DNA of 64,000 nucleotides from contig JBBRPE010000001.1 of NCBI GenBank assembly GCA_038228545.1, positions 46,924 to 110,923 of the forward strand, given 5' to 3'. Both the position numbers and the translations under genes were made by a program. Every line of letters starts with the position of its first letter. Within the stretch, counting starts at the first letter, position 1. This DNA is from Minisyncoccia bacterium (GTDB taxonomy: Bacteria; Patescibacteriota; Minisyncoccia; Phycocordibacterales; Phycocordibacteraceae). The notes beneath the pieces were generated by a model. The model saw only the letters and a program-made list of their open reading frames with translations. It searched no databases and had not been told where the DNA came from. This document shows, piece by piece, positions 1 to 64,000 of the stretch.

Positions 1-150
1 CCCGAAGAAACTCATTGTATATCCTCCTATAACCGCCCCGATAACGCCGACGACAATATCCATAAGGATACCGCCGTTCGTTTTCATAATGATCGAGGCA
101 ACCCAGCCCACAATGGCACCGAACACAATCCATAGAAGAATTCCCATAGC
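1..150 (-). CDS. GlsB/YeaQ/YmgE-family small membrane protein (partial; C-terminus runs off the window start)
   Basis: Minus-strand translation from the ATG at ~148-150 gives MGILLWIVFGAIVGWVASIIMKTNGGILMDIVVGVIGAVIGGYTMSFFG: two Gly-rich TM helices typical of the transglycosylase-associated/YeaQ family. Absent from the ORF track because truncated. Confidence 0.5.
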
Positions 151-227
151 TATTGTTTTTACTCTCTTATAAAGCAACCACAGCTATATAATCATCATGA
201 TACTGAAGAAAAGATGAAGAGTTCATA

Positions 228-268
228 GTAAAGAAAAGGCCGCCCGCGGGTGCGGGCGGCCTTGCAGT
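228..268 (-). terminator. intrinsic terminator after the XRE-family gene
   Basis: GC hairpin ggccgcccgc-gggt-gcgggcggcc, followed on the minus strand by a ttttcttt tract. Confidence 0.5.
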
Positions 269-286
269 CTCGACTTGGGCAAAAAA

Positions 287-718
287 CTATGCCTGCCTTC
301 GCGGCATGAACGGCTTGCGCTTAGGTGTGCGCTTTGCATCCGCCTTGCGACGTTCCTGCTGGAATCGCCAGTCACCGTACTGGGAGCGCGTAGTGCGTTC
401 ACGGGATGACAACGTAACGGACGCCGTCTTGGCAGGCGTCGAACCCGTACGGACACGATATACGTGCTCGTGTCGCATGAATGCGGCACGCAGCGCAAGG
501 ACGGTCTGTAGGTGTGGACGCATGGTGACACGTTCGCCCAGATTACGGACGGTGACATATGACAGACCTGAATCGCGTGCCAGGTCATCCCACGAAAGGC
601 CGAATAGCCTGTCGGAGTGGATGACCAGCCCGCGAAGATCTTCTAGGACGCCTACGAAGGCCTCCTTGAAGTCTTTTTTCGGATCCAGATCGAGCAGTCT
701 ATCAAACATACTTTGCAT
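287..718 (-). CDS. XRE-family helix-turn-helix transcriptional regulator
   Basis: The segment LARDSGLSYVTVRNLGERVTMRPHLQTVLALRAAF fits the HTH_XRE pattern, with a basic C-terminal tail. The overlapping ORFs 223..588(-) and 306..737(+) were judged spurious. Confidence 0.55.
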   Translation of the reverse strand: MQSMFDRLLDLDPKKDFKEAFVGVLEDLRGLVIHSDRLFGLSWDDLARDSGLSYVTVRNLGERVTMRPHLQTVLALRAAFMRHEHVYRVRTGSTPAKTASVTLSSRERTTRSQYGDWRFQQERRKADAKRTPKRKPFMPRRQA

Positions 719-798
719 GTTTCCCCCATGCGGTTAACGAAAACTGGAAAGATCAGTGTCCTAATACTGACACAAAACTGCTCTGTGGTCAATAGTTC

Positions 799-1236
799 TT
801 ATTTCTTCGCCGGTTTTGTGTACAAATGTTTTTCTGCAGGACAACGGCATGGCAGACAATGGTCAACGCAGTAGTCCTTTCCATAATCATACGTAAGCTC
901 CTCACCCATCTTTATATTCTTCTTTGAAAAAATGAAGATTTTTCCCTTTGCTATCTCCGGCTCGCAATTTGGTTTACAAGAGTGATTGATATATCCAGCT
1001 TTATTCCACCTCGGCTTACCGTCGATGGTTTTGCTCTTCGTAATCTCAAACAGATATCTGCTTCTACTGGTGTAGGCTTCCTTTTCCGAAATCACGCGTC
1101 CGATATATTCAATAACGCACTTCCCTTTTGGAATGTCCTCACCGGCAAAAAGACCGAGACCGGCCAATGAACGATGTACCCGGAGGTCGTAACCTCCGGG
1201 TGTGTATTTAGATGCGCGAACGACTTTCTTCTTCAT
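799..1236 (-). CDS. SET-domain protein (protein-lysine methyltransferase-like)
   Basis: Motifs NHSCKPNC and ELTYDYG, plus a C-terminal Cys cluster (post-SET). Confidence 0.8.
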   Translation of the reverse strand: MKKKVVRASKYTPGGYDLRVHRSLAGLGLFAGEDIPKGKCVIEYIGRVISEKEAYTSRSRYLFEITKSKTIDGKPRWNKAGYINHSCKPNCEPEIAKGKIFIFSKKNIKMGEELTYDYGKDYCVDHCLPCRCPAEKHLYTKPAKK

Positions 1237-1928
1237 GTGATTGGAACACCATAGCGTATTCCTTCGCTTTGGGAAAGGTTACTATGAACTGCATGCTCGT
1301 ACCGTTTGGCCTTGAGGAGAAAGAACTCGCTATACTGAAGCGACTTTCTACTCCCGCGAAGATTCAGGACTACCTGGACAAGCTCGCGGTTAACCATGAG
1401 AAACAAAATGAGACCTGTATGTCTCCACGCCAGGTCATGAAGGAGCGTAAGGCGCACTGTATAGAGGGAGCATTTCTTGCGGCCGCCGCGTTCTGGCTCC
1501 ACGGGGAGCCGGCACTCCTCATGGAGCTTAAAGTCGCGCGAGGCGACCAAGACCACGCAGTAGCTCTCTATAAACGAAACGGTTACTGGGGAGCTGTTTC
1601 CAAAACAAACCATGTCTCATTACGCTTTCGAGACCCGGTATACAAAACCATTCGTGAATTAGCACTCTCCTATTTCCACGAGTACTTTCTCAATAGTGAT
1701 GGGAAGAAAACGCTGCGTGCGTACACGCGAGCTTTTTCACTCAAACGCTTCGGCACAAAATGGGTGACGAGTGAAAAGGATTTATGGCATATCGCCTACG
1801 CACTTCAGGATGCTCCTGAGTTCCCTATTTATCCACCGGAAAATCAAAAGTATCTCCGGAACGCAGACCGTATGGAACGCAAAGCGGGTCGCATTATCGA
1901 GTGGCCAAAATCCCATCCGCGCACCTAA
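1212..1928 (+). CDS. hypothetical protein, possible papain-like Cys/His hydrolase; true start probably ~1284 (MNCMLVPF)
   Basis: Long ORF with a candidate catalytic Cys (HCIEGAFLAA) and a downstream DQDHAV. No confident family assignment. Confidence 0.4.
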   Translation: MRERLSSSCDWNTIAYSFALGKVTMNCMLVPFGLEEKELAILKRLSTPAKIQDYLDKLAVNHEKQNETCMSPRQVMKERKAHCIEGAFLAAAAFWLHGEPALLMELKVARGDQDHAVALYKRNGYWGAVSKTNHVSLRFRDPVYKTIRELALSYFHEYFLNSDGKKTLRAYTRAFSLKRFGTKWVTSEKDLWHIAYALQDAPEFPIYPPENQKYLRNADRMERKAGRIIEWPKSHPRT

Positions 1929-1961
1929 TCCGCAAAAGCTTAGAAGTGCTACACTCGACCA

Positions 1962-2846
1962 ATGAAGACGCCACTCCAGGGGATTGCACCTCTCCTTATC
2001 GTCGGTATTATTGCCGGAATTGCCCTTCTGGGCGGCATTGGCTACGGCGGTTACTGGCTTGATAGCAAGCTCACAGTGACGCAATCCGACCTTGCATCGA
2101 CCACCGCCGCGAACGCAACCCTAGCCAATTCGCTCGCTGACCAACAGAAACAGAATGCCGACCTGACTGATCGCTATAATGCAGCACTCGCAAAGAACGG
2201 CGATTTCGAACATCAGATTTCTGATATCACAAGCACGGTCGGCAGACTTACGAAGCTCACCCAGACCGATAAGGAGCTTTTACAGAAGTATTCGCGTGTT
2301 TACTTTTTGAATGAAAACTATACTCCGTCGGCACTTGCGCCGATAGATAGCAACTACATACTCCAGCCCACGCGTACCTACCAAATACACGCCAAGGTAA
2401 AGCCATTCCTCGAGAACATGCTGGCAGACGCAAAAGATGCAGGTGTTCCTATTCTTGTGCTTTCTTCGTATCGCTCCTTTGGCGAGCAAGCAGCACTCAA
2501 AAATAGCTATAAAGTCAGCTACGGCTCAGGAAGCAACAAATTCTCAGCCGACCAAGGGTACTCTGAGCATCAGCTCGGGACGGCAGTAGACCTCACTACC
2601 TCGGACATCGCTGGCACATCGGTAGCATTCGCAAAGTCCTCTGCAGGTGCGTGGATGGACGCGAACGCCTACAAGTACGGATTCATACTTTCCTATCCTG
2701 CAGGCAATACGTTCTACCAATATGAGCCGTGGCACTGGCGTTTTGTCGGTGTTTCGCTCGCCACCTATCTCCACAACACCAACGTGCACTTCTACGATAT
2801 GGCGCAACGTGACATAGATACTTATCTGGTTTCTATCTTCGATTAA
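1962..2846 (+). CDS. D-alanyl-D-alanine carboxypeptidase, VanY/peptidase M15B family, with N-terminal TM and coiled coil
   Basis: LSSYRSFGEQ ... SEHQLGTAVDL (SxHxxGxAxD zinc motif) and a C-terminal W-H motif. Confidence 0.8.
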   Translation: MKTPLQGIAPLLIVGIIAGIALLGGIGYGGYWLDSKLTVTQSDLASTTAANATLANSLADQQKQNADLTDRYNAALAKNGDFEHQISDITSTVGRLTKLTQTDKELLQKYSRVYFLNENYTPSALAPIDSNYILQPTRTYQIHAKVKPFLENMLADAKDAGVPILVLSSYRSFGEQAALKNSYKVSYGSGSNKFSADQGYSEHQLGTAVDLTTSDIAGTSVAFAKSSAGAWMDANAYKYGFILSYPAGNTFYQYEPWHWRFVGVSLATYLHNTNVHFYDMAQRDIDTYLVSIFD

Positions 2847-2956
2847 GACAGACAGTGCGCACGTACAGACGTATTCAAATGCCACATTTTAATACAAGTT
2901 AAGACAAGATTAAAACAGGAAATTTAACTGCACGAGTCAAACCGAATATACAGCAC

Positions 2957-2994
2957 CATCATCATCTTGTGACGACCGTCACAAGATGATGATG
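2957..2994. repeat. long perfect palindrome, copy 1 (catcatcatcttgtgacg-ac-cgtcacaagatgatgatg)
   Basis: 18-nt arms with a 2-nt centre. Intergenic, upstream of pilB. Shares the core cttgtgacg-NN-cgtcacaag with the copies at ~8973 and ~9640. Confidence 0.8.
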
Positions 2995-3082
2995 CGGTAT
3001 GTAACCGTGTTTCAACTTATGGTGTTGTTACTATCCACGTTTCATCTGAATACAGATAATTCGTATCGTATACTGACGCCAC

Positions 3083-4327
3083 ATGAACTCCCTGCCGCAC
3101 GCTCGCCGTGGCAGTATGAACGCGATGCTTGTATCGCGTTTGGATGACGAGCTCTCTACTAATTCGTCCGTTTCAATCATAGAAGTGGTTGAGCTTCTTA
3201 TCGCGCAAGCTCACGCAACAGGTGCTTCCGATATTCACATTGACCCCTCTCGCGAATATTTACGCACCAGGCTTCGCATTGATGGCGTATTAGTAGATTA
3301 CCGTCAGCTTCCAAAAAACATACAGCACGAGATAATATCTCGCATTAAAATTCTTTCGGCGCTCCGTACTGATGAACACCAGATGCCTCAAGATGGCCGA
3401 TTTCGGTACGAGTTGCCTGACGGCGCTTTCATAGATATGCGTGTATCCATTGCACCAACATATTACGGAGAAAATGTGGTACTCCGTCTCCTCACCAATA
3501 ATCATGAAGAATTCACTTTAAGTCGTCTCGGCTTTAATCAAAGTGACATCCGTAGGATAGAGCAGGCGCTTAAGAAACAGAATGGAATGATACTTGCGAC
3601 TGGGCCCACAGGCTCAGGTAAAACAACAACGCTCTATACACTGCTTAAGAGTCTAAACACTCCTGATGTATCAATTATTACTATCGAAGACCCTATCGAA
3701 TACTCCGTTGATTCCATTGAGCAAATACAGGTTAACGCCCGTACCGGACTTACTTTTGCTACAGGTCTTCGTTCCATACTTCGACAGGATCCGGACATCA
3801 TCATGGTCGGTGAAATTCGCGACGCAGAAACCGCTAACATAGCCGTGAACACTGCCCTTACCGGCCACCTTCTTCTTTCGACTCTTCACACAAATGACGC
3901 TGCGACGACACTTCCGCGACTTACCGATATGGGTATCGATCCCTATCTCGTCGCTTCAACCATTACGATAGCCATCGGGCAGCGCCTTGTCCGCCGTATT
4001 TGTGAGTCCTGTGCGGAAACAATTTCCGTGACGCCCGCGCTTGCCGAATCGCTTGCGCATCTTGATATACATCCAGGAGAGCCATTCCGTCGCACTATCG
4101 GATGTGATGCCTGCGGTGGAACAGGCTACGTAGGTCGTCTTTCTATTAATGAAGTACTCGTGGCCGATGCGGACATCCAAGAAGCAATATTACGAAAAGC
4201 ATCTCCTGTCGAGCTTCGTCGTATTGCGGTTGCGAACGGTATGACCACGATGATTACTGACGCTCTCACGAAAGCCAGAGCTGGAGAGACCTCTCTTAAA
4301 GAGATGCTTCGTGTAATTCATGACTAA
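3083..4327 (+). CDS. pilB: type IV pilus assembly ATPase PilB/GspE
   Basis: Walker A GPTGSGKTT and a GspE-type CxxC tetracysteine near the C-terminus (CESC...CDAC). Confidence 0.9.
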   Translation: MNSLPHARRGSMNAMLVSRLDDELSTNSSVSIIEVVELLIAQAHATGASDIHIDPSREYLRTRLRIDGVLVDYRQLPKNIQHEIISRIKILSALRTDEHQMPQDGRFRYELPDGAFIDMRVSIAPTYYGENVVLRLLTNNHEEFTLSRLGFNQSDIRRIEQALKKQNGMILATGPTGSGKTTTLYTLLKSLNTPDVSIITIEDPIEYSVDSIEQIQVNARTGLTFATGLRSILRQDPDIIMVGEIRDAETANIAVNTALTGHLLLSTLHTNDAATTLPRLTDMGIDPYLVASTITIAIGQRLVRRICESCAETISVTPALAESLAHLDIHPGEPFRRTIGCDACGGTGYVGRLSINEVLVADADIQEAILRKASPVELRRIAVANGMTTMITDALTKARAGETSLKEMLRVIHD

Positions 4328-5435
4328 CACCCTAAGCGCTATTCTGTTACAACGTCTAAAAGACTCCGTTAGGTATATATATCGCCCACGGTTCAACCTT
4401 CGTGACCAAATCTTTCTCGCTAAACGGCTCTCATTCCTAACGAAAGCGGGAATACCTCTTATAGAAGCAGTCACCATGCTACAAGGCCAGACACGATCGA
4501 AAACAAAGGCGGCAATGTTAGGACGTATCGGTACGGACTTGGCAGGTGGCCACTATCTAGCAACCTGTTTGGTCCGTACACAAGACGTCTTTGGAGATTT
4601 CGGTATTAATCTTATTCGGGTCGGCGAATCAAGCGGTATTCTTACACAGAATCTGACCTATCTTGCGGATGAATTGGGTAAACGACACCTACTTCGCACC
4701 AAAGTGCTCAGTGCACTTCTCTACCCCGCGTTCATTACCGTAGCTACACTCGGGATAACATCTATGCTTACGGTCTACATCTTTCCGAAAATAATGCCGA
4801 TATTTGTATCACTCCACGTACCCCTGCCACTCACTACACGAATGCTTATTGGGGTATCGAATTACCTCCGCAGCTGGGGTCTGCTTACACTATTCGTTGT
4901 CATTATTCTAGGGATAGGATGTACCATTATTCGAAATCGTCTTGAAATCATCCGTTACGTAACGGATACAGCCCTTTTGCATCTACCCTTTGCCGCGCCA
5001 ATTGCGAGAAGTTATAACCTGGCAAATTTTTGTAGGACCCTTGGTCTTATGCTTAATTCTGGCGTCCCGGTAGCTTCTGCCGTGACCATAACCGCGGAAA
5101 CAACACCAAACCGAGTGTACCGAGTTCAGTATCATCGTCTTGCAGAACATGTTACGCGAGGCGAGCCCTTGGCACGTAGTCTGGCATCTGCTCCAGACCT
5201 ATTCCCCGACACACTAACGCACATGATAGCCGTTGGGGAAACCTCTGGCAGTCTTGCTCAATCACTTACGTACCTTGCCGAATTATATGAACTCGAAGTG
5301 GAAGAAGGTACAAAAAATCTCTCTTCATCAATAGAACCGATACTCATGCTCGTAATGGGATTGCTCGTAGGAATTATTGCTGTCTCCGTTATTACTCCTA
5401 TTTATGAAATTACTCAGCACCTTTCACCGCGATAA
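4320..5435 (+). CDS. pilC: type IV pilus inner-membrane platform protein PilC/GspF
   Basis: Duplicated GspF-type domains with 3-4 TM segments. Overlaps the pilB stop. Confidence 0.85.
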   Translation: MTNTLSAILLQRLKDSVRYIYRPRFNLRDQIFLAKRLSFLTKAGIPLIEAVTMLQGQTRSKTKAAMLGRIGTDLAGGHYLATCLVRTQDVFGDFGINLIRVGESSGILTQNLTYLADELGKRHLLRTKVLSALLYPAFITVATLGITSMLTVYIFPKIMPIFVSLHVPLPLTTRMLIGVSNYLRSWGLLTLFVVIILGIGCTIIRNRLEIIRYVTDTALLHLPFAAPIARSYNLANFCRTLGLMLNSGVPVASAVTITAETTPNRVYRVQYHRLAEHVTRGEPLARSLASAPDLFPDTLTHMIAVGETSGSLAQSLTYLAELYELEVEEGTKNLSSSIEPILMLVMGLLVGIIAVSVITPIYEITQHLSPR

Positions 5436-5439
5436 TGGT

Positions 5440-5916
5440 ATGGAAAGTCCTATAGATAGAATACATCGCGCCTTTACGCTTATTGAAACACTCGTAGTAC
5501 TTGGCCTTATCGGTGCGCTTATGACGCTCAGCCTACTACTTTCCATGGACGTGTATCGATCTACTGCATTTCGTTCGACACGAGCAGTGTTGGTGAGTAC
5601 GCTCACGACGGCGCGTTCCCGTTCGCTTGCAAACTTAAACCAGTCACCACATGGCGTATGTTCATTACCCCCAGATCTTATTCTTTTTGAGGGAGAAATG
5701 TACGACCCAGCTTCACCTATGAATGAACGTATACCCGGAAACCCTGCGGTACAGCTTACTTCGGTTAATGATTTCTTCGATTGCACAAAAGGAGTAGGGA
5801 TTATTTTTAGCCAGCTTGAAGCGACAACGAGCGAGAACGACATGATTGTCCTAACGGAACGTGGGCACAAAAATACAGATGTACGAGTGAACGAAGAGGG
5901 CACGATTCTTTGGTAG
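5440..5916 (+). CDS. pseudopilin with prepilin-type N-terminal cleavage/methylation domain
   Basis: RAFTLIETLVVLGLIGALM. Internal start chosen because the track ORF 5377.. overlaps pilC. Confidence 0.7.
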   Translation: MESPIDRIHRAFTLIETLVVLGLIGALMTLSLLLSMDVYRSTAFRSTRAVLVSTLTTARSRSLANLNQSPHGVCSLPPDLILFEGEMYDPASPMNERIPGNPAVQLTSVNDFFDCTKGVGIIFSQLEATTSENDMIVLTERGHKNTDVRVNEEGTILW

Positions 5917-5920
5917 TAGC

Positions 5921-7423
5921 ATGACGGCGTCTTTCCATACAAGACCAGTACCTAAAGGCAACAGTATCATCGAGCTTGTTATTGCTTTCGCTGTACTGAC
6001 ACTTACTCTTACTGCTGTCATCTCCGTATTCTTCGGAAACCAATCTGCTGCAGTAGACACAGAAACAGCAACTGAAGCACTGGCGCGTGCTCATGCGATG
6101 CTGGAATATGAACGCACATTTACCTCGAACGCGTATCTTTCCGCCAGTTCTACGAACAACCTAGTCACGCGTGGTGGACTCACCTACACAGAAACGATGT
6201 CGATTGAAGACATGACTCCGTGTGAAAAACAGGCTACCGCGAGTGTTGCCTGGAATACCAGTACACTCCGTCCACAAAAGACGGAAGTTACCACCTATCT
6301 TGTGGACATTCTCTCCACCCTTCTTCTTGGTGGCGATTGCGATACCGCTACAACAACTGGTTCATGGGCGTTGCCGAATCTGTTTGCCTCCGACACAGTT
6401 TCGCCTGCAAAGGCTACTGCCCTCGACGTGCTCGATGGCACTGTATACATGGCCGTTGACACGGCACCTTTTCTGAAAATAGCGTCAGGGGCGGGAGCGA
6501 CGCTTCACCAGAGTGGCGGACTTTTTATACAGTTTACAACCGGATTCAACCCTGGAAATAAGATAAATTCTATTGATGTATTCCGGTGGACGAATCCGGC
6601 ATCGGGAGACGTTAGGCGCTATATATTCGCAACCATGAACACAAGTGCGAACCAGCTCAAGATTATAGATGTTACGGTTCCGTCGGCCCCACTCATTACA
6701 GCGACGCTCTCCCTATCTTCATGTGTAACCGGCTCTTTCCCCCAAGGATGGTATGCAGTTGCCTACGGTAACCGTCTCTACCTTGTTACGCGCGAGACAG
6801 CCGGACCCGAATTGCATATTATCGATATTTCTACACCATCGTCCCCAACCGAGCTCTCTGTAGGAAGTGCCGGCTGTAGGGGTTTCCAATTGAACGATAC
6901 GGTAGAGGAGATGGTTGTGCGTGATCAACCGGTGAATGGTATTCGAAGAAGGTATGCCTATCTCGCAACTGATGAGTCTAATCGTGAACTCCGCGTGCTT
7001 GATGTTACTGATCCCTACAACGTCACGGAAGTACAAGATGTGGATTTACCAGGAATTCAAGACGGCTCAAGCTTGTATGTCATAGGTTCGAGATTATATT
7101 TCGGCCGGTTAAACGTTTCTACCGGACCCGAATTATACGTATTTGACGTGACGTCTCCTGTATCCGGACTTATCCAACTTGCAACACAGGAAATAGGTGC
7201 AGACGTACTTTCGATTCGTGTCGAAAACGGTTTAGCATTTCTCGGAACCCGAAAAAATAATAAGGAGCTCCAGGTATGGAACATTCAGGACCTTTCGCAC
7301 ATAACTAACGTATCCACGTTCCATGTCCCAAATTTAGTATCTCGAGGGGTCGATTATGAAGCCCCGTATCTATTCGTAGGGGCGCAGACAAATCCGACCC
7401 TGCAGGTGCTGTATACCCGCTAG
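5921..7423 (+). CDS. pilin-like protein fused to an LVIVD-repeat beta-propeller (candidate pilus-tip adhesin / minor pilin)
   Basis: N-terminal KGNSIIELVIAFAVLTL (prepilin-like, Glu at +5). At least five repeats of the form x-EL-hIhDhSxPxxP (ELHIIDISTPSSP, ELRVLDVTDPYNV, ELYVFDVTSPVSG, ELQVWNIQDLSHI, QLKIIDVTVPSAP) match the LVIVD repeat family. Confidence 0.65.
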   Translation: MTASFHTRPVPKGNSIIELVIAFAVLTLTLTAVISVFFGNQSAAVDTETATEALARAHAMLEYERTFTSNAYLSASSTNNLVTRGGLTYTETMSIEDMTPCEKQATASVAWNTSTLRPQKTEVTTYLVDILSTLLLGGDCDTATTTGSWALPNLFASDTVSPAKATALDVLDGTVYMAVDTAPFLKIASGAGATLHQSGGLFIQFTTGFNPGNKINSIDVFRWTNPASGDVRRYIFATMNTSANQLKIIDVTVPSAPLITATLSLSSCVTGSFPQGWYAVAYGNRLYLVTRETAGPELHIIDISTPSSPTELSVGSAGCRGFQLNDTVEEMVVRDQPVNGIRRRYAYLATDESNRELRVLDVTDPYNVTEVQDVDLPGIQDGSSLYVIGSRLYFGRLNVSTGPELYVFDVTSPVSGLIQLATQEIGADVLSIRVENGLAFLGTRKNNKELQVWNIQDLSHITNVSTFHVPNLVSRGVDYEAPYLFVGAQTNPTLQVLYTR

Positions 7424-7436
7424 CAAGAAATGGTAT

Positions 7437-7883
7437 ATGCCTAATCGCGCCTTTACTCTCATAGAAACGATTATCTATATAGCGCTTTTCGGCTTACTCA
7501 TGACCGGAGTACTAACGAGCGTCTATGGACTATTAGAGAATAGTGACCGGCTTTCCGTACACACTACGACTGAGGACGAGGGGACATTCGTTCTCCGCAA
7601 ATTAGAATGGATTTTCGAGAATACCGCGAGCGTACAGAGTCCTTCCTCGGGGTATGGTGAAAAGCTCTCGGTCACACTCACTGACGGCACACATGTAACC
7701 ATAACAAAAACGGCGACTACTATTGGACTAACGAGAGGTACCGACATGACTCCAAACGCTCTCACGAGCGCAAATGTCACCGTACAGTCCCTGGGTTTCT
7801 ATATTTTGCCGGGAGGAGGTATTGAAGCATCTACAACTGTGGATGGAAGAATGTTTACAACTCGTTCGTATCTTCAAAAATAA
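7437..7883 (+). CDS. pseudopilin (prepilin-type N-terminus)
   Basis: MPNRAFTLIETIIYIALFGLLM. Confidence 0.75.
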   Translation: MPNRAFTLIETIIYIALFGLLMTGVLTSVYGLLENSDRLSVHTTTEDEGTFVLRKLEWIFENTASVQSPSSGYGEKLSVTLTDGTHVTITKTATTIGLTRGTDMTPNALTSANVTVQSLGFYILPGGGIEASTTVDGRMFTTRSYLQK

Positions 7884-7885
7884 AT

Positions 7886-8296
7886 ATGTTTAAGAATTCG
7901 AAACCTCGTGGATTCATAGCACTTATGTCAGCACTTATTATTGCTACGGTTCTTTTACTTATAGCAACTGGTGGAAGCCTTTCCGGTTTCTATGGGCGTA
8001 TGGATTCACTTGATTTCGAAGCAAAGGAACGGAGCGCTTGGCTTGCACGTGCGTGCGTTGAGCATACTCTTCAAGCGCTTGCACATGATCCGTCTTACAC
8101 AGCACTCGCGACAACCTCGCTTACAGAGGCCGATTCCTGTTACACCGGTCTTATTAAACGAGACGGCACTCCACCTAACGAGCTGTATTCTTTTAAAACT
8201 CGTGCCACTGTCATGAGTGCGTACACAATCTATACAGTTTCCGTACGAGGTTCTGATCTATCCGTGCAGTCTTTTACTGAGTTACCCACATTCTGA
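7886..8296 (+). CDS. minor pilin-like protein (PilX/GspK-like N-terminal helix lacking Glu at +5)
   Basis: RGFIALMSALIIATVLLLIA hydrophobic N-terminus. Sits within the pilin gene cluster. Confidence 0.45.
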   Translation: MFKNSKPRGFIALMSALIIATVLLLIATGGSLSGFYGRMDSLDFEAKERSAWLARACVEHTLQALAHDPSYTALATTSLTEADSCYTGLIKRDGTPPNELYSFKTRATVMSAYTIYTVSVRGSDLSVQSFTELPTF

Positions 8297-8362
8297 TCGT
8301 TGAACATTACGAGGCCAGTGCTACATTCCTTATAGTTCGATTACAAGCTCGTACTACACACT

Positions 8363-8836
8363 ATGAAACCTGCTCGCCAAGGTTATGTCTCTCGCATTCC
8401 TCGTGGATTCACTCTTATCGAAATTCTCGTTGTTATAGGTATCATCGCAATTCTTGCGGCCATTGTTATCATCGCCATTAATCCGGCGCGTCAGTTTAAG
8501 CAAGCACATGACAGTCAGCGTGTTTCAAATGTAAACGCAATTCTCAACGGTATAGGTCAAAATATTGCCGACCACAAAGGAGTCTTTACGTGCGCAGTAG
8601 CACTTCCGACAACTGCAACCGTTATTAGTAGCACCGGACTTGATGTACGCTCGTGTCTCGTCCCCACTTACCTTCCAGAGCTTCCGGTTGATCCAACCAC
8701 AGGCACTGCCTGTGTAGATGCGGCATGCACCGCAGGTTACACGACAGGCTACACGGTCCTCCAGGACTCAGTTACAGGACGTGTGACCGTGAGCGCCGTT
8801 GGTGAAGTAACACCAGCAATAAGCGTCACGCGTTAA
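8363..8836 (+). CDS. type IVa major pilin
   Basis: PRGFTLIEILVVIGIIAILAAIV, a canonical class III signal with G^FTLIE. The C-terminal region carries several Cys (likely disulfide-bonded D-region). Confidence 0.8.
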   Translation: MKPARQGYVSRIPRGFTLIEILVVIGIIAILAAIVIIAINPARQFKQAHDSQRVSNVNAILNGIGQNIADHKGVFTCAVALPTTATVISSTGLDVRSCLVPTYLPELPVDPTTGTACVDAACTAGYTTGYTVLQDSVTGRVTVSAVGEVTPAISVTR

Positions 8837-8852
8837 CGTAGGATTTTGCACG

Positions 8853-8893
8853 CATATGGCCCGCCTCTGGCGGGCCATATGTATTTCTATATT
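8853..8893 (+). terminator. intrinsic terminator after the major pilin gene
   Basis: catatggcccgcc-tct-ggcgggccatatg hairpin followed by tatttctatatt. Confidence 0.6.
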
Positions 8894-8972
8894 CCGGTCT
8901 TAGTCTCTGTCTATTTCTCCCTCCCCCTCTGATTCTGATTCTTTTAAGGTTTAAGTTTTCTTTTTCGTAATT

Positions 8973-9018
8973 CCACTATCCCCATCTTGTGACGGTCGTC
9001 ACAAGATGGGGATAGTGG
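8973..9018. repeat. long perfect palindrome, copy 2 (ccactatccccatcttgtgacg-gt-cgtcacaagatggggatagtgg)
   Basis: 22-nt arms. Lies immediately upstream of the regulator gene at 9036. Confidence 0.8.
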
Positions 9019-9035
9019 AGCGGTAAGATGACCGC

Positions 9036-9620
9036 ATGGGAAAGCTCGAAGCACAGGCCAAGCACGAACGGCGTCTCGGAGAGTTCGAACGCGCCATACT
9101 CGGCGTTACTGCTGCAGCCGGAATAGTCGCTGTAGGCGTTATCGCACCAAAACTTCTTTCATTAGTTCGGTACATACCTCAAAGTAACTCAAAATTTCGC
9201 TATCGAACGAAATCAACACTCACCAAGCTTGCGACACGAGGACTAATTACTTTCAGTAGCGAAGACGGGAAACGATACGCACGTTTAACTGAAAAGGGTG
9301 AGAAGCACATGGAGTATGAGACGCAGAAGCTCGTACTTACGCAGAATGCACGCAAACGCTGGGATAAGCGATGGCGGATAGTTACATTTGATATCCCAGA
9401 AGCTCGCAGACGAACTCGCACCCAGCTCCGTTACACCATGCAGGAAGCAGGATTCTATCGACTTCAGAATAGTGTATGGGTACTTCCGTATGACTGCGAA
9501 GACTTGATTACCCTTCTTAAGGCGGACCTTAAGGTCGGCAAAGACGTTCTTTACATTATTGCGGAGCATATCGAACACGATGCCGAGCTCCGCTCTCACT
9601 TCAACCTCCCAGCTGCCTAG
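9036..9620 (+). CDS. membrane-anchored winged-helix regulator with C-terminal Cas2/VapD-like (PaaX_C-like) domain
   Basis: TM helix ILGVTAAAGIVAVGVIAP. wHTH LTKLATRGLITFSSEDGKRYARLTEKG. C-terminal WRIVTFDIPEARRRTRTQLRYTMQEAGFYRLQNSVWVLPY resembles the Cas2 core fold. No CRISPR array in the window. Confidence 0.5.
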   Translation: MGKLEAQAKHERRLGEFERAILGVTAAAGIVAVGVIAPKLLSLVRYIPQSNSKFRYRTKSTLTKLATRGLITFSSEDGKRYARLTEKGEKHMEYETQKLVLTQNARKRWDKRWRIVTFDIPEARRRTRTQLRYTMQEAGFYRLQNSVWVLPYDCEDLITLLKADLKVGKDVLYIIAEHIEHDAELRSHFNLPAA

Positions 9621-9639
9621 GCTTACTTGCCCGAAGGAC

Positions 9640-9683
9640 CACTATCATCATCTTGTGACGACCGTCACAAGATGATGATAGTG
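9640..9683. repeat. long perfect palindrome, copy 3 (cactatcatcatcttgtgacg-ac-cgtcacaagatgatgatagtg)
   Basis: 21-nt arms. Lies immediately downstream of the regulator gene. Confidence 0.8.
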
Positions 9684-9840
9684 CAGACGACGGTTGCTGG
9701 TGCTAATACTGATAGTGTCGTTATCTAACGGGTGTGTTTAATTTATTCTCAATATCCGCGACGTCCGTGTTATGGAGAATAACGGCTACTACAGGAACGT
9801 GGTAAGGTAGCTCGAACCTGAACCTTGAAAGGAGGCATGT

Positions 9841-10515
9841 ATGCCCCGTAAACGTGGAATTATCTTCGACTTCGACGGGGTCATCGCCAATACCTACCGT
9901 CCCAACTTCATCACTGCACTGGTCCTCGAGCTGGGGTATCCCGTCCCTGACGGAAGCCAGCAACTACTCTCTAAGCACTGGGGAATGACGACAGTCGAGT
10001 TCTTGATGCTCTGCTTCGACCTTCCACTCAAGGATGCACAGAAGGTCAACAGCGCATGGGAGCAACACGACATGGACAACCATGTCCCCTTTATTGAAGG
10101 CGCATGCGAGGCGGTCAAACTTCTCGCTGACGATGGCTACTATCTGGCCATCGTGACGAGCCGCGAACGACCGAGTCTCCTCAAGTTGCTACGCCACGAA
10201 GGAATCTACCACTGCTTCGCAAGTCTTACGGCCCGCGAAGATACGGCTTTCCCGAAGCCGCATCCGAAAGCCTTTGATGCAGCCCGCCAGACGTTTCGCG
10301 CGTTCGGCTATCAGAAGGAGGACTTGGTATTTGTCGGCGACACAATCGTCGACCTCGAAGCGGGTCGCGCGGCTGGTATAGACACTATCATCGTCGAAAC
10401 CGGGCCCTACCCGCACGTGCATCGCGATAGCCACCCACACGAGGCGCATCTGATCATTCCCTCGGCGGCTCACCTACCTGACTGGCTTGAACGGGCCATC
10501 GAAGGATTCCCCTAG
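9841..10515 (+). CDS. HAD-superfamily hydrolase (beta-phosphoglucomutase/phosphatase-like)
   Basis: DxDGV motif IIFDFDGVIAN, plus later FVGDTIVD. Preceded by an aaggagg RBS. Confidence 0.8.
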   Translation: MPRKRGIIFDFDGVIANTYRPNFITALVLELGYPVPDGSQQLLSKHWGMTTVEFLMLCFDLPLKDAQKVNSAWEQHDMDNHVPFIEGACEAVKLLADDGYYLAIVTSRERPSLLKLLRHEGIYHCFASLTAREDTAFPKPHPKAFDAARQTFRAFGYQKEDLVFVGDTIVDLEAGRAAGIDTIIVETGPYPHVHRDSHPHEAHLIIPSAAHLPDWLERAIEGFP

Positions 10516-10587
10516 TTCCTACAGTTCTTAGTTCAGTACGAAAAGGCCCCGCTTCCGGCGGGGCCCATCGTTTTATATAGAAGCTAC

Positions 10588-11622
10588 TTACCAGGAAAGC
10601 TGACCGCCGGTCTTGTATTCGGTCACGCGTGTCTCAAAGAAGTTCTTCTCCTTATTGAGGTCAACGGCCTCGCTCATCCAGGGGAATGGATTGGCAACGT
10701 TGTATTGCGCTGGAAGTCCCACGCTCGCAAGACGACGGTCAGCAATGTGCTCGATGTATTGCTTGAAGCCGTCTGCGTTCATACCGAAGATTCCCTTTGG
10801 GAAAACTTCCGTAGCAAAGGTGTATTCGAGGACGACAGCACGCTTCACAAGGTCTACCATGCGCTGCTGGAATTCTGGGGTCCACAGCTCAGGCTGTTCC
10901 TCCTTTATGGAGTTAATCATGTTCACACCGAAGTTCAGGTGCTGCGACTCGTCGCGCATAATGTACTGAATTTGTTCTGCAGAACCAGTGAGCTTGTTCT
11001 GACGTTGGAAGCCGAACATAACAGCGAATGATGAATAGAAGAAAATACCTTCCATGATGAGCGAGAACACTATGAGGTTCTCCAGGAAGAGTTGGTCATT
11101 CTCAAATGTTCCGGTCTTAAACGCCGGGTCGAAGATTCCTTCGTTCAAGTTAAGGACGAGATTGTCCTTGTTGTAGATACTTTCTACCTCACGATACATA
11201 TTAAAGATACGACTCTCGTCCATGCCAAGCGATTCCACAATGTACTGGTACGCATGCGTATGGATAGCTTCCTCGTAGCCCTGACGAAGAAGGTACATGC
11301 GGCACTCGGGAGAAGTAACGTGCTTGTACACCGCAAGCACGACATTGTTTGCGGCAATGGAGTCTGCAGTCGTAAAGAAACCAAGAACAGTCTCGAACGC
11401 CTGACGCTCGTCTGCAGTCAGAGCAGTCTGACTCTTCCACTGCTCGATGTCGCGCTGCATCGAAATCTCCGTTGGAAGCCAGTGATTACTATTACCTGCC
11501 ATGTATGCCTCCCACGCAAATTTATGACGCATTGGATAGAGCTGCATCACATCGGCATCCCCACCGTTAATTATCTTTCGGTTGTTAACGTTGACGGGTG
11601 CTGCACCGTGGTTGATAGGCAT
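10588..11622 (-). CDS. nrdB: ribonucleoside-diphosphate reductase class I beta subunit
   Basis: Ferritin-like di-iron motifs EEAIHTHAY and IMEGIFFYSSF. Located downstream of nrdA. Confidence 0.9.
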   Translation of the reverse strand: MPINHGAAPVNVNNRKIINGGDADVMQLYPMRHKFAWEAYMAGNSNHWLPTEISMQRDIEQWKSQTALTADERQAFETVLGFFTTADSIAANNVVLAVYKHVTSPECRMYLLRQGYEEAIHTHAYQYIVESLGMDESRIFNMYREVESIYNKDNLVLNLNEGIFDPAFKTGTFENDQLFLENLIVFSLIMEGIFFYSSFAVMFGFQRQNKLTGSAEQIQYIMRDESQHLNFGVNMINSIKEEQPELWTPEFQQRMVDLVKRAVVLEYTFATEVFPKGIFGMNADGFKQYIEHIADRRLASVGLPAQYNVANPFPWMSEAVDLNKEKNFFETRVTEYKTGGQLSW

Positions 11623-11766
11623 ACGAGGTAGTTTGAATTAATAATCCGGGTTCGAGGTCTCCGACTTAGGTCGTACCATTTTCGCCTTCTTCCCCGCTCT
11701 TAGCAACTTTTGAGATAATCAGAGACGGCCTAGATTTGTGACTTATCCACACTTCGCCAATAAATC

Positions 11767-11790
11767 AAAACCCCTCGCCAGAGGGGTTTT
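11767..11790. terminator. hairpin (aaaacccctc-gcca-gaggggtttt) between nrdA and nrdB; possible attenuator or bidirectional terminator
   Basis: Perfect 10-bp stem flanked by A-run and T-run. Confidence 0.45.
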
Positions 11791-11816
11791 GATTTCGTTT
11801 TCATGTCCTCACGACT

Positions 11817-11903
11817 TCAGATACTAGGCGCGAGGAGTTCGCGCGAGAAGACGTACTAGCAGTACGTTGACGAGCGAGAACGAACTCGCAACAACGTAGA
11901 TGG
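11817..11903 (+). repeat. 88-nt structured interspersed element, copy A
   Basis: tcagatactaggcgcgagg...agacgtactagcagtacg...ctcgcaacaacgtagatgg. See finding. Confidence 0.75.
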
Positions 11904-11917
11904 TGTCGTTTTACGAG

Positions 11918-14872
11918 CTAGCTTTCGCAGGATTCGCAGATGCCGGACTCCATCCCCGCTGCCACACGAGCCAACTTCGCCTTCCATTCGGTGTCTGAGA
12001 AGCCCACAGGAATGCCTGATTCGCTCACGGTGACCGTTTCAATGGTGCCAAACTGTGGATTCTCAATACGCTCCACCACGACCTCTGTGTGGCTTTCTGC
12101 GGTCATTGGAGCTGGCTGTACCATGGCCAAGGCAGGCTCGCCCACCATCACCGACGAAGCTACGGCACCGGCTACTGCAGCTGCCCCACGGGTATGGGTA
12201 GAGCCGTATTCCGCAGTGCTGGTGGTCGACTTCTCCACCTGGGAAGCACCGAGTGTGCGAAGGTAGTAGGTAGTCTTGAGACCCATTTCCCATGCGAGGA
12301 AGTAGGCCTCGGAGAGTTCGCGTCCGGATGTTCCGTTGTAGAAGATGTTAAGGGACTGGGACTGGTCAATCCATTTGCCACGACGTGCAGCTGCCTCGAT
12401 GAGCCATTTCGCATCAATTTCAAAGACTTCCTTGTACTTCTCGCGAAGGCCGAATGGAATCTCCGAAATACCCTGAATGGAACCGTCTGCATACTTGATG
12501 CGGTTCAGCATTGCAGACGACCACATGCCAAGCTTCTTCAAATCCTCAACGAGGTATTTATTAAGAACAACGTATTCACCTTCCTTGTTGGACTTTACGT
12601 AGATGTTTTTGTAGATAGGCTCAACACACGGAATACAACCGACGAGATTTGCGGTCGAGGCAGTCGGTGCGATAGCCATCGTGTTTGAGTTGCGCATACC
12701 ATGCGCCTTCACGTGCTCACGAACCGAAGACCAGTCGAGCTTACCACCACGTTTCAATTTCACTTCCTCACCGCGCTCACTCTGGAGCAAATCGATAGTG
12801 TCCTGCGGGAAAATGTCGCGATCCCACTTACTACCCTTGTAGGTTTCGTATGTACCGCGCTCCGCTGCTAGTTTGGACGAACCGAGGATGGCATTGTACG
12901 CAACGACTTCCATGGACTCGTCAGCAAAGGCAACTGCCTCAGGTGTATCGAAGTTAATGCCGAGAAGATAGAGTGCGTCATGGTAACCACGAACACCAAG
13001 ACCAACCGGGCGATGACGCATGTTTCCGCGACGAGCATCCTCCGTTGGGTAGAAGTTAAGGTCGATAACGTTATCGAGCATACGCATTGATGCCTGCGTC
13101 ACCTTTGCGACCAAGTCATGATCGAAGAACGCCGTGCCATCTGCCTTGTAGGAAACAAACTTCGCGAAGTTGAGTGAGCCAATGGTACATACCGCAGTCT
13201 CTTCTGAATTCGTATTGAGTGTGATTTCCGTGCAGAGGTTTGAGTTGTGCACGACACCGACATGGTCCTGTGGTGAGCGGACGTTGGATGGGTCCTTCCA
13301 GGTAATCCATGGGTGGCCCGTTTCAAAAAGCATGGCAAGCATTTTCTTCCAGAGGTCACCTGCTGGAATGCGCTTGAACTGCTCGATGACACCAGTGTCA
13401 ACCATCGCTTCGTATTCGACATAGCGCTTCTCAAATGCCGCCCCATAGAGGTCGTGAAGGTCCGGTACGTCATTTGGCGAAAACATGGTCCAGTCTCCTC
13501 CATCGCGTACACGCTTCATGAACATATCCGGAATCCAGTTTGCTGTATTGATGTCGTGCGTACGACGGCGCTCGTCTCCCGTGTTCTTGCGAAGCTCAAG
13601 GAAGTCCTCGATGTCGAGGTGCCACGTCTCGAGATACACACAGCCCGCACCACGGCGCTTACCTGAGCGGTTAATAGCGAGATTCACGTCGTTCGCAATC
13701 TTAAGGAATGGCACAATGCCTTGCGACGGTACGCCTGTACCCTTAATAAAGGAGCCCGTAGCGCGAACCGGAGTCCAGTCAGTGCCGGTACCACCCGACC
13801 ACTTCAGGTACTGTGCATTATCAGATACAGACTTGAAGATTCCTTCGAGAGAGTCCGGCACTGTGTTGAGGAAGCAGTTAGAAAGCTGTGCCTTCTTTGC
13901 TCCTGCTTGGAAGAGCGTGCGACCGCCCGGTGTGTAGTAGAAATTACTAAGCAAGCCATAGAACTCAAGTGCGACGCGCTCGCGGTCTTCTTTCTTTTCG
14001 TTAAGGGAAAGTCCCATAGCAATACGCATCCAGAGCATCTGCGGAGTCTCGAGCGGCTTCTTAGTCTTTGGGTCTTCCATACAGTAGCGGCTGGACATGA
14101 TTTCGAGGCCCATGTACTCGAAGAGCGAGTCGTTCTCAATTTTCATCTTGCGCGCCATGCCAGCAAGATCATACTCGCCCATGCGCACGTCCAGATTACC
14201 TTCTTCGATGGCCTTAGTGATGTTGCGGACGAATACACGCTCATGTTCGAGTGCGAGCTCGTCTTCCTTAAACGACGAGCCGAAGACTTCCCCATACATG
14301 CGATGTAAGTGAAGAGCAGCGGCGAGCTTCGAGTACGCGGGGTCGCGCTCAATCATGGAACGAACAACCGCGATGAGTGCGCGCTTCACTTCGTCGGTGG
14401 TCATTCCTTCGTAGAGCTCGTACTTGAGCTGGGACATGATGTGATCTACATCAACGTCTCCCTTTACGAATTTCACGAGATTTGCACGTACGCGTGATTC
14501 GTCAAAGGCTTCTTCCTTTCCACTTGCGGTTTTAATGGTGAGTTTCTTCTCCTCAACCTTCTGAATTACTTCCTGGAGTTTCTCTTCGCGCTTCTTGGAG
14601 TGCTCGTAGCGGTACACGATATAGTGGCGAGCAACCGTAAGGTGTCCTTCGCGCATAAGCGTGAATTCAACGAGGTCCTGCACGTTTTCCACCGAAGGAG
14701 TTTGGTCCTGAAAACGTTCCTGAAGTTCAGCAATAATTGCTGTGGTCATTTCTTCGAGCTTCGAGGACTCAACCGGCACATGCATTGCGTCGAAAGCTTT
14801 ACGCATTGCTTCAGTAATCTTTTCAATCTCAAACTCTACGATAGTGCCGTTGCGCTTTTTGACTTGCTTCAT
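11918..14872 (-). CDS. nrdA: ribonucleoside-diphosphate reductase class I alpha subunit with N-terminal ATP-cone and C-terminal extension
   Basis: ATP-cone at the N-terminus, the catalytic NrdA core, and a C-terminal Cys pair (CESCES). Confidence 0.95.
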   Translation of the reverse strand: MKQVKKRNGTIVEFEIEKITEAMRKAFDAMHVPVESSKLEEMTTAIIAELQERFQDQTPSVENVQDLVEFTLMREGHLTVARHYIVYRYEHSKKREEKLQEVIQKVEEKKLTIKTASGKEEAFDESRVRANLVKFVKGDVDVDHIMSQLKYELYEGMTTDEVKRALIAVVRSMIERDPAYSKLAAALHLHRMYGEVFGSSFKEDELALEHERVFVRNITKAIEEGNLDVRMGEYDLAGMARKMKIENDSLFEYMGLEIMSSRYCMEDPKTKKPLETPQMLWMRIAMGLSLNEKKEDRERVALEFYGLLSNFYYTPGGRTLFQAGAKKAQLSNCFLNTVPDSLEGIFKSVSDNAQYLKWSGGTGTDWTPVRATGSFIKGTGVPSQGIVPFLKIANDVNLAINRSGKRRGAGCVYLETWHLDIEDFLELRKNTGDERRRTHDINTANWIPDMFMKRVRDGGDWTMFSPNDVPDLHDLYGAAFEKRYVEYEAMVDTGVIEQFKRIPAGDLWKKMLAMLFETGHPWITWKDPSNVRSPQDHVGVVHNSNLCTEITLNTNSEETAVCTIGSLNFAKFVSYKADGTAFFDHDLVAKVTQASMRMLDNVIDLNFYPTEDARRGNMRHRPVGLGVRGYHDALYLLGINFDTPEAVAFADESMEVVAYNAILGSSKLAAERGTYETYKGSKWDRDIFPQDTIDLLQSERGEEVKLKRGGKLDWSSVREHVKAHGMRNSNTMAIAPTASTANLVGCIPCVEPIYKNIYVKSNKEGEYVVLNKYLVEDLKKLGMWSSAMLNRIKYADGSIQGISEIPFGLREKYKEVFEIDAKWLIEAAARRGKWIDQSQSLNIFYNGTSGRELSEAYFLAWEMGLKTTYYLRTLGASQVEKSTTSTAEYGSTHTRGAAAVAGAVASSVMVGEPALAMVQPAPMTAESHTEVVVERIENPQFGTIETVTVSESGIPVGFSDTEWKAKLARVAAGMESGICESCES

Positions 14873-15258
14873 ATAACCGTGATGCCTTTATCGCACGTGA
14901 TAATACAGTCGACCGGGAGCAGGAAGCAGTGGCTTCGGCATGAACGGAGAAGGGTAAAAAACACTCGGGAAAGAACCTCCCTACTCCCTTCAACCTGCTC
15001 TCGACTGCGAGACGAACTTACTTATTTTAGACCCCTATTCCATACATTCCTACTGTGGATTATTCGAGCGAGGAAGTACGCCATTCACTTTTTGTTCCGA
15101 AACAATTTCATCATATGCGCAAGTGCATGAAATCTGCAGGAAGGCCTATGTGCTGAAAGGATTGCCCCTCTGACACGTCAAAATAGTGATGCTTAATGAA
15201 TGCTTCATGCGACGTACTATGTAATAGGGTGACGCAGGGATTACCAGATAACGATTAC

Positions 15259-15939
15259 ATCATGCGCATACTCATTGTCGAAGACGAAACCAAGTTGGCG
15301 GAAGCTCTTAAGAAGGGGCTTGAGCTCAAGGGCTTTGCTGTGGATTGGCTTTCTGATTCTGAAAAGGCTCGGACGCGTATACTGCTCTATCGCGACGAAT
15401 ACGATCTTATTCTTCTGGACCTCATGCTTCCCGGCATCGATGGCGCTACGATTTGCCGTGATGCACGAGCCGAAGGTGTTACTACACCTATCATTATCCT
15501 TACGGCACGTGACGAGGTTGATTACAAGATTGAACTTTTGAACCTCGGAGCGGACGACTACCTCGCAAAGCCATTCTCCTTCGACGAACTCGTGGCGCGC
15601 ATCACTGCAGTGCTCCGTCGCCCTACAGAAACACTTTCCTCCACCCTTACCATCCGTGATATAAATCTTGATTCAACGCGACGCGTGGTAGAAAAGAACG
15701 GTGAGGTAGTACCGCTCACACTTAAGGAGTACTCTCTTCTCGAGTACTTTATGCGGCATCCGAATGAAGCACTCACGCGTGAATCTATACTCGACCACGT
15801 ATGGAGCTTCGACTTTCCTGGATTCTCGAATGTACTCGACGTGCACATGAAAAATCTCCGTAAAAAGCTAGACACGTATGAAACAAACGACGCCCTCTTC
15901 GAGACGGTCCGCGGGGTGGGTTACCGACTTAACGGATAA
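15259..15939 (+). CDS. OmpR-family response regulator
   Basis: MRILIVEDE receiver domain plus a winged-helix output domain (GVGYRL). The track ORF starts at 15196. Confidence 0.85.
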   Translation: MMRILIVEDETKLAEALKKGLELKGFAVDWLSDSEKARTRILLYRDEYDLILLDLMLPGIDGATICRDARAEGVTTPIIILTARDEVDYKIELLNLGADDYLAKPFSFDELVARITAVLRRPTETLSSTLTIRDINLDSTRRVVEKNGEVVPLTLKEYSLLEYFMRHPNEALTRESILDHVWSFDFPGFSNVLDVHMKNLRKKLDTYETNDALFETVRGVGYRLNG

Positions 15940-16963
15940 GTATCGGTTTGATGCAAACGTGCGCACGACAGTGCAGATAATAGTTCTGCAGGTAAGCTTC
16001 ACGTTGCTTTCTATAGTCGCATTCGGCTGGGCGCTGCAGTACGTACAGCTTGATACTAGTGCTGCGATTATCCAGCATATTCAGGATGTGCTTACAAGGA
16101 CGGCGACCTCGTCTGATTCACTCTCACGCGCGCTCCACGAAACACATCGGAATATTTACATTCTGGTTTCTGCAGTATTGCTCATTTTGAATATAGTGTT
16201 CGGCTATTTGATTGCACAGTTTGCACTTCGTCCGACGCGCCAGACACTCGCCTATCAAAAGCGCTTTATAGGCAATATCGCCCACGAGATACGCACACCA
16301 CTCGCTATTATAAAAACCTCCACGGAAGTGGTGCTCTTTGACCCTTCCCTTCCAAAGACCGTGCGCGAAGCAATGGAAGGTACCGTTACCGAACTCGACC
16401 GTATCTCGGAGACGATAAATAACCTTCTATCTCTGGACACACTCGCTCGCCCGAAGACAATGCACTTTGAACCCGTTGACGTAGGCGCAGTCGCCGTCAC
16501 TGTAGTGGAGCGGCATCAGGAGCTGGCTCATTCACGCGGTTTACACCTCGAAGGCGAAATTGCGCCATCGGCTTTTGTACTTGGAAACGCAACGGCACTG
16601 GATCAAATCATTACGAACCTTACAAAAAATGCCCTTACCTACACACCGAAAGACAAAGACGGGAAGGTTGTCGTATCCGTCAGCACGGAATTCAAATCAG
16701 TCGTTATTTCGGTACGCGATAACGGCATCGGAATACCGGAAAAGGATATTCAGCACATATTCGAACCGTTCTATCGCGCCGATACCTCGCGAGCACGCGA
16801 TATCGGCACCGGGAGTTCAGGTCTCGGACTCGCTATTGTGAACGAAATAATTCGTCTTCACCACGGAACCATTACCGTGCGCAGTACCGTCGGGGAAGGA
16901 ACGACCGTACACGTAACGCTCCCCCGCACGCACAAATCTGCGCTTACTACGGGCGACGTGTAA
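15878..16963 (+). CDS. sensor histidine kinase (HisKA + HATPase_c)
   Basis: H-box IAHEIRTPL, N-box and G-boxes (DNGIGIP, GTGLGLAIV). A start at GTG ~15958 is possible, giving less overlap with the response regulator. Confidence 0.8.
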   Translation: MKQTTPSSRRSAGWVTDLTDKYRFDANVRTTVQIIVLQVSFTLLSIVAFGWALQYVQLDTSAAIIQHIQDVLTRTATSSDSLSRALHETHRNIYILVSAVLLILNIVFGYLIAQFALRPTRQTLAYQKRFIGNIAHEIRTPLAIIKTSTEVVLFDPSLPKTVREAMEGTVTELDRISETINNLLSLDTLARPKTMHFEPVDVGAVAVTVVERHQELAHSRGLHLEGEIAPSAFVLGNATALDQIITNLTKNALTYTPKDKDGKVVVSVSTEFKSVVISVRDNGIGIPEKDIQHIFEPFYRADTSRARDIGTGSSGLGLAIVNEIIRLHHGTITVRSTVGEGTTVHVTLPRTHKSALTTGDV

Positions 16964-17154
16964 TTCATTCTTACTTCATTGATTGCTCGCTACACTTCCT
17001 GTACTGGGCTGCGGGACAACGTCTTTGCACCCACACCAGTTCTTTCGAACCACTTTCCGCATCTCGTTCCGTAATCGGACGCGCACGCGAGATGCAGTAC
17101 TGAATATTATTCCTCTTTCACGAACGCGTATGCATAGGAAAAAGAGAATCTAGC

Positions 17155-17200
17155 AGGCCGGGCCAGTTCCTACTCGTAGGAACTGGCCCGGCCGCTTTTC
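17155..17200. terminator. bidirectional intrinsic terminator downstream of uppP
   Basis: ggccgggccagttcctac-tcg-taggaactggcccggcc with T-rich flanks. Confidence 0.6.
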
Positions 17201-17204
17201 GCTC

Positions 17205-18056
17205 TTAGCGAAGCACGATAAGCGCCACGATACCCGCAAGCACACAGTAGACCGCGAACGGCACCAGTGTTTTGGTCTTGAAATACTTGGTAAGGAATCG
17301 GACAGCAAGATACGCGGTGATTGCGGAAATGAGTGAGCCGGCACCTATTTCCGCTATCGGATAATTTCCTGCCGCATGGAAGAGTTTCGGAAGCTTGAGG
17401 GCTGCGGCGGCAAAAATGATGGGTGTTGCGAGTAAGAACGAGAAGCGCAGTGCACTTTCGTGATTGAGTTTTGCAAGAAGACCACCAGCAAGCGCGGCTC
17501 CTGTGCGAGAAAATCCCGGAAGGAGCGCGAGCGCCTGCATGGAACCAATGCCTATTGCCTGCAGGTACGAGAGTTTAGCAATTGCTTCGTCTGGATTTCC
17601 ATGACTCGGAATCGAACGGCGTCTGCGCAACACTTCTGCGCCGTATAGTAAGAAACCGTTACCAATAAGGAAAAAAGCGACCATGATGGGTGCAGCAAAT
17701 AATTCCTCAAATTTCTTATCGAACAAGATTCCAAGTATTCCGGCAGGAATAGTGCCGATAATGATGAGCCATGCAAGTCGTGCGTACGTGTCGTCTTCAG
17801 GTATGCGACGCGCTTTAACAGAGCGAAAGAAACCAAACGCGATCTTCCACCAGTCTTCCCAGAAGAAACCGAGCAGAACGAGCGCCGTCGCAAAGTGTGT
17901 CGCGACAAGGAATATCACAAAGAATTCTGCGCTCTGATCTATCGGCCAGCCAAGCAGCTGCGGAAGTATCACCGTATGGCCGAGTGAGGAAATCGGGAAG
18001 AGCTCGGTAACACCCTGAAGGCCGCCCAGTACGAGTGCTTGGAAGTACGTAATCAT
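17205..18056 (-). CDS. uppP: undecaprenyl-diphosphatase
   Basis: BacA/UppP family; eight TM segments with conserved SRSG-type motifs. Confidence 0.85.
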   Translation of the reverse strand: MITYFQALVLGGLQGVTELFPISSLGHTVILPQLLGWPIDQSAEFFVIFLVATHFATALVLLGFFWEDWWKIAFGFFRSVKARRIPEDDTYARLAWLIIIGTIPAGILGILFDKKFEELFAAPIMVAFFLIGNGFLLYGAEVLRRRRSIPSHGNPDEAIAKLSYLQAIGIGSMQALALLPGFSRTGAALAGGLLAKLNHESALRFSFLLATPIIFAAAALKLPKLFHAAGNYPIAEIGAGSLISAITAYLAVRFLTKYFKTKTLVPFAVYCVLAGIVALIVLR

Positions 18057-18071
18057 GGAAGACAGTATAGG

Positions 18072-18695
18072 TTATTCCGGCCTTTTTTTCTTGGTTAGGT
18101 AGAGGAAAGCAAGGTAACCAGTGCCAAACATGAGGATAAGAGCAAAGACGTACCTGTGCATCACAAACAGAAGGACCTGGGAATGTCTACCGAAGAAGTA
18201 GCCAGCCGCAATAAACTCGCTCACGCCAACCAAGACACCGGCGATGTTGTACAGAAGAAAAGTACGGTACGGTACCCGGTACACGCCTGAAAGAAAAGGT
18301 GTTATCAGATTGAAGGGACCTATAAGCCGTGCGAGAAAAATCGCGAGTGTACCATGTCGCTTGAAGAATATTTCCCCACGGTGATAGTTCTTGAGGCTGA
18401 AAACTACACGACCCTCTTTGAAAAGTGATGCTCCTATTCTTCTACCCAGATAGTGATTCACAGAGTCCCCCAGTGCCCCACCGGCGTAGAGGACAGGAGC
18501 CACAAGAAAAATATTTAATACACCTGCACCAGCGAGGATGGAACCGCCAAGTAGGAAAAGTTCACCCGGTATAAATATGTTTGTTCCGATAAGAGTTTCA
18601 AAAAACATTCCCAGGAAAAGTACGCTATAGGCAATCCCACGATGTACGGCGAGCCAATCGGTAAAGTACGTGAGGGAAAAGAAATGAAGCAACAT
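18072..18695 (-). CDS. DedA/SNARE-associated family membrane protein (candidate undecaprenyl-phosphate flippase)
   Basis: DedA family re-entrant loop region and Gly-rich TM segments. Confidence 0.75.
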   Translation of the reverse strand: MLLHFFSLTYFTDWLAVHRGIAYSVLFLGMFFETLIGTNIFIPGELFLLGGSILAGAGVLNIFLVAPVLYAGGALGDSVNHYLGRRIGASLFKEGRVVFSLKNYHRGEIFFKRHGTLAIFLARLIGPFNLITPFLSGVYRVPYRTFLLYNIAGVLVGVSEFIAAGYFFGRHSQVLLFVMHRYVFALILMFGTGYLAFLYLTKKKRPE

Positions 18696-18701
18696 GGAGG
18701 A

Positions 18702-19421
18702 TTAACGGACTGGATTGTAGACGAAACGCTTTGAAAGCGACGCGGGAAGTACACCAATGAGTGTCTGCCACAACATAAGTCGCCACCAGCCATCTGTATC
18801 ATACCGCCGTGTGGACGTGTAGACGGCGTCAGAAGCAAGAAAAAAGAAGTTTCCTTTTCGTCTGAGTTCAGTCACGAAGCACTGGTCTTCCATCCACGTT
18901 CGTCCTTCTTCGAAGCGAGTACTCCCGATAGCTGCATGTCTGACAATCATGAGTGTGTATGCCTGTTTAAACAAGCGATGAATAAAGTCATAAAAAGCAA
19001 ACCATCGCTTTGCGGTAGCAATAGCTGAATCAGGACGAATGACTGATGCCCCGACTACGGAGCGGGAGTCAAGATTACTGAGTTTTTCCGTAAGCTCGTT
19101 CAAGTAGCCGGGAAGAAAATACGTATCCGCGTCGAGAAACAGAATCCAATCAGCTGTAGGCGTTGCCGCTTCTAGTCCGCGATTACGCGCGAAGGATACT
19201 CCTTTTTCAGAATACGTGAGCACGCGCACGTTCGCCGACTCAAAAGCTCGTGCTTTTGCATACGTCGTATCGGTCGATCCGTTTTCAACAACAATCACCT
19301 CATATCGGTCGATTGGGTATAAAAGCTCGCCAAGTCTCTCAAGGGTATGTGAGATGTAGCGCTCTTCATTGTGTGCAGGGATGATAATCGAGAAGAACGG
19401 TTGGTCCTTCTGTCCGTGCAT
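18702..19421 (-). CDS. GT2-family polyprenyl-phosphate glycosyltransferase (GtrB/DPM1-like) with C-terminal TM
   Basis: SIIIPAHNEE ... DxD motif FLDADT ... C-terminal WWRLMLWQTLIGVL helix. Confidence 0.75.
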   Translation of the reverse strand: MHGQKDQPFFSIIIPAHNEERYISHTLERLGELLYPIDRYEVIVVENGSTDTTYAKARAFESANVRVLTYSEKGVSFARNRGLEAATPTADWILFLDADTYFLPGYLNELTEKLSNLDSRSVVGASVIRPDSAIATAKRWFAFYDFIHRLFKQAYTLMIVRHAAIGSTRFEEGRTWMEDQCFVTELRRKGNFFFLASDAVYTSTRRYDTDGWWRLMLWQTLIGVLPASLSKRFVYNPVR

Positions 19422-19423
19422 AG

Positions 19424-20197
19424 TTACTTCTTAAGTCCTGAACCGCGAATGAAGAGGAAAAGAGTGAGCAGGAAGAACAGAACCGTAAGTCCACCCATAA
19501 CGGCGAAACAGACCGCGATAGAAACGTCCGTAACGCCGAGGAAGCCGTAGCGGAACGCATTCACCATATACAGGATAGGGTTGAAGAGCGACAGAGTTCG
19601 GAAAAACGGCGGGAGCTGATTCACCGAGTAGAAGACGCCACCGAGATACGTAAGCGGCGTAAGCACGAACGTCGGGACGATGGAAATGGCGTCGAAGGAC
19701 TTCGCGAAGATACCGTTCACCAGTCCGGCGAACGCGAACAGGAGCGTGGTGAGTATTGCGGCACCCAGAACCACAACGATGTTAGCGATTGCCAAATGGG
19801 TAAAGAAGAGTGACGTCGCAACGACGAGCACGCCCACGAGCGTACCGCGCATCACGCCACCCGTCACAAAGCCTGCGATAATGGCCCACATTGGCATAGG
19901 TGAGACGAGTTGCTCGTCTATCGTGCGCTGCCATTTCGCGAAGTAGAAGGTCGAGACGGTATTCATGTAGGAACTCGTAATAATGGACATCATCACGATA
20001 CCCGGCACGATGAACGAGATGTAGGACAAGCCGTTTACCGCACGCACCTGACTGCCGATGAACGTGCCGAAGATGGCGAAGTAGAGTGAGGTCGTAATGA
20101 CTGGCGGAAGAAGCGTCTGACTCCAGATACGAATGATGCGGAAGAAGTCCTTGCGGACCATCGTGTAGTAACCGATGAGGATAGGGTTTTTGGTCAT
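19424..20197 (-). CDS. ABC-2 type exporter permease
   Basis: Six-TM ABC-2 fold. Confidence 0.8.
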   Translation of the reverse strand: MTKNPILIGYYTMVRKDFFRIIRIWSQTLLPPVITTSLYFAIFGTFIGSQVRAVNGLSYISFIVPGIVMMSIITSSYMNTVSTFYFAKWQRTIDEQLVSPMPMWAIIAGFVTGGVMRGTLVGVLVVATSLFFTHLAIANIVVVLGAAILTTLLFAFAGLVNGIFAKSFDAISIVPTFVLTPLTYLGGVFYSVNQLPPFFRTLSLFNPILYMVNAFRYGFLGVTDVSIAVCFAVMGGLTVLFFLLTLFLFIRGSGLKK

Positions 20198-20227
20198 ATT
20201 GAAATTAGTGACTGTGCTGAAAAAGTC

Positions 20228-20315
20228 TCAGATACGAGGCGTGGGAAAGCCGTCGAAGTAGACGTATGTGCTATACGGCGGATGAGACGGCTGGGACCCA
20301 TAACGAAGTAGATGG
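20228..20315 (+). repeat. 88-nt structured interspersed element, copy B
   Basis: tcagatacgaggcgtggg...agacgtatgtgctatacg...gggacccataacgaagtagatgg. Located between the ABC ATPase and permease genes. Confidence 0.75.
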
Positions 20316-20330
20316 ATTTTTTAAGCATAG

Positions 20331-21263
20331 TTACACGTCTTTCTGAATTAAGTTCACAAAAACTTCTTCAAGACGACTACCTGAATTGCGGATATTGGCT
20401 ATCTGCACGCCTGCAGCGGAAATCTTGCGGATAGAGTCGTTTACGGTCTCACCGGGCTTGAGGGTGAGCTCGAGTGTCATATCGTCCACCTTCTTAAGTG
20501 GAAGCTCGCGGAGCACGACAAGTGTTGCTTCAAGAATCGGTTCAGTGATATCAAGCACAAGAGTGACGTAGTTGAGCTTATTAATGAGCTCCTTCACTCC
20601 CCCTTCGGCGATTATTTCTCCCTTGTTGATGATGGCGACCTTGCGGCAGAGGATTTCTACTTCCTCGAGATAGTGCGTGGTAAGTACGATAGTCGTTCCG
20701 GAAGCATTCAGCTCGCGGAGGAAGTCCCACATCCCGCGTCGAAGCTCAACGTCCACACCTGCAGTCGGTTCATCGAGTAGAAGAATCTTCGGTTCGTGCA
20801 CGAGTGCACGCGCAATCATCAGACGGCGCTTCATGCCGCCGGAAATCTCCATGGCCTTACTTGCACGCTTGTCCCACAGTCCGAGCTGGGTGAGCACTTT
20901 CTCGGTACGCACTTTTGCTTCTGCGCGAGGAATACCGTAGTAGCCAGCTTGATCAATCACAATGTCTTCAACTTTCTCGAATATATTGAAATTGAATTCC
21001 TGCGGTACCAGCCCGATGAATGACTTCGCGTGGTCCGGATCCTTGTTCAACGAAATGCCCGCCACATCTACCGTGCCCGACGAGATGGTAGTGAGTCCCG
21101 AAACTATCGAAATAAGAGTTGATTTACCGGCACCATTAGGGCCGAGGAAGCCAAAAAATTCACCATCCTCTATAGTGAGCGACACGCCCTTAAGCGCCTC
21201 AGTTCCTGAGTCGTAGACCTTCTTGAGTCCTTCAATTTTGAGCGCTGGAGTTGAGTTTGGCAT
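20331..21263 (-). CDS. ABC transporter ATP-binding protein
   Basis: Walker A GPNGAGKST, signature SGGMKRRL, Walker B LLLDEPT. Confidence 0.9.
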   Translation of the reverse strand: MPNSTPALKIEGLKKVYDSGTEALKGVSLTIEDGEFFGFLGPNGAGKSTLISIVSGLTTISSGTVDVAGISLNKDPDHAKSFIGLVPQEFNFNIFEKVEDIVIDQAGYYGIPRAEAKVRTEKVLTQLGLWDKRASKAMEISGGMKRRLMIARALVHEPKILLLDEPTAGVDVELRRGMWDFLRELNASGTTIVLTTHYLEEVEILCRKVAIINKGEIIAEGGVKELINKLNYVTLVLDITEPILEATLVVLRELPLKKVDDMTLELTLKPGETVNDSIRKISAAGVQIANIRNSGSRLEEVFVNLIQKDV

Positions 21264-21322
21264 GAAAAAGTAACTGTTAGGGGGAGTATATCATTTCCTA
21301 TTTATTAGCTAAAATTGGGGAT

Positions 21323-21730
21323 ATGAGGCTTCCTTTTTCTCCTGGCGCGCTGCGTTTGCTGCGCTACACCATAGTAGGTGTCTCAACCCTCACGTTTGAC
21401 CTTCTACTGCTCGCGTTCCTCACGCAGATGCTTCATATCCCTTACTACGTCGGCACGCCCATTTCCTTCCTTGTGGCAGTTTCTATTAACTACGTAGTCA
21501 GTCGGAAATATGTGTTCGCGGGCACGGAACGGTCCGTCCACCATGGCTACGCGTATTTCATCCTTATTGCTGGAGCAGGTGCGTTATTCATCACAGGCGC
21601 CGTCTACGTGCTCGTAACCTACCTCGGTCTGTACTATCTGGTCGCGCGTATCCTCGTTGCCGGTGTTGTTGGTGTATTCAACTACCTCAGCAATCTCCAC
21701 CTCAATTTCAACGTAGCTGGGAAGCACTAA
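21323..21730 (+). CDS. GtrA-like polysaccharide biosynthesis/flippase family protein
   Basis: Four-TM ~135 aa GtrA-family architecture. Confidence 0.7.
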   Translation: MRLPFSPGALRLLRYTIVGVSTLTFDLLLLAFLTQMLHIPYYVGTPISFLVAVSINYVVSRKYVFAGTERSVHHGYAYFILIAGAGALFITGAVYVLVTYLGLYYLVARILVAGVVGVFNYLSNLHLNFNVAGKH

Positions 21731-21753
21731 GCTGCACAGGCTATACTCTGTGC

Positions 21754-23412
21754 ATGAATGACCTGGAAACACGAATCAAGTCCGTTGTACGAGGTGACGT
21801 TACTACCGATACAGAAACCCTCACCAAGATGTCGCGTGATACGAGCATTTTCACGCTTACGCCGTCGGTGGTCGTCTATCCGAAAGATGCGGAAGATGTC
21901 TCACTCTTGGTAAAGGCAGTTGGTGAAGCAAGGGCAGTCGGTGAAGACGTATCAGTCACTGCTCGCTCCGCGGGGACCGACATGTCAGGCGGACCGCTTA
22001 CGAAGTCAGTACTAGCAGTCTTTACGAAATACATGAATCACATCATCGAAGTCGGTGATGGCTACGCCATCACCGAGCCAGGTGTGTTCTATCGTGACTT
22101 CGAGAAAGCAACGCTCGCTCGCGACAACCAAATACTTCCCTCCTACCCCGCTTCGCGCGAGCTCTGCGCCATGGGCGGGATTTTGAATAACAATTCCGGT
22201 GGTGAGCGCACACTCGAATACGGCAAGACGGAAAAGTATGTGGAGGAAGTTGAGGTCGTTCTCTCTGACGGAACTATAACGACATTCAAAGAGCTCGGTC
22301 CTGCCGAGCTCGAAGAAAAGAAGAGTCTTAACACACTTGAAGGCGACATTTACCGCAAGATGTCGGCACTTCTTATAGAAAACCGCGAGACGATAGAAGC
22401 GGCAAAGCCGAAAGTATCAAAGAATTCCGCAGGCTACGCGCTCTGGAATGTCATGGATATGGAGAATGGCACCTTTAATCTCGCTAAGCTCATCTGTGGC
22501 GCACAAGGCACACTCGCATTTTCAACCAAGATGAAGCTCTCGCTCGTGAAGCAACAAGGCTACCGCTCCATGCTCGTGGTATTCCTCCAAGACCTCACGG
22601 TGCTTCCAGAAATAGTGAAGCGCGTACTTCCCTTTAATCCGGAAAGTTTTGAAAGCTACGACGACCAGACCTTTAAACTCGCTGTAAAGTTCATGCCGCA
22701 GATGCTTTCGCAGATGGGACTTGGTCGTGCCGCACGTCTCGGCATTTCCTTCATTCCAGAAATGGCGATGGTGCTCGAGGGTGGCGTGCCAAAGCTCGTG
22801 CTTATGGCGGAGTTTTCTGAAGACTCACATGCGGAGGCACTCGCCATGGCCACGAAGGCTCGCGCAGCACTCGCTGACCTGAAGCTTCCTACTTCGATAA
22901 AGAAAGACGAACGTGCCGCTGAGAAATACTGGATTGTACGCCGTGAATCCTTTGCGCTTCTTCGTAAGAACGTACACGGCCTGTACGCATCCCCATTCAT
23001 CGACGACTTTGTTGTACCACCAGCTACCTACCCCGAGTTTCTTCCTGAACTGAATGCCCTTCTCGACGAGTACAAGGATAAATTCATCTATACGATTGCG
23101 GGCCATATTGGTAACGGCAACTTCCACATCATTCCACTTATGGATCTCACCAAGCCTGATGTGCGCCAAGTCGTCCTCGACCTCGGACCGAAGGTCTACG
23201 CACTTGTTATTAAGTACGGTGGCTCAACCACCGGCGAGCACAATGACGGCATTATCCGCACACCATACCTCTCGCTTATGTTTGGAGAAAAAATGGTGGA
23301 ACTGTTTGCGCAGACGAAAAAGATATTTGATCCTCAGGGTATATTCAATCCGGGCAAGAAAGTCGGTGGAAGCTTTGACGCCATCAAAGCCGACATGATC
23401 ACCCACCTCTAA
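21754..23412 (+). CDS. FAD-linked oxidase (GlcD/D-lactate dehydrogenase family; FAD_binding_4 + FAD-oxidase_C)
   Basis: MGGILNNNSGGERTLEYGKTEKYVEEVEVVLSDGTI matches the PCMH FAD-binding signature. Confidence 0.8.
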   Translation: MNDLETRIKSVVRGDVTTDTETLTKMSRDTSIFTLTPSVVVYPKDAEDVSLLVKAVGEARAVGEDVSVTARSAGTDMSGGPLTKSVLAVFTKYMNHIIEVGDGYAITEPGVFYRDFEKATLARDNQILPSYPASRELCAMGGILNNNSGGERTLEYGKTEKYVEEVEVVLSDGTITTFKELGPAELEEKKSLNTLEGDIYRKMSALLIENRETIEAAKPKVSKNSAGYALWNVMDMENGTFNLAKLICGAQGTLAFSTKMKLSLVKQQGYRSMLVVFLQDLTVLPEIVKRVLPFNPESFESYDDQTFKLAVKFMPQMLSQMGLGRAARLGISFIPEMAMVLEGGVPKLVLMAEFSEDSHAEALAMATKARAALADLKLPTSIKKDERAAEKYWIVRRESFALLRKNVHGLYASPFIDDFVVPPATYPEFLPELNALLDEYKDKFIYTIAGHIGNGNFHIIPLMDLTKPDVRQVVLDLGPKVYALVIKYGGSTTGEHNDGIIRTPYLSLMFGEKMVELFAQTKKIFDPQGIFNPGKKVGGSFDAIKADMITHL

Positions 23413-23414
23413 TC

Positions 23415-24210
23415 TTACTAAGGCCAGGCCTTGGTATACTGCTCGCGTGTACCAAGGCCTGGCCTTAGTAATAACCCGTTGCTCGCATGGGAATGAGGAT
23501 AATCCAGTTCGGAGTAAATGAATGGTATCACTGCTACAGCCGTGGTGTGGATAAGCGCATGATTTTTCAAGAAGCCGCAGACTATCAGCGCTTCCAAATG
23601 CTTCTCTATGTCTGCAACAGTACTATTCCGATTCATCTAAGTGAGATAGCGAAACGTCCCCAAGGCCTGGCCTTGGGAGAGGTCATCAGCGAAATACGAG
23701 GTGAGCAGTTCGTGGATATTGGTGCCTATGCACTTATGCCGAATCACCATCATCTCTTGCTGCGTGAACGAGTCGAGGGAGGCACAACAGCTTTCATGCA
23801 GAAATTGGGTACAGCCTATACGATGTACTTCAACAAGAAGTATGAGCGCACCGGATCTCTCTTTTCCGGAAAGTTCAAGGCGAAGCATGTGGCCACAGAT
23901 GAATATTTCGCACGTATCGTGAATTATATTCATGGGAACCCCGCAGAACTACATGAGCCGGGATGGAAGAATGGATTGATACGAGACGAGAGGAGGCTTA
24001 AACAGTTTCTTTCTTCATATCGTTTCTCAAGTTTGCCTGACCATGATACTGAAGATGAAAGAGTGGAAGGTCATCTAATAAACAAGAACTCTGTTCTCGA
24101 ACTTATCGGATACACTCCAACATTTGAAACACTTATGGAAGATGCATATACGTTTCAACGCGACGTGGACTTCGATTGACCGTATACCAAGGCCTGGCCT
24201 TGGTATACGG
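23415..24210 (+). mobile_element. RAYT (REP-associated tyrosine transposase) gene flanked by REP-like palindromes
   Basis: A compound hairpin at 23415-23472 (two inverted copies of ttactaaggccaggccttggta), an internal ccaaggcctggccttgg at ~23660, and a perfect 31-nt palindrome ccgtataccaaggcctggccttggtatacgg at 24180-24210. Confidence 0.7.
23487..24179 (+). CDS. IS200/IS605-like HuH Y1 transposase of the RAYT subgroup
   Basis: HuH motif LMPNHHHLLL and the Tyr motif NYIHGNPAE. Confidence 0.8.
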   Translation: MGMRIIQFGVNEWYHCYSRGVDKRMIFQEAADYQRFQMLLYVCNSTIPIHLSEIAKRPQGLALGEVISEIRGEQFVDIGAYALMPNHHHLLLRERVEGGTTAFMQKLGTAYTMYFNKKYERTGSLFSGKFKAKHVATDEYFARIVNYIHGNPAELHEPGWKNGLIRDERRLKQFLSSYRFSSLPDHDTEDERVEGHLINKNSVLELIGYTPTFETLMEDAYTFQRDVDFD

Positions 24211-24241
24211 TCTTTGGTATACGTTGAATAGCTACGAGGAG

Positions 24242-25312
24242 TTAGTAGGCGTCGGAACGGGTCTGGGTGTCACCTCGGAAGACGCGATGTAGGTAGAAGT
24301 TATATACAAGGACTATCGGAAATAGGGGCCCGAGTCCAAAGAGCATAAACTCAAGTGTCTTTCTGCTCGACGCGGCGTCGTAAATAGTGAGCGAAGGCGG
24401 AATGATGTACGGAAAGACACCGACCAGCATACCGAGCATAGCGAGCACGAATATGCCCAGGCAGAGATTGTGAAGTGCAGGGCCCGTGCTTTTTTTAATG
24501 ACGAGAACAATCAGCCAGAGTGAGAGCACTCCCATGCATGCCGTTATGCCAAAAAGCAGATAATTGCTCGGGTACATGGTCCAACGCTCAAAGAAAAGAT
24601 AGCTCTTACTCGGAAGTAGGAGCGTCGCGCCAAGTAATGCGCCACCGGTCACAGCTCCTGCGATAAGAATACGCATGAAGGTGTTTGGTGACGCTTCTTT
24701 CCCTGCTTTCTTAATCAGATATGCGTACCCAACGAAGACGTAACTCATCAGCACACCAATAGTAATAAGGAATGTGAGTGGCGTAATGAAATCGAATGCA
24801 GTACCGGAAAATTCCCCAGTGGTAACGGAAATACCCGAGAGCAGTCCGCCGACAGCGAGCCCCTGCCCCACACCAGCCAAGAGCGAACCGAATCCAAATA
24901 AGCGACTCCACAACTTCTTGTTCGTGCCGACAGCATGGAATTCAAATGACACTGCTCGCAGAATAAGTCCGAAGAGCATCGTCATGACCGGAATATAAAG
25001 TGCAGAAAGAATAATCCCGTACGCAGTCGGGAATGCGCCAAAAAGCATACCGCCTGCTATCACGAGCCAGGTTTCGTTTGCGTCCCATATCGGACCGAGC
25101 GTGTGCATCATCGCCGCACGTTGCTCTTCTTTCTGCGGAAGTAAGGAAAGTATGCCGAGACCGAGGTCCGCACCATCAAGCAAGATGTAGAGTGCAACCG
25201 CAAGACCTATTGCGCCGAACCACGCGAGTGCAAGCATCGGATCGGTAAGGTACTGCATCATACGCTTGGAAGTGTGCTGGTAAGGTCGGGACCTTTCTTC
25301 ACTATTTTCCAC
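24242..25312 (-). CDS. cydB: cytochrome bd ubiquinol oxidase subunit II
   Basis: CydB-like ~9 TM protein immediately downstream of cydA. Confidence 0.85.
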   Translation of the reverse strand: MENSEERSRPYQHTSKRMMQYLTDPMLALAWFGAIGLAVALYILLDGADLGLGILSLLPQKEEQRAAMMHTLGPIWDANETWLVIAGGMLFGAFPTAYGIILSALYIPVMTMLFGLILRAVSFEFHAVGTNKKLWSRLFGFGSLLAGVGQGLAVGGLLSGISVTTGEFSGTAFDFITPLTFLITIGVLMSYVFVGYAYLIKKAGKEASPNTFMRILIAGAVTGGALLGATLLLPSKSYLFFERWTMYPSNYLLFGITACMGVLSLWLIVLVIKKSTGPALHNLCLGIFVLAMLGMLVGVFPYIIPPSLTIYDAASSRKTLEFMLFGLGPLFPIVLVYNFYLHRVFRGDTQTRSDAY

Positions 25313-26661
25313 GTGAAGTAAACGAAGAGGAAACCAAATACCAGATAGATGGACGTAAAGATGCCTGTCGTTATCGCGACCGCGCTCGCATTCAGTCCGC
25401 TCGAGAGGCCGTGCTCGGTACGCAGCAAGTGATACACCACCCAGGGCTGACGGCCGATTTCACGCACCATCCATCCAGCTTCGGTTGCGATGAATCCAAG
25501 CGGTGTACCAAAGATAAAAAGCCACCAGAACAGCTTGTCTCCTCCCTGACTGGCGCGGAGCGGCACACCCGGCAGTGCTTCACCTGTTTTTAAGTAGCCA
25601 CGCTTCCAGTACCACACACCAAGAATCATAAGAAGGAACATGCAAACTCCGCACGCAACCATGATACGGAAGGAGTAGAAGACGAGAACGTCGTCGATAA
25701 GCGTCGGACGGTCGTTGGTAGGAAAATCATTCAGTCCCGGCACAGTACCGGTTGAAGAGTGTGTGGTAAGCAGAGAAAGAACGACCGGTAGTTTAATTTC
25801 GAACGCGTTCCCGTTATTTTGTGCGTTCGGCCAGGCGACGAGCGCCCAGTCGGCTCCCGTGCCCGGAAGGTTTGTATCCCAGTGCAGTTCTGTTGCCGCG
25901 AGCTTTGCCGGCTGATACTTCGCAATCGTCGTGCCCGAGAGGTCGCCGAGCCCCATCTGGAGTGGGGTCACGATAATAGCGAGCGCAAGACAATACTTGA
26001 ATGTCGTAAGAAAGAATTCACGCGTAGATTCCGGAACCGTGCGACGCATAAGTACAAGAGCGCAGATGCCAAGCATCATGAAGAGTGTTGCCTCTATACA
26101 TGCGACCCACATATGCAGGAACGACACGAGGGTATCGGGATTAAAGATAGCGACGAGGTAATCGGTCACGACGAGCTTTCCGTTCTGAACTTCAACGCCT
26201 ATAGGCACTTGCATCCAGGAGTTTGCCGCCATAATCCAGAACGCTGAAAGCGTCGCGCCCACGAATATCATCGCGTTCGAGAAGAAGTGCATCCACTTAT
26301 TCACTTTATTCCAACCGAAGACAAAGATGCCGAGGAAGGCTGCTTCGAGTGCAAACGCGACCGTGGACTCGAATCCGAGAATATTACCGAAGAAGTCCCC
26401 TGCCGCCGTCGAGAATTTTGCCCAATTCGTGCCGAATTCAAATTCGAGTGGAAAGCCGGTGGCTGTCCCAATGGCGAACGTCAGTATGAAAATCTTGGTC
26501 CAGAACTTGAGCTGACGATAATACGTTTCTTTCTTGGTCTTGAGCCACATCGCTTCCATCGTGAGCATGTAGAGCGAAAGGCCAATAGACATAAGCGGCC
26601 ACAATATATGGAACGCGGCAGTATCGCCGAACTGTAAGCGAGAGATAGTAAGTACATCCAT
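25258..26661 (-). CDS. cydA: cytochrome bd ubiquinol oxidase subunit I
   Basis: CydA family; Q-loop region and heme ligands. Confidence 0.9.
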   Translation of the reverse strand: MDVLTISRLQFGDTAAFHILWPLMSIGLSLYMLTMEAMWLKTKKETYYRQLKFWTKIFILTFAIGTATGFPLEFEFGTNWAKFSTAAGDFFGNILGFESTVAFALEAAFLGIFVFGWNKVNKWMHFFSNAMIFVGATLSAFWIMAANSWMQVPIGVEVQNGKLVVTDYLVAIFNPDTLVSFLHMWVACIEATLFMMLGICALVLMRRTVPESTREFFLTTFKYCLALAIIVTPLQMGLGDLSGTTIAKYQPAKLAATELHWDTNLPGTGADWALVAWPNAQNNGNAFEIKLPVVLSLLTTHSSTGTVPGLNDFPTNDRPTLIDDVLVFYSFRIMVACGVCMFLLMILGVWYWKRGYLKTGEALPGVPLRASQGGDKLFWWLFIFGTPLGFIATEAGWMVREIGRQPWVVYHLLRTEHGLSSGLNASAVAITTGIFTSIYLVFGFLFVYFTWKIVKKGPDLTSTLPSV

Positions 26662-26693
26662 ACCCTTTTGCTAAAGGGTATCACGCGTACTCC

Positions 26694-27296
26694 TTAGTCT
26701 TCGTGTTTCTTAAGTAACCATGCAGATACGAAAGCTACTGCAACAACTGCGAGCATAGTACCAAGCCAACCGATGAGAGCTCGTTTGCCGAGCATATCTA
26801 CTTGCTGTTCCGCGTACGCAAGTGAACGCCCGGACATCACATAGCCATCGCCCGCAGGTATGACAACAATCGCCTGGCGTACACCAGGAACCGGTTCCCA
26901 GGTGATGCGATTTACACCTTTTTGCTTGGCCACATCAAGTACACCCTGAGGCAAGACTGGTGGAGCACCGCGCACAACACCCGTACCAGCAACCGCTTTT
27001 CCTGTCGCGTCAAAGAATACGAGATATGCAGCCGGGTCACTTTCAATAGGTATGGCTGAAGCAAACCCACCGGTTGGAAGGGCGCCTGCCGCAATGACGC
27101 GCAGTGCTGCATCGCGAGCAACATACTCCTGGGGCTCATTGGCGCCGAGACGAAGCAGTTGCTGGTCCTGCACATAACTAATAGCAAGAATAATAGTAGC
27201 AACGACCGCGATAGGAAGGCCGATAGCAAGCACGGCTCGGAGGAATGTAGGGCTGTTGAGCGCTTTCATATATTCTATAACCATAGCGGTACACAC
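26694..27296 (-). CDS. hypothetical bitopic membrane protein leading the cydAB operon (start probably MKALNSP)
   Basis: N- and C-terminal TM helices; Ala/Gly-rich. Confidence 0.45.
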   Translation of the reverse strand: MCTAMVIEYMKALNSPTFLRAVLAIGLPIAVVATIILAISYVQDQQLLRLGANEPQEYVARDAALRVIAAGALPTGGFASAIPIESDPAAYLVFFDATGKAVAGTGVVRGAPPVLPQGVLDVAKQKGVNRITWEPVPGVRQAIVVIPAGDGYVMSGRSLAYAEQQVDMLGKRALIGWLGTMLAVVAVAFVSAWLLKKHED

Positions 27297-27483
27297 AAGT
27301 TTCTTTGATGAAGGCGACAGCGACTTAAGTAGTCACAGCGACCTATCCCCTTTTCGCACAAAAAATCCTTGCGGAAAATCACGATTCGTAGCATATTGCA
27401 AATAACTCGCGGTTCACCAGCTCCCCCAAGGCATTTGCCCCAAAAAGTTCGGCAGAGGCGAGGTTACAAGTTCACATAGCCAC

Positions 27484-27855
27484 ATGGCATCAAACAAACT
27501 CTACGTTGGCGGTATTCCGTATCGCACGACTGAGGACGAGCTCCGCACCGCTTTTGAGGAAGCAGGTACGGTAACGTCCGCTAGCATTATCAGCGATCGC
27601 ATGACCGGCCGCTCACGCGGATTCGGATTCGTGGAAATGGCAGACGAGGCAATGGCCCAGGCTGCTATTGATCGTTGGGATGGCAAGGAAATGGACGGGC
27701 GCATGCTCTCCGTTTCCATGGCCCGCCCGCAAGGTGATCGCCCAGCGGGTGATCGTCCTCAGCGCGGTGGCGGAGGCGGCGGATTTGGCGGTGGTAATCG
27801 CGGTGGAGGTTTCGGCGGCGGCAACGACCGCGGAGGCTTCGGCGGCGGATACTAA
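27484..27855 (+). CDS. RRM-type glycine-rich RNA-binding protein
   Basis: RNP2 LYVGGI, RNP1 RGFGFVEM, and a C-terminal RGG/GGF repeat tail. Confidence 0.85.
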   Translation: MASNKLYVGGIPYRTTEDELRTAFEEAGTVTSASIISDRMTGRSRGFGFVEMADEAMAQAAIDRWDGKEMDGRMLSVSMARPQGDRPAGDRPQRGGGGGGFGGGNRGGGFGGGNDRGGFGGGY

Positions 27856-27874
27856 TCCCCAGCTCGGTAAAGAA

Positions 27875-27908
27875 AAAGACCCTCGCTTGCGAGGGTCTTT
27901 TTCTTTAC
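27875..27908. terminator. bidirectional intrinsic terminator
   Basis: aaagaccctcgc-ttg-cgagggtcttt followed by ttctttac. Confidence 0.6.
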
Positions 27909-27916
27909 CTGTTTGC

Positions 27917-28411
27917 CTAACACTTCGGTGCTTCGTGTCCGACGTTCGTACGGGTGGAGTCGCGCAGAATCTCCGTCTGTACTTTCTTGTATTCCGCATG
28001 CCAGCCGATGAGGTTTGAAAGAATTTGGAAAAAAGAGCCGACGGCAGCTATCGCGAGAATGAGAATGACCGGGAATGCAAACGCCGTCGCGAAGTAGAAG
28101 AATACAACGAAGAAAGCGAACCACAGCCCGGTGCACCATGGACAGTTCACCAGTGTATGGAGTGAGCCACGGAGTGATGACGGCTTCGCACCCTCGAACC
28201 AATCGCGGATAAATTTCGTTATCGCGTCATAGGTGAAGAGTCGTGTAAGGCGCCAGACTGCAAGTGCCATAAGAAAGAAGTCGGACACCGAGAGCGTTCG
28301 GTTGAATCCTCCGGTAACGGCGAGGTACCAAATACCAGCTCCCATAAGAGCTGCAAAGAAGACGGATAAGAAAATGCTCCAGAAGTGATTGCGAAGAGTG
28401 TACATAGCCAC
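27917..28411 (-). CDS. DUF1360-family membrane protein
   Basis: CPWCTGLW motif and four TM segments. Confidence 0.65.
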   Translation of the reverse strand: MAMYTLRNHFWSIFLSVFFAALMGAGIWYLAVTGGFNRTLSVSDFFLMALAVWRLTRLFTYDAITKFIRDWFEGAKPSSLRGSLHTLVNCPWCTGLWFAFFVVFFYFATAFAFPVILILAIAAVGSFFQILSNLIGWHAEYKKVQTEILRDSTRTNVGHEAPKC

Positions 28412-29210
28412 TAGTGTACCCTACCAGACCAGACTGGTGTACCGTACAGATATGGAAAGTACCGACGTGCCAAAGGAAGACTGGGCGCATCTGATTCGTG
28501 ATAAATACGACGGTGACGAGTCTGTGGACGTAACCGAAGACCATGCGCGTCTCTCCGCAGGCGAGCCACTTGCGTATGTTATTGGTTGGATTCCCTTCCT
28601 TGGTCTGCGTGTGTACTTGGACAGCAAGCCGCTCATCCCACGTCCGGAAACCGAGTGGTGGGCAGAATTGCTCGTCGAGCATCTTCGGACTCGTTTCGGC
28701 AACACTCCGTTTTCGCTTCTGGATGTGTGTGCGGGCTCAGGCGCCGTTGGTCTTGCGGTGCTGGCAAACTGCCCGACAGCAACTGTCTATTTTGGAGAAC
28801 TAACACCGGCACATGCCGAACTTATTGCAAAAAATATCCGTGAGAATAATCTCGATGGGAGTCGCGCAATCATACGTAGCGGCGACCTGTTTGCTCCGTT
28901 CCTGCACGACATCTTTGACGTTATTACTGCAAACCCGCCCTATATACCGCACGGACGTGAGCTTCCCACGAGTGTTACCAAGTATGAACCTGCCGACGCT
29001 CTCTTTAGCGGACTTGATGGTCTCGATCTCATACGACGTATCGGAAACCATGCTCCGCACCATCTTCCTGATGGAGGCGAGCTGTGGATGGAATGCGACA
29101 GTGAGCATGCACCTGAGGCCGCACAAATACTCCGAGATGGAGGAAGTCTTAAGTCCGTTATCCGCACCGACCACTACGGTCGCGAACGCCTTGTGCTAGC
29201 CTATTACTGA
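28389..29210 (+). CDS. prmC: release factor glutamine N5-methyltransferase PrmC/HemK (start likely ~28454, MESTD)
   Basis: VCAGSGAVGLA SAM-binding motif and the NPPY motif ITANPPYIP. Confidence 0.8.
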   Translation: MRRVYIATSVPYQTRLVYRTDMESTDVPKEDWAHLIRDKYDGDESVDVTEDHARLSAGEPLAYVIGWIPFLGLRVYLDSKPLIPRPETEWWAELLVEHLRTRFGNTPFSLLDVCAGSGAVGLAVLANCPTATVYFGELTPAHAELIAKNIRENNLDGSRAIIRSGDLFAPFLHDIFDVITANPPYIPHGRELPTSVTKYEPADALFSGLDGLDLIRRIGNHAPHHLPDGGELWMECDSEHAPEAAQILRDGGSLKSVIRTDHYGRERLVLAYY

Positions 29211-29440
29211 TGCCCTCGTCCACTCCTATTGGCTTTCCCGTCGCATCGCTTCCTATTGCACAGGTAGTACCTGTTTTCTTTTTCCTCGTGTTCTTCATCT
29301 GGGCAATCTACAGCGTGGTCGCTGCATTCCACTGGCTACGCTATAGCAACAACACGACAGTCGCACTGTCGGCTATCACCGTCCATATCATTGTGTCGGT
29401 ATGGCTCGCGATTTATACAGTAAGCGGTCTCGTGCACTAA
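29210..29440 (+). CDS. small two-TM membrane protein (hypothetical)
   Basis: 76 aa, hydrophobic. Confidence 0.4.
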   Translation: MPSSTPIGFPVASLPIAQVVPVFFFLVFFIWAIYSVVAAFHWLRYSNNTTVALSAITVHIIVSVWLAIYTVSGLVH

Positions 29441-29466
29441 CTCCTAAGAATATGATTACAAAACTT

Positions 29467-29554
29467 TCATGTGCGAGGCGCGGGAGAGCGAGGACTGGAG
29501 GCGTACTGCAGCGTACGATGAAAGTCATCGCTCCGACCCGCAACGAAGCAGGGG
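29467..29554 (+). repeat. 88-nt structured interspersed element, copy F
   Basis: tcatgtgcgaggcgcggg...aggcgtactgcagcgtacg...cccgcaacgaagcagggg. Confidence 0.7.
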
Positions 29555-29576
29555 AAGTTTTTAAGCCTATTCTTGT

Positions 29577-30176
29577 ATGGTAGACGTTGATATAGAACCG
29601 GGAGAAACCATAACCCGCTCAGTGCGTAAGCACTGGTTTATGCTTCTCGTAAGTCTGGTTCCCTTTGTTCTTTTGGCATGGCTGCCGTCCCTCTTTATTC
29701 CCTTCCTCCACTTTATTGCGAACTCCGTAGGAAATGCGCCAAACATTACGACCTTTACTATTCCTGATAACGGACTTGTCTGTTTGGTCTACGGCTTGTG
29801 GCTCATCATGCTCTGGAGCGCAGCGTTCAATACCGTCACACGCTACTACTTGAATCAGTGGATAATCACGACGACCCGTATCATTTCCATACAGCAGTAC
29901 GGGTTTTTCAGTCGCGAAGTGTCTTCCCTTCTTCTGGTGCGCGTGCAAGACGTTGACACCGATGTTGAAGGCATTTTCGGCACTCTCCTCGGCTATGGCC
30001 AACTCGAGGTGCAAAGCGCGGGCGAACAAGAGCATTTCATCATGGAAGACATTGCCGACCCCCAAGGCTTACGTGACTTGATAATGAAAGAGATTGCGGC
30101 CCTACACGCCGACGGCGTTGCCGTTGCCGGCCCCGGAATACAAACACAAGTCGCCGGTACACAAACGGGAGTATAA
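29577..30176 (+). CDS. bacterial PH-domain (YdbS/YdbT-like) membrane protein
   Basis: Two N-terminal TM helices followed by a bPH_2-like region. Confidence 0.55.
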   Translation: MVDVDIEPGETITRSVRKHWFMLLVSLVPFVLLAWLPSLFIPFLHFIANSVGNAPNITTFTIPDNGLVCLVYGLWLIMLWSAAFNTVTRYYLNQWIITTTRIISIQQYGFFSREVSSLLLVRVQDVDTDVEGIFGTLLGYGQLEVQSAGEQEHFIMEDIADPQGLRDLIMKEIAALHADGVAVAGPGIQTQVAGTQTGV

Positions 30177-30275
30177 AAGTTCAAGGGCCCGTCGCTGTTT
30201 GCGCCGGGCCCAAGAGAACAAAGCAGTACTGGAACAGTAGCGCGCCCGAAGCGCTAGGCGTCTTCGAGAACTCGC

Positions 30276-30683
30276 TCAGGGGCCAACTCGGCGCCCTTCA
30301 GGGTGTCGATCGCCGCCGACGTCGTGTTGTTCTGTTCGCCGGGAATCGATTCGACACTGACCTCCATGCCGAGAACGAACGCCTGGAACAGCACCTGGAC
30401 ATCGGGCCGATGGTCGAAACACCACGCCGTCGCGGTAGCCGGACAGCTCGATGTCTTCCTGCTGGAAGGTGGCAGGAGCGGTCGGGCCCACGCGCCAGTC
30501 GTTCTGACGATTGGGTGGGATGTTCGAAATGATCAGGCGGGTGCCGCAGTCGAGACAGACCGCCTCGTCCGGTTGGTCCGGGCTCACCAGACCGAGAGTG
30601 TGCTCGGTGAGCATCGAGGCCATCAGCTTGTCACCCACGCGCGCCTTCCGATTCTTGACGCCTTCAGCACTGTAATCGCACAT
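30276..30683 (-). pseudogene. GC-rich (~62%) ORF with apparent +1 frameshift at a TTT run (~30425); hypothetical zinc-ribbon protein
   Basis: Track frame: MCDYSAEGVKNRKARVGDKLMASMLTEHTLGLVSPDQPDEAVCLDCGTRLI...GYRDGVV, then an Arg/Gly-rich out-of-frame-looking tail. The +1 frame continues coherently as FDHRPDVQVLFQAFVLGMEVSVESIPGEQNNTTSAAIDTLKGAELAPERVLEDA. Confidence 0.35.
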
Positions 30684-30759
30684 GGCAATGTCCTTATAGT
30701 CCCCTGGTATGCATCGTGCTCCCAGCTGAGGGCGAGAATACTCCTTTCTAGGAGCTTGT

Positions 30760-31131
30760 CTAGTAATCGAGGCCGTTGAACGCTGTGATAGTGAGTGAAT
30801 CCCGAGTAACGCCGTCCAGACAACGGACATTTACCGAATACATTTTGTTTCCTTCTTTGTCGGTGCCCCAGGCAAACGACTCAACGCCACAATCAGGGCA
30901 GATGAGATGATGGATACTCTTCTTATTAAAAAGGTACGTCGTAAGTTCTTCCTCGGTCCCTTTCGTGAGCCGGAACGCGTCTGGAAGCACGAAATTAAGC
31001 AGGAGACCTTTCTTGTAACAGTGCGTACAATTGCACTCAATGACCTTGCCGAGGTCAGTATCAACTTCATACTGCACCCGTCCACAGTGACATCCTCCTG
31101 TGTAGGTTTTCATATGACGGCATAGTAGCAC
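30760..31131 (-). CDS. GFA-family (glutathione-dependent formaldehyde-activating/CENP-V-like) zinc protein
   Basis: GGCHCGRVQYEV ... ECNCTHC ... LICPDCGVESFAWG. Confidence 0.8.
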   Translation of the reverse strand: MLLCRHMKTYTGGCHCGRVQYEVDTDLGKVIECNCTHCYKKGLLLNFVLPDAFRLTKGTEEELTTYLFNKKSIHHLICPDCGVESFAWGTDKEGNKMYSVNVRCLDGVTRDSLTITAFNGLDY

Positions 31132-31157
31132 AGCCTCTTATTTGCTAAACTCCGACT

Positions 31158-32447
31158 ATGACCGACAAAGACAAGAAAGCTGCTCTCTCCACAGAATCCT
31201 ATAAAGGTGTCCGTGATTTCTATCCACACGAGTGGGCCCAGCTTCAGGCTGCGTTCGACATAATTCGTAAAAAACTCACTTCGTACGGCTACGAGGAATA
31301 CAATGCTTCCCCACTTGAGCCGTCCGAGCTTTATGAGAGTAAGACGAGTGAGGAAATTGTTAACGAGCAGACGTTTACGTTTACCGACCGTGGCGACCGT
31401 CGAGTGACGCTTCGTCCTGAGATGACTCCTACGCTTGCCCGCATGGTAGCTGCAAAGCGGCGGGAGCTTCAGTTCCCGGTACGTTGGTTTAACATTGGCA
31501 ATCGCTTCCGATACGAACGTCCACAGAAGGGACGATTGCGAGAATTTTTCCAGATAGACGTAGACCTCCTCGGTATTGCCGACAGCAAAGCTGATGGAGA
31601 AATCATCGTGATTGCTTCTGAAATGCTTAAAGCATTCGGCGCATTCGAGGGCGACTTTACCATTCGAATAAACTCGCGCGCGCTCCTTAATGCCGCGACT
31701 TCAGCGCTCGGCTACACCGAGGAAGAATCAAAGACGTATCTTCGCCTGCTTGACCGCAAAGATAAGATTTCAGCTGAGGAGTTTGAGACAGACCGAACAC
31801 CATTCCGTAAAGACGGTAAGGATGCACTCGAACTCATACTCGCTGGTGGAAACGTGGCCGTAGCGGATGAAAAAGCGAAACTCGATGACCTAATCGCAGC
31901 ACTTGAAGCTCGAGGTATGAATAACGTTGTCTTTGATGCCGGGATTGTGCGCGGCTTCCTCTACTACACCGGCACGGTGTTCGAGGTATATGACACAAAT
32001 CCAGAGAACCCGCGCGCCATGTTCGGTGGCGGACGGTATGACAATCTTGTTTCCCTTTTCGGAGGCGAGTCCATTCCGGCCATAGGTTTCGCAATGGGAG
32101 ATGTCGTTCTACTCGATTTCCTCACGACCCACGGCTACGCGCCAAAAGCATCGGGTGCACCGACCGTGTTCCTTGGCACGCCGTCAGACGCGGACATTGC
32201 TTCAGCACAAGAATTTGCCACAACTCTACGCGAAGGCGGGGTGAGTGTGATTGTGAACACGAGCGACAAGTCGCTCGGCGACCAAATCCGCGAGGCAGAC
32301 CGCCGCGACATTCCGTACTTTATTGCCTACGGCCAGAACGAACTTGAGAATGGCATCGTGAAGCTCAAGTCCGTAGCCACAGACGACCCTGACAAGGAAA
32401 TGACTGCGGCTGAAGCGCTTGTAATTCTTACAGAAACTCGCAATTAA
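31158..32447 (+). CDS. hisS: histidine--tRNA ligase
   Basis: Class II aaRS motifs; GVRDFYP; HisRS anticodon-binding C-terminus. Confidence 0.9.
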   Translation: MTDKDKKAALSTESYKGVRDFYPHEWAQLQAAFDIIRKKLTSYGYEEYNASPLEPSELYESKTSEEIVNEQTFTFTDRGDRRVTLRPEMTPTLARMVAAKRRELQFPVRWFNIGNRFRYERPQKGRLREFFQIDVDLLGIADSKADGEIIVIASEMLKAFGAFEGDFTIRINSRALLNAATSALGYTEEESKTYLRLLDRKDKISAEEFETDRTPFRKDGKDALELILAGGNVAVADEKAKLDDLIAALEARGMNNVVFDAGIVRGFLYYTGTVFEVYDTNPENPRAMFGGGRYDNLVSLFGGESIPAIGFAMGDVVLLDFLTTHGYAPKASGAPTVFLGTPSDADIASAQEFATTLREGGVSVIVNTSDKSLGDQIREADRRDIPYFIAYGQNELENGIVKLKSVATDDPDKEMTAAEALVILTETRN

Positions 32448-32473
32448 TTGTTTGAGAATGCGAATTAAAGGAT

Positions 32474-32561
32474 TCAGATGCGAGGCGTGGGCGAGTGGGC
32501 GAAGTAGACGTACTCATAGTACGGCGGATGAGGCCGCTGGGACCCACAACGACGCAGGTGG
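32474..32561 (+). repeat. 88-nt structured interspersed element, copy C
   Basis: tcagatgcgaggcgtggg...agacgtactcatagtacg...gggacccacaacgacgcaggtgg. Confidence 0.75.
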
Positions 32562-32578
32562 AACTTTACTACGTATTC

Positions 32579-33157
32579 ATGCGTGAGATTACTTTTGACA
32601 TCGAAACGCGGAACCTAATCCCCACCATGGGTCGTGGAGATATGACGCGTCTCGATTTAGCTATCGTCGCCATTCATGATTCTGAGACCGGAGAATATTC
32701 TTCCTATTCGCAAGAAGAACTTCCGAAGCTCTGGCCTATTATCGAGCAAGCAGACGTTCTCATTGGCTTCAACTCAGACTCGTTCGACATTCCTCTTTTA
32801 AATCATTACTACCCGGGCGATCTTACTCAGATTCGTTCGCTCGATTTACTCTCCGAAGTATATACAGCGCTCGGCCGACGCCTACGTTTGCAAAACCTCG
32901 CCGAAGCAACACTGGGCCATGGTAAATCCGCAGATGGTATTCAGTCCGTAAAGTGGTGGCAGGAAGGCCTGCACGATAAGGTTCGCGAGTACTGCATCCA
33001 GGATGTGAAAGTGACACGCGATATCTACGACTACGCACTTGAGCATGGCAAACTGAAATATAAGGACCTTCGCACGCTCAAAGAGATTAAGATTGATACG
33101 AGCAATTGGAAGACAGGCAGCGACCCGTCCGCCTTCACTCATACACTAGGGTTGTAA
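32579..33157 (+). CDS. DEDD-family 3'-5' exonuclease (RNase D/DnaQ-like fold)
   Basis: ITFDIETRNL (Exo I), LIGFNSDSFDIPLL (Exo II), YCIQDVKVTRDIY (Exo III). The track ORF start at 32495 reads through element C. Confidence 0.65.
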   Translation: MREITFDIETRNLIPTMGRGDMTRLDLAIVAIHDSETGEYSSYSQEELPKLWPIIEQADVLIGFNSDSFDIPLLNHYYPGDLTQIRSLDLLSEVYTALGRRLRLQNLAEATLGHGKSADGIQSVKWWQEGLHDKVREYCIQDVKVTRDIYDYALEHGKLKYKDLRTLKEIKIDTSNWKTGSDPSAFTHTLGL

Positions 33158-33246
33158 ACCCTGACCGGTTGTATTTTAGAAATATAGGCATAGGATTGGC
33201 TACTGGCGCACGGGTTGTTCGTGCACTGATCTTCGGGAGGACTACC

Positions 33247-33582
33247 ATGGCCACGCTTGGGATTACTATCCATGTTCCAATTGAAATCGAACCCGCAGTC
33301 CGGCGTCTCTGCCGGACTGCGGTGCACAAGCAGATTGCGCACTATCTGAAGCGCAGCGGCGCCAAGCACGAGCTCACGGTGGAGGCCCAGCCCAAAGAGG
33401 GCGGCAAAAACTACATCATCGCCGTGCTCGAGCTACCCTACATGCCCAACTGGGAAGACATCCCGGACATCGTGGGGTCGGTGCTCTCACATCTCATGAA
33501 CGGCGAATTCAACGTCGAGGTGCGAGACGCTCGCTCGGAGCAAACGCTCCCCTACACCCGAATCGACCTTAAGGCGGCCTAG
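33247..33582 (+). CDS. hypothetical protein, GC3-rich ORFan (~60% GC)
   Basis: gggagg RBS 7 nt upstream of the ATG. Composition is atypical for this genome. Confidence 0.45.
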   Translation: MATLGITIHVPIEIEPAVRRLCRTAVHKQIAHYLKRSGAKHELTVEAQPKEGGKNYIIAVLELPYMPNWEDIPDIVGSVLSHLMNGEFNVEVRDARSEQTLPYTRIDLKAA

Positions 33583-33609
33583 GGGACCGGGCCCGCCATC
33601 CTACCGAAG

Positions 33610-33645
33610 CCCTGCAGCCACGCGCTGCAGGGTCTTCATTTTTAT
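33610..33645 (+). terminator. intrinsic terminator
   Basis: ccctgcagc-cacgcg-ctgcaggg followed by tcttcattttta. Confidence 0.65.
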
Positions 33646-33657
33646 AGTTTATGACCA

Positions 33658-34380
33658 ATGGCGCGTGCTATCATTTTTTGCATGAAGCAGCCATTTTCCG
33701 TACGCGACCTTTTTATACCAGCCGCAATCATACTCGCTGGTATCATCCTCGCGTGCGCTATCTACGTCATACGAATTAGGCACACGGTAGTAACCGGCAC
33801 CGGAAACCCCGAGGCTGTACACGCTGTCACAACTACTGACCACATCATTGGAAATCCAAGCGCTCCGGTAGCTATTATTGAGTACGCAGATATCGACAGC
33901 TCATTCAGTAAGTCGTTCCAGATGACTATGGAACAACTCATGACAGGATACGCAAGCGGCGGAAAAGTGGTGTGGGTATATCGTCATTTCCCAGTGACAC
34001 AGCTACACCCGAATTCAGCTACGGATGCGCTTGCGGCTGAGTGTGCTGGCTCGCTTTCAACTCCTATCACCTTCTTCCATTTCATAGACGCAATGCAGAC
34101 ACTTGCTCCTGGAGATAACGAGTTTAACCCCAACCAATACGAATCAGTGGTGGCACAGTTCAGCATCAATAACGACTCGTTCAAGAAATGTATGACAGCT
34201 GGCTCGTTTACCAAGAAAATTCACGACGACTACGATAACGCCCTTGCTTCTGGTGCAACCGGTTCTCCTTTTGTGATTCTTCTTATTCATGGACAGAAGC
34301 CGGTTCCAATAAACGGCGCACTTCCCTACACATCGATGAAAAAGATTATTGACGATGCAATTACGAAGGCAGGAACATAG
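33658..34380 (+). CDS. DsbA-like thioredoxin-fold protein with the CxxC site replaced by SSFS; membrane-anchored
   Basis: VAIIEYADIDSSFSKSF aligns to the EFSDFQCPFCARF region of DsbA. KVVWVYRHFPVTQLHPNSATDALAAECAG matches the DSBA family core. Confidence 0.65.
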   Translation: MARAIIFCMKQPFSVRDLFIPAAIILAGIILACAIYVIRIRHTVVTGTGNPEAVHAVTTTDHIIGNPSAPVAIIEYADIDSSFSKSFQMTMEQLMTGYASGGKVVWVYRHFPVTQLHPNSATDALAAECAGSLSTPITFFHFIDAMQTLAPGDNEFNPNQYESVVAQFSINNDSFKKCMTAGSFTKKIHDDYDNALASGATGSPFVILLIHGQKPVPINGALPYTSMKKIIDDAITKAGT

Positions 34381-34382
34381 GT

Positions 34383-34931
34383 ATGGAAGGAATTGGGAAA
34401 CCTGCTGTACAGACCCAAGAGAAAGCGCGCCAGGCACGTGAAGGAATTCGAAATCAAATCTTTGACCAACTTGTTGCCGGACATGTTCTGGAAACTTTCC
34501 ATGATGATATTGTCGAAGCAGATATTTCCGAGGAAGCATATGGGGAAATAAGCGCCACCTTCGCACAACTTTCTGAAGAGAACAAACGTGCTGTGCTCGC
34601 CATACCTGCAGCACTTCGTACTAAGACGTTCGCAAAATATGCGAAGCGGTTACAAACGGGAGAACTGGACGGTACAGGTGTCGTGCTGGATATTCTTGAT
34701 GTATCAAAGCGAAATGGGTTCACTATAGGTTTCCACTTATCACCGTATGACGTAAAGCATGATAAAGACGGAGATTGGAAAATCCGTGGTACCGAAAAGG
34801 ATCATCGTCATAACGATTTGCCAATGGCGTACTATAGCCTCGACTATGCACACCGTTATTTAAAAAAGCCTGCTCAATTCCTGTATGTCATACGAGCTGG
34901 GCGAAAAGAGCGCTCACTACAGAGACAATGA
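34383..34931 (+). CDS. hypothetical protein
   Basis: 182-aa ORF in native composition, immediately after the dsbA-like gene. Confidence 0.45.
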   Translation: MEGIGKPAVQTQEKARQAREGIRNQIFDQLVAGHVLETFHDDIVEADISEEAYGEISATFAQLSEENKRAVLAIPAALRTKTFAKYAKRLQTGELDGTGVVLDILDVSKRNGFTIGFHLSPYDVKHDKDGDWKIRGTEKDHRHNDLPMAYYSLDYAHRYLKKPAQFLYVIRAGRKERSLQRQ

Positions 34932-35097
34932 CAGGAGCTGGGGACATGCGACCAGCCTTTCCATAGTCGATCAGATAGACATGCAGGCACTTGAAAAGGA
35001 AATAGACGACCGGTTCGCAGCACTAGAGAATAAGAAAAACGAAAAGGAGGACGCGCCGTAGTAGTGGCAGCGTCCTCCAGGTAGTGGTGTACTGTGA

Positions 35098-35331
35098 TCA
35101 ATCGTCATTCTCGCCCACCTCTTGGAAGTGGAAAGCGAGAATGCCATGGAAGTTCCCTTCGTCTCGCTCGAGATGGTCCATGACCCACTCCACGAGTTGC
35201 ACGCCCCCCGCAGTCTTAGCAGACTTTAGGAGCTCGTCGCGCTCCGGAACAGTCGTATGGCCGTCGGTCCGCAGCTGACTCGCCAGCTTTCTGTAATTGA
35301 CGAGCTCGGTAAACGAATCCTGCTTTCCCAT
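35098..35331 (-). CDS. hypothetical small acidic protein
   Basis: 77-aa ORF. An AT-rich promoter region lies upstream. Confidence 0.35.
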   Translation of the reverse strand: MGKQDSFTELVNYRKLASQLRTDGHTTVPERDELLKSAKTAGGVQLVEWVMDHLERDEGNFHGILAFHFQEVGENDD

Positions 35332-35419
35332 TGAAACCTCCTCTGTTTGGGTAGCATGTAACTATAGCACAGTATAAATATTTTGTCTATATTCTACGTT
35401 ATGTGAGACGTGGGAGATA

Positions 35420-35448
35420 TTGACAATATCCATATTTCAGGCTATTAT
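35420..35448 (+). promoter_or_regulatory. near-consensus sigma70-type promoter: TTGACA, 17-nt spacer, TATTAT
   Basis: ttgaca-atatccatatttcaggc-tattat, then an aagg RBS and the ATG at 35463. Confidence 0.5.
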
Positions 35449-35462
35449 ATATCTAAGGCCCT

Positions 35463-35999
35463 ATGACGGCTGCGTTCCAATTCCAGAGAGGGATATATCC
35501 AATGTTCGAGCGTCTCATGAATGCCATCACTGGCTTCAGCGTCGACGACTACACCGAGTATGATGTCTCCGTCGGTCTCTTCAAAAATGCCGACGAAGTC
35601 ATCGCGGGTTTCGCCAGGCACACACACGTGGTGGGTGCGTCAGCAGAACGGACGTTCAGAAGTCCTGAGTTCGTCTACTCCGAGCCCACAGACATCAAGC
35701 TCGTCTGTGTCACTCCCCGCCAGCTCGGCCTCAAGGCCGAATGCCAGCCGTGGGTGGTGCTCGCGAACGCCGTGAAGCAGGGTCTTGCACCCTGCCCGGA
35801 CGATGCCGCCGCCTGCATGATGATGCGCTGGGGTCTCTCGAGCCAGGGCCACCTCTTCGCCGTCCGGCACATCCAGAAAAAGATGTCCGGATGCTGGTTC
35901 ATGCAGACCAACATCGACCTCGGCTCGAGCGCGCTCGGTCTCTGGCATGGCCAGAGAGGGATTCCACTCGACAAGCTGATTTTCTTCCGTAAGCCCTAG
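35463..35999 (+). CDS. hypothetical protein, GC3-rich ORFan (island gene 1)
   Basis: 178 aa, ~60% GC, no recognisable family. Has its own promoter and terminator. Confidence 0.5.
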   Translation: MTAAFQFQRGIYPMFERLMNAITGFSVDDYTEYDVSVGLFKNADEVIAGFARHTHVVGASAERTFRSPEFVYSEPTDIKLVCVTPRQLGLKAECQPWVVLANAVKQGLAPCPDDAAACMMMRWGLSSQGHLFAVRHIQKKMSGCWFMQTNIDLGSSALGLWHGQRGIPLDKLIFFRKP

Positions 36000-36023
36000 T
36001 CGGCATTCGGACGAATCAGACAC

Positions 36024-36058
36024 CGCCCGGCCATTTCTGGCCGGGCGGATTCTTTTTA
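36024..36058 (+). terminator. intrinsic terminator for the 35463 gene
   Basis: ccgcccggcc-atttct-ggccgggcgg followed by attctttttata. Confidence 0.65.
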
Positions 36059-36067
36059 TACAAAGTG

Positions 36068-36110
36068 CAAAATATAAAAAATAGGCGCGCCGTATTCGGG
36101 CGCGCCTAGT
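36068..36110 (-). terminator. intrinsic terminator for the minus-strand DGQHR gene
   Basis: aggcgcgcc-gtattcg-ggcgcgcct, preceded on the plus strand by aaaatataaaaaat, which is a T-run on the minus strand. Confidence 0.6.
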
Positions 36111-36246
36111 ATAGGTACTCTAACGGAGTTTAGCTTTGGCCTGTTCGACCAGTTCCTCTCCGCGGGCGATGTTGTTCCGGACTTTTTTAAGCAGTTTCTG
36201 GGCTTCCTGCTTCAGACGGTCTTTGCCGTCAGTCCGGTAGGTGGGC

Positions 36247-37383
36247 TTAGCTCGCGATAGACGCCGGCGCTTCATCCTCGTCCTCCCCTTCATCAGAGGC
36301 GACGGCGGTGAAGCGGGAGAGGCGGTTTTCGACGCGCTTGCCGGAGTTGATGTGGTCGATCATCATCTCGGCCAGGGTGAACCAGGCCTTGCCGGACTGG
36401 CCCCCGAGGCGCATGACCTCGGGATCGTTGACCGGGAAGGTGGTGATCTTCTTGATCATCGGCCTGTTGACGCAGAGCTTTTGACCGTCCCAGAAGTCCT
36501 TGTGCTCGACGAGGACGTAGGCGAAGGCGCGCAGGAACGTGGTCCGCATGCAGGTCGCGCCAGACTTGAACGTGCGCCGACGGATGTTGAAGCACTCGTC
36601 GATGACATTGAAGAATGTACGGACGTTGCCCGTGAAGCGCCCCTTCTCCATCGTCGCCTGCGTCTTGTCGAGCGCGCTGACCAGCTGGTCGAACACCGTC
36701 GAGCGGCCGGGGCCGAACCGGGCGTTGATGAACCCGGCCGCCTTCAGTAGCAAGTTGGCGGTGATCAGCTGGTTTCCGGCCATCCGCTGTTGCCAGCAGA
36801 CGCGGCCGAACATCGGCGAGGTGCGTTCTTCTTCCGAGAAGGCATAGAGTTCGCCGATGGCGGGGCTCTTGTCCCTCATGTTGCGGAACAGAACGTTCGT
36901 CGACAGTTTGGTGCGGTAGAGATTGAGGGCCTTGAAGCGCTCGCTCTCCCACTCCTCGGTGGTGCTGAGATGGATCAGGCACCCCAAACGGGGGGACCGG
37001 CCCTTCTCGACGACCACCTTGCCGGCGGTGACCCGTTGCAGGCCGTCGATGATGTAGGTCGCGTCGCGCAGGTTGACGGTGCCGTCGGCGCACGTGTCGA
37101 AGTTATCGCCACGCATGCCGAGTTCGATGTCGGGCAGCACCTCGCCAGCCTCCATGACGGAGGTCAGCTCATTGATCTTCGACTCCGGCAGGATTTCCCG
37201 CTGGTAGCCGGCGACCATCAGATGCTGGAAGGATTTCGGATCGACCACCCCGCGAAGGATGATTTTGCCGTTGTCCCACGTGTCGAGCGAGACGGCGATG
37301 ATGTGAACGATCTGATTTTCGTTGGGCATGTGCCCCTCCTTGTTCTTACCTTGAGTAGCGTGTTGCTCCCAATAGGCGAACAT
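36247..37383 (-). CDS. DndB-like DGQHR / DUF262-type ParB-fold protein (island gene 2)
   Basis: AGYQRE ... VLPDIELGMRG ... YIIDGLQRVTAG follows the Y-QR / P-I-L-R / DGQ(H/Q)R motif series of DndB/DUF262. ~62% GC against a ~50% background. Confidence 0.6.
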   Translation of the reverse strand: MFAYWEQHATQGKNKEGHMPNENQIVHIIAVSLDTWDNGKIILRGVVDPKSFQHLMVAGYQREILPESKINELTSVMEAGEVLPDIELGMRGDNFDTCADGTVNLRDATYIIDGLQRVTAGKVVVEKGRSPRLGCLIHLSTTEEWESERFKALNLYRTKLSTNVLFRNMRDKSPAIGELYAFSEEERTSPMFGRVCWQQRMAGNQLITANLLLKAAGFINARFGPGRSTVFDQLVSALDKTQATMEKGRFTGNVRTFFNVIDECFNIRRRTFKSGATCMRTTFLRAFAYVLVEHKDFWDGQKLCVNRPMIKKITTFPVNDPEVMRLGGQSGKAWFTLAEMMIDHINSGKRVENRLSRFTAVASDEGEDEDEAPASIAS

Positions 37384-37386
37384 ACT

Positions 37387-37415
37387 TATATAACATGGAA
37401 CGTTACATAAGTCAA
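37387..37415 (-). promoter_or_regulatory. sigma70-like promoter (TTGACT-17-TATATA) placing the +1 site at or near the ATG: leaderless DGQHR transcript
   Basis: Minus strand ttgact-tatgtaacgttccatgt-tatata-agt-ATG. The -35 element overlaps the helicase stop codon. Confidence 0.4.
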
Positions 37416-40249
37416 TACTTAAAAAGTTTCAGCAGGTCGTCGTACGCGTCAGCGTCGTCTCGCTTTCGTTCCCCCTTGCGCCAAGTACCGCCAACGAGCT
37501 CACCAATGACACTCTCGAGCGTAGACAGTAGTTCTTCGCGTGTTTCATTTGTAAGCGGCACATCATAGTCTTTTACTTCTTCAGTCGTCACCTGCACGAT
37601 AGTCGCCTTTGCTGGCTTGTGGCCATTCTCACGAAGGAGTAGTTCATAAAACGCCAGCTGACGCGGATAGCTTTCGTCTTTCTGGTCTATTTTGCTCGAC
37701 GTCTTGAAGTCGACGATTTCTTCACCGAGAGGCGTTTTGAACACAGCATCTATTTTGCCGTATAGCAGGACTTGGGTTCCGGCGAATTCTTTTGTTACGG
37801 AAAAGGCTTTTTCTACTGCCTCATGCTCTTTAGTAGGAGCGTTCTGAATGAAAGTCATGACGCGTGCGCGAGCATCTTCACATGCGTTGTCATACGCCTT
37901 CGTGCGTTGCAGAAGTGAACGTCTCAAACATACTTCCAGTGCATCGTACGCGCGTCCTTCGTCCTTTGTTTCAAGATATTCAGCAATGCCTGCGTGCACC
38001 GCGCTACCAATAAGCGTCGCGGTTGTTTCCGAATCATGAAGGCGTAGCACGCGTCGTGCAAAGAAGACGGGAGGTGATTCTATATATTCGTTGAGCGCCG
38101 AAGGCGACAAACCTTCTTCAGTGAGGTATCGAAGTACGAGTGCAGTGACAGTCTTAGGAGCATCCACCGTCGTGTGCAGGAGCGGTAGTGGGTCGGCTTC
38201 TGGAGTGATGTTTTCAAGACCTTCAGGTATGAGTGCGGACGGTGGTAAGTCACGCCCTTCTCCGGATTCAAGTGCGTACGAAAGCACGAGCTCATTCTTT
38301 GCGCGCGTTATAGCAACGTAGAAAAGCTTTATAGCGTCTTCTGCAGTACGTGTCTGGTCGACGGGCGATGGAATAGTCGCACCACGACCTCCCTTCTCCC
38401 ACTGGCGAGCGTTGAGGCCGACAACAAATACTCGCTCGAATTCCATACCCTTTGCTTTGTGTGCGGTTATCACCGTGACCAGCCCTTCCTGTTGCGTGGC
38501 AGAAGACTTTACGCTTTCAAGGCCGTGCTCATGCGCCTGCACGAATGACGTCACTACCTCACGGAAGGTTCGGGAGGGGTCGCGTGCCACAATCTCCTCG
38601 ACGTGCATAAAAATCTTGCGCAGGAGTGTGATGTCTTCTAGGTGTTCACCGTGCGAAAGAAAGTAGCCGCGCGCTCCAGTGTCTGCAAGCATACGCGAAA
38701 GTAGAGCGAGAGGTGATTCATCGAGAGCAGCTTTCTGGAGTGCTTCTATGCATGAGGCAATCTGTGGGTAGGTAGTACGAAGTGCATTCCATAATTCCCG
38801 GTCGCGATTTTTAAGGAGCATCTCACTTCGCTCGCTAAGTGACATGTCCCACCACGGTGCAAGTAAAGTCTCGCGGAGAGCCGCGATGTCGAGCGGGTCG
38901 GCTACAGAGCGCATAAGCGCGAGCACCGAGCGCATGAGTGGGCGTGAGGAAAGCATCACGTCACCTGCACGGAGCACCGGAATATTCCGAGCGGCCAAAT
39001 GTTCTGCGAAAAGGTCGGCCGTTCCGTTCCGGCTTGAAATTATTGCTATTTCTTCCGGCTTTGTTCCTTCTGCTATCGCAGTCTCTATCATCTGCGCTAC
39101 CTGGTCGCGCTCTGCGAGCGGGTCAGCTGCAGCAAGGAGTTTTAGGCTCGCCACTCCCGAGCGCGTAGCCACAAGCTTCATATGTTTTCCTGCAGCTGCA
39201 GGCACCGCTTCTATGACGCCATGCGAAATATCGAGTACGTCTTGGAGCGAGCGGTAACTGTCCGTAAGTTGAATGAGTTCCGTACGTGGGAAGTGCTCAG
39301 TAAAGGTTTTGAAGTGTGAAGAGTCAGCCCCTTGGAAGCGATAAATAGCCTGCTTCTCGTCGCCCACAACGAAAATATTTGGGTGCTCGTCATATGCAAG
39401 CGTATCGAGAAGAGCGTGCTGGAGAGCATTCGCGTCCTGATGCTCGTCTGCAAGAATATATTGATACTGCTCCTGTACCATAGCGCGGAGGTCGGCATCC
39501 TGCTTCAGTCCTTCGACAGCTATGTTGAGCACGTCCGCAAAGTCATACACATCGCGCGCATCTTTCAGAGCTTCATACGCTTCAATAAGTCGTGCCGCCT
39601 CGGCAATTTTCTCGAGACGCTCAAGCTTACCGAACCCTTCCGGTTTCATCTCACCTTTCTTTCCATACTTACTGTCGCGAGAGTAGTAGAGCGACTCATC
39701 CGCCCGTATGCGTTCTCCTTCCGTCTCTGCCCATGCTCGATACATATCGAGTGTTATCTGCTCGCGAAGCAAGTCATCGCGAAGCCGAGCAAGGTCACGC
39801 AAATAAAAATACGGAGACTTCGGCGTGCGTAGATGCACCAGGTCCTGCGTCTCGAGTATCTCTCTCCAGAGAAGCGTCGTTTCTACGTCGCCAGCAAGTC
39901 GCTTTCCACGAGACGCTTTAAACGAGTCGGGATACGTAGTGAGAAGATTCTCGGCGAAGCCATGGAAGGTCGAGATGAATACTTCGCGGGAGGGCGCTTC
40001 GCCAATGAGCCCTGCGAGGCGTTTACGTACCGTCCGTGCCGCGGACTCCGTAAACGTAAGCACCAGGATATTGGTCGCGTTCGCCTGGGTCGTTTTAAGG
40101 ATGTTCGCTATGCGAAGGGTGAGAATATGCGTCTTCCCCGTCCCTGGGCCAGCAATGACCAAAACTGGCCCCTCAACGGTATCTACAGCCTTCTTCTGGG
40201 CTGGATTCAGCTTTGCATAGGCCTCCTTAAATGCCTTCTCGTCGGTCAT
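37412..40249 (-). CDS. UvrD/PcrA-family helicase with C-terminal PD-(D/E)xK (RecB/AddA-like) nuclease domain
   Basis: Walker A AGPGTGKTH, helicase motifs, and C-terminal GKIDAVF...IVDFKTS. Confidence 0.85.
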   Translation of the reverse strand: MTDEKAFKEAYAKLNPAQKKAVDTVEGPVLVIAGPGTGKTHILTLRIANILKTTQANATNILVLTFTESAARTVRKRLAGLIGEAPSREVFISTFHGFAENLLTTYPDSFKASRGKRLAGDVETTLLWREILETQDLVHLRTPKSPYFYLRDLARLRDDLLREQITLDMYRAWAETEGERIRADESLYYSRDSKYGKKGEMKPEGFGKLERLEKIAEAARLIEAYEALKDARDVYDFADVLNIAVEGLKQDADLRAMVQEQYQYILADEHQDANALQHALLDTLAYDEHPNIFVVGDEKQAIYRFQGADSSHFKTFTEHFPRTELIQLTDSYRSLQDVLDISHGVIEAVPAAAGKHMKLVATRSGVASLKLLAAADPLAERDQVAQMIETAIAEGTKPEEIAIISSRNGTADLFAEHLAARNIPVLRAGDVMLSSRPLMRSVLALMRSVADPLDIAALRETLLAPWWDMSLSERSEMLLKNRDRELWNALRTTYPQIASCIEALQKAALDESPLALLSRMLADTGARGYFLSHGEHLEDITLLRKIFMHVEEIVARDPSRTFREVVTSFVQAHEHGLESVKSSATQQEGLVTVITAHKAKGMEFERVFVVGLNARQWEKGGRGATIPSPVDQTRTAEDAIKLFYVAITRAKNELVLSYALESGEGRDLPPSALIPEGLENITPEADPLPLLHTTVDAPKTVTALVLRYLTEEGLSPSALNEYIESPPVFFARRVLRLHDSETTATLIGSAVHAGIAEYLETKDEGRAYDALEVCLRRSLLQRTKAYDNACEDARARVMTFIQNAPTKEHEAVEKAFSVTKEFAGTQVLLYGKIDAVFKTPLGEEIVDFKTSSKIDQKDESYPRQLAFYELLLRENGHKPAKATIVQVTTEEVKDYDVPLTNETREELLSTLESVIGELVGGTWRKGERKRDDADAYDDLLKLFKY

Positions 40250-40280
40250 TCCCCTATTCTACCCTGCCTGCCAAAACTCC

Positions 40281-40706
40281 CTATTTTGCCTTCGATGGTA
40301 GGTAAGAAAATCCTATTATAAGGGCACTAAGTGGGAGATATAGCCAGTAACCAATGAAGTCAACGATTCGAACTGGTTCAATGTAGAAGAGTGCCCCATC
40401 AGGAAAAGCAGCACGTCCTAGAAAGAAAAGCCCGATACAGACAGGAATTGCCACGTAACTAAATTTGAGCCAACGTTTAAATCCGATTTCACTGCTGATG
40501 AGAACGAGACCGGCTACTATAAAGAACAGAAAACTTACTTCGGTTAAAGTCCACCCAATTTCAGAAACTGGAGTTGCGCAGAACCAATTTTGGATTTTCG
40601 AATCAATGCATTGCCCAAATTTCGTCGGGTTGCGTAAAAACAAACCGACTGCAAATAATACCCCTGGAAACAAAAAAAGTGATACTTTAACGGGAAGATA
40701 TTTCAT
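40281..40706 (-). CDS. hypothetical four-TM membrane protein
   Basis: 141 aa, hydrophobic. Confidence 0.45.
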   Translation of the reverse strand: MKYLPVKVSLFLFPGVLFAVGLFLRNPTKFGQCIDSKIQNWFCATPVSEIGWTLTEVSFLFFIVAGLVLISSEIGFKRWLKFSYVAIPVCIGLFFLGRAAFPDGALFYIEPVRIVDFIGYWLYLPLSALIIGFSYLPSKAK

Positions 40707-40708
40707 GT

Positions 40709-43702
40709 TTACATCCGAGTTAGGAGTTCTATTAGCTGCGCGCGTTGCTGAATAATTTTAGCATCCGTCTGTGACCATATAAGTTTCTCAAGTGCAATAA
40801 TATACGGTTTTGCTAGTGCAATTATTATCTGCCTCTTCTCTATTTCCTGAAGGGTAAGAAGGAGCAAGGCCTTAATTATAGGAGAGACGGGGAGCGCATT
40901 TATCTTCAACCTCAGTTGCACAATAAGCTGGAATGTAGTTTGCGGTGTAGTGGTCGCCGTACTGCTTGCCGTAAAGTCCACAGTTCCATTCCCATCTTTA
41001 TCGACCAACGGATTCATGGCCACGCCTGATGTATTAACAGTAAATGTCGCAGTTGTTCCTGTCTGCGTATTTATGCCCCCAAACCGTTGCAGGGTCGTTA
41101 TACTCCCATCTTGGTTCAATGGACCGACCTCAAGCGTGGTAGTTCCCGACCCATATCCCGTTGCCTGGACTGATACGCTGACACCCTTAGGTATATACAA
41201 GTACTTCTCGTCGTCATACGAATCCGCATAGCTACCAGGGATATCTTCTACCATTCGGTAGAATTCTGTTGTTCCAGGTATTGAAACAAATCCAGTTTGA
41301 TTTCCCAGGTTATCGGTCGCGACGATATTAACAGGAGAATGTGCGCTAATTGTATACATTAGAGGATTCAATCCCGGAGTAGGTTTAACTGTCTGAATAT
41401 AGGACGATAGGATATCACTTCTTCCAAGTAGCATAGATATCTCATTTTCAACCGGTAGTGCTGAAAGTAGGCTTTGATGCACCACGTTTACATGCCTATC
41501 ACGAAGATAATCCTTTGCATTGAAGAAAAGGGTGTTGGAGGAATTCTGTATGGAGCTTGGGGTAACGACTGTGTCATCACCATCTTCCGTTGTGCTCGCA
41601 ATATGTTGATAATTTATATCGAAGCCGCAAGTAAACCCGAGTACTCCTCCTGAATCGCAATGGAATTGCCCGTTTGTCGTCGTGTACAAGTAGTTCACAG
41701 GAGTTGGCTGACCCCAGCCTGAAAGGCTTATGATCGTAGTGCTTGCCGTGGGGGCCCATGTGTCGAGCTTCGCATGGGTAGTCGCCTCTTTACTAAGTAT
41801 CGTGGCTGAAAGTTTCATTGGCACTTTCAAGTCTGATGTGGAGAGCGTGCTATGGATACCAAGTTTATCTGTGAGGAAATCGACCATTTCTTGATAGGAA
41901 TTTATGCCGTCTGCACCAAATTCAGTCCCATACGGATTTGTAGAATCAGTCGTGGAGAACATTGCAACCGGCGTTGTCACATGACTGAAATACGCTGGCG
42001 ACGGAAGCAAACCGTACATACCAGGCATAGTTGCTGCAACGGCACGCACCGTACCGGAGTACGTTACGATTCCGAGCATGTTTGTCAGGTCGTCACCGTG
42101 AAGCATTTGACCTACAGCTTTTGGCGTCCCAAGCTGTGGAGTGCCTACAAGAACAATCTTGTCCACCAAATTGCTTCTTCCCTCTGCCTCGAGCCTAAGC
42201 ATGAGTGCTTTTGCCAATAGACCACCATTACTGTGAGCAATTATCGTGACCTTGCCCGTTGCAGAACTTGAAGCGAGAGTAGAAACATCCTGATCCAAGT
42301 AATCTCTGGTGTCGTCCTCCCGAAGAACTCCATTCGCAACAATATCAGTGACGTCATATCGCCAGTCATACGGATACGCATACCACCTATTGATGAGCGG
42401 CTGTGTGGAAGTGGCAGTCGAGGAAGCTATCGAGTCCATGTAGGAGATGAACGAATCGTATACGTGGACAGTGTTGAATATTGAACCGATTATCGATCCG
42501 ACATATATATTCGGCTGACTGTTTCCGCTCGCGTCTAAGGCGAGTCCGCCTAGATTCGAATTAAAGATTTGCGAGCCCCACAGGACGGTCTTCGTACCAT
42601 TCGCATTTTTTCGTATGAGCTCGCTAGTGAGGGTTCCGGGAAGAAATAAGACATTCGATCCCGTGGACCCTACTTGCGGCGTTAAGGTGGGGTTTGTAGG
42701 AGCAATAATGTCACACGACGCCGCGTCATAGCAAATGGCGAACGCAGGAATATTGTTTGTGTCGGCTATTGCACTCGATGTTCCAGTATTACTGAGCGCT
42801 CCCCATTGCCACGGGTCACCTTTGTTCGGGTCAATATGAAATTGCTGCATACAGCCTCCCACACTAGTACTGTGAGCTTTCGCAAATCCATCAGGTCGCA
42901 CATCATATCCTGAGTACGCTCCCGGTATAAAGGCATTGATGTGATAGTTAGAACTTGGACAACCCGTTAACCCTTCGAAGAAAACGACTGCGTAATAATC
43001 TCCTGCCGGCAACGAGTTCAGAAGAGAATGCTGAATTGCTATGCCATCAGGTATTCCACCACTTACATAATTTGGTGCCGTGACGATACTCCCACCGATG
43101 GCGTGATCGAGCACAACACCAGTCGGTGGACCTGGTGGCGTTGTAGTACCGGTGTACGAGATACCCGTAAGATTGAAGCCTAAGTCGCCAAGGCCCACAA
43201 CAGTCGCAGTTCCAGACGCGTAGGTATCATTCGCGGAACCATACGGAAGCATCGCGCCCGCCCCATTATTTACGGAGATGCCTGTATGTATGAGGTAGTA
43301 CTTGTTTGGATCCAACTGGTAACCACCTGGAATTGAATACGTAACAGTAGTGTCAGTGTCCACTCCTACTGCGCCAACAGGATTCAATGAAAGTGCTAAA
43401 GTCCCGGTTGTTAGAACACGAACGCACTGTACGTAATTTGCATCATCGCAAGCATCAATTCCGAAGTAGATGTTCGGACCATAATACGGTGAACGATTGA
43501 AACGTATTTGAAAAACCGCTTGCGTGAGATTTCCGCTTATTCCTGTACCCAACTGTTGCGCCCAGTCGCCACTCGTAGAAAGTGGTCCAGGGACGAGCGT
43601 ATCGTAAACAGATTGGATAATATCTGCATGAGCGGGCAGTGGAGAAAAAGCCCCGAATGCGGCGAGGACGGATAGGGCGCCCATGGTGGCGAGACGGCGC
43701 AT
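40709..43702 (-). CDS. large secreted protein with LCAT/PGAP1-like alpha/beta-hydrolase (lipase/acyltransferase) domain
   Basis: Real start MRRLATMGALSVLAAFGAFSPLPAHA (signal peptide) with an aggag RBS. YAYPYDWRYD (LCAT DWR motif) and IIAHSNGGLL nucleophile elbow. The upstream 207 codons of the track ORF were rejected. Confidence 0.65.
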   Translation of the reverse strand: MRRLATMGALSVLAAFGAFSPLPAHADIIQSVYDTLVPGPLSTSGDWAQQLGTGISGNLTQAVFQIRFNRSPYYGPNIYFGIDACDDANYVQCVRVLTTGTLALSLNPVGAVGVDTDTTVTYSIPGGYQLDPNKYYLIHTGISVNNGAGAMLPYGSANDTYASGTATVVGLGDLGFNLTGISYTGTTTPPGPPTGVVLDHAIGGSIVTAPNYVSGGIPDGIAIQHSLLNSLPAGDYYAVVFFEGLTGCPSSNYHINAFIPGAYSGYDVRPDGFAKAHSTSVGGCMQQFHIDPNKGDPWQWGALSNTGTSSAIADTNNIPAFAICYDAASCDIIAPTNPTLTPQVGSTGSNVLFLPGTLTSELIRKNANGTKTVLWGSQIFNSNLGGLALDASGNSQPNIYVGSIIGSIFNTVHVYDSFISYMDSIASSTATSTQPLINRWYAYPYDWRYDVTDIVANGVLREDDTRDYLDQDVSTLASSSATGKVTIIAHSNGGLLAKALMLRLEAEGRSNLVDKIVLVGTPQLGTPKAVGQMLHGDDLTNMLGIVTYSGTVRAVAATMPGMYGLLPSPAYFSHVTTPVAMFSTTDSTNPYGTEFGADGINSYQEMVDFLTDKLGIHSTLSTSDLKVPMKLSATILSKEATTHAKLDTWAPTASTTIISLSGWGQPTPVNYLYTTTNGQFHCDSGGVLGFTCGFDINYQHIASTTEDGDDTVVTPSSIQNSSNTLFFNAKDYLRDRHVNVVHQSLLSALPVENEISMLLGRSDILSSYIQTVKPTPGLNPLMYTISAHSPVNIVATDNLGNQTGFVSIPGTTEFYRMVEDIPGSYADSYDDEKYLYIPKGVSVSVQATGYGSGTTTLEVGPLNQDGSITTLQRFGGINTQTGTTATFTVNTSGVAMNPLVDKDGNGTVDFTASSTATTTPQTTFQLIVQLRLKINALPVSPIIKALLLLTLQEIEKRQIIIALAKPYIIALEKLIWSQTDAKIIQQRAQLIELLTRM

Positions 43703-43987
43703 ACCCCTGTACTCCTGAAGCGTACCACTGGCAGTACATGGTGCAAGCAAGACCGATGTGCGTATACTGGGATAAGTACCACTCCCAAAGCGCTGCGGTA
43801 GACGCGAGTATGGGAAGCGAGGTTGACCACGTGGAAGGATCTTTGCAACTGAGCCGTTGTCTGTGGCCACGGATTGTAACAGCTCTGCGTAGAGCAAAGC
43901 GGCAGCATTGGTGACATGGGTCACCCGCGAGACCGAAGTGCACCGAAGTATCCTCTTAGACCAACGCGACTCGCTACGATTAAAGAA

Positions 43988-44022
43988 GGCCGCCCCAACC
44001 CCGGGGCGGCCATTTCTTTTAT
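43988..44022. terminator. bidirectional intrinsic terminator
   Basis: ggccgcccc-aacccc-ggggcggcc followed by atttctttt. Confidence 0.6.
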
Positions 44023-44045
44023 CCTCGACAAATAGGACCAAAAGC

Positions 44046-44609
44046 TCAGAACACGTAGCTACGTTTGAGTTTAATGCGAAGCTTCTTATGTTCAGGAATA
44101 ACACTCCCAACGAGCGCCCAGAACTTTGCAGAGTGGTTGTGATGCACGGTGTGTGCAAGCTCGTGGACCACCAGATAATCGGTGAGCTCACTCGGCAAAT
44201 GCACGATGCGATAATTAAAAGAAAGATTTCCCTTCTGGGAACAGCTTCCCCATCGACTTTTCTGATTCCGTATTGAAATGCTCCCGTGAGTGAATCCGTG
44301 CGCGGTAGAGAAGTGACGTACACGCTCGATCACAAGCGTACGAGCAGATTTCTGTGCCTCTATGTATGCCTTTGACCCGCGACGCAGTCGCGGGAGCTGT
44401 TCTTTCGGATTCTTCGCCTCCCGTTCTGCACGCTTTTGAAATTTCTTCACTGCGGCTTCTATCCACAGCGATTTTGTCCGTACGAATCGCTCAACTGCCG
44501 CGGTGCTCACAAAGCGTGGCTTCGTAACAACAACTCGTCCGTCCGTATGAATAGTTATCCGCGCGCTAAGCGCCCGTGCGGATTCCTTAATTTCGTAAGT
44601 GTACGCCAC
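44046..44609 (-). CDS. YgjP-like (DUF45/M48-type) zinc metallohydrolase
   Basis: VVHELAHTVHHNHSAKFW. Confidence 0.75.
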   Translation of the reverse strand: MAYTYEIKESARALSARITIHTDGRVVVTKPRFVSTAAVERFVRTKSLWIEAAVKKFQKRAEREAKNPKEQLPRLRRGSKAYIEAQKSARTLVIERVRHFSTAHGFTHGSISIRNQKSRWGSCSQKGNLSFNYRIVHLPSELTDYLVVHELAHTVHHNHSAKFWALVGSVIPEHKKLRIKLKRSYVF

Positions 44610-44684
44610 TCAGCCAGTCTACCCGAGCTTGAGCGTATTGACCTTGTTCCACATCAGCACGAATAATTCGATATACTGAACAAT

Positions 44685-45143
44685 ATGGAAAAGAGGTATT
44701 GGCTCGTAAAGTCTGAGCCCGAGAGCTACGGCATCAAGCATCTGAAAAAAGACAAAAAGACACTGTGGACCGGTGTTCGCAATTACACCGCCCGAAACTT
44801 CATGCAAAGCATGAACCCGAACGACGAAGTCCTGTTCTACCATTCTTCCTGTGCTGTTCCCGGTGTGTACGGCATAGCAAAGGTTGCTTCGTCGCCGTAC
44901 CCGGACGAGACGCAATATGACGAGAAAGGTCATTACTTTGAAAAGCGAGCAACGAAGGAGAAACCGGTCTGGTACCTGGTGGATATAACGTTTGTATCAG
45001 AATGCAAAAAACCCGTCACACTTCCGCAGATACGAGCAACCAAAGCGCTCGCCGGTATGAAAATACTCGAGCCAGGCTCGCGACTATCTGTCACGCCAGT
45101 GACAACTAATGAGTTCGAAATAATTTCAAAGCTTGCCGCCTAA
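44685..45143 (+). CDS. EVE (PUA-like) domain protein
   Basis: YWLVKSEPESY...WTGVRNYTARNFM...DEVLFYHS. Confidence 0.8.
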   Translation: MEKRYWLVKSEPESYGIKHLKKDKKTLWTGVRNYTARNFMQSMNPNDEVLFYHSSCAVPGVYGIAKVASSPYPDETQYDEKGHYFEKRATKEKPVWYLVDITFVSECKKPVTLPQIRATKALAGMKILEPGSRLSVTPVTTNEFEIISKLAA

Positions 45144-45231
45144 CTTGCTATATATAATAAGCGTGGTACTATTCTTTCGAACTGTCAGGAGCACTGCTCC
45201 CCTTCATAAACGCAAACCGAGAGGTACTATC

Positions 45232-45666
45232 ATGATTTCTGTCAGCGCCGCCATTCCCGGACTGTATGCCGACGATCGAGTTCCCCAAGATCCCATCACC
45301 GGCCGCTGGGGTGTGAGCATGCGCGAAACCGAGCTGCATGCGGCCCTGAAGCGCGCTGTGTTCGTGCACTGCATGAACACGAAGGTGGGCATCACTGAGG
45401 ATTTCATCCTCGTCGAGGTCCACCACGTACATGTGGGCAATGCGATGCGGATGACCATCACCGTGGCCGACGACATCGTGGAAGCAGATAAGCCGTGGCG
45501 GCAGAATCTCGCCCGTGCGACCACCATCGCGCTCCAGAAGTTCGCGCCGCCCGAAGGCTCCGACGACGTCGCGATCCAATTCATTCAGAGCATCGACGAC
45601 CACTTCTTCTTCGGCAAGAGCATGGGCGAAGAAAAGCCGCCGGTCAAAAGGACCCGGGCAGCCTAA
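45232..45666 (+). CDS. hypothetical protein, GC3-rich ORFan
   Basis: gagagg RBS. ~60% GC. Confidence 0.4.
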   Translation: MISVSAAIPGLYADDRVPQDPITGRWGVSMRETELHAALKRAVFVHCMNTKVGITEDFILVEVHHVHVGNAMRMTITVADDIVEADKPWRQNLARATTIALQKFAPPEGSDDVAIQFIQSIDDHFFFGKSMGEEKPPVKRTRAA

Positions 45667-45709
45667 AGCGTCCGCACGCATCCACTACTCCTCGCCACAA
45701 GCGAAGAAA

Positions 45710-45738
45710 GGGCGTCCGTAATCCGGACGCCCTTTTGC
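45710..45738 (+). terminator. intrinsic terminator
   Basis: gggcgtccg-taat-ccggacgccc followed by ttttgc. Confidence 0.6.
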
Positions 45739-45800
45739 TATATAAAGTGACAAAGTACACTTTCATGCTATAGTCCACACGGGTAACCAGGGAGGATCCC

Positions 45801-46433
45801 ATGTCAGACACCGATGTGTCGTATGAAAAAATAGACGCGCTGAACCTAGCGGGCGCCGCCCGTTACGCTCAGCTCGTTGCGTCGGGACGTGGCGACTTGC
45901 CTCATCCGGTCGAAGATCTTGAGCTGTTCAGTCGCACCGCCACCGACAGGAATATGTTGGACATTGGTTGCGGCTGGGGACACTACGTTCACAAGTTCAT
46001 CAAAGCAGGTTTCAGCTACGTCGGCGTGGACTCCTCACCGGAGATGCTGCAGGAAGCGCGTAAGCGCAATCCGGACGAACATTTCTACGAGGCCAGCTAT
46101 CTGAATCTCGAAGGCACATTCGCGCCGAATCGCTTCGATGCCATTTGGTCCTGCTGTGCTTTCGGCGGCGAGCCCAAGGCCCGCATGCCGCAGGCGCTTG
46201 CACAGCTCCGGCGCGTGCTCCTTCCCGGCGGCGTTATGGTCATCGTTCTCGCCAACAACGAAAACAGTGAGGAGTGTCTCGCTGAAGGCGCTCACGGCGA
46301 GATGTACTACACGGAGTGGTTTGCGGACGAGTTCAAGCAGACGCTCCAGCACGCCAATTTCGTCGTCGAAAAAGCCTTCAAACGTTTCCGGCACGGTTCG
46401 ATGACCTTCATCGCTCGCAAACCTCCGGACTAG
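45801..46433 (+). CDS. class I SAM-dependent methyltransferase (Methyltransf_11-like)
   Basis: LDIGCGWGHY motif I. Confidence 0.8.
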   Translation: MSDTDVSYEKIDALNLAGAARYAQLVASGRGDLPHPVEDLELFSRTATDRNMLDIGCGWGHYVHKFIKAGFSYVGVDSSPEMLQEARKRNPDEHFYEASYLNLEGTFAPNRFDAIWSCCAFGGEPKARMPQALAQLRRVLLPGGVMVIVLANNENSEECLAEGAHGEMYYTEWFADEFKQTLQHANFVVEKAFKRFRHGSMTFIARKPPD

Positions 46434-46507
46434 TCTGCTAGCAGTACTCCTCTGTTCTTAATCGTTCCTCCTGGCCCATCGCGAAAGCGGTGGGCCTTGA
46501 ATTTTTA

Positions 46508-46533
46508 AACCCCGCCGGAGACGGCGGGGTTTA
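46508..46533. terminator. bidirectional intrinsic terminator
   Basis: aaaccccgccg-gaga-cggcggggttt. Confidence 0.6.
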
Positions 46534-46550
46534 AACTTCTGATATTCAAA

Positions 46551-47399
46551 CTAACGAATCAAAGAATCAATATCAATATGGAGCTGGATAACCCCGCCAT
46601 CTTTTATGGTTATGGTCGTCGGTACTCCTTGTGCTCTCCCAATACTTCCATCGGTAACTGCCATACGCACATAGTAGGTACCTGCCGGAAGTGAGGCAGA
46701 GAAGGTGCCGTCAGCACCGGGAGTGAGCGTGGTCACAAGCGTAGTGCGATTTGCCTGATATATAGCAACTTTACGAGCCGCGAACATAGCCGGTGTCGGT
46801 TTGCAGGGATTAGTCGCATTTTCCACAGGACATGCAGGAGCTATAGTCATGGTCCCTTGGAGCGAACCCATCGCCTCACCCATACCGGGTGCCACCGAGA
46901 AGGTGAAGCGGTAGTCAGCAGCAGTAATGGTCGTTTTTGAATTCTTTGCAGGCGTAACACTCATGAGTGTTACGTGCTTAGAGCCGAAGGATACCGGACT
47001 ACCCATAACGAAGGTCTGCGTACGTACTCCACCATCGCCTTCTATCTTTGCAGTAATAGAGACCGTACCTGCCTGGATACACTGAACGTCCGTCGGACAA
47101 CGGCTGTCGGAAACTACGGAAAGCGGAGTAATGTGAACGCCGTTCGAAAGAATACGCTGGTTGAGCGATGCTGTGGTCGATTCTGTTTCAGGAGGATTCG
47201 GTACCGTAGTGGTTGCCGAAGGTACGTTCGTGACAGGCGCTGGCTGTTCAACGACCGGTGCAGATACGACGTTTGGATGCATAACCGTCCATAGCCCCCA
47301 TCCGGCAATAACAATAACGACGAGTCCCAAGAGGCCTAAAAGCGTGTTGCGAGTATTCATAGTACTAGTATAGACGGACAAGACAGCCCTTTCTGACAA
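46551..47399 (-). CDS. secreted/membrane-anchored hypothetical protein with beta-sandwich (carboxypeptidase-regulatory-like) region
   Basis: N-terminal TM/signal LLGLLGLVVIVIAGWGLW. Thr/Val-rich. Confidence 0.5.
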   Translation of the reverse strand: MSERAVLSVYTSTMNTRNTLLGLLGLVVIVIAGWGLWTVMHPNVVSAPVVEQPAPVTNVPSATTTVPNPPETESTTASLNQRILSNGVHITPLSVVSDSRCPTDVQCIQAGTVSITAKIEGDGGVRTQTFVMGSPVSFGSKHVTLMSVTPAKNSKTTITAADYRFTFSVAPGMGEAMGSLQGTMTIAPACPVENATNPCKPTPAMFAARKVAIYQANRTTLVTTLTPGADGTFSASLPAGTYYVRMAVTDGSIGRAQGVPTTITIKDGGVIQLHIDIDSLIR

Positions 47400-47765
47400 C
47401 TAGTTCCTTGGCTTAGTTTTCACCTTCGGTTTCGCGACTTTCGGTTTTTTGGGTTTTGGAAGCGGCACGTTCGCGGCGGTAATACGGACCAATTCAGCTA
47501 GCCACTCGCGGTTATCAATAAGGTCCGCGTCTATTTCCATCGAGGGCTTCGCGCCCTTATAGGCAGTTCCCTCTTTATACGCATCCCCGACAAATTCCTT
47601 CCCTGGCTCCGTAATTTTCATATACAGTGTGTCGTCACACACAAGCGCCACCACCCGCCCATCGGCATAGAGCGCATACTCCCCAAACATCTTCCGCGCG
47701 GCTACTCCTTGAGCTCCACGGAGCTGGTCGAGGATGTATTCAATGGTCTCCGCTCGTGTTGCCAT
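47400..47765 (-). CDS. TfoX/Sxy N-terminal domain protein (competence regulator-like) with Lys/Pro-rich tail
   Basis: ARKMFGEYALYADGRVVALVCDDTLYMKITE. Confidence 0.7.
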   Translation of the reverse strand: MATRAETIEYILDQLRGAQGVAARKMFGEYALYADGRVVALVCDDTLYMKITEPGKEFVGDAYKEGTAYKGAKPSMEIDADLIDNREWLAELVRITAANVPLPKPKKPKVAKPKVKTKPRN

Positions 47766-47768
47766 ACC

Positions 47769-48764
47769 TTACGCCAGTAGTTGGGTAACGAGTGCGACCA
47801 TTTGGTCTTTCTTCTTCGGATTGCTTTCCGCAATAAGAAGTGTGAGCGCTGTAAGTGATGCCGGGTTTATGTTCCGGCCACCCTTCACTTTTGCCTTACG
47901 TAGAAACCAGACAAAGGCAAAAGCACCCGACCGTTTATTGCCGTCGGTAAATGGATGGTTCTTCACCATGAAATAGAGCAGATGCGCCGCTTTTTCCTCC
48001 GCAGTAGCGTATACGGGTTTCCCGCCAAATGACTGCATGACATTACCGACGATACCTTCGACGTTTCCTTCGCTACGTTCCTGGGCAAAAATATCGGTCG
48101 CTTCGCCCTTGTCGATAAGCTCGCTGCGCAAATGTACGATTGCATCTTTGAGCTCCGTACCCGAAAGCTTAATCGCTTTCTTGCTGGTACCGACTGCTTT
48201 CAGTGTTTCCTTGTCGTACGCATCGAGCGAAATCCACGTGCTAGAAAATTCCTTCACGAGCTCAAGGATACTCTTCGGATCAAGTGCAACATGTTCCGGT
48301 AAGAGTGCCTGGATATCGGCAACTGCCTTCATAAAGGCGTCGTAGTTCTTCCCTACCTGCTTGCGGTTTATCGTATAACCCTTGGTGATATGCTCCCGCA
48401 AGGTCTTAGTCGCCCAGACGCGGAAATTCGTACCAGTTACAGAACTAACTCGATACCCTACAGCAATGAGTACGTCCAGATTATAAAGTTTAACGTTTCT
48501 TGTGACCTGCCTTTTTCCCTCTTTCTGAACTTGTAAGAAATCCTTACAAGTTCCTTTTTGATTCAGCTCCTTATCCTTATAGATATTTCTCAAGTGTTGA
48601 GTGATGTTTTGTGGGGTTACGTCGAACATGGCCGCGATTTCCGCTTGAGTAGCCCACAGAGTTTCATGCGAAAAGTCACCCCGTAGTTCGAGGGCTCCGT
48701 TTTTCGCTTGATATATGACAACGCCCGCTTTCTTACCGTTCGACTTCATATTCCATTTTATCAC
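47769..48764 (-). CDS. Fic/Doc-family protein with N-terminal RhuM-like domain
   Basis: Doc-type motif HPFTDGNKRSGAFA near the C-terminus. The N-terminal ~200 aa resemble RhuM-family virulence/DNA-binding proteins. Confidence 0.7.
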   Translation of the reverse strand: MIKWNMKSNGKKAGVVIYQAKNGALELRGDFSHETLWATQAEIAAMFDVTPQNITQHLRNIYKDKELNQKGTCKDFLQVQKEGKRQVTRNVKLYNLDVLIAVGYRVSSVTGTNFRVWATKTLREHITKGYTINRKQVGKNYDAFMKAVADIQALLPEHVALDPKSILELVKEFSSTWISLDAYDKETLKAVGTSKKAIKLSGTELKDAIVHLRSELIDKGEATDIFAQERSEGNVEGIVGNVMQSFGGKPVYATAEEKAAHLLYFMVKNHPFTDGNKRSGAFAFVWFLRKAKVKGGRNINPASLTALTLLIAESNPKKKDQMVALVTQLLA

Positions 48765-48835
48765 GCAAGCCAGAGACCGTGGACCAAGAGTCTGCAGTCT
48801 CTTTTATATAAAATCGGATCTCACTCCATAACCCG

Positions 48836-49465
48836 TTAGGAGAGATCGACGATAATTTCGTTACGCTTCATATAGGGTGCGGTCCAGGGTGGGTTGTAGC
48901 CCGCGCTTCGCGCGGGCCCGCTCGTAGCGCGATTGTCTCGCTTCAAGAGCGCGAGAAGCTGTGCTTTCTTTGCTTCAACGCGCGCCGAGGTGTTATTCCA
49001 CGAGTAGCGTAGGACAGCGCTCTTGTGAGCAGGCACTTCGACAAATTCTATTTCTTTACTATTCGGCACCGGAAGCGTTTCGAGCGTGTACTCCGCAGGC
49101 ATGATGAACGAGATAACACGCTCGCCTGATGCCGTGAGCGTATCTATGACTGGCGCGGTCATAGCAATAGACTCGGACTTTGCTTGTTCCACCACCGGAG
49201 CGGTCATGGCGATGGACTTCTTCGATACATTTCCTCCGAAAATGTATCCGGCAAGGATACGGAACCCCTTTCCTATCGCTTCGCGATAATCACCCGTTAC
49301 TGTGACTCTCGCTTCAATATACGGTGCGTATTCTCGCACCGTATAACCGTCCTTCTTTTCAAGTACGGTAAATTTAGGTTCCTTCACGCGTGACGACAGC
49401 ACGCTGATAATGGCCCACACAACGAGCACACCCACGACACCAAGCACAAAGAGAATGATTTGCAT
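48836..49465 (-). CDS. SOUL/HBP heme-binding family protein, membrane-anchored
   Basis: Duplicated SIAMTAPV motifs; YTVREY...FRILAGYIFGGN. Confidence 0.75.
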   Translation of the reverse strand: MQIILFVLGVVGVLVVWAIISVLSSRVKEPKFTVLEKKDGYTVREYAPYIEARVTVTGDYREAIGKGFRILAGYIFGGNVSKKSIAMTAPVVEQAKSESIAMTAPVIDTLTASGERVISFIMPAEYTLETLPVPNSKEIEFVEVPAHKSAVLRYSWNNTSARVEAKKAQLLALLKRDNRATSGPARSAGYNPPWTAPYMKRNEIIVDLS

Positions 49466-49614
49466 CCTCTCATTCTACCAAATCAAATTTTTTAGAAGTC
49501 GTGACTGACCCATTTTGCGTTTATCGATTTGACTTTCATTATTTATAATGTATTATTAAACAGGACTGCGGTTTTACCCCTGCCGTTAAGTGGGGCTATC
49601 GAAAGGAATTTGTC

Positions 49615-50142
49615 ATGAGCTATGGAGAATACGAAGCTGCCAAGAAGCGGCTTTGGAACGACCTACTCCTCAAAACCTACGGCACGACCGACCTGCGCGA
49701 CCAGGAGCACATGCAGCCCGATCCCGAGGCGCACGCATTCTTCGCAATCGTCGATGCGGCATTCACGCCGTGCGACAAGATGCAGGGCTGCGTTCCCGTC
49801 TCGCGTGAGCTGGTGCAATACTTGGCTGGATGGGCTCGCGACTTCTCTCGAGGCTGGGAGCAGCGCGGCGGCCCATTCGATACGCCTCGTCACAACCACT
49901 TTGTCAGCCGCGCATTCAACGGCTTCTACGAGACTCTGACGAGGGCCGTGAAGCACGGCGAGCTCCGCGACTACGGCCAAGACCGCACCATGTACGGCGG
50001 TCTGACGCTTCCCCAGTGGTTCATCAGCCAATGCATTGATGAGCTCCACGAAGAAGCTCTGCACTGCAACAAGCTGTGGGATGAGAGCGAGAATTGGCAC
50101 GAAACACTTCGCGCGCCCACCTCAACCTCCTTCCTCGAATAA
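49615..50142 (+). CDS. hypothetical protein, GC3-rich ORFan
   Basis: aaagga RBS. ~60% GC. No recognisable family. Confidence 0.45.
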   Translation: MSYGEYEAAKKRLWNDLLLKTYGTTDLRDQEHMQPDPEAHAFFAIVDAAFTPCDKMQGCVPVSRELVQYLAGWARDFSRGWEQRGGPFDTPRHNHFVSRAFNGFYETLTRAVKHGELRDYGQDRTMYGGLTLPQWFISQCIDELHEEALHCNKLWDESENWHETLRAPTSTSFLE

Positions 50143-50167
50143 AGTACGCAAGACACACAAGCGTTCA

Positions 50168-50205
50168 CGGCCGCCCCTTCCACAAGGGCGGCCGTTTTGT
50201 TTACT
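50168..50205 (+). terminator. intrinsic terminator
   Basis: cggccgccc-cttccacaa-gggcggccg followed by ttttgttt. Confidence 0.65.
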
Positions 50206-50232
50206 TTTCAGCACTAAGCCCGGAAAAGTGCC

Positions 50233-50323
50233 TTAGATACGAGGCGCGGGAAGAGCGGGGCCTGAGGCGTATATGTGATACGACGAACGGGCCCGCGAGG
50301 GACCCGTAACGACGTAGATGAGG
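50233..50323 (+). repeat. 88-nt structured interspersed element, copy D
   Basis: ttagatacgaggcgcggg...aggcgtatatgtgatacg...gggacccgtaacgacgtagatgagg. Confidence 0.7.
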
Positions 50324-50340
50324 TGCTTTTGCAGAAAAAA

Positions 50341-51672
50341 TTAGTAACTCTTGAGTCTTCGTGACTTCTCATGAGTTCTAATTTTTTCGAGGGCTTTCGC
50401 CTCGATTTGGCGAATACGTTCGCGGGTCACTCCAAACTCCTTCCCCACCTCCTCCAACGTATGGTACACACCATCCAAAAGCCCATGACGCATTTCAAGA
50501 ATCTTGCGCTCCTTCGGACTGAGGTCGTCGAGGATGTCGCGAACCTGTTCACCCAAGATGCGCTCGGATGATTCCTGAATTGGCGACGGAATCTTATCGT
50601 CTGCAATAAAGTCACCGAGTGTGGACTTCTCATCGTCATCCGAACCAATAGGGTTCTCGAGTGAGAGTGTGTCCTGATTGATTTTCTCAATCTGGTAAAT
50701 CTTATCTACCTCGACACCCATCTCTACGGCAATTTCTTCCGGCTGTGGATCGCGGCCGAGCGCTTGCGCGAGGCGACGAGATATCTGCTTGTACTTCGCA
50801 ATGGTTTCCACCATGTGCACCGGGATGCGTATGGTGCGGGACTGGTCTGCGAGTGCACGCGTAATAGCCTGGCGAATCCACCACGTAGCGTAGGTTGAGA
50901 ACTTGTAACCCTTCTTCCAATCGAACTTATCAACGGCCTTAAAGAGACCGAGGTTTCCTTCCTGAATGAGGTCGAGGAGCGTGAGGTCAGGACTACGGCC
51001 CACATACTTCTTGGCGATAGAGACCACGAGGCGGAGGTTACTACGTGCAAGAATGTTGCGAGCTTCATCGTCTCCAGCATCAATACGCTTCGCGAGCTCG
51101 CGTTCTTCAGACGCAGTTAGAAGCGGGTACTGGCCTATTTCGCGGAGGTAAATCTGGATGCTGTCGTAACCGGACGACTCACGACCCTTGATGTTGCGGG
51201 TAGCGAGATACTGGTCGGCATTGTCTTCGAGCATGCCGCCTTCGAGGATATCTATACCAGCGACTGAGAAACGCTCGTAGAGCTCGTCGAGGAATGCAAC
51301 GTCGTCTTCGACGGTTGGGAATTCCTTTAGAATTTCGCTGTAGGTAATGTAACCACGGGTCTTTCCCTTCTCGATAAGAAGCTCGGCCTTGTCTGCCTTT
51401 GCTCCGGCCGACTTTGCCTTCGCACCCTTTACGGCAGCACGCACCACGTCCTTAGCGCTTACTTTTTCTTTTGCTTTTGCTACTTTCTTTGGTGCGGCCT
51501 TCTTGGCGACCGGCTTCTTTGCCTTTGCTTTTTTAACTACTTTCTTTGGTGCCTTCACTTTCTTTACCGGCTTCTTTGCGGCCTTAGCAGGCTTCGCCTT
51601 TGCGGCCTTTTTTACCACCTTCTTAGAGGCAGGCTTTTTGACCGTCTTCTTGGGAGATTTCTTGGTGGCCAT
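50341..51672 (-). CDS. rpoD: RNA polymerase sigma factor RpoD with Lys/Ala-rich N-terminal extension
   Basis: Regions 1.2-4 ([21 protein letters not shown], region 4 HTH), preceded by ~75 aa of KKxAKK repeats. Confidence 0.9.
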
Positions 51673-51720
51673 AGTACATAGAATTACGAATACTAAATAG
51701 GTGGTGAACGAGTGAAAGTT

Positions 51721-53418
51721 CTACCCGATGGCGGAGAGACGCACGCCGAGTTCGGTGCATTCCTCTATCGCCTTTCCGATTTCTTCTGTGTTTCCGGAAG
51801 CTTCTGCCAATCGCAGGCGCGTAGTCGCCGTGGCAAGCTCGTCCGTAAGCACTATTTTCTCAAACGCATGTAGCAGATCGTCTGCAGCAGTTTCTATAGG
51901 CGACTCCCCATAGGCAAGTCCCGCCTCAAATAGCCAGCGTTCATCCGGTACAAGGTCCGGGAACGGTGCGCCGTTGATGCGATTATACTCAGTTTCTATG
52001 CGCTTCGCAAGGTCACTGTCCGTGTAGGTGGCCCAGACAGCATGCAAGAGCGAAGTGCGATGCTCTCGCGAGGATTGATACTTTCCTGGTATTGATACGC
52101 CGGGAACACGTGCAGAAATTGCATCTATCGCCGGGTTCGACTGACTTCCTGGGCGCGGCATAGACGCGCGCACGGCGTCGGGCGTTGAGCCAAGCGCACG
52201 GGCGACAACCCCGATGAAATGCTCCCGCTCCATAGGACTCTGAACTGCCGCAACAAGCGGCATGACTATCTTCTCTGTGGAAAGCACCATCTGATGTTGC
52301 TCAAGCTTTGCGCCACTGAGGACCGCGAGGAAAAATTCCACGATGGTCTGCGCGTCGGCAACGAGATTGGTGAATGCTTTACTATCTTCCTTGGCCATGT
52401 CGGCCGGGTCTTTGCCAGCAGGCATCTTCACCGCCTTCACCTTCATACCCCCCGCAAGCGCGATGAGTGCAGACTTCTGTGTAGCGGCGAGACCTGCCCT
52501 ATCGCTATCAAGTGCAAACATGAGATTGTCGGCGTAACGCTTCATGAGCGAGAGATGCTCCTTGGAAAGCGCCGTACCGGAAAGAGCGACGGTGTTATTA
52601 AATCCAATCTGATGGAGCAAGAGCAAATCCATCTGACCTTCGACCAAAATAGTGAAGCTGCGCACCCGAATAGCATCCTTTGCCTTATCCATGCCGAAGA
52701 GCACTTCGTGCTTGTGGTAGAGCTCTGTCTCCGGACTATTCAAATACTTGGCAAGGTCGTCTGCAGAGAGAGCGCGACCCGTAAACGCGACGGTGCGTCC
52801 AGCGGAATCACGAATAGGAAACATCAGGCGATTGCGGAAACGGTCATACCACGTGCCCGGCTTCCCTTCTGCTTCCTTAATAAGACCAGCTTCCAAAAGT
52901 TCCTTCTGTGAGAATCCCTCCGCAGTGAGCGCATCGAGAAGCTCACGCCAATTGTCTGGAGCAAACCCTATGTTCCAGTTCTTAATCGTCTCTTTCGTAA
53001 GACCACGAGAGAGTGCGTATTCGTATGCAGGGCTTGCCTCAGTTAGAGTACGCATGTAGAACGCCTCGGCGTGCGACATCGCTTCACGCAATCTATCGAG
53101 CTTGCCTTTGCTCTCGCTCGCCTTCGGGTCGTAGACCAATTCCACACCAGCTTTGTCGGCAAGTATTTTAAGAGCTCCTTTGAAATCCACACCTTCGATA
53201 GTTTCAATAAAGGAGAACATGTCGCCACCCTGCGACGAGGAGAAGCAGTAGTAGCTACCGCGGTCAACGTTCACATAGAACGACGGGGTTTTTTCTTTAT
53301 TGAAGGGAGACAGGCCACGCCAATATTTGCCCGCCTTTGTGAGCTTCACGTAGGGCGAAATCACGTCCACGATGGAGAGTTTCCCTTTTATCTTTTCTAC
53401 CGAATCTCCGCCTGCCAT
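51721..53418 (-). CDS. dnaG: DNA primase
   Basis: CHC2 zinc finger (CFSSSQGGD), TOPRIM (EGQMDLL...DSDRAG). Confidence 0.9.
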   Translation of the reverse strand: MAGGDSVEKIKGKLSIVDVISPYVKLTKAGKYWRGLSPFNKEKTPSFYVNVDRGSYYCFSSSQGGDMFSFIETIEGVDFKGALKILADKAGVELVYDPKASESKGKLDRLREAMSHAEAFYMRTLTEASPAYEYALSRGLTKETIKNWNIGFAPDNWRELLDALTAEGFSQKELLEAGLIKEAEGKPGTWYDRFRNRLMFPIRDSAGRTVAFTGRALSADDLAKYLNSPETELYHKHEVLFGMDKAKDAIRVRSFTILVEGQMDLLLLHQIGFNNTVALSGTALSKEHLSLMKRYADNLMFALDSDRAGLAATQKSALIALAGGMKVKAVKMPAGKDPADMAKEDSKAFTNLVADAQTIVEFFLAVLSGAKLEQHQMVLSTEKIVMPLVAAVQSPMEREHFIGVVARALGSTPDAVRASMPRPGSQSNPAIDAISARVPGVSIPGKYQSSREHRTSLLHAVWATYTDSDLAKRIETEYNRINGAPFPDLVPDERWLFEAGLAYGESPIETAADDLLHAFEKIVLTDELATATTRLRLAEASGNTEEIGKAIEECTELGVRLSAIG

Positions 53419-53597
53419 GGCTTCATTTTACGACGTATTTAAGATATGTGCTCATGGCACCAAATACGCGCCGCCTCGACTTTCGTCGAGGCGGGTTCGT
53501 CAGGATGACGCTTTAAAGCTTGGGGTCGGTGAGTTGCTGGCGCATCCGCGGATCGAGCGGACGGCCTAGGACTTCTTCGAGCTTGTTGGCGTCCACC

Positions 53598-53852
53598 TCA
53601 GACAGAGGCGGTGCCTCGAGCTTTTAAGCCTTGACGCCGGTAGGACCGGCGTACGGAGACATTACGGCGCCACGCGAGGTTGGCGTTATACCAAGGACGC
53701 ATGAAGCGCGGCAGCATCATGTAGAACAGCATGTCCGTCTCGAGCGCGGACGACCAGGGATTGCGTGGGATGTAGACCCACTGCCACGCCCGGAAGTAGA
53801 ACGAGAGACTGGAACCGATCACGAGACCGATAATGAAGAACAAAATGAGCAT
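53598..53852 (-). CDS. small membrane protein, GC-rich ORFan
   Basis: aggagg RBS 9 nt upstream. N-terminal TM and basic tail. Confidence 0.4.
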   Translation of the reverse strand: MLILFFIIGLVIGSSLSFYFRAWQWVYIPRNPWSSALETDMLFYMMLPRFMRPWYNANLAWRRNVSVRRSYRRQGLKARGTASV

Positions 53853-53881
53853 GGGCAGGGCCCTCCTTCCCCGCTACCATA

Positions 53882-53918
53882 GCACAAAACCCCGCGCCAG
53901 AGGCGCGGGGTTTTGTGC
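53882..53918. terminator. bidirectional intrinsic terminator downstream of rpoC
   Basis: gcacaaaaccccgcgcc-aga-ggcgcggggttttgtgc. Confidence 0.65.
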
Positions 53919-53941
53919 TTTCTTCGAAAGCGGAGCGAGAG

Positions 53942-54015
53942 TATTCCGAATTGGAAGACTCAAGCGAAGTGCAGTGGAGCGTTAGCGAAACGAAACGGGC
54001 TTCCAATTCGGAAAC
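53942..54015. repeat. 14-bp inverted repeat (ttccgaattggaag ... cttccaattcggaa) with ~43-nt spacer, immediately after the rpoC stop
   Basis: Perfect inverted repeat arms read directly from the sequence. Confidence 0.6.
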
Positions 54016-54027
54016 TCGAGCGCAGCT

Positions 54028-57789
<3,762 letters not shown>

Positions 57790-57800
57790 AAAGAATTAGA

Positions 57801-59975
57801 TTACGCTTCCGTTTCTATCTCGATGTCGAGAGGCTCGATATCAAGCGCGAGACCACGGATCTGGTTAGTAAGCACCGAGAAGGACGCCGGTGTGCCTGCG
57901 TGAGACACTGGCTCGTTCTTAACGATGGCATCGAAGGTCGCGGAGCGGCCGGTGATGTCGTCTGACTTGATGGTGAGCATCTCGCGGAGCGTATATGCCG
58001 AACCGTAGCCGAGAAGCGCCCACACTTCCATTTCTCCGAAGCGCTGACCGCCGTTCTGCGCCTTACCTCCAAGCGGCTGCTGGGTGATGAGTGAGTACGG
58101 ACCGATAGAGCGCATGTGAATCTTGTCTTCCACCATGTGATGGAGTTTCAAGATGTACATGTAACCAACGGATACGGGCTGTGCAAACGCGGCACCAGTG
58201 TGACCGTCGTAGAGCTGCATCTTGCCCGAGCGAGCAAAGCCTGCGGCTTCGAGCTCGTCGCGGATTTCGTCTGCAGTCGCTCCTGCAAACGGAGGCACGA
58301 TAGCCTGGTAGCCGAGCGTATGCGCAGCAAGACCAAGGTGAAGCTCAAGAATCTGACCAAGGTTCATACGGGACGGGACACCGAGTGGTGTGAGAATCAC
58401 ATCTACCGGATTTCCGTTCTCGTCGTATGGCATGTCTTCAGCTGGAAGCACACGGGAGATAACACCCTTGTTTCCGTGACGGCCGGCGAGCTTGTCACCC
58501 ACCGATACGTTACGAACCTGCGCGACCGTAACAACAATCTTCTTGATGATGCCGGTCTCGAGTTGGTCGCCCTTCTCGCGTGAGAAGACACGAACACCGA
58601 TAACGCGACCGCGCTTGCCTCCTTCCATGCGAAGTGAGGTGTCCTTCACGTCCTTTGCCTTGTCTCCGAAGATGGAACGAAGAAGGCGCTCTTCCGGCGT
58701 CAGCTGGGTCTCACCCTTCGGCGTTACCTTACCGACGAGAATGTCTCCTGGACGAACTTCAGCACCGATGCGCACGACACCTTCCTCATCGAGGTTCTTA
58801 AGGCGGAGCTCACCGACGTTTGGAATGTCGTGGGTCGTCACTTCCGGTCCGAGCTTGGTGTCGCGAACGGCACACTCGAAGTCCTCGATGTGAACGGTAG
58901 TAAATTTGGATTCCTGAACGAGGCGCTCAGAAATGATGATTGCGTCCTCGTAGTTTGCACCGTTCCACGACATGAAGGCGACGCGTACGTTCTGTCCGAG
59001 TGCCATCTGGCCCTGGTCGGAAGACGAAGCGTCAGCGAGGATGTCGCCCTTCTTGACCTTGTCGCCAGTGTTAACTATCGGGCGCTGATTGAATGCTGAG
59101 TTCTGGTTTGTCTGAGTAAGTCCCTGAAGTTTATACTCGTGTGGCTTGTCCTTCGTCCCCTTAACGACAATCTTGCGAGCGTCAGCGTACGTGACTTCAC
59201 CTGATTCAAGAGCGATAACGAGGCGGCCAGTGTTGCGAGCGGCGTGCTCTTCAATGCCGGTTGCAACAAGTGGTGCCTCAGGAATGAGGACCGGTGTTGC
59301 CTGCTTCTGCATGTTTGAACCCATGAGTGCACGGTTGGACTCGTCGTGATCCATGAATGGAATCATTGCGGTTGCAGCGGAGAACATCTGGTAGGTCGAT
59401 GCGTCCATGAGTGTAATCTCCTCACGAGTAACGACCGCAGGCTCACCACCCTTACGGACTTCAATCTGGTCAGGAATGATGTGACCCTTCGCGTCTACGG
59501 GAGTAGCAGCATGCGCAATAGCGTGACCTTCTTCCTCGAGAGCGTTGTAATACTTCACCTCGTCGGTGACAACACCCTTCTTCACGGTTGCGTATGGCGT
59601 CTCGATAACGCCGAACTCGTTCGTGCGCGCATGAAGCGCGAGACGAAGGATAAGTCCGATGTTCTGACCTTCCGGTGTGTGAATTGGGCAGAGGCGACCG
59701 TAATGCGATGGATGTACGTCACGCACTTCGAAGCCGGCGCGTTCACGGGTGAGACCGCCTGGGCCAAGAGCTGAGAGGGTGCGCATGTTCTCAAGCTCAG
59801 CAAGAATGTTCTGCTGGTCCATGAACTGCGAGAGCTGGTTCGCGGTATAGAACTCGCGAACACTAGCCTGGAACGGACGAGGATTCACGAATGCCATTGG
59901 AAGAGCCGTCTCTGATTCAATAGTAGACATGCGGTCCTGGATATTGCGCTTCATGCGCGACATACCAACACGCAT
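57801..59975 (-). CDS. rpoB: DNA-directed RNA polymerase subunit beta, C-terminal ~2/3 (downstream of an in-frame TAG)
   Basis: Collinear with the RpoB rifampicin-cluster region through the C-terminus (SQFMDQ...RISALGPGGL...GHKG...). Confidence 0.9.
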   Translation of the reverse strand: MRVGMSRMKRNIQDRMSTIESETALPMAFVNPRPFQASVREFYTANQLSQFMDQQNILAELENMRTLSALGPGGLTRERAGFEVRDVHPSHYGRLCPIHTPEGQNIGLILRLALHARTNEFGVIETPYATVKKGVVTDEVKYYNALEEEGHAIAHAATPVDAKGHIIPDQIEVRKGGEPAVVTREEITLMDASTYQMFSAATAMIPFMDHDESNRALMGSNMQKQATPVLIPEAPLVATGIEEHAARNTGRLVIALESGEVTYADARKIVVKGTKDKPHEYKLQGLTQTNQNSAFNQRPIVNTGDKVKKGDILADASSSDQGQMALGQNVRVAFMSWNGANYEDAIIISERLVQESKFTTVHIEDFECAVRDTKLGPEVTTHDIPNVGELRLKNLDEEGVVRIGAEVRPGDILVGKVTPKGETQLTPEERLLRSIFGDKAKDVKDTSLRMEGGKRGRVIGVRVFSREKGDQLETGIIKKIVVTVAQVRNVSVGDKLAGRHGNKGVISRVLPAEDMPYDENGNPVDVILTPLGVPSRMNLGQILELHLGLAAHTLGYQAIVPPFAGATADEIRDELEAAGFARSGKMQLYDGHTGAAFAQPVSVGYMYILKLHHMVEDKIHMRSIGPYSLITQQPLGGKAQNGGQRFGEMEVWALLGYGSAYTLREMLTIKSDDITGRSATFDAIVKNEPVSHAGTPASFSVLTNQIRGLALDIEPLDIEIETEA

Positions 59976-60041
59976 ACGAGCCTGGAGAAGCTCACCAACG
60001 AAACGAACACGACGGAAGCCGAGGTGGTCGAAGTCGACCGG

Positions 60042-60986
60042 CTATGCAGTCGGGTCAGTGTTGAGGCGAGCGATTTCTCCGACGATGCGAACGAGGTCCT
60101 CAAGGGTGAGGGTGCGGTCTTTGGCGAGGGTCTTCGGGTCGACAGCAAGACCAAAACGAGCGTTCAGGCGGTGACGTCCAACCTTAGAAAGGTCGTAGCG
60201 CTCTGGGGTGAAGAGTGCGTTTACATAGGACTTCGCGTTGTCTGGAGTTGCGAGGTCACCATCGCGCATGCGGCGGTGAATCTCAACGTATGCGTCGTCA
60301 ACGGAAGCGGCAGTGTCGTGCGCGAGTGTGGTCTCAAGAGCAGCAGTAGCGATGTCGTTACCAATGAACTTCTTAAGAATAGCTTCCTTAGTACCTGCAC
60401 CAAGAATGGTGAGAAGGTTCGTAACTGGGAACTTGCGCTTGCGGTCAATCTTTACGTAGATGGCGCCATCAGCTTCTGAATCGATTTCAATCCAAACACC
60501 GCGTGATGGGATAATCTTTGCGCCGAACATCTGGCGACCCTTCACTTCCTCAGAAATAAAGAATGCACCGAATGAGCGAGCGAGCTGCGGCACGATAGCG
60601 CGCTCAACACCCGACACAATAAATGAGCCGTGTGGGGTCATCATCGGAATGTCTGCAAGGAATATATCCTGTGTCTTCTCCGAGCCCATCGTCTTGTTAA
60701 GAAGCGTAACGGTAGCCTTAAGAGGCGCCTCGTAGGTACGCATGTTTTCGCGAGCCTCTTCTTCGGTACCCTTCGGGTCACCTATTTCGAAACCTTCGAA
60801 CTTGAGTTCGAACTTCTTGCCGGAATAATCAGGAATCGGCGAGAACTCCTTGAAGAGCTCCATGAGTCCGTCCTTCAGAAGCCAATCAAACGATTCGCGC
60901 TGGTGTCCCACGAGATCGGGGAACTCAACGAGCGGTGCACGGAAAGCTTTGAACGTCTTCTGCACAAGCGTTTTGGTTTTCGACAT
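60042..60986 (-). CDS. rpoB: DNA-directed RNA polymerase subunit beta, N-terminal ~314 aa (ends at in-frame TAG at 60042-60044)
   Basis: N-terminal RpoB (MSKTKTLVQKTFKAF...). Same reading frame as 57801..59975. Confidence 0.9.
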   Translation of the reverse strand: MSKTKTLVQKTFKAFRAPLVEFPDLVGHQRESFDWLLKDGLMELFKEFSPIPDYSGKKFELKFEGFEIGDPKGTEEEARENMRTYEAPLKATVTLLNKTMGSEKTQDIFLADIPMMTPHGSFIVSGVERAIVPQLARSFGAFFISEEVKGRQMFGAKIIPSRGVWIEIDSEADGAIYVKIDRKRKFPVTNLLTILGAGTKEAILKKFIGNDIATAALETTLAHDTAASVDDAYVEIHRRMRDGDLATPDNAKSYVNALFTPERYDLSKVGRHRLNARFGLAVDPKTLAKDRTLTLEDLVRIVGEIARLNTDPTA

Positions 60987-61269
60987 GTCGCATCAATATT
61001 TATCGTCCGAAAACAGAGACGGTGGCGGCTGGTTCTACTCGCGTCTTCATCCCACTCCCTCGTATAAGTGTGGGTAAAAACGACAATAGAACCAGTATAT
61101 ACGCCATATGGTCCGTGATAAACACGGACCAACGTCTCTCGTTAATCGAGACGCTGTTAAAATTTTCTACCCTTGTTGTACGCCCTTTTGTGCCCCTTTC
61201 CCCCGTTACACAATCTGTATATTCATAGAATACTCCGACGGTATATGCCTGTCAAACAAATGCGGGGAT

Positions 61270-61312
61270 AAAGAAAAACCCGCCGTCCTCAAGTGAGGAT
61301 GGGCGGGTTCCT
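61270..61312 (-). terminator. intrinsic terminator
   Basis: On the minus strand, cccgcc-a-tcctca-ct-tgagga-c-ggcggg followed by tttttctttatcc. Confidence 0.6.
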
Positions 61313-61346
61313 GGCCACATTACGGCCTACTTACAGGTGGAGGCAG

Positions 61347-62000
61347 TTAAACGATGATGTCGCCGTTACCGCCGGGTTTCGGGTCGTCCGGACCGGACGC
61401 CTTTTTGTAGAGCGCGATCATCTGCTCGAGAGTCAGTTCCGGTTGATTCTGAGCGAGTGGTGTTCTGTCTGTCGCTTCCACAGCGCGTACGTAGCGCTGC
61501 CCCTCTGATTCCACATAGCGGACTGGATGCCCAGTCGCGGGCTTAGCCAATAAAAAGCGGCCATGTTTGTCGTGACGAATGACATCTTCTCCAAAGAGAC
61601 TTCTTCGAGTCTCAGTTGGGAACGACCCACCGACGGTGATGTTTGCCCTATGGCTGGGCGTACGCCCAACGTGCGGCTTGCGCAGACCAAAGCCAACGAG
61701 CCACACACCCATACCTCCAAGCATGCCGACCCAGGCTGACGTGACGAGTACGGTCATAAAGATATATTCCCAGTACGGGACGTCGAACCACCACGCCACG
61801 ACAGCGACCAGGCCAACGAGCGCCATGAAGGCGACGAGGTGCTCGAGGACCTTGTGTGCGAATCGCCGTCGAAACGAAACAGTGATGAGGAAGTGCAGCG
61901 TGGCAGACAAGGCGCCAACCACAGTCCACCCGAATACCGATTCGGTCATGTCTGACTCCTGCCAAAGTGCTACTTCCTGCCAACCAAGAAGTGTAAGCAT
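61347..62000 (-). CDS. hypothetical membrane protein
   Basis: 4-5 TM segments and a soluble C-terminal domain. Confidence 0.45.
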   Translation of the reverse strand: MLTLLGWQEVALWQESDMTESVFGWTVVGALSATLHFLITVSFRRRFAHKVLEHLVAFMALVGLVAVVAWWFDVPYWEYIFMTVLVTSAWVGMLGGMGVWLVGFGLRKPHVGRTPSHRANITVGGSFPTETRRSLFGEDVIRHDKHGRFLLAKPATGHPVRYVESEGQRYVRAVEATDRTPLAQNQPELTLEQMIALYKKASGPDDPKPGGNGDIIV

Positions 62001-62042
62001 TATTCAATCACTGAAGTAAAGAAAGTCAATTTTTAGACGTTC

Positions 62043-62076
62043 GAAGGGCCCGGCGTGTATGACGCGCCGGGCCCTC
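62043..62076 (-). terminator. GC hairpin after the 62079 gene (weak T-tract)
   Basis: gaagggcccggcg-tgtatgac-gcgccgggccctc. Confidence 0.4.
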
Positions 62077-62078
62077 GT

Positions 62079-62678
62079 TTAGAAATTGAACTGTTCGAAG
62101 CGCGCATCAAAGCGCCTCCACAGGTCTTCACCCATCTCCGGACTACGGAAGCCGTACGAACTGGTAAAGTCGCGCGGCTCATTGCCGAAGTCGTTGAACA
62201 AAAAGCCGTGCGTGTCCGTAACCATGAAGCGCACAGAAGCGGGTGGCGGAATTTCTTTTCCCATCAGCGGCCGCCCGGAATATTCGCGGGGGTCGTTCAG
62301 TTCCGGGACGCCCGTGCCGTACACCATATGGTCGGTTTCCGATAACCGGTATGCTTTCGTACCGATGATGAAGCGTGCCTTTGTGTCGCCTTTTGCCACG
62401 AACTCCGTAAGAGCCTCGACCACTGCCGGTGCACTCAGAATGCCGGGGGTTCGTTCTCCCAGGTACAGAGCGAATTCACACATCGTTGCTTCACGAATGA
62501 GCGTAGCAACGAGAGACGTCAGCACGTCGAAGCTGTCCGTGAAGCGTGTTGTGCCGATACGCGCGGGCGAAGCGGCAATATTGCGCACGAAGCCCGGATG
62601 TTGCTCAAGAGCTACAACCCGATCCGTCCGAAATTGTTCGCGTTGTGCACGCGAAAGTATATTTCTTTGACTGTGCAC
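62079..62678 (-). CDS. hypothetical protein, GC3-rich ORFan (GTG start with gggaggg RBS)
   Basis: ~58% GC. Strong SD 5 nt upstream of the GTG. Confidence 0.45.
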   Translation of the reverse strand: MHSQRNILSRAQREQFRTDRVVALEQHPGFVRNIAASPARIGTTRFTDSFDVLTSLVATLIREATMCEFALYLGERTPGILSAPAVVEALTEFVAKGDTKARFIIGTKAYRLSETDHMVYGTGVPELNDPREYSGRPLMGKEIPPPASVRFMVTDTHGFLFNDFGNEPRDFTSSYGFRSPEMGEDLWRRFDARFEQFNF

Positions 62679-62721
62679 GGTTTCCCTCCCGGTGCAGTTG
62701 GAACAAATTACCTGGTAAGTA

Positions 62722-63381
62722 TTATACCTTCTTTTTCTTATTTTTCCAGTCTTCTATCTTTGCGTGGTTGCCGGAGGCGAGTACTTTCGGAACCTTATAG
62801 TTCTTCCCTTCCCAGGCAATCGACTCGGGACGTGTATACACGGCGGGTGATGCCGTGCGACGCTCCTCAACTGATTCGTCTTTTCCGAGGACGCCCGGAA
62901 GGCGGCGCGTAACCGCGTCGACAATGGCCATGGCTGGCACCTCAGCTCCCGTGAGTGTCGCTTCTCCGACCGAATATTTCTTAACGATGCCAAATGTCTT
63001 GAGTATTGAGAGCGCCCTGTCGTCTATGCCTTCGTAGCGACCACACACGAGCACCACATCATCAAACTTCGCGAGTTTGTCTGCTTCGGTATTCGTAAAC
63101 TTTGATGCGCTCGGTGAAAACCACACGAGTGCAATCTTGCCCTTACGACGTGTGAGCGACTTCTTGACCGCACGCACTACCGGAAGCGCCGTCATGACCA
63201 TACCGGGACCGCCACCATACGGACGCTCATCTACTTTGCCCCATTTGTTATCAACGAACGGACGCGGACTCTGATAGTCCACTCCAATGTGTTTCTCTTT
63301 CCGGGCGCGTCCCAAAATAGACGCGTTCAGATACGCATCGCAGGCTTCAGGAAAAAGAGTAATGAGGTGGAAACGAATCAT
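62722..63381 (-). CDS. trmD: tRNA (guanine37-N1)-methyltransferase
   Basis: SPOUT/TrmD family (ALVWFSPSAS...VVLVCGRYEGIDDR). Confidence 0.9.
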   Translation of the reverse strand: MIRFHLITLFPEACDAYLNASILGRARKEKHIGVDYQSPRPFVDNKWGKVDERPYGGGPGMVMTALPVVRAVKKSLTRRKGKIALVWFSPSASKFTNTEADKLAKFDDVVLVCGRYEGIDDRALSILKTFGIVKKYSVGEATLTGAEVPAMAIVDAVTRRLPGVLGKDESVEERRTASPAVYTRPESIAWEGKNYKVPKVLASGNHAKIEDWKNKKKKV

Positions 63382-63418
63382 ACGTAAGATTCTAACGTAT
63401 CGAGTGCGAAAGAGATGC

Positions 63419-63507
63419 CTGAGATGCGAGGCGCGACGAGAGAATTTCTGCAGACGTACTAGCAGTACGGCGGAAGAAATGCTCGATGCCGCAACGAAGC
63501 AGATTGG
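63419..63507 (+). repeat. 88-nt structured interspersed element, copy E
   Basis: tgagatgcgaggcgcgacg...agacgtactagcagtacg...gccgcaacgaagcagattgg. Confidence 0.7.
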
Positions 63508-63527
63508 GCGTATTCTTTCGTGCTCGC

Positions 63528-63827
63528 TTAGAGGCTGTCGATAACCTCGTCTACCGAACGAACTTCCGCTTCATGCTTACCTCCAGCAGGCTCGTTAATC
63601 TTGAGATTCACACGTGCGTTATGCTTCATACCGACAACTCGCAGAAGTGTGCGAAGCGCCTTCGCGATGTTGCCTTCGCGACCGATTATTTTACCCATGT
63701 CGTCCGGAGAAACAGTGAGTGTAAGAAGTACGCCCATTTCATCAACAGTACGAGTGATAGCAACGCCATCAGGAGTATCAACGAGTGCCTTTATTACGTA
63801 TTCGAGAAATGCGTGGTCTTGTTCCAT
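63528..63827 (-). CDS. KH-domain RNA-binding protein (UPF0109/YlqC-like)
   Basis: GKIIGREGNIAKALRTLL (GxxG KH motif). Confidence 0.8.
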   Translation of the reverse strand: MEQDHAFLEYVIKALVDTPDGVAITRTVDEMGVLLTLTVSPDDMGKIIGREGNIAKALRTLLRVVGMKHNARVNLKINEPAGGKHEAEVRSVDEVIDSL

Positions 63828-63896
63828 ATCGTTTCAGAGTAGACGGCAATTAAGATATAAGGACGAACGAGAAAGGCGCAGTGCGCCGAGAGACTT

Positions 63897-64000
63897 ACGC
63901 GGCTGGAGCCTCTTCTGTTGCAGGAGTTTCCGAAGCTTCTGCTTCAGGAGCAGCCTCAGCTTCTGCAACTACTTCAGGAGAAGCTGTGACAGTAACTTCC
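63897..64000 (-). CDS. partial CDS, Ala/Glu-rich C-terminal tail; possibly ribosomal protein S16 with CPR-type extension
   Basis: Minus-strand reading ...EVTVTASPEVVAEAEAAPEAEASETPATEEAPAA then stop. Assignment rests only on the conserved rpsP-KH-(rimM)-trmD gene order. Confidence 0.3.

Follow-up and report, generated by a model that had tools for sequence, protein, structure and literature searches.

GC3-rich ORFs in gaps of variable content along the conserved backbone of a Paceibacteria-like chromosome

Introduction

Accessory DNA is usually richer in AT than the host that carries it. Hotspots of horizontal gene transfer (HGT), which Oliveira and co-workers reportedly described in 2017, are intervals with a high turnover of accessory genes. 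Phage "morons", as Hendrix and colleagues are said to have defined them, are genes of atypical composition that are inserted singly between conserved genes and bring their own promoter and terminator. GC-biased gene conversion (gBGC) in bacteria has been inferred, not demonstrated. An association between recombination and GC content has been reported across bacteria in one survey (Lassalle et al. 2015, PMC4450053).

The present study deals with a window of 64,000 nucleotides (GCA_038228545.1, JBBRPE010000001.1:46924-110923) from a Paceibacteria/Kaiserbacteria-like, uncultured Patescibacteria (CPR) bacterium. An original prediction had described eight single GC3-rich ORFs in it (here cand1 to cand8) as ORFans with their own ribosome-binding site (RBS) and terminator, acquired from a single high-GC donor or by an integron-like process. 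The gaps that hold these ORFs (slots A to F) resemble HGT hotspots in that the core flanks are syntenic, the interval is empty or filled with unrelated genes, and turnover would proceed by recombination through the flanks. Unlike the known hotspots, each is very small, with one to four genes, and they are closely packed, six of them falling within 33 kb of a tiny CPR genome; unlike usual accessory DNA, part of their cargo is GC-richer than the host. Cand2, cand3, cand5, and cand6 are moron-like, being autonomous units with an RBS and a terminator (and a promoter in cand3 and cand6), a deviant GC content, and conserved genes around them; moreover, the cand4 family is also found in T4-like phage contigs. 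Unlike that of morons, however, the setting is a bacterial chromosome backbone and not a prophage, and phage structural genes are not present in the window. The gene-specific synonymous G/C excess and the recombinational allele replacement seen at cand4 recall recombination-associated GC enrichment under the gBGC hypothesis, but the offsets here are large (+0.2 to +0.3 GC3) and confined to a few accessory genes, unlike those in gBGC reports. We give slightly better than even chances to the view that recombination drives the turnover of a pool of accessory genes at hotspots between core genes, with GC3-richness as a lasting property and not the imprint of one donor.

Results

The core genes of the window, among them DnaG and rpoB/C, match Patescibacteria MAGs. 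A conserved gene order extending from a FAD oxidase gene to trmD was recovered in dozens of loci, and the gene backbone around all eight ORFs is common to ~90 relatives. The GC3 of 16 conserved backbone genes is 0.567 ± 0.036. All eight ORFs were recovered at or near their predicted positions, with whole-ORF GC of 0.557-0.627, and seven of them are GC3 outliers against the 16 backbone genes (0.74-0.88, z +4.9 to +8.6), with values of 0.80 for cand1, 0.77 for both cand2 and cand3, 0.88 for cand4, 0.78 for cand5, 0.74 for cand6, and 0.75 for cand7. The claim of GC3-richness did not extend to the eighth, cand8 (62079-62678, minus strand; GC3 0.61, z +1.2), a lineage-specific 199-aa ORF of native composition that lies downstream of trmD in slot F (rpoB|trmD, 60987-62721). 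The rpoB gene carries an in-frame TAG in the assembly.

The six small GC3-rich ORFs (cand1, cand2, cand3, cand5, cand6, and cand7) are homogeneous (pooled GC3 0.768, heterogeneity p=0.91), with GC1/GC2/GC3 of about 0.6/0.42/0.77, and cand4 lies significantly above them (p=1.7e-5). Codon-position composition is non-uniform in all candidates (p 3e-3 to 2e-38); they thus behave as coding sequences and not as chance ORFs in GC-rich DNA. The GC excess is limited to the ORFs, at coding third positions, and does not appear in the noncoding flanks.

Each ORF lies in a gap bounded by core genes, and most have expression signals of their own. In slot A (bPH|hisS, 30177-31157), cand1 occupies 30254-30683 on the minus strand. 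Its start at 30683 agrees with that of a homolog in the sister contig L095, which opens with the same MCDYSAE. Frame analysis places a frameshift near 30417, in a T run with what is probably one extra T, and puts the real end at 30254; GC3 is 0.80 on both sides of the shift. Slot B (exo|dsbA, 33158-33657) holds cand2 on the plus strand, an ORF of 111 aa from 33247 whose RBS is GGGAGGA and whose terminator lies at 33609-33633. Slot C (dsbA|helicase, 34381-37411) includes cand3 (plus strand, 178 aa), with its promoter at 35420-35448, its ORF at 35463-35999, and its terminator at 36023-36048. The same slot contains a 77-aa ORF (35098-35331, minus strand) of intermediate GC3 (0.69), which is kept in L095 (55% identity, GC3 0.75 there), and the minus-strand cand4 module (36082-37329), comprising the 360-aa gene at 36247-37329, a small ORF that overlaps it (36120-36275), and, at 36108-36082, a terminator. 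Slot D (helicase|rpoD, 40250-50340) carries cand5 (plus strand, 144 aa, from 45232, terminator at ~45711-45734), which adjoins a plus-strand SAM-dependent methyltransferase gene of intermediate GC3 (0.71; 45801-46433), a unit with its own promoter and terminator (45747-46496). At the rpoD end of slot D lies cand6 (plus strand, 175 aa), with its promoter at 49529-49556, ORF at 49615-50142, and terminator at ~50168-50195; the source NCBI contig has it annotated as a gene, and clustering at 90% identity leaves it a singleton. Cand7 (53598-53852, minus strand), an 84-aa predicted membrane protein with GGAAGGAGG as its RBS, is located in slot E (dnaG|rpoC, 53419-54027).

Shine-Dalgarno-like motifs lie upstream of seven ORFs at the starts originally assigned. 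Cand4 has none at its first-placed start (37383) and has one only at 37329. Here the gene most likely starts, at M19, with AAGGAAGGA just upstream; homolog alignments open at the same residue, and an identical 360-aa product is on record. Hairpins followed by T-tracts were verified 3′ of cand2, cand3, cand4 (minus strand), cand5, and cand6, including the four strong terminators foreseen at 33610, 36024, 45710, and 50168; cand1, cand7, and cand8 showed no convincing one. Hence, the expectation that every ORF has its own RBS was borne out for seven ORFs as placed and for cand4 only after relocation of its start, and that of a terminator for five. Good sigma-70-like promoters precede cand3 (11/12 matches) and cand6.

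Chance ORFs in GC-rich spacers, or misassembled or contaminant DNA, could in principle mimic such genes. Long ORFs arise in several frames of GC-rich DNA, and every site has overlapping ORFs; for four of the eight products, no called gene with the boundaries first assigned is on record, and the assembly shows both the cand1 frameshift and the rpoB stop codon. Against these stand the strong codon-position periodicity in the proposed frame, the correct positioning of RBSs, promoters, and terminators, and short-read contigs from SRR19962015 that are 100% identical across the cand3-cand4-helicase and SOUL-cand6-rpoD junctions. As these contigs are independent, the insertions are not chimeric joins, and we hold an artefact to be very improbable.

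The slots vary extensively among relatives. Every candidate sits in its own gap between core genes of conserved order, and gap lengths are bimodal, being either tens of nt or 0.4-7 kb; some relatives have near-empty gaps, and others have unrelated ORFs there. Of 29 relatives, 20 have a slot B of no more than 50 nt, and in L095 it measures 189 nt; across 65 relatives, slot E is 14 to 3008 nt long. Among the slot ORFs of relatives, 213 of 271 are singletons, and a slot-restricted phmmer search at E<=1 returned no positional homologs. L095 has homologs of cand1, cand4, the 77-aa ORF, and a 182-aa ORF, and is without cand2 and cand3; at the cand3 site, just 250 nt separate its cand4 and 77-aa homologs. 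Thus, as in HGT hotspots, syntenic genes flank intervals of variable content. The proposed check of presence and absence in relatives found all candidates absent from 80+ syntenic relatives, and the view of many small separate acquisitions in place of one large island is upheld by the finding that each ORF has its own gap, empty or differently filled in relatives. Slot DNA in relatives averages 5 GC points under the backbone and tracks host GC with a slope of 0.75; only 12 of 271 slot ORFs exceed backbone GC by more than 3 points. Since slot DNA is usually GC-poorer than the backbone, GC-rich slot content is unusual.

Single-gene units at several intergenic sites, as well as a repeated ~100-nt structured element that four of the eight ORFs have at a distance of 84-724 nt, might be taken to suggest capture of individual genes by a site-specific cassette system, integron-like or other. 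Integron cassettes do share with these ORFs a single-gene cargo of foreign composition. However, no tyrosine recombinase or integrase was found among ~60 Pfam-scanned ORFs of the window, whose sole transposase-like gene encodes an IS200/RAYT-like Y1 protein (23487-24179). The all-against-all comparison of 15 flank segments, which covered the shared motifs and attC-like sites that had been suggested, gave only chance 9-11-mers (E>=0.03), and the hairpins 3′ of the ORFs, with unrelated G+C stems and a T-tract after each, are terminators. Unlike integron cassettes, which come with IntI, attC, and attI, the ORFs form no co-oriented tandem array; they are spread across 33 kb, in both orientations, with core genes between them and with promoters and terminators of their own. 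The predicted distances to the repeat element were correct, but core genes separate it from three of the four nearby ORFs, and its hisS|exo copy is also present in L095, which is without cand2. The cassette proposal consequently finds no footing here, and we regard it as scarcely credible.

None of the eight ORFs, cand4 included, matched Pfam or NCBIfam. For cand2, cand3, cand5, cand6, cand7, and cand8, nothing was found in PADLOC and PHROGs either, except for a marginal match of cand5 (E=0.04) to a PHROG of unknown function, and there was no match in PDB, in phages and plasmids (by tblastn), or in 145 fetched loci. In a 5.8-billion-protein database, homologs of the small ORFs were not detected with concatenated queries, one of which contained cand4 and missed cand4's own homologs. 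The lack of a confident family match therefore stands as far as Pfam and NCBIfam are concerned, and the description as ORFans fails for two of the eight. Cand1 is not an ORFan, as it has a homolog in L095 (42% identical, GC3 0.85 against ~0.62 for its neighbors). Nor is cand4, as it has hundreds of homologs (435 in one search and 241 matches at E<=1e-10 in another). The matches at E<=1e-10 that carry organism names belong to Uhrbacteria, Saccharimonadales, or Paceibacterota, and the family occupies 39 loci in IMG/VR, one of them adjoining a T4-like portal gene.

By its predicted structure, cand4 is a ParB/Srx-fold protein. In an AlphaFold2 model built with an alignment (pLDDT 89), the N-terminal domain has PadC, pNOB8 ParB-N, ParB, and Noc as its top Foldseek matches in the PDB (probability ~1.0, E from 7e-4 upward), and the C-terminal helical domain has no structural match. 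A 41-sequence family alignment shows D95, G96, Q98, and R99 without variation, and the nucleotide-binding motif GxxR / DGxQR reads DGLQR in cand4. Cand4 thus shares a ParB N-terminal fold and an invariant D-G-x-Q-R motif with the ParB/Srx-fold DUF262 (GmrSD N-terminal) and DndB "DGQHR" proteins. Unlike these proteins, cand4 has no above-threshold match to GmrSD_N, DndB, or DGQHR, and unlike their systems, it has no recognizable DUF1524/HNH nuclease domain and no dnd/ssp genes nearby. Assignment as a DGQHR domain protein or DndB was rejected because cand4 matched neither the NCBIfam DGQHR model nor Pfam DndB (PF14072) at E<0.1 and its motif is DGLQR; DndB was weakly matched by one of 41 family members (E=2e-3). 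The "DGQHR protein", which had been called a confident family match, is thus replaced by a ParB/Srx fold. A GmrSD / DUF262-DUF1524 type IV restriction enzyme was likewise rejected, as DUF1524 was matched by none of the 41 members; GmrSD_N was weakly matched by 13 of the 41 (best E=3.7e-4), and BrxU and SspE were low-probability fold matches only.

The GC3 excess of cand4 over neighboring genes recurs in its homologs in almost all of the genomes inspected. Their GC3 against that of neighboring genes is 0.89 vs ~0.62 in L095, 0.92 vs 0.59 in L096, 0.91 vs ~0.60 in L105, 0.82 vs ~0.50 in L102, 0.84 vs ~0.73 in L091, and 0.63 vs ~0.50 in L097. The excess is found at orthologous positions in four lineages whose proteins are 57-72% identical, and at cand4 loci of the phage collection the offset is positive in 29 of 34 (mean +0.07, p=1.8e-5). 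As the excess of cand4 and cand1 is kept at 42-72% protein identity, where synonymous sites are necessarily saturated, it must be maintained and not recent; the signature is tied to the genes and persistent, with no fresh donor imprint.

This persistence bears on a recent acquisition of all ORFs from one foreign, non-CPR organism of ~60% GC whose genes have not ameliorated. The homogeneity of the six small ORFs at GC3 0.77, their codon-position profile, which is that expected of a ~60% GC genome, and the absence of cand2, cand3, cand5, cand6, and cand7 from 145 related or family loci are all in its favor. However, the cand4 family is borne by CPR bacteria and phages and is native to them, the GC3-rich homologs of cand4 and cand1 reside in sister genomes, the tblastn searches of plasmids and phages gave no match, and no likeness to any well-sampled high-GC phylum emerged, the small-ORF searches being weak. 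The single high-GC donor of the original prediction thus lacks support as worded, and we consider such an origin improbable.

Long-resident native genes pushed toward G/C in place by selection or gBGC, with no import, would fit several of the observations. The cand4 family tops its neighbors' GC3 in hosts of 43% to 65% GC, GC-rich ones included; the helicase-cand4-dsbA synteny is shared by the window, L095, and L105, with helicase-cand4 adjacency in the short L096, which ends before dsbA; and the excess is confined to coding third positions. Yet core genes here spread in GC3 by just ±0.04, cand2 and cand3 are missing from the sister contig and all candidates from the syntenic relatives, and alleles at cand4 have moved. 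Nucleotide identity between L095 and a single short Logan contig (L096, 2.7 kb), on which the contrast rests, is ~90% across the helicase 3′ end and again just past the cand4 ORF and falls to 53-78% exactly across the ORF (58% amino-acid identity), and the L096 allele is nearer to that of the window (72%). The cand4 allele has been replaced, with breakpoints at the ORF ends, and the tree discordance shows transfer between lineages. Therefore, a force acting in place alone appears unlikely.

Discussion

Under recombination-driven turnover, the reading we prefer, the seven GC3-rich ORFs would be real, independently transcribed accessory genes in turnover hotspots of a Paceibacteria chromosome. 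Slot content would be gained, lost, and swapped allele for allele via homologous recombination through the conserved flanks, from a gene pool presumed common to related CPR lineages and their large phages. Cand2, cand3, cand5, cand6, and cand7, which have the same GC3 and the same kind of slot, would share the route of cand4 and cand1.

The GC3 excess would have two causes acting jointly: alleles imported from the numerous lineages of the same family that are richer in GC, and a G/C bias linked to recombination in the form of GC-biased gene conversion or selection on synonymous sites. Native backbone GC3 reaches 0.72-0.90 in 25 of 68 relatives, with GC-rich backbones among some of the closest (L001 0.80, L003 0.90, L006 and L007 0.77). 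The GC3 of 0.77 shared by the six small ORFs equals the native backbone GC3 of many close relatives, and they may have a common source within the same bacterial family. In the window subclade, the cand4 offset (+0.3) is far larger than that in distant family members (+0.07), and one mechanism might not cover both.

DNA could enter by natural transformation and/or phages. One report describes Saccharibacteria as naturally competent (PMC10633639). DNA uptake by the present lineage is plausible as well, as type IV pilus genes and a gene for a TfoX-domain protein are present in the window.

Composition and coding status of the eight ORFs

The original prediction singled out eight ORFs, cand1 to cand8 (30276-30683, 33247-33582, 35463-35999, 36247-37383, 45232-45666, 49615-50142, 53598-53852, and 62079-62678), as sharing one anomalous composition. 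All eight exist, with whole-ORF GC contents of 0.557 to 0.627, and the shared anomaly holds for seven of them. The G+C fraction at codon third positions (GC3) is 0.567 ± 0.036 in 16 window genes that are conserved in relatives; the seven reach 0.74 to 0.88 (z = +4.9 to +8.6), whereas cand8 has native composition (GC3 0.61). Six of the outliers are statistically indistinguishable (pooled GC3 0.768, p = 0.91), and cand4 stands above them at 0.88. Codon-position composition is significantly non-uniform in every candidate, and the pattern GC1 > GC2 << GC3 is as expected for coding sequence. Ribosome-binding sites were found for the candidates, terminators after cand2 to cand6, and promoters before cand3 and cand6. 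The GC excess is limited to the ORFs: spacers located upstream of them are rich in AT, and the pooled flanks have 0.50 GC versus 0.47 in other spacers. A GC elevation of the whole region was rejected because the non-coding flanks are not GC-rich. No paralogy was detected among the ORFs.

Two gene boundaries required revision. The start of cand1 at 30683 stands, but the ORF is frameshifted near 30417 and truly ends at 30254. The frameshift is +1, falls where a T run is one T too long, and indicates either that cand1 is a pseudogene or that the homopolymer was misread; both halves keep coding periodicity, with GC3 0.80 each. The start of cand4, placed at 37383, was corrected to 37329.

Homologs of the ORFs and the cand4 protein family

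The ORFs were thought to lack a confident family match, and Pfam and NCBIfam indeed gave none for all eight, including cand4, which had been labeled 'DGQHR'; homologs nevertheless exist for cand4 and cand1. For cand2, 3, 5, 6, 7, and 8, no significant homolog was found in 145 fetched loci, phage/plasmid records, PHROGs, PADLOC, or PDB, and their ORFan status is plausible. Close relatives in IMG/VR gave no match to cand2, 3, 5, and 6, nor did viral contig scans with cand1, 2, 3, 5, and 6, tblastn of ten small ORFs and cand4 against phage and plasmid collections, or the PADLOC search. PHROGs yielded marginal matches to families of unknown function for cand5 (E = 0.04) and for a 182-aa ORF at 34383-34931 (E = 0.08), and a weak ParB-like match for cand4. 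Joined-ORF queries against a 5.8-billion-protein database returned no match, a negative that is unreliable since the query containing cand4 missed the cand4 homologs too.

Queried alone in a full HMMER search, cand4 has 435 homologs (best identity 60%); a single-protein search gave 241 matches at E ≤ 1e-10, the exact 360-aa protein among them. Members of the family have about 360 residues, with Y-Q-R, D-G-x-Q-R, and other positions invariant. No Pfam model represents the family itself; among 41 members, 13 show weak matches to GmrSD_N/DUF262 and one matches DndB. An AlphaFold2 model built with the alignment reached a pLDDT of 89 (from the single sequence, the pLDDT was a useless 38). Foldseek matched its N-terminal domain to the ParB-type folds of PadC, pNOB8 ParB-N, ParB, Noc, and sulfiredoxin, which makes cand4 a ParB/Srx-fold protein; the helical C-terminal domain had no Foldseek match. 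The 'DGQHR' label thus survives at the superfamily level only, as the motif in cand4 is DGLQR and curated models do not match it.

Named sources of cand4 homologs are Uhrbacteria, Saccharimonadales, Paceibacterota, and one Nanoarchaeia MAG, and 39 IMG/VR contig loci carry the gene. On one 241-kb IMG/VR contig (L111, 5959-9077), the homolog adjoins a T4-like portal gene (Pfam Portal_T4, E = 3e-52). The ParB-fold family is therefore carried by large phages and CPR genomes alike. A 51- to 57-aa ORF overlapping the 3′ end of cand4 accompanies a close subfamily. In the window it is a 51-aa ORF on the minus strand (36120-36275) that overlaps the last 29 nt of cand4 and is a called gene in a Logan contig. 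It is kept beside the cand4 homologs of seven related loci (L091-L094 and L102-L104) at 41 to 52% amino-acid identity, and its role may be that of a partner gene or of an anchor for recombination.

Variable slots in a conserved gene backbone

When all window proteins were compared with related loci by tblastn, gene order proved strongly conserved: FAD oxidase - RRM - DUF1360 - methyltransferase - p76 - bPH - hisS - exonuclease - dsbA - (helicase) - rpoD - dnaG - rpoC - rpoB - ... - trmD. All eight candidates lie inside six gaps of this backbone, namely slots A (bPH|hisS), B (exo|dsbA), C (dsbA|helicase), D (helicase|rpoD, 10 kb in the window), E (dnaG|rpoC), and F (rpoB|trmD). For each slot, gap length in relatives is bimodal, either tens of nucleotides or 0.4 to 7 kb. 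The exo|dsbA gap, for example, is ≤50 nt in 20 of 29 loci, and in one metagenome locus (L082) helicase adjoins rpoD and dnaG adjoins rpoC. Gap ORFs are mostly unrelated across genomes (213 singletons among 271), and a slot-restricted phmmer search (E ≤ 1) found no positional homologs of the window ORFs. The six gaps are classic small hotspots of gene turnover. This slot-by-slot turnover between core genes bears out the proposal of many small acquisitions.

In relatives, slot DNA lies about 5 GC points below the backbone and tracks host GC (slope 0.75); the latter excludes one fixed GC for slot DNA everywhere. Five of the six window slots lie about 1 to 5 GC points above the backbone, with slot D slightly below overall, and this direction of deviation is the unusual feature. 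GC-rich slot ORFs are rare in relatives (12 of 271). AT3-rich composition is the usual direction for accessory DNA, and other genes of the same slots show it: a 141-aa membrane ORF (GC3 0.36) and a 1204-aa LCAT-like hydrolase (GC3 0.47), both within 40281-44323, and the 182-aa ORF (GC3 0.37). Thus, the slots hold two compositional classes of cargo.

A sister contig, L095 (GCA_964578515.1), is closely related to the window, with 79% identity in hisS and 82% in the exonuclease, and has homologs of cand1, cand4, the 182-aa ORF (72% identical), and a 77-aa ORF of slot C (35098-35331, minus strand). It lacks cand2 and cand3, with gaps of 189 and 250 nt in their places. Part of the ORF set is therefore common to the subclade and part is specific to the lineage of the window.

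Persistence of the GC3 excess

A single high-GC donor had been proposed as the source of these genes. Where it is testable, this idea is unsupported, as the homologs of cand4 and cand1 keep the GC3 excess. In the window, L095, a short 2.7-kb Logan contig (L096), and a further related locus (L105), the helicase is followed closely downstream by cand4; dsbA comes beyond cand4 in L095 and L105, and the L096 contig is too short to reach dsbA. These four proteins are only 57 to 72% identical, and their genes have GC3 values of 0.88, 0.89, 0.92, and 0.91, respectively, with flanking core genes at 0.53 to 0.63. Homologs beside the atp operon have 0.82 versus ~0.50 (L102) and 0.84 versus ~0.73 (L091), and a distant Paceibacteria-type locus (L097) has 0.63 versus ~0.50. 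One locus whose backbone GC3 is already ~0.8 (L106) shows no cand4 excess. Across 34 IMG/VR loci, with homologs 31 to 44% identical and host GC of 0.43 to 0.65, GC3 of the cand4 homolog exceeds the mean of its neighbors in 29 (mean offset +0.07, Wilcoxon p = 1.8e-5) and ranks first within the locus in 15. The offset in the subclade of the window, +0.3, is far above this +0.07.

Since synonymous sites are saturated at these divergences, the excess in cand4 must be maintained, by a continuing force or continual re-import, and is not a recent donor imprint. The same persistence holds for cand1, as its homolog in L095 (42% identity) has GC3 0.85 versus ~0.62. The six smaller ORFs, at GC3 0.77, have a value that is native to the backbone of many close relatives: over 68 loci the median is 0.71, 25 loci fall between 0.72 and 0.90, and individual values are 0.80 (L001) and 0.77 (L006 and L007). 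In terms of composition, these ORFs could thus plausibly have been imported from GC-richer lineages within the same family.

Allele replacement at cand4

L095 and L096 are nearly the same genome at the cand4 locus, their helicase C-termini being 97% identical in protein and ~90% in nucleotides. The match breaks precisely at the first codon of the cand4 homolog, where identity drops to 53-78%, and 86-90% is regained right after the stop; the stretch just 3′ of the ORF is ~88-90% identical. At the protein level the two cand4 alleles share only 58% identity, and that of L096 is nearer to the window allele (72%), although the helicase C-terminus of the window has just 45% identity to those of L095 and L096. 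These breakpoints, together with the discordance of the alleles, show that cand4 is swapped as a unit between lineages via conserved flanks, and the contrast is direct evidence of recombinational allele replacement.

Integron-like cassettes and the ~100-nt repeat

An integron-like cassette process, also suggested originally, finds no footing here: no integrase was found, the flanks have no common motif, and the ORFs are scattered over both strands with promoters of their own. The sole gene in the window related to an integrase encodes an IS200/RAYT-like Y1 protein (23487-24179), and the 15 flank segments share no motif beyond chance 9- to 11-mers. An intergenic repeat had been linked to the ORFs. 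It is real, with six structured copies of ~100 nt, all on the plus strand (11810, 20221, 29460, 32467, 50226, and 63402). Its consensus fold has 26 predicted pairs, with compensatory changes in 12, and its core, CGAGGCGYG-N16-AGRCGTA, has five occurrences where 0 are expected; the repeat has no Rfam match. However, core genes lie between the repeat and three of the four 'nearby' ORFs, and the repeat is also present at the orthologous hisS|exo spacer of L095 (7950-7981), a contig without cand2. The repeat may be a REPIN-like element or a multi-copy small RNA; the window also has the IS200/RAYT-like Y1 transposase gene named above.

Origin and implications of the GC3-rich ORFs

Taken as a genome feature, this is a variant of well-known accessory-gene turnover, and the phenomenon belongs to the well-known class of accessory genes at hotspots between core genes. 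The slot genes of the window resemble phage morons. We lean slightly toward regarding the seven ORFs as genuine accessory genes at micro-hotspots of recombination and horizontal transfer, which a pool common to related CPR lineages and their phages would supply. By analogy, cand2, 3, 5, 6, and 7 may fit the same model as cand4 and cand1. GC-richer lineages of the same family could be the source of imported alleles. In addition, a gene-intrinsic force tied to frequent recombination might act, either selection at synonymous positions or GC-biased gene conversion, a process that one report (PMC4450053) proposes in bacteria; such a force is suggested because the cand4 offset is positive family-wide, GC-rich hosts included. 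DNA entry by transformation is plausible, though inferred, since pilus genes and a gene with a TfoX domain are present in the window and Saccharibacteria are described as naturally competent (PMC10633639). The type IV pilus genes (3083-8836) and the TfoX N-domain gene (47400-47765), both assigned by Pfam, are consistent with DNA-uptake capacity in a CPR genome.

Should exchange at micro-hotspots be the right account, a tiny streamlined CPR genome would combine a rigid core backbone with single genes exchanged at many such sites. The GC3 excess would then be a simple compositional tag for the most-exchanged genes, a cheap way to the fast-moving, probably host- or phage-interaction genes of uncultured Patescibacteria, and a natural setting in which to test for GC bias linked to recombination in bacteria. 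The twist is an interesting one: in a ParB-fold family that recombines and is common to CPR bacteria and large phages, a GC3 excess linked to the gene persists. For functional studies, this uncharacterized family of CPR genomes and T4-like phages offers a concrete target.

A broader and rather doubtful generalization is that small accessory genes of CPR bacteria and gene-sharing large phages carry a heritable, gene-intrinsic synonymous G/C excess (GC3 +0.07 to +0.3, at any host GC) caused by their being the most recombined loci. If true, the excess would be a footprint from which biased gene conversion, or selection on hypervariable genes (possibly those of defense or counter-defense), could be read in unculturable organisms, and would mark cand2, 3, 5, 6, and 7 as further members of the exchanged pool.

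Other features of the window

The window has 51.4% GC, no tRNA genes, and no Rfam matches, and its 20-kb piece 30000-50000 had no nucleotide match in phage or plasmid collections. Besides the pilus genes, Pfam identified other ordinary chromosomal genes: ribonucleotide reductase, a two-component system, cytochrome bd, an RRM protein, hisS, an RNase-H-like exonuclease, a DsbA-like protein, a UvrD plus PD-(D/E)XK helicase (37412-40249), EVE-domain, TfoX-domain, and Fic/RhuM proteins, and rpoD, dnaG, rpoC, rpoB, and trmD. The pilus cluster includes PilB- and PilC-like genes, and its pilins have an N-terminal methylation motif. A DnaG scan of the genome collection retrieved 80 loci (best identity 76%), almost all from Patescibacteria/CPR MAGs labeled Paceibacterota, Kaiserbacteria, Parcubacteria, or 'Saccharibacteria'. 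Two ORF junctions are identical in short-read Logan contigs of run SRR19962015, and the sole variant found for the region differs by 1 nt in 2210.

The rpoB gene (57801-60986, minus strand) is broken by a single in-frame TAG (60042-60044), a position that is K, R, T, or V in all eight relatives inspected (AAG in two), where rpoB is continuous. A true split would drop a highly conserved segment, DHLGFRRVRFVGELLQ, located after the TAG and before the following ATG. TAG is the normal stop of 9 of 42 Pfam-supported genes. The codon may represent a population variant, a nonsense mutation that is read through, or an error of assembly. A split rpoB as the conserved state was rejected as an artifact of two query pieces, the relatives having a single continuous gene. 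Finally, a near-perfect palindrome of 40 to 45 nt (CACYATC..CATCTTGTGACGRYCGTCACAAGATG..) occurs in three copies, one 5′ of the pilus cluster (2954-2993) and two (8974-9018 and 9639-9684) flanking a PaaX/Cas2-like gene (9036-9620).

Follow-up and report, generated by a model that had tools for sequence, protein, structure and literature searches.

The finding centers on a small operon on the minus strand of the window (the whole 64,000-nucleotide stretch of Minisyncoccia DNA that was analyzed), consisting of a promoter, a structured 5' leader, the gene G2, a gene for a 51-aa basic protein, and a terminator. G2 is a member of an undescribed compact protein family in the DUF262/DndB-like branch of the ParB/Srx fold. 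In CPR bacteria (Patescibacteria), the G2 coding sequence has repeatedly been replaced by anciently diverged alleles, inserted between a leader and a 3' end that are themselves conserved. The reading we adopt, with evenly balanced confidence and on the basis of sequence comparison, is that G2 may be a phage-derived, NTP-dependent, DNA-acting conflict gene of DUF262/DndB-like kinship whose alleles are swapped in CPR genomes.

The G2 operon

The operon has the following elements, in order of transcription.

37387..37415, minus strand: sigma-70-type promoter of the G2 operon (-35 TTGACT at 37415..37410, 17-nt spacer, -10 TATATA at 37392..37387)
37342..37381, minus strand: leader hairpin of 40 nt, type 3 (GUUCGCC..UUGGGAGC-AACAC-GCUACUCAAGGUAAGAAC), beginning at about the predicted transcription start
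37335..37341, minus strand: AAGGAGG ribosome-binding site, 5 nt before the true G2 start codon
36247..37329, minus strand: G2, 360 aa (ParB/Srx-fold, DUF262-like N-domain; all-helical C-domain; acidic tail)
36120..36275, minus strand: small partner ORF, 51 aa (57 aa if the ATG at 36293 is used), overlapping the acidic-tail codons of G2 in the +1 frame, with its own GGAGG
36072..36108, minus strand: intrinsic terminator of the G2/small-ORF operon (GGCGCGCC-loop-GGCGCGCC, then a T-run)

The initial annotation described G2 as a leaderless gene (36247-37383, minus strand) encoding 378 aa. The ORF exists on that strand, but its start and length were wrong. The protein has 360 aa and begins at the ATG at 37329, from which its homologs of 340-390 aa align, and a database protein identical to G2 (P0001) is also 360 aa long. 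The ATG at 37383 coincides with the predicted transcription start, and the conserved hairpin follows 2 nt later. The gene is not leaderless: a ribosome-binding sequence precedes the ATG at 37329, behind the 40-nt 5' hairpin. Almost every G2 homolog has a GGAGG-type site ahead of its aligned start. The promoter had been read correctly from the sequence, including the overlap of its -35 element with the helicase stop codon (37414..37412); a simple promoter scan missed it because the -10 rule of the scan demands a final T. Promoter and leader together are about 96% identical between L102 and L105, two of the loci that share this site (see below).

The leader hairpin has a folding energy of -11.9 kcal/mol (z = -2.7). 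In five orthologous leaders 92% of cells are paired, with compensatory changes at 4 pairs, against 45% in slid controls. RNAalifold returned no structure from the raw MAFFT alignment of the 83-nt upstream regions; structure emerged only after trimming to a core, delimited partly by eye. Different structured leaders occupy the same position in other clades, and the model of one of them (type 1) has no match in the window or in the viral loci. At the other end of the operon, the terminator is half of a back-to-back pair (36023-36048, plus strand; 36108-36082, minus strand), just as first described, and an equivalent terminator lies 3' of the small ORF in L002, L102, L103, L105 and L106.

What had been taken for an island of just two genes thus includes a conserved third one, the 51-aa ORF (36120-36275, minus strand) between G2 and the terminator. 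Its product has a basic N-terminus and a helical core of the form LLKKxRNNIxxxxxLxxxAKxxL, and its amino-acid sequence is conserved in 14 loci (the window and 13 others), in each of which it directly follows a ParB-fold gene. In L108-L110 the homolog lies 3' of an unrelated ParB-like gene, which in L108 is of the phrog_1033 type. The small partner occurs in about 14 of 55 CPR loci; because it is absent from most loci, G2 must act alone or with unlinked partners. Five loci (L037, L039, L041, L042 and L051) seemed to carry a tandem G2 paralog downstream, but this gene proved to be an unrelated, HTH-like partner. In L052 the HTH-like partner and G2 are joined in a single ORF of 535 aa.

A toxin-antitoxin or addiction pair made up of G2 and the small basic protein is imaginable: G2 would be the toxin, damaging or clamping DNA, the translationally coupled peptide would neutralize it via the acidic tail, and the leader hairpin or an operator would autoregulate the pair. 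The two genes are bicistronic and overlap, with the Shine-Dalgarno sequence of the peptide inside the G2 tail; the module is mobile and patchy, with swapped alleles; and the same peptide family stands behind a second, unrelated ParB-like gene. In addition, an ATPase toxin built on a repurposed ParB-CTPase fold has been reported (bioRxiv 10.64898/2026.05.05.722872). Against this, most family members lack the peptide, as do all viral loci and L107, a locus of the same clade; the phage G2 has the character of a conserved core gene in the replication module; and neither protein matches a toxin or antitoxin family. We regard this arrangement as quite unlikely.

The G2 protein family

The motifs first noticed in G2 (Y-QR, PDIELGMRG and IDGLQR) are indeed there and are invariant across the family. 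In the numbering of the corrected protein they are Y42-Q43-R44, P66-D-I-E-L-G-M-R-G74 and D95-G-L-Q-R99, followed by N136; Q43-R44, D95-G96-x-Q98-R99 and N136 are invariant in 120 sequences. Structure prediction, which had been proposed for both GC-rich genes, was informative for G2, with an AF2 model of pLDDT 91.9 and a ParB/Srx N-domain, but not for gene 1, where single-sequence AF2 reached a pLDDT of 30. The structural matches of the G2 model are ParB/Srx folds, and G2 shares with that superfamily a superimposable alpha/beta N-domain and the conserved motifs of a predicted nucleotide pocket. The top viral structural matches are stand-alone DUF262/DndB-like phage proteins, with TM scores up to 0.58-0.61 over the full length. 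When aligned with phage ParB-like proteins by hhalign, the G2 motifs fall on their QPR and DGFHR motifs. A C-terminal 'DHINSGKR' was considered as a His-Me finger and rejected, since the domain is all-alpha, with this stretch at a helix end, and there is no nuclease fold match.

The kinship with DndB and DUF262 that had been proposed for G2 stands in part. Collinear matches to PF03235 (GmrSD_N/DUF262) were found in 32 of 50 family members, all sub-threshold: the best reaches 21.5 bits against a gathering cut-off of 33.2 bits, and the window G2 itself has no match at E<=1. As judged from these profiles, the family is a remote relative of DUF262/GmrSD_N and not a member as currently modeled. For DndB/DGQHR proper, no model matches at threshold; PF14072 (DndB) gives weak matches in 2 of the 50 members (best E 0.035). 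PF02195 (ParBc) has no match at E<=1 in the window G2 or in any of the 50, and features of canonical ParB (ParABS) are likewise lacking, in that no ParA-like gene is a conserved neighbor and the C-domain is not HTH-like in fold searches. Searches of Pfam, NCBIfam and PADLOC with G2 and gene 1 gave no match at E<=1, PADLOC-DB v2 gave 0 matches at E<=1 for gene 1, G2, p77 and p182, and a PDB sequence profile search with 120 G2-family sequences gave 0 matches at E<=10. PHROGs yielded one weak ParB-like match to G2, phrog_1033 (E 6e-4).

The family comprises 533 clusters at E<=1e-3 (about 530 at 50% identity), of uniform length (340-390 aa). All members are single-architecture proteins, with none fused in the cluster survey, and the family is under purifying selection (dN/dS 0.11).

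Neighboring genes

The GC maximum of the window lies in the gene 1/G2 region, with a 1-kb peak of 0.626 at 36251 (window mean 0.514, sd 0.031) and a 2-kb peak of 0.591 at 35501. With a GC content of 0.618 and a GC3 of 0.88, G2 is the top GC3 outlier among the 61 ORFs of the window (mean 0.557, sd 0.10). A GC-rich island had been claimed for both genes, and for the region and for G2 the claim is sound, but the GC3 of gene 1 (0.76) is unexceptional, being matched by about five other ORFs in the window. The neighbors of the operon are as follows.

35395..36060, plus strand: gene 1 cassette (promoter 35420-35448; CDS 35463-35999, 178 aa; terminator 36023-36048)
35098..35389, minus strand: 77-aa gene (CDS 35098-35331) with its promoter TAGACA-17-TATAGT (35389..35361)
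37412..40249, minus strand: UvrD-type helicase fused to a PD-(D/E)xK nuclease, 945 aa, by domain matches

Gene 1 is an ORF as originally drawn, with the near-consensus promoter reported for it (TTGACA-17-TATTAT, 11/12 matches) and GC at its codon positions of 0.58/0.43/0.77, a coding-type pattern. That it belongs to no known family agrees with the 0 homologs among 5.8 billion proteins, and six-frame translation of about 100 related loci gives none either. L105 lacks it at the syntenic site, and in L106 a different ORFan of 68 aa takes its place. Such absence from the syntenic site of relatives, the sign of recent acquisition, is found for gene 1 alone and not for G2. Gene 1 is an unrelated, lineage-specific ORFan cassette that landed in a variable spot behind the operon and is not a functional part of it. 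The 77-aa gene is also GC3-rich (0.69), and it has been kept beside the G2 operon in L105 (55% identity).

The UvrD and PD-(D/E)xK domains assigned to the upstream protein are both detectable. In PADLOC it matches GajB and other UvrD-type models generically, and no GajA partner is present. The helicase stands next to G2 in four genomes (the window, L102, L105, L106). In about 85 other loci it never does; 2 of these carry UvrD-like genes within 10 kb of G2, though not beside it. Its composition is ordinary (GC3 0.53), and the promoter of G2 separates the two genes. The helicase-nuclease is a chance syntenic neighbor of G2.

These results bear directly on the model first put forward for this region, a recent two-gene island in which G2 works with the ORFan, the helicase-nuclease or both as a new defense or DNA-modification module. 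Gene 1 does adjoin G2, and both are GC3-rich; a UvrD/PD-(D/E)xK protein stands beside G2 in four genomes; and a PD-(D/E)xK nuclease lies 3' of G2 in one viral group (see below). However, the gene pair never co-occurs elsewhere, gene 1 lacks homologs and is missing or replaced at the L105/L106 site, and the pairing is largely refuted. The helicase adjacency is confined to four related genomes with shared synteny, with ordinary composition and the G2 promoter in between, and the locus is ancestral, as described below. The model is therefore very improbable. The absence of Dnd, Ssp, Dpd and DUF1524 genes within +/-10 kb, also part of the initial annotation, was confirmed. Rfam and tRNA scans of the window gave no match, so that it has no tRNA-linked integration site and no known riboswitch, and a search for direct or inverted repeats around the island gave no convincing att-like or transposon ends.

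Distribution in phages and CPR bacteria

The G2 family ranges over CPR bacteria and uncultured phage contigs, and viral and CPR sequences interleave in its tree. Among the 43 IMG/VR loci, the neighbors of G2 include PD-(D/E)xK, RecD2-like helicase, DnaG-type primase, ERF, RusA, GcrA, MT-A70 and ParB-like phrog_1033 genes. In viral group A, a PD-(D/E)xK nuclease follows G2 and a phrog_1033-type gene lies directly upstream. The GC content of viral G2 (0.572) equals that of its flanks (0.570; r = 0.885) and falls as low as 0.425 (L061), and G2 identity tracks flank identity. These data show that G2 in uncultured phages is an ordinary, composition-matched member of the replication/recombination module. 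The presence of GcrA in the viral loci suggests alphaproteobacterial phages, which makes a direct phage-to-CPR route uncertain. Searches of cultured phages and plasmids (INPHARED and PLSDB, tblastn with G2) gave no match.

In CPR genomes, G2 has a GC content of 0.576 against 0.479 in its flanks, an excess of 9.7 points (n=45, p=8.5e-9) that is confined to the gene. It lies between housekeeping genes (among them MurJ/LepA, IleRS, SecA, GyrB and TopA), with no conserved neighbor and no defense islands. The CPR G2 is thus shown to be a solitary accessory gene that retains the approximately 57% GC of the viral pool.

Phage ParB proteins can activate DNA-modifying enzymes (PMC13229309), and ParB-methyltransferase fusions are enriched in prophages (PMC12704722). 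With these precedents, G2 might serve as an accessory factor to a DNA-modifying enzyme from another locus, loading or activating it as DndB, DpdB or the phage 5mYOX-ParB do, and the CPR copies would then belong to dispersed modification systems. The DUF262/DndB-like affinity of G2 is in keeping with such a role, as is the MT-A70 methylase encoded immediately 3' of G2 in L085 and L093 and close by in a further three viral loci. We nevertheless find it decidedly doubtful. None of the CPR loci links G2 to a modification enzyme, nor does one lie within +/-10 kb of it in the window, dnd, ssp and dpd genes are absent from the window and from the neighborhoods of about 90 loci, and precise allele replacement of the coding sequence would be unexpected for a housekeeping-type accessory factor.

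Locus age and coding-sequence replacement

G2 occupies the same site in the window, L105, L106 and L102, with a GC3 of 0.88-0.92 in all four. The order helicase, G2, ..., DsbA, RNaseH-like, HisRS predates the split from L105, and synonymous sites in the flanks are saturated between the window and L105. The locus is ancestral, so that its foreign composition, originally ascribed to a recent island, is not a sign of recent arrival.

Within this old locus the coding sequence has a history of its own. Between L102 and L105 the flanks are 90-97% identical and the CDS 61-76%, with sharp breakpoints at the CDS ends. Moreover, the L102 G2 is nearer to that of the window (71%) than to that of L105 (58%), in conflict with the flanks. 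This conflict of allele phylogeny with flanks argues for import and not for evolution in place. L017, L024 and L035 provide a second case of allele replacement. G2 coding sequences are swapped between CPR lineages like cassettes, with precise ends, between flanks that are conserved (90% nucleotide identity, against 70% in the coding sequence).

A different account of the composition is that GC richness is intrinsic, with selection on the mRNA or DNA or GC-biased gene conversion at a recombination hot spot holding GC3 close to 0.9 in a CPR gene that is inherited vertically. It would explain why GC3 is uniformly high in the four syntenic genomes despite the saturated flanks, and G2 is demonstrably a recombination hot spot. 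But viral G2 adopts the GC of its genome, down to the 0.425 of L061, so high GC is not required by the protein or the RNA, and the discordant allele phylogeny shows import. Intrinsic GC richness is accordingly a distinctly improbable explanation.

Proposed role

In the preferred reading, a phage-derived conflict gene, G2 would probably be an NTP-gated switch that binds or tracks along DNA via its ParB-fold N-domain, NTP binding being predicted from the motifs. The helical C-domain and the acidic tail probably engage partners that vary: in the window the basic peptide, in another clade an HTH protein, and in phages either a PD-(D/E)xK nuclease or an MT-A70 methylase. The allele-swap pattern is typical of virus-host conflict, and the gene may have been kept for exclusion or defense, or may persist as a selfish passenger.

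A more specific proposal, possible but on the whole unlikely, is that the CPR G2 is a domesticated gene of a phage replication module that serves as a single-gene immunity or exclusion factor, its coding sequence being renewed from a GC-richer viral pool. By acting as a dominant-negative or decoy DUF262-like switch, a domesticated G2 might poison the phage machinery that corresponds to it. Renewal of the repertoire would then swap the CDS alone, between the conserved structured leader and the conserved 3' small ORF. CPR bacteria form a phylum known for few recognizable defense systems, and if this proposal is true, the operon would be a new kind of defense locus with a built-in allele-swapping architecture.

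The results matter in several other respects. A compact family of about 530 clusters, missed by Pfam, NCBIfam, PADLOC and the PF02195-based surveys of ParB-CTPases, links CPR chromosomes to uncultured phages. The locus is a clean natural case of CDS-only replacement, the breakpoints falling at the start and stop codons, and it comes from organisms in which the mechanisms of gene flow are poorly known. The GC of G2 stays about 10 points above that of the genome across dozens of CPR lineages (35 GC3 points here), whereas in phages the gene matches its genome; the excess is a usable marker for virus-to-CPR gene flow as well as an unexplained compositional puzzle. New regulatory parts open to testing are the structured leaders, which differ by clade, and the tiny basic protein whose gene overlaps the region coding for its partner's acidic tail. 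Finally, the annotation is corrected: neither the ORFan nor the helicase should be grouped with G2.

Comparison with known systems

The orphan ParB-CTPase-fold proteins described by Kaljevic et al. 2025 (PMC12704722) resemble G2 in being orphan, linked to mobile elements and rapidly diversifying. Unlike that class, G2 lacks a PF02195 signal, an HTH DNA-binding domain, a ParA partner and parS-like repeats, and its Box I reads QR where ParB-CTPase-fold proteins have QxR; without the PF02195 signal it would not have been captured by a PF02195-based survey. The phage 'ParB-like partition protein' phrog_1033 and PadC/KorB belong to the same comparison; for phage ParB-like proteins the hhalign match of G2 is consistent with the motifs. 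The 5mYOX-associated phage ParB activators (PMC13229309) are, like G2, phage-encoded ParB folds with no obvious DNA-binding domain, and a characterized phage ParB activator tolerated mutation of residues equivalent to the NTP-pocket motifs of G2, which speaks against NTP binding as a firm prediction. The 5mYOX-ParB works with a cognate partner, and some phage G2 loci adjoin MT-A70 or PD-(D/E)xK genes. However, G2 has no linked 5mYOX or hypermodification genes, belongs to another sequence family, and is solitary in CPR genomes.

DndB/DGQHR proteins (PF14072, TIGR03187/TIGR03233) and DpdB share with G2 a ParB-fold N-domain followed by a helical C-domain, and at about 360 aa they are close to it in length. 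The structural matches of G2 include viral 'DNA-sulfur modification-associated' proteins. The motif of G2 is DGLQR, in contrast to the DGQHR of DndB, and the NCBIfam and Pfam models for DndB/DGQHR do not match the window G2.

DUF262/GmrSD_N proteins (PF03235; GmrS and the N-domains of BrxU and SspE) combine a ParB/Srx-fold NTPase-type domain with a helical extension, as G2 does, and viral proteins named 'GmrSD N-terminal domain' and 'DUF262' are among its structural matches. GmrSD, BrxU and SspE have a DUF1524 (His-Me finger) nuclease, whereas G2 has no such domain and no DUF1524/HNH neighbor in the window. The two families have a motif series in common, [FY]QR, DGxQR and a third motif N...L; the second motif of DUF262 is DGQQR. 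What sets the G2 family apart from DUF262 is its own invariant PD[IV]ELGMRG and a C-terminal helical domain marked by W179, Q181, N235, F279-W280 and H326.

Locus and gene structure

Gene 2 of the locus (hereafter G2) represents a new, unannotated branch of DUF262/ParB-fold proteins that is common to phages and CPR bacteria. The initial annotation placed it with gene 1 in a two-gene GC-rich island, and ORF calling, a promoter scan and a terminator scan of the window recovered both ORFs, the gene 1 promoter and the paired terminators. The features are as follows.

35420-35448 (+), gene 1 promoter, TTGACA-17-TATTAT
35463-35999 (+), gene 1, 178 aa
36023-36048 (+) and 36108-36082 (-), back-to-back terminators
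36120-36275 (-), small ORF of 51 aa (57 aa from the ATG at 36293) with its own GGAGG, between the G2 stop and the minus-strand terminator
36247-37329 (-), G2, 360 aa
37392..37387 and 37415..37410 (-), G2 promoter read directly from the sequence, TATATA and TTGACT with a 17-nt spacer
37412-40249 (-), UvrD plus PD-(D/E)xK protein (the helicase)

The -35 element of the G2 promoter overlaps the stop codon of the helicase. G2 had been described as leaderless with a start at 37383, which is wrong: the ATG lies at 37329 with AAGGAGG 5 nt upstream, the homologues (all 340-390 aa) align from this ATG, and the identical database protein P0001 has 360 aa. With this start the transcript carries a ~50-nt leader, and the first 40 nt of the leader (37381..37342) form a hairpin. 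The operon of G2 and the small ORF also contains two inverted-repeat pairs, a perfect 14-mer (ACGTGCGCCGACGG, 36570-36583 / 37082-37095) and a 28-nt pair of 75% identity (36142-36169 / 36668-36695), with an arm separation of exactly 498 nt in both; by a rough estimate, a perfect 14-nt inverted repeat in 3 kb is unexpected by chance.

The G2 family

G2 has no match in Pfam, NCBIfam or PADLOC even at E<=1, and PHROGs gave only a weak ParB-like match (phrog_1033, E 6e-4). A collection of 5.8 billion proteins holds 437 relatives, all unnamed and without Pfam domains, with named sources that are Saccharimonadales, Paceibacterota/Pacebacteria or plain "bacterium". Exhaustive profile search yielded 533 clusters at 50% identity (E<=1e-3), or 362 at E<=1e-30, all of a single architecture of 340-390 aa and without fusions; the family is small and sharply bounded. 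Its invariant residues are Y42-Q43-R44, D67, G71, R73-G74, D95-G96, Q98-R99, E128, F132 and N136, followed by W179, Q181, N235, F279-W280 and H326.

When 50 members were scanned singly, 32 matched PF03235 (GmrSD_N/DUF262) collinearly, with residues ~35-190 falling on profile positions 12-151, at sub-threshold scores of 12-21 bits against a cut-off of 33.2. DndB was matched weakly by two of the 50 and ParBc by none. Among predicted viral structures, the best full-length matches to G2 are uncharacterised phage proteins (TM 0.5-0.6), and those ranked next are named as DNA-sulfur-modification-associated, GmrSD N-terminal domain, DUF262 or ParB/Srx proteins. On the strength of these sub-threshold and structural matches, the DndB/DUF262 assignment first made from motifs is correct as to fold and branch. 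The family reaches no formal membership threshold.

Distribution in CPR genomes and phages

A scan of species-representative genomes gave 50 G2 loci, most of them with record titles from Patescibacteria/CPR lineages and several with titles that are generic ("bacterium") or give another taxon. In the CPR loci G2 sits alone amid housekeeping genes, for example between MurJ and LepA or beside IleRS, SecA, GyrB, TopA, PilB and others, and these loci have no conserved neighbour. The IMG/VR scan gave 43 viral loci, where G2 is one of many closely packed genes of the same direction, among which replication and recombination genes can be recognised (PD-(D/E)xK nuclease, RecD2-like helicase, DnaG-type primase, ERF, RusA, GcrA and MT-A70) and with a phrog_1033 ParB-like protein directly upstream. 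G2 was absent from cultured phages (INPHARED) and from plasmids (PLSDB). Viral and CPR sequences are interleaved in a neighbour-joining tree.

Metagenome-assembled records with non-CPR titles include L023, L038 and L040 (Gammaproteobacteria), L026 (Nanoarchaeia) and L043 (Terracidiphilus); in L023 the flanks are low in GC (0.385) and SecA is a neighbour. Mis-binning or mis-labelling of such records is a possibility.

The GC anomaly

The segment around G2 had been called compositionally foreign, and no other part of the window is as extreme in composition: GC peaks at 0.626 for 1-kb segments (at 36251; window mean 0.514, sd 0.031) and at 0.591 for 2-kb segments (at 35501). Over 61 non-overlapping ORFs GC3 averages 0.557 (sd 0.10); G2 is the top outlier at 0.87-0.88 and alone exceeds 0.8, and the value for gene 1, 0.76, is matched by about five other ORFs. 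Raised GC3 (0.69-0.75) also occurs in ORFs 19424-20197, 33106-33582, 45133-45666, 45801-46433 and 49615-50142, so the genome is somewhat heterogeneous beyond the G2 locus.

The anomaly is a trait of the G2 family, limited to CPR genomes. Over 45 CPR loci G2 averages 0.576 GC against 0.479 in the flanks (Wilcoxon p = 8.5e-9), with a largest excess of +23.6 points, and the excess ends at the gene borders. Over 34 viral loci G2 has the GC of its flanks (0.572 and 0.570, r = 0.885), and on the low-GC viral contig L061 it is 0.425 against 0.434. Because viral G2 follows its contig, even a low-GC one, neither protein nor mRNA needs high GC. In composition the CPR copies agree with the viral pool. 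An intrinsic cause of the GC excess, such as selection or biased gene conversion, is quite improbable; GC3 is 0.88-0.92 in all four syntenic genomes described below.

Age of the locus and allele replacement

The related CPR genome L105 has the gene order of the window (helicase, G2, small ORF, the 77-aa gene p77 at 35098-35331 (-), the neighbour gene p182, DsbA, RNase H-like, HisRS), with identities of 79% for HisRS, 80% for RNase H-like, 70% for DsbA-like, 72% for p182 and 53.5% for the helicase. The part from helicase to small ORF is common to the CPR loci L106 and L102. In the comparison of the window with L105 the flanking genes show saturation at synonymous sites, and the four-fold sites of G2 stand at the level expected from composition (0.56 observed, 0.53 expected); the high GC3 of G2 persists in all four genomes notwithstanding. 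The G2 locus is not a recent island.

Nor did the island prove to consist of two genes. At the syntenic site in L105 gene 1 is absent, and the conserved p77 promoter comes within ~20 nt after the G2 terminator. L106 has another ORFan at this spot. The genes found just downstream of the G2 operon are mutually unrelated:

L002:11490-12026, 178 aa, on the G2 strand, not convergent
L106:3836-4042, 68 aa, convergent ORFan
window 35463-35999, gene 1, 178 aa, convergent ORFan

ORFan cassettes seem to have a small, variable hot spot at this position, and since gene 1 is absent from L105 and replaced in L106, it is a self-contained, lineage-specific cassette (~35395-36060). The codon-position GC of gene 1 (0.58/0.43/0.77) points to a genuine coding sequence. 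No homologue was found in the 5.8-billion-protein collection or in six-frame translations of the loci, and structure prediction gave no predictable fold.

A functional pairing of G2 with the helicase had also been proposed, and nothing supports it: the two adjoin only in the four syntenic relatives, in other loci a UvrD-like gene lies within 10 kb in just two and is adjacent in none, and the helicase has an ordinary composition.

Comparison of L102 with L105 reveals replacement of the coding sequence alone. Identity is ~90% at the 3' end of the helicase and ~96-97% through the promoter, leader, RBS and first 13 nt of the G2 CDS, falls abruptly to 61-76% over the whole CDS (58% amino-acid identity), and recovers to 89-93% over the final ~20 nt of the CDS, the small ORF and the terminator. 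L102 G2 is 71% identical to that of the window and 58% to that of L105, opposite to the flank pattern. A second CPR case (L017, L024 and L035) has a downstream flank 88-95% identical and G2 67-80% identical. In viral groups the conservation of G2 equals or exceeds that of its flanks. Purifying selection acts on close alleles (dN/dS 0.11, L002 vs L103). G2 is therefore functional, and CPR lineages swap its anciently diverged alleles at a fixed locus.

Small basic protein and other partners

The small ORF is read in the +1 frame relative to G2 and crosses its acidic tail, so one stretch of nucleotides specifies both an acidic C-terminus (DEGEDEDE, in G2) and a basic N-terminus (MKRRRLSR, in the small protein). 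Within 36247-36293 the GA-rich acidic-tail codons serve as the SD sequence and MKGRTRMKRRR of the small ORF, an arrangement also present in L002, L102, L103 and L105. This basic helical protein is kept at the amino-acid level in 14 loci of two clades, always directly 3' of G2, and six-frame translations of all loci revealed it at no other site. That G2 and the small protein form a toxin-antitoxin pair is unlikely. In L108-L110 a homologue follows another ParB-like protein, of the phrog_1033 type (280 aa, DGRHR motif), which links the peptide functionally to ParB-fold proteins generally. In L108 (1117-2167; also L109 and L110) the 280-aa gene has a GC3 of 0.87 and precedes a 49-aa homologue; two small unknown genes lie upstream, and the 280-aa protein has a sub-threshold match to Bacterial Death-like domain 2 (E 0.0056).

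In another CPR clade a protein of ~250 aa is translationally coupled to G2 by overlapping stop and start. It is GC-rich relative to its flanks, and one member only (L037) has a weak, sub-threshold N-terminal HTH_3 match (E 0.0027).

L037:11047-11739, L039:11083-11859, L041:7035-7775, L042:11071-11973 and L051:11014-11745, coupled partner
L052:9911-11518, G2 and partner within one 535-aa ORF

Structured leaders

CPR copies of G2 have structured leaders just 5' of the RBS, and the version differs between clades.

Type 1, 20-70 nt upstream of G2: L032, L039, L041, L051, L037, L038, L014, L009, L008, L010, L006, L024, L035, L030, L042, L016; also L029:146-175, L056:9932-9980, L052:9861-9890, L015:9878-9919, L055:7380-7411
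Type 2, ~40-80 nt upstream of G2: L013, L022, L028, L033, L036, L040, L019; variants L021, L025, L026, L046

The cores were delimited partly by eye, so the leader statistics are indicative only: in the 16-sequence model of type 1, pairing covers 92% of cells, compared with 80% in shuffles (none of 500 is as high), and four pairs show compensatory changes; in type 2a the outer helix covaries, with 95% paired and two compensatory pairs; and type 3, the version of the window, is a 15-bp hairpin with four compensatory pairs in five sequences. When 1.57 Mb were searched with a type-1 covariance model, 20 sites matched at E<0.2, all 20-70 nt upstream of a G2 start and five of them in loci outside the model-building set, with none in viral loci or the window. 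The type-1 motif, GGGUUGCUAUCCC-loop-GGGAGCUUAACCC, has two covarying helices and conserved internal loops GCUA/GCUUA, and occurs upstream of CPR G2-family genes only. It is absent from Rfam, judged by a search of the window, which was empty. The type-2 motif is CUCGGACAUAAG-hairpin-ACUGCUCCGAG, then CCCAACC..AGGAG.

Other genes of the window

44046-44609 (-), YgjP-like metallopeptidase
44685-45143 (+), EVE-domain protein
45801-46433 (+), SAM methyltransferase (PADLOC mad2 match, 2.4e-18)
40709-44323 (-), 1204-aa ORF; residues 648-919 are an LCAT-like lipase or acyltransferase domain

The first three form a cluster (44046-46433) that also includes the GC3-rich ORF 45133-45666. The EVE domain is PUA-like and a putative reader of modified bases, and the cluster, ~7 kb from G2, may be related to nucleic-acid modification. 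The 1204-aa ORF is listed from a GTG, but its first ~200 residues look non-coding and the true start probably lies downstream.

Proposed role and relation to known systems

By analogy with ParB, DUF262 and DndB, and from its invariant pocket motifs, G2 would engage DNA under NTP control; proteins of such folds are reported to bind CTP, ATP or GTP and to be frequent as orphans on mobile elements (PMC12704722). It would also recruit a variable partner. Its phage home, solitary accessory status, allele swapping and lack of amelioration point to a possible role in virus-host conflict. A doubtful alternative is that G2 serves as accessory factor to a DNA-modifying enzyme encoded at an unlinked site (compare PMC13229309). 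The family, whose population-genetic behaviour is unusual, differs from the known systems: from GmrSD-type systems in lacking the DUF1524 nuclease, from dnd, ssp and dpd systems in its neighbours, which include no such genes, and from DndB/DGQHR proteins in lacking the DGQHR motif.

Follow-up and report, generated by a model that had tools for sequence, protein, structure and literature searches.

An in-frame amber codon in rpoB of a Paceibacterota genome lies within a three-base patch that is probably a local error

The rpoB gene in the 64-kb stretch of DNA analysed here (64,000 nucleotides, hereafter the window) is interrupted by an in-frame TAG, and this interruption probably reflects a local three-base error patch, arising from sequencing, template damage or assembly, in an essential gene that would otherwise be intact in the organism itself. 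The first-pass annotation had described the lesion as a single in-frame TAG. There is indeed one stop only, but the lesion is not single, as two missense changes, D317V and I319F, fall with it within 13 nt. The same annotation had left a sequence error, a true nonsense allele and a population variant side by side; error was among them, and the evidence from the patch now moves the weight strongly towards it. The features on which the analysis rests are as follows.

57801..60986, minus strand: whole rpoB reading frame, about 1061 codons, interrupted by a single TAG and closed by TAA
60042-60986, minus strand: upstream ORF of 314 aa in the ORF listing, ending in TAG
60042..60044, minus strand: the in-frame TAG, codon 315, at roughly E. 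coli beta residue 441
60030..60044, minus strand: anomalous patch TAG CCG GTC GAC TTC, delimited by the codon table of about 77 related loci, the invariant-column test and the PDB alignment
59976..60041, minus strand: the 22 codons that separate the TAG from the earliest codon able to serve as a start; they are coding and do not form a spacer
57801..59975, minus strand: mechanical downstream ORF of 724 aa, with its ATG at codon 338; the C-terminal part of rpoB and no independent gene
54028..57789, minus strand: rpoC, intact, 1253 aa, 11 nt downstream of rpoB, in the normal rpoBC arrangement

Translation of 60986-57801 gives 314 codons 5' and 746 codons 3' of the internal TAG in one common frame, and across the site the minus strand reads ...ACT GCA TAG CCG GTC GAC TTC GAC CAC CTC GGC... 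The two ORFs at 60042-60986 and 57801-59975 had been taken for one collinear rpoB, which is borne out by their shared frame and by the TAG being the sole intervening stop. The 22 codons 3' of the stop translate as PVDFDHLGFRRVRFVGELLQAR and match a conserved beta segment, an assignment already made in the first-pass annotation and now supported by the relatives and by the alignment to solved structures. That these codons are coding rather than spacer also holds: codons 320-337 show 4-10 synonymous and no non-synonymous differences in comparison with each of five relatives (L002, L003, L004, L005 and L007), and from DHLG onward the protein is the same as in the relatives. The closest protein matches to the window RpoB are RpoB proteins of Parcubacteria/Paceibacterota metagenome-assembled genomes (MAGs) at no more than 90% identity, and judged by its sequence the host genome is a member of the Paceibacterota/Parcubacteria (CPR). 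The best 120 RpoB database matches are all 'partial' proteins of 350-820 aa, several of them on contigs of 50-190 kb, which may be due either to the ranking obtained for a 468-aa query or to frequent truncated rpoB calls in Paceibacterota assemblies.

The odd bases of the patch, read on the minus strand, are 60044 (the T of TAG), 60037 (the T of GTC) and 60032 (the first T of TTC). The motif A-x-x-D-D-I-D-H-L-G is present in 72 of 72 full-length relatives, while the window reads A-*-P-V-D-F-D-H-L-G. In D317V, GAC has become GTC at the position of E. coli beta D443, and in I319F, ATC has become TTC at the position of I445; none of the 72 full-length relatives departs from either the aspartate or the isoleucine. 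For a change from D (GAY) to V (GTC) and from I (ATH) to F (TTC), the only single-step route is A-to-T on the coding strand. At the position of the TAG the three closest relatives carry AAG (Lys) and the next two CAG (Gln), and a change from AAG to TAG would be A-to-T like both missense changes, whereas one from GAG would be G-to-T. The suggestion that GAG to TAG should be reverted, restoring the Glu of E. coli, describes a possible event, but the position is variable (K, Q, V, R, T, H, L, M, A, E and others, at least 12 amino acids in all), and with AAG in the three closest relatives the codon taken from E. coli is, on this comparison, not the best-supported ancestral one. Whether the stop is counted from AAG or from GAG, the patch comprises three clustered purine-to-T changes within 13 nt on one strand.

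When the window is aligned with the 72 full-length relatives (MAFFT), 290 RpoB columns are invariant among the relatives, and the window deviates at three of them: D317V, I319F and F380Y. Two of the three deviations therefore fall inside the patch, no more than four codons from the stop. The sequence DIDHLG is retained even in distant solved RNA polymerases in the PDB alignment, and with E. coli numbering taken as the offset from that alignment, the patch residues correspond to approximately beta 441, 443 and 445, in the CRE-pocket segment 443-451. Deletion of this segment (E. coli beta 443-451) reduces the half-life of the open complex to less than 0.04 of that of the wild type (PMC4499132), so that radical changes there are unlikely to be neutral. 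The remaining deviation, F380Y (TAT, 59847-59849, minus strand), corresponds to E. coli beta F506, directly before rifampicin cluster I; phenylalanine is invariant at this codon in the 72 relatives and in the aligned solved RNA polymerases, and the change may be either a true lineage-specific one or a further single-base error (T-to-A).

For comparison with relatives we used 81 related loci, 80 from species-representative genomes (GTDB scan, ≤89% identity) and one from the closest protein match; the codon table around the site covers about 77 of these loci, and 72 relatives are full-length. Such a comparison had been proposed as a check on the first-pass annotation, and it leaves the stop private to the window: a tblastn search with the window RpoB found an in-frame stop in rpoB in 0 of 81 related loci, none shares the TAG, and the aligned codon 315 is a sense codon throughout. 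Related loci that are not cut by a contig or locus end have an uninterrupted rpoB frame of about 1060-1110 codons. Selection on the window gene was estimated by the method of Nei and Gojobori against five relatives; dN/dS is 0.04-0.12 over codons 1-314 and 0.06-0.08 over codons 338-1061. Purifying selection in both halves, together with the synonymous-only differences at codons 320-337, indicates that the lesion is evolutionarily instantaneous. A decaying pseudogene was rejected on the same values, 0.04-0.12 over both halves, and on the presence of a single lesion patch. Frame breaks in rpoB occur in 2 of the 81 related loci. In L060 (3157-3260) a gap of 20 N is flanked by odd substitutions (GFRRVR to GVRRAR, RVGM to RVCM) and by frame changes, and in L056 (4890-5150) a frameshift lies about 100 codons before the end of rpoB. 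Damaged rpoB therefore occurs in public MAGs at a level of a few per cent, with the clearest case adjoining an assembly gap. Neither exact-protein look-ups, made with the two rpoB ORFs and with RpoC, nor degenerate DNA scans across the patch in JGI metagenomes found a same-species sequence.

To describe the substitution spectrum around the patch, we considered singleton sites, where a single sequence deviates from an otherwise uniform set of 17 relatives. Transversions between A and T account for 4 of 9 such substitutions in the window and for 12 of 198 in the 17 relatives (Fisher p=0.002); when the patch is left out, significance is lost (p=0.07). Within the N-terminal 530 aa of RpoC the window deviates at 1 of 193 invariant columns (C420T). 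The absence of a significant excess outside the patch and the single RpoC deviation indicate that the patch is an isolated event rather than one sign of an error process acting across the window. The RpoC change itself lies at codon 420 (56530-56532, minus strand), where DECGLPK is invariant in 71 relatives and DETGLPK is found here; the codon is ACT, and two adjacent base changes are needed to reach it from TGY.

A consistent account of these data can be given if the assembled sequence departs from the working gene at three bases. The working gene would read ...GCA AAG CCG GAC GAC ATC GAC CAC... and would encode an ordinary, uninterrupted beta subunit, and in the assembled sequence three purine-to-T substitutions would have created the amber codon and replaced two invariant CRE-pocket residues. 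The three changes may have entered jointly, all deriving from a single template molecule or family of reads that was not representative. On one route, lesions on one strand, for example abasic sites, would have had A put opposite them during low-input or single-cell library amplification; on another, the patch could stem from read error of a systematic kind or, where coverage was low, from a wrong path taken through the assembly graph. Under the 'A rule' at abasic sites, a lost purine becomes T. The conversion of several purines on one strand to T, as expected under this rule, makes a damaged or mis-copied single template a plausible source. Clustered changes of the same type, on the same strand and at invariant residues, move the weight strongly towards error, and the pattern is not that expected of a selected site of readthrough or suppression. 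The lesion has the features of an artefact: it is biologically implausible, clustered, private among 81 loci and located in an otherwise conserved gene. Three considerations count against an error. The rest of the window resembles a high-accuracy assembly, in which random read error would not be expected to leave three wrong consensus bases within 13 nt; A-to-T lies outside the classic Illumina error class; and the residue at the stop is a variable one, as would also be required of a tolerated readthrough site.

Several specific origins for the patch were considered and rejected. The 22-nt patch does not recur in the window at up to three mismatches, there are no notable local repeats near it and the window's ORFs include no reverse transcriptase domain, which argues against a diversity-generating retroelement, an ectopic donor or gene conversion. 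Template switching at a quasi-palindrome would account for the D-to-V change, which perfects a 6-bp GGTCGA..TCGACC, but the arms are very short and the other two changes stay unexplained. Inspection of both strands revealed no methylation or error motif common to the three sites.

The remaining readings either let the cell make a complete beta subunit by some unusual decoding or gene structure, or take the three bases as genuine. That TAG is a sense codon in the host, through code reassignment or pyrrolysine, is extremely improbable. An in-frame TAG would speak for it in rpoB alone, and the first-pass annotation, which held reassignment to be unlikely and TAG to be an ordinary terminator, was right on both points: the four genes it cited (9036-9620, 9841-10515, 33247-33582 and 45801-46433) do end in TAG, the 61 ORFs of at least 100 aa terminate with 37 TAA, 17 TAG and 7 TGA, and no other gene in the window is broken. 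About 50 further window ORFs have complete Pfam domain matches (among them DnaG, RpoD, NrdAB, CydAB, HisRS, a UvrD-like helicase and type IV pilus genes), leaving rpoB as the sole interrupted gene; none of these annotated ORFs shows another in-frame TAG, the sign of recoding that had been proposed for inspection, and DnaG terminates at TAG with RpoD next in the same frame. Other same-frame ORF pairs separated by TAG proved to be separate genes (DnaG/RpoD and TfoX_N/282-aa ORF) or shadow frames. The 64-kb window contains no tRNA gene, pylT and any other with anticodon CUA included, and no Rfam match, and pylSBCD genes are missing from the Pfam matches of its ORFs. As a possible readthrough-stimulating structure, the 75-nt RNA at the stop has a minimum free energy of −21.7 kcal/mol, which is not significant (z = −1.06), with 25 of 200 shuffled sequences folding at least as well, and the small hairpin GGUCG/CGACC arises from the patch itself. 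A compensating frameshift was rejected because the other frames read LHSRSTSTTS and CIAGRLRPPR and do not restore the DDID motif, and translational bypass because a hop over the stop would remove the conserved DHLGFRR. A literature search for in-frame stops in Patescibacteria rpoB gave no relevant result. Hardly any likelihood attaches to a natural split of rpoB into two separately translated polypeptides, as in archaeal B''/B'. Two long ORFs are present, but the 22 codons after the TAG include no ATG, GTG or TTG, so the first usable start lies 23 codons past the stop and the invariant DDIDHLGFRRVRFVGELLQ segment would be lost; the skipped segment, with its invariant DDIDHLGFRR, still evolves as coding sequence, and rpoB is one uninterrupted frame in all relatives not cut by a contig or locus end. 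It had been claimed that the second half lacks both a ribosome-binding site and a start codon. The start codon is indeed missing, but the argument from the binding site is weak: the ATG at codon 338 does lack an upstream SD-like or -10-like motif, and the coding strand has nothing promoter-like inside the gene downstream of the rpoB start, yet an SD-like motif located 7-16 nt upstream of the start is present in only 12 of the 61 window ORFs. It is thus the lack of a start codon and the loss of conserved residues that decide against a split, and the absence of a ribosome-binding site carries little weight.

Among the readings that take the three bases as genuine, a non-functional allele is the main rival to an error, though an unlikely one. 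It would represent a recent clustered mutation in a minority haplotype, in a dying or dead cell or in the cell behind a single-cell amplified genome (SAG), with the viable population intact. The clustering, the restriction to one strand and the single type of substitution fit lesion bypass in vivo equally well as copying in vitro, and the otherwise clean assembly speaks against generally poor data. However, a lethal allele cannot dominate a population and would normally lose to the intact assembly path, and the single consensus shows no second haplotype. A fixed and expressed allele, sustained by UAG readthrough or by a suppressor tRNA(CUA) elsewhere in the genome and with V317 and F319 tolerated, is very unlikely. 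Any inserted residue should be acceptable at codon 315, given the at least 12 amino acids found there in relatives, and rpoB is otherwise intact within a normal rpoBC operon. Against this, none of the 81 relatives has a stop at the site, the window offers neither a tRNA nor an Rfam element, readthrough at a low level would leave the cell short of a subunit that is essential and needed in stoichiometric amounts, and selection for readthrough leaves the replacement of D443 and I445 in the invariant CRE pocket unexplained. Fixation of all three T's in a living Paceibacterota, with readthrough or an unrecognised suppressor tRNA and possibly a strand-coordinated purine-to-T mutation in vivo, is a scenario that we hold to be no less doubtful. 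A redundant, freshly inactivated rpoB copy with an intact paralogue elsewhere in the genome would account for the tolerated nonsense codon, a reading without direct support that seems scarcely credible: the locus is the canonical rpoB-rpoC operon, with dN/dS of 0.04-0.12 and one lesion patch, there is no second rpoB within the window, and small CPR genomes are not known to carry duplicated rpoB.

Other parts of the window were also inspected. Many start codons, among them those at 3083, 21754, 18056(-), 44685, 40249(-), 63381(-) and 49465(-), have in place of an SD-like motif a -10-like TAnAnT (for example TATACT, TAGAAT or TACACT) at about -7 to -12, which suggests that leaderless mRNAs are widespread in this Paceibacterota genome. 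In the minus-strand region 46551-48764, three ORFs share a frame and are 0-3 nt apart. One encodes a RhuM/Fic-domain protein of 331 aa and the next a TfoX_N protein of 121 aa that ends in TAG; the last is the 282-aa ORF, which has no Pfam match and whose TTG start lies directly behind the TAG, an arrangement that looks suspicious. Also on the minus strand, cytochrome bd oxidase subunits I and II (24242-26661) and an aerobic class I ribonucleotide reductase with an ATP-cone large subunit and a small subunit (10588-14872) are encoded; oxygen-linked functions such as these are not typical of CPR/Paceibacterota genomes. Between a gene for an FAD-linked oxidase and the cyd operon, a Y1 transposase domain of the IS200-like type is encoded by a 230-aa ORF (23487-24179, plus strand). 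The ORF at 40709-44323 (minus strand), which starts with GTG and encodes 1204 aa, gives as its sole Pfam signal an LCAT-like lipase/acyltransferase at residues 648-919 and is followed by a 141-aa ORF without a match, and a 194-aa protein encoded at 9036-9620 (plus strand) has a PaaX central Cas2-like domain, with no CRISPR array or other cas gene seen nearby.

If the patch is an error, it carries no biological significance and calls for caution in annotation: an rpoB of this kind in a MAG would be called a pseudogene or two ORFs, with poorer marker-gene completeness scores and rpoB phylogenies as a consequence, and the remedy would be to restore three bases. It would also provide a cheap diagnostic, namely that when an in-frame stop is met in an essential gene, nearby departures from invariant residues should be checked before recoding is invoked. 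Should the allele instead prove genuine and fixed, an essential gene would depend on nonsense suppression in a reduced-genome bacterium, for which natural examples are rare, and the allele would also serve as a natural experiment on the RNA polymerase CRE pocket.

The lesion can be compared with several known systems. Laboratory E. coli rpoB amber alleles survive through suppressor tRNAs; as in the window, UAG lies inside the beta gene and a full-length product needs suppression, but those strains combine a known suppressor tRNA with one engineered or selected change, whereas here the window holds no suppressor and two invariant neighbours are altered. Stop codons are reassigned in several lineages and systems, such as UGA to Gly in Gracilibacteria/Absconditabacteria (code 25), TAG in recoded phages (code 15) and TAG in pyrrolysine decoding. 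The CPR host lineage and the in-frame stop in a conserved gene recall these systems, but here TAG is a normal terminator, one gene is affected and the window has no pyl gene or tRNA(CUA). RNA polymerase genes are naturally split in archaea (rpoB'/rpoB'') and in cyanobacteria and plastids (rpoC1/rpoC2), where the frame of a large subunit likewise occupies two ORFs; these splits have a second start codon, keep the conserved residues and are lineage-wide, none of which is true of the window rpoB. Strand-coordinated lesion-bypass clusters resemble the patch in comprising several purine-to-T changes on one strand over about one helical turn, a likeness that serves as a mechanistic analogy only. The spurious 'internal stop' pseudogenes of MAGs and SAGs share with the present case an essential single-copy gene broken at a point, intact surroundings and a lesion that relatives do not have; they differ in that here there is no gap, contig end or indel, and three substitutions of the same type lie on one strand. 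Three such substitutions within 13 nt would be unusual for random read error and suggest one damaged or mis-copied template.
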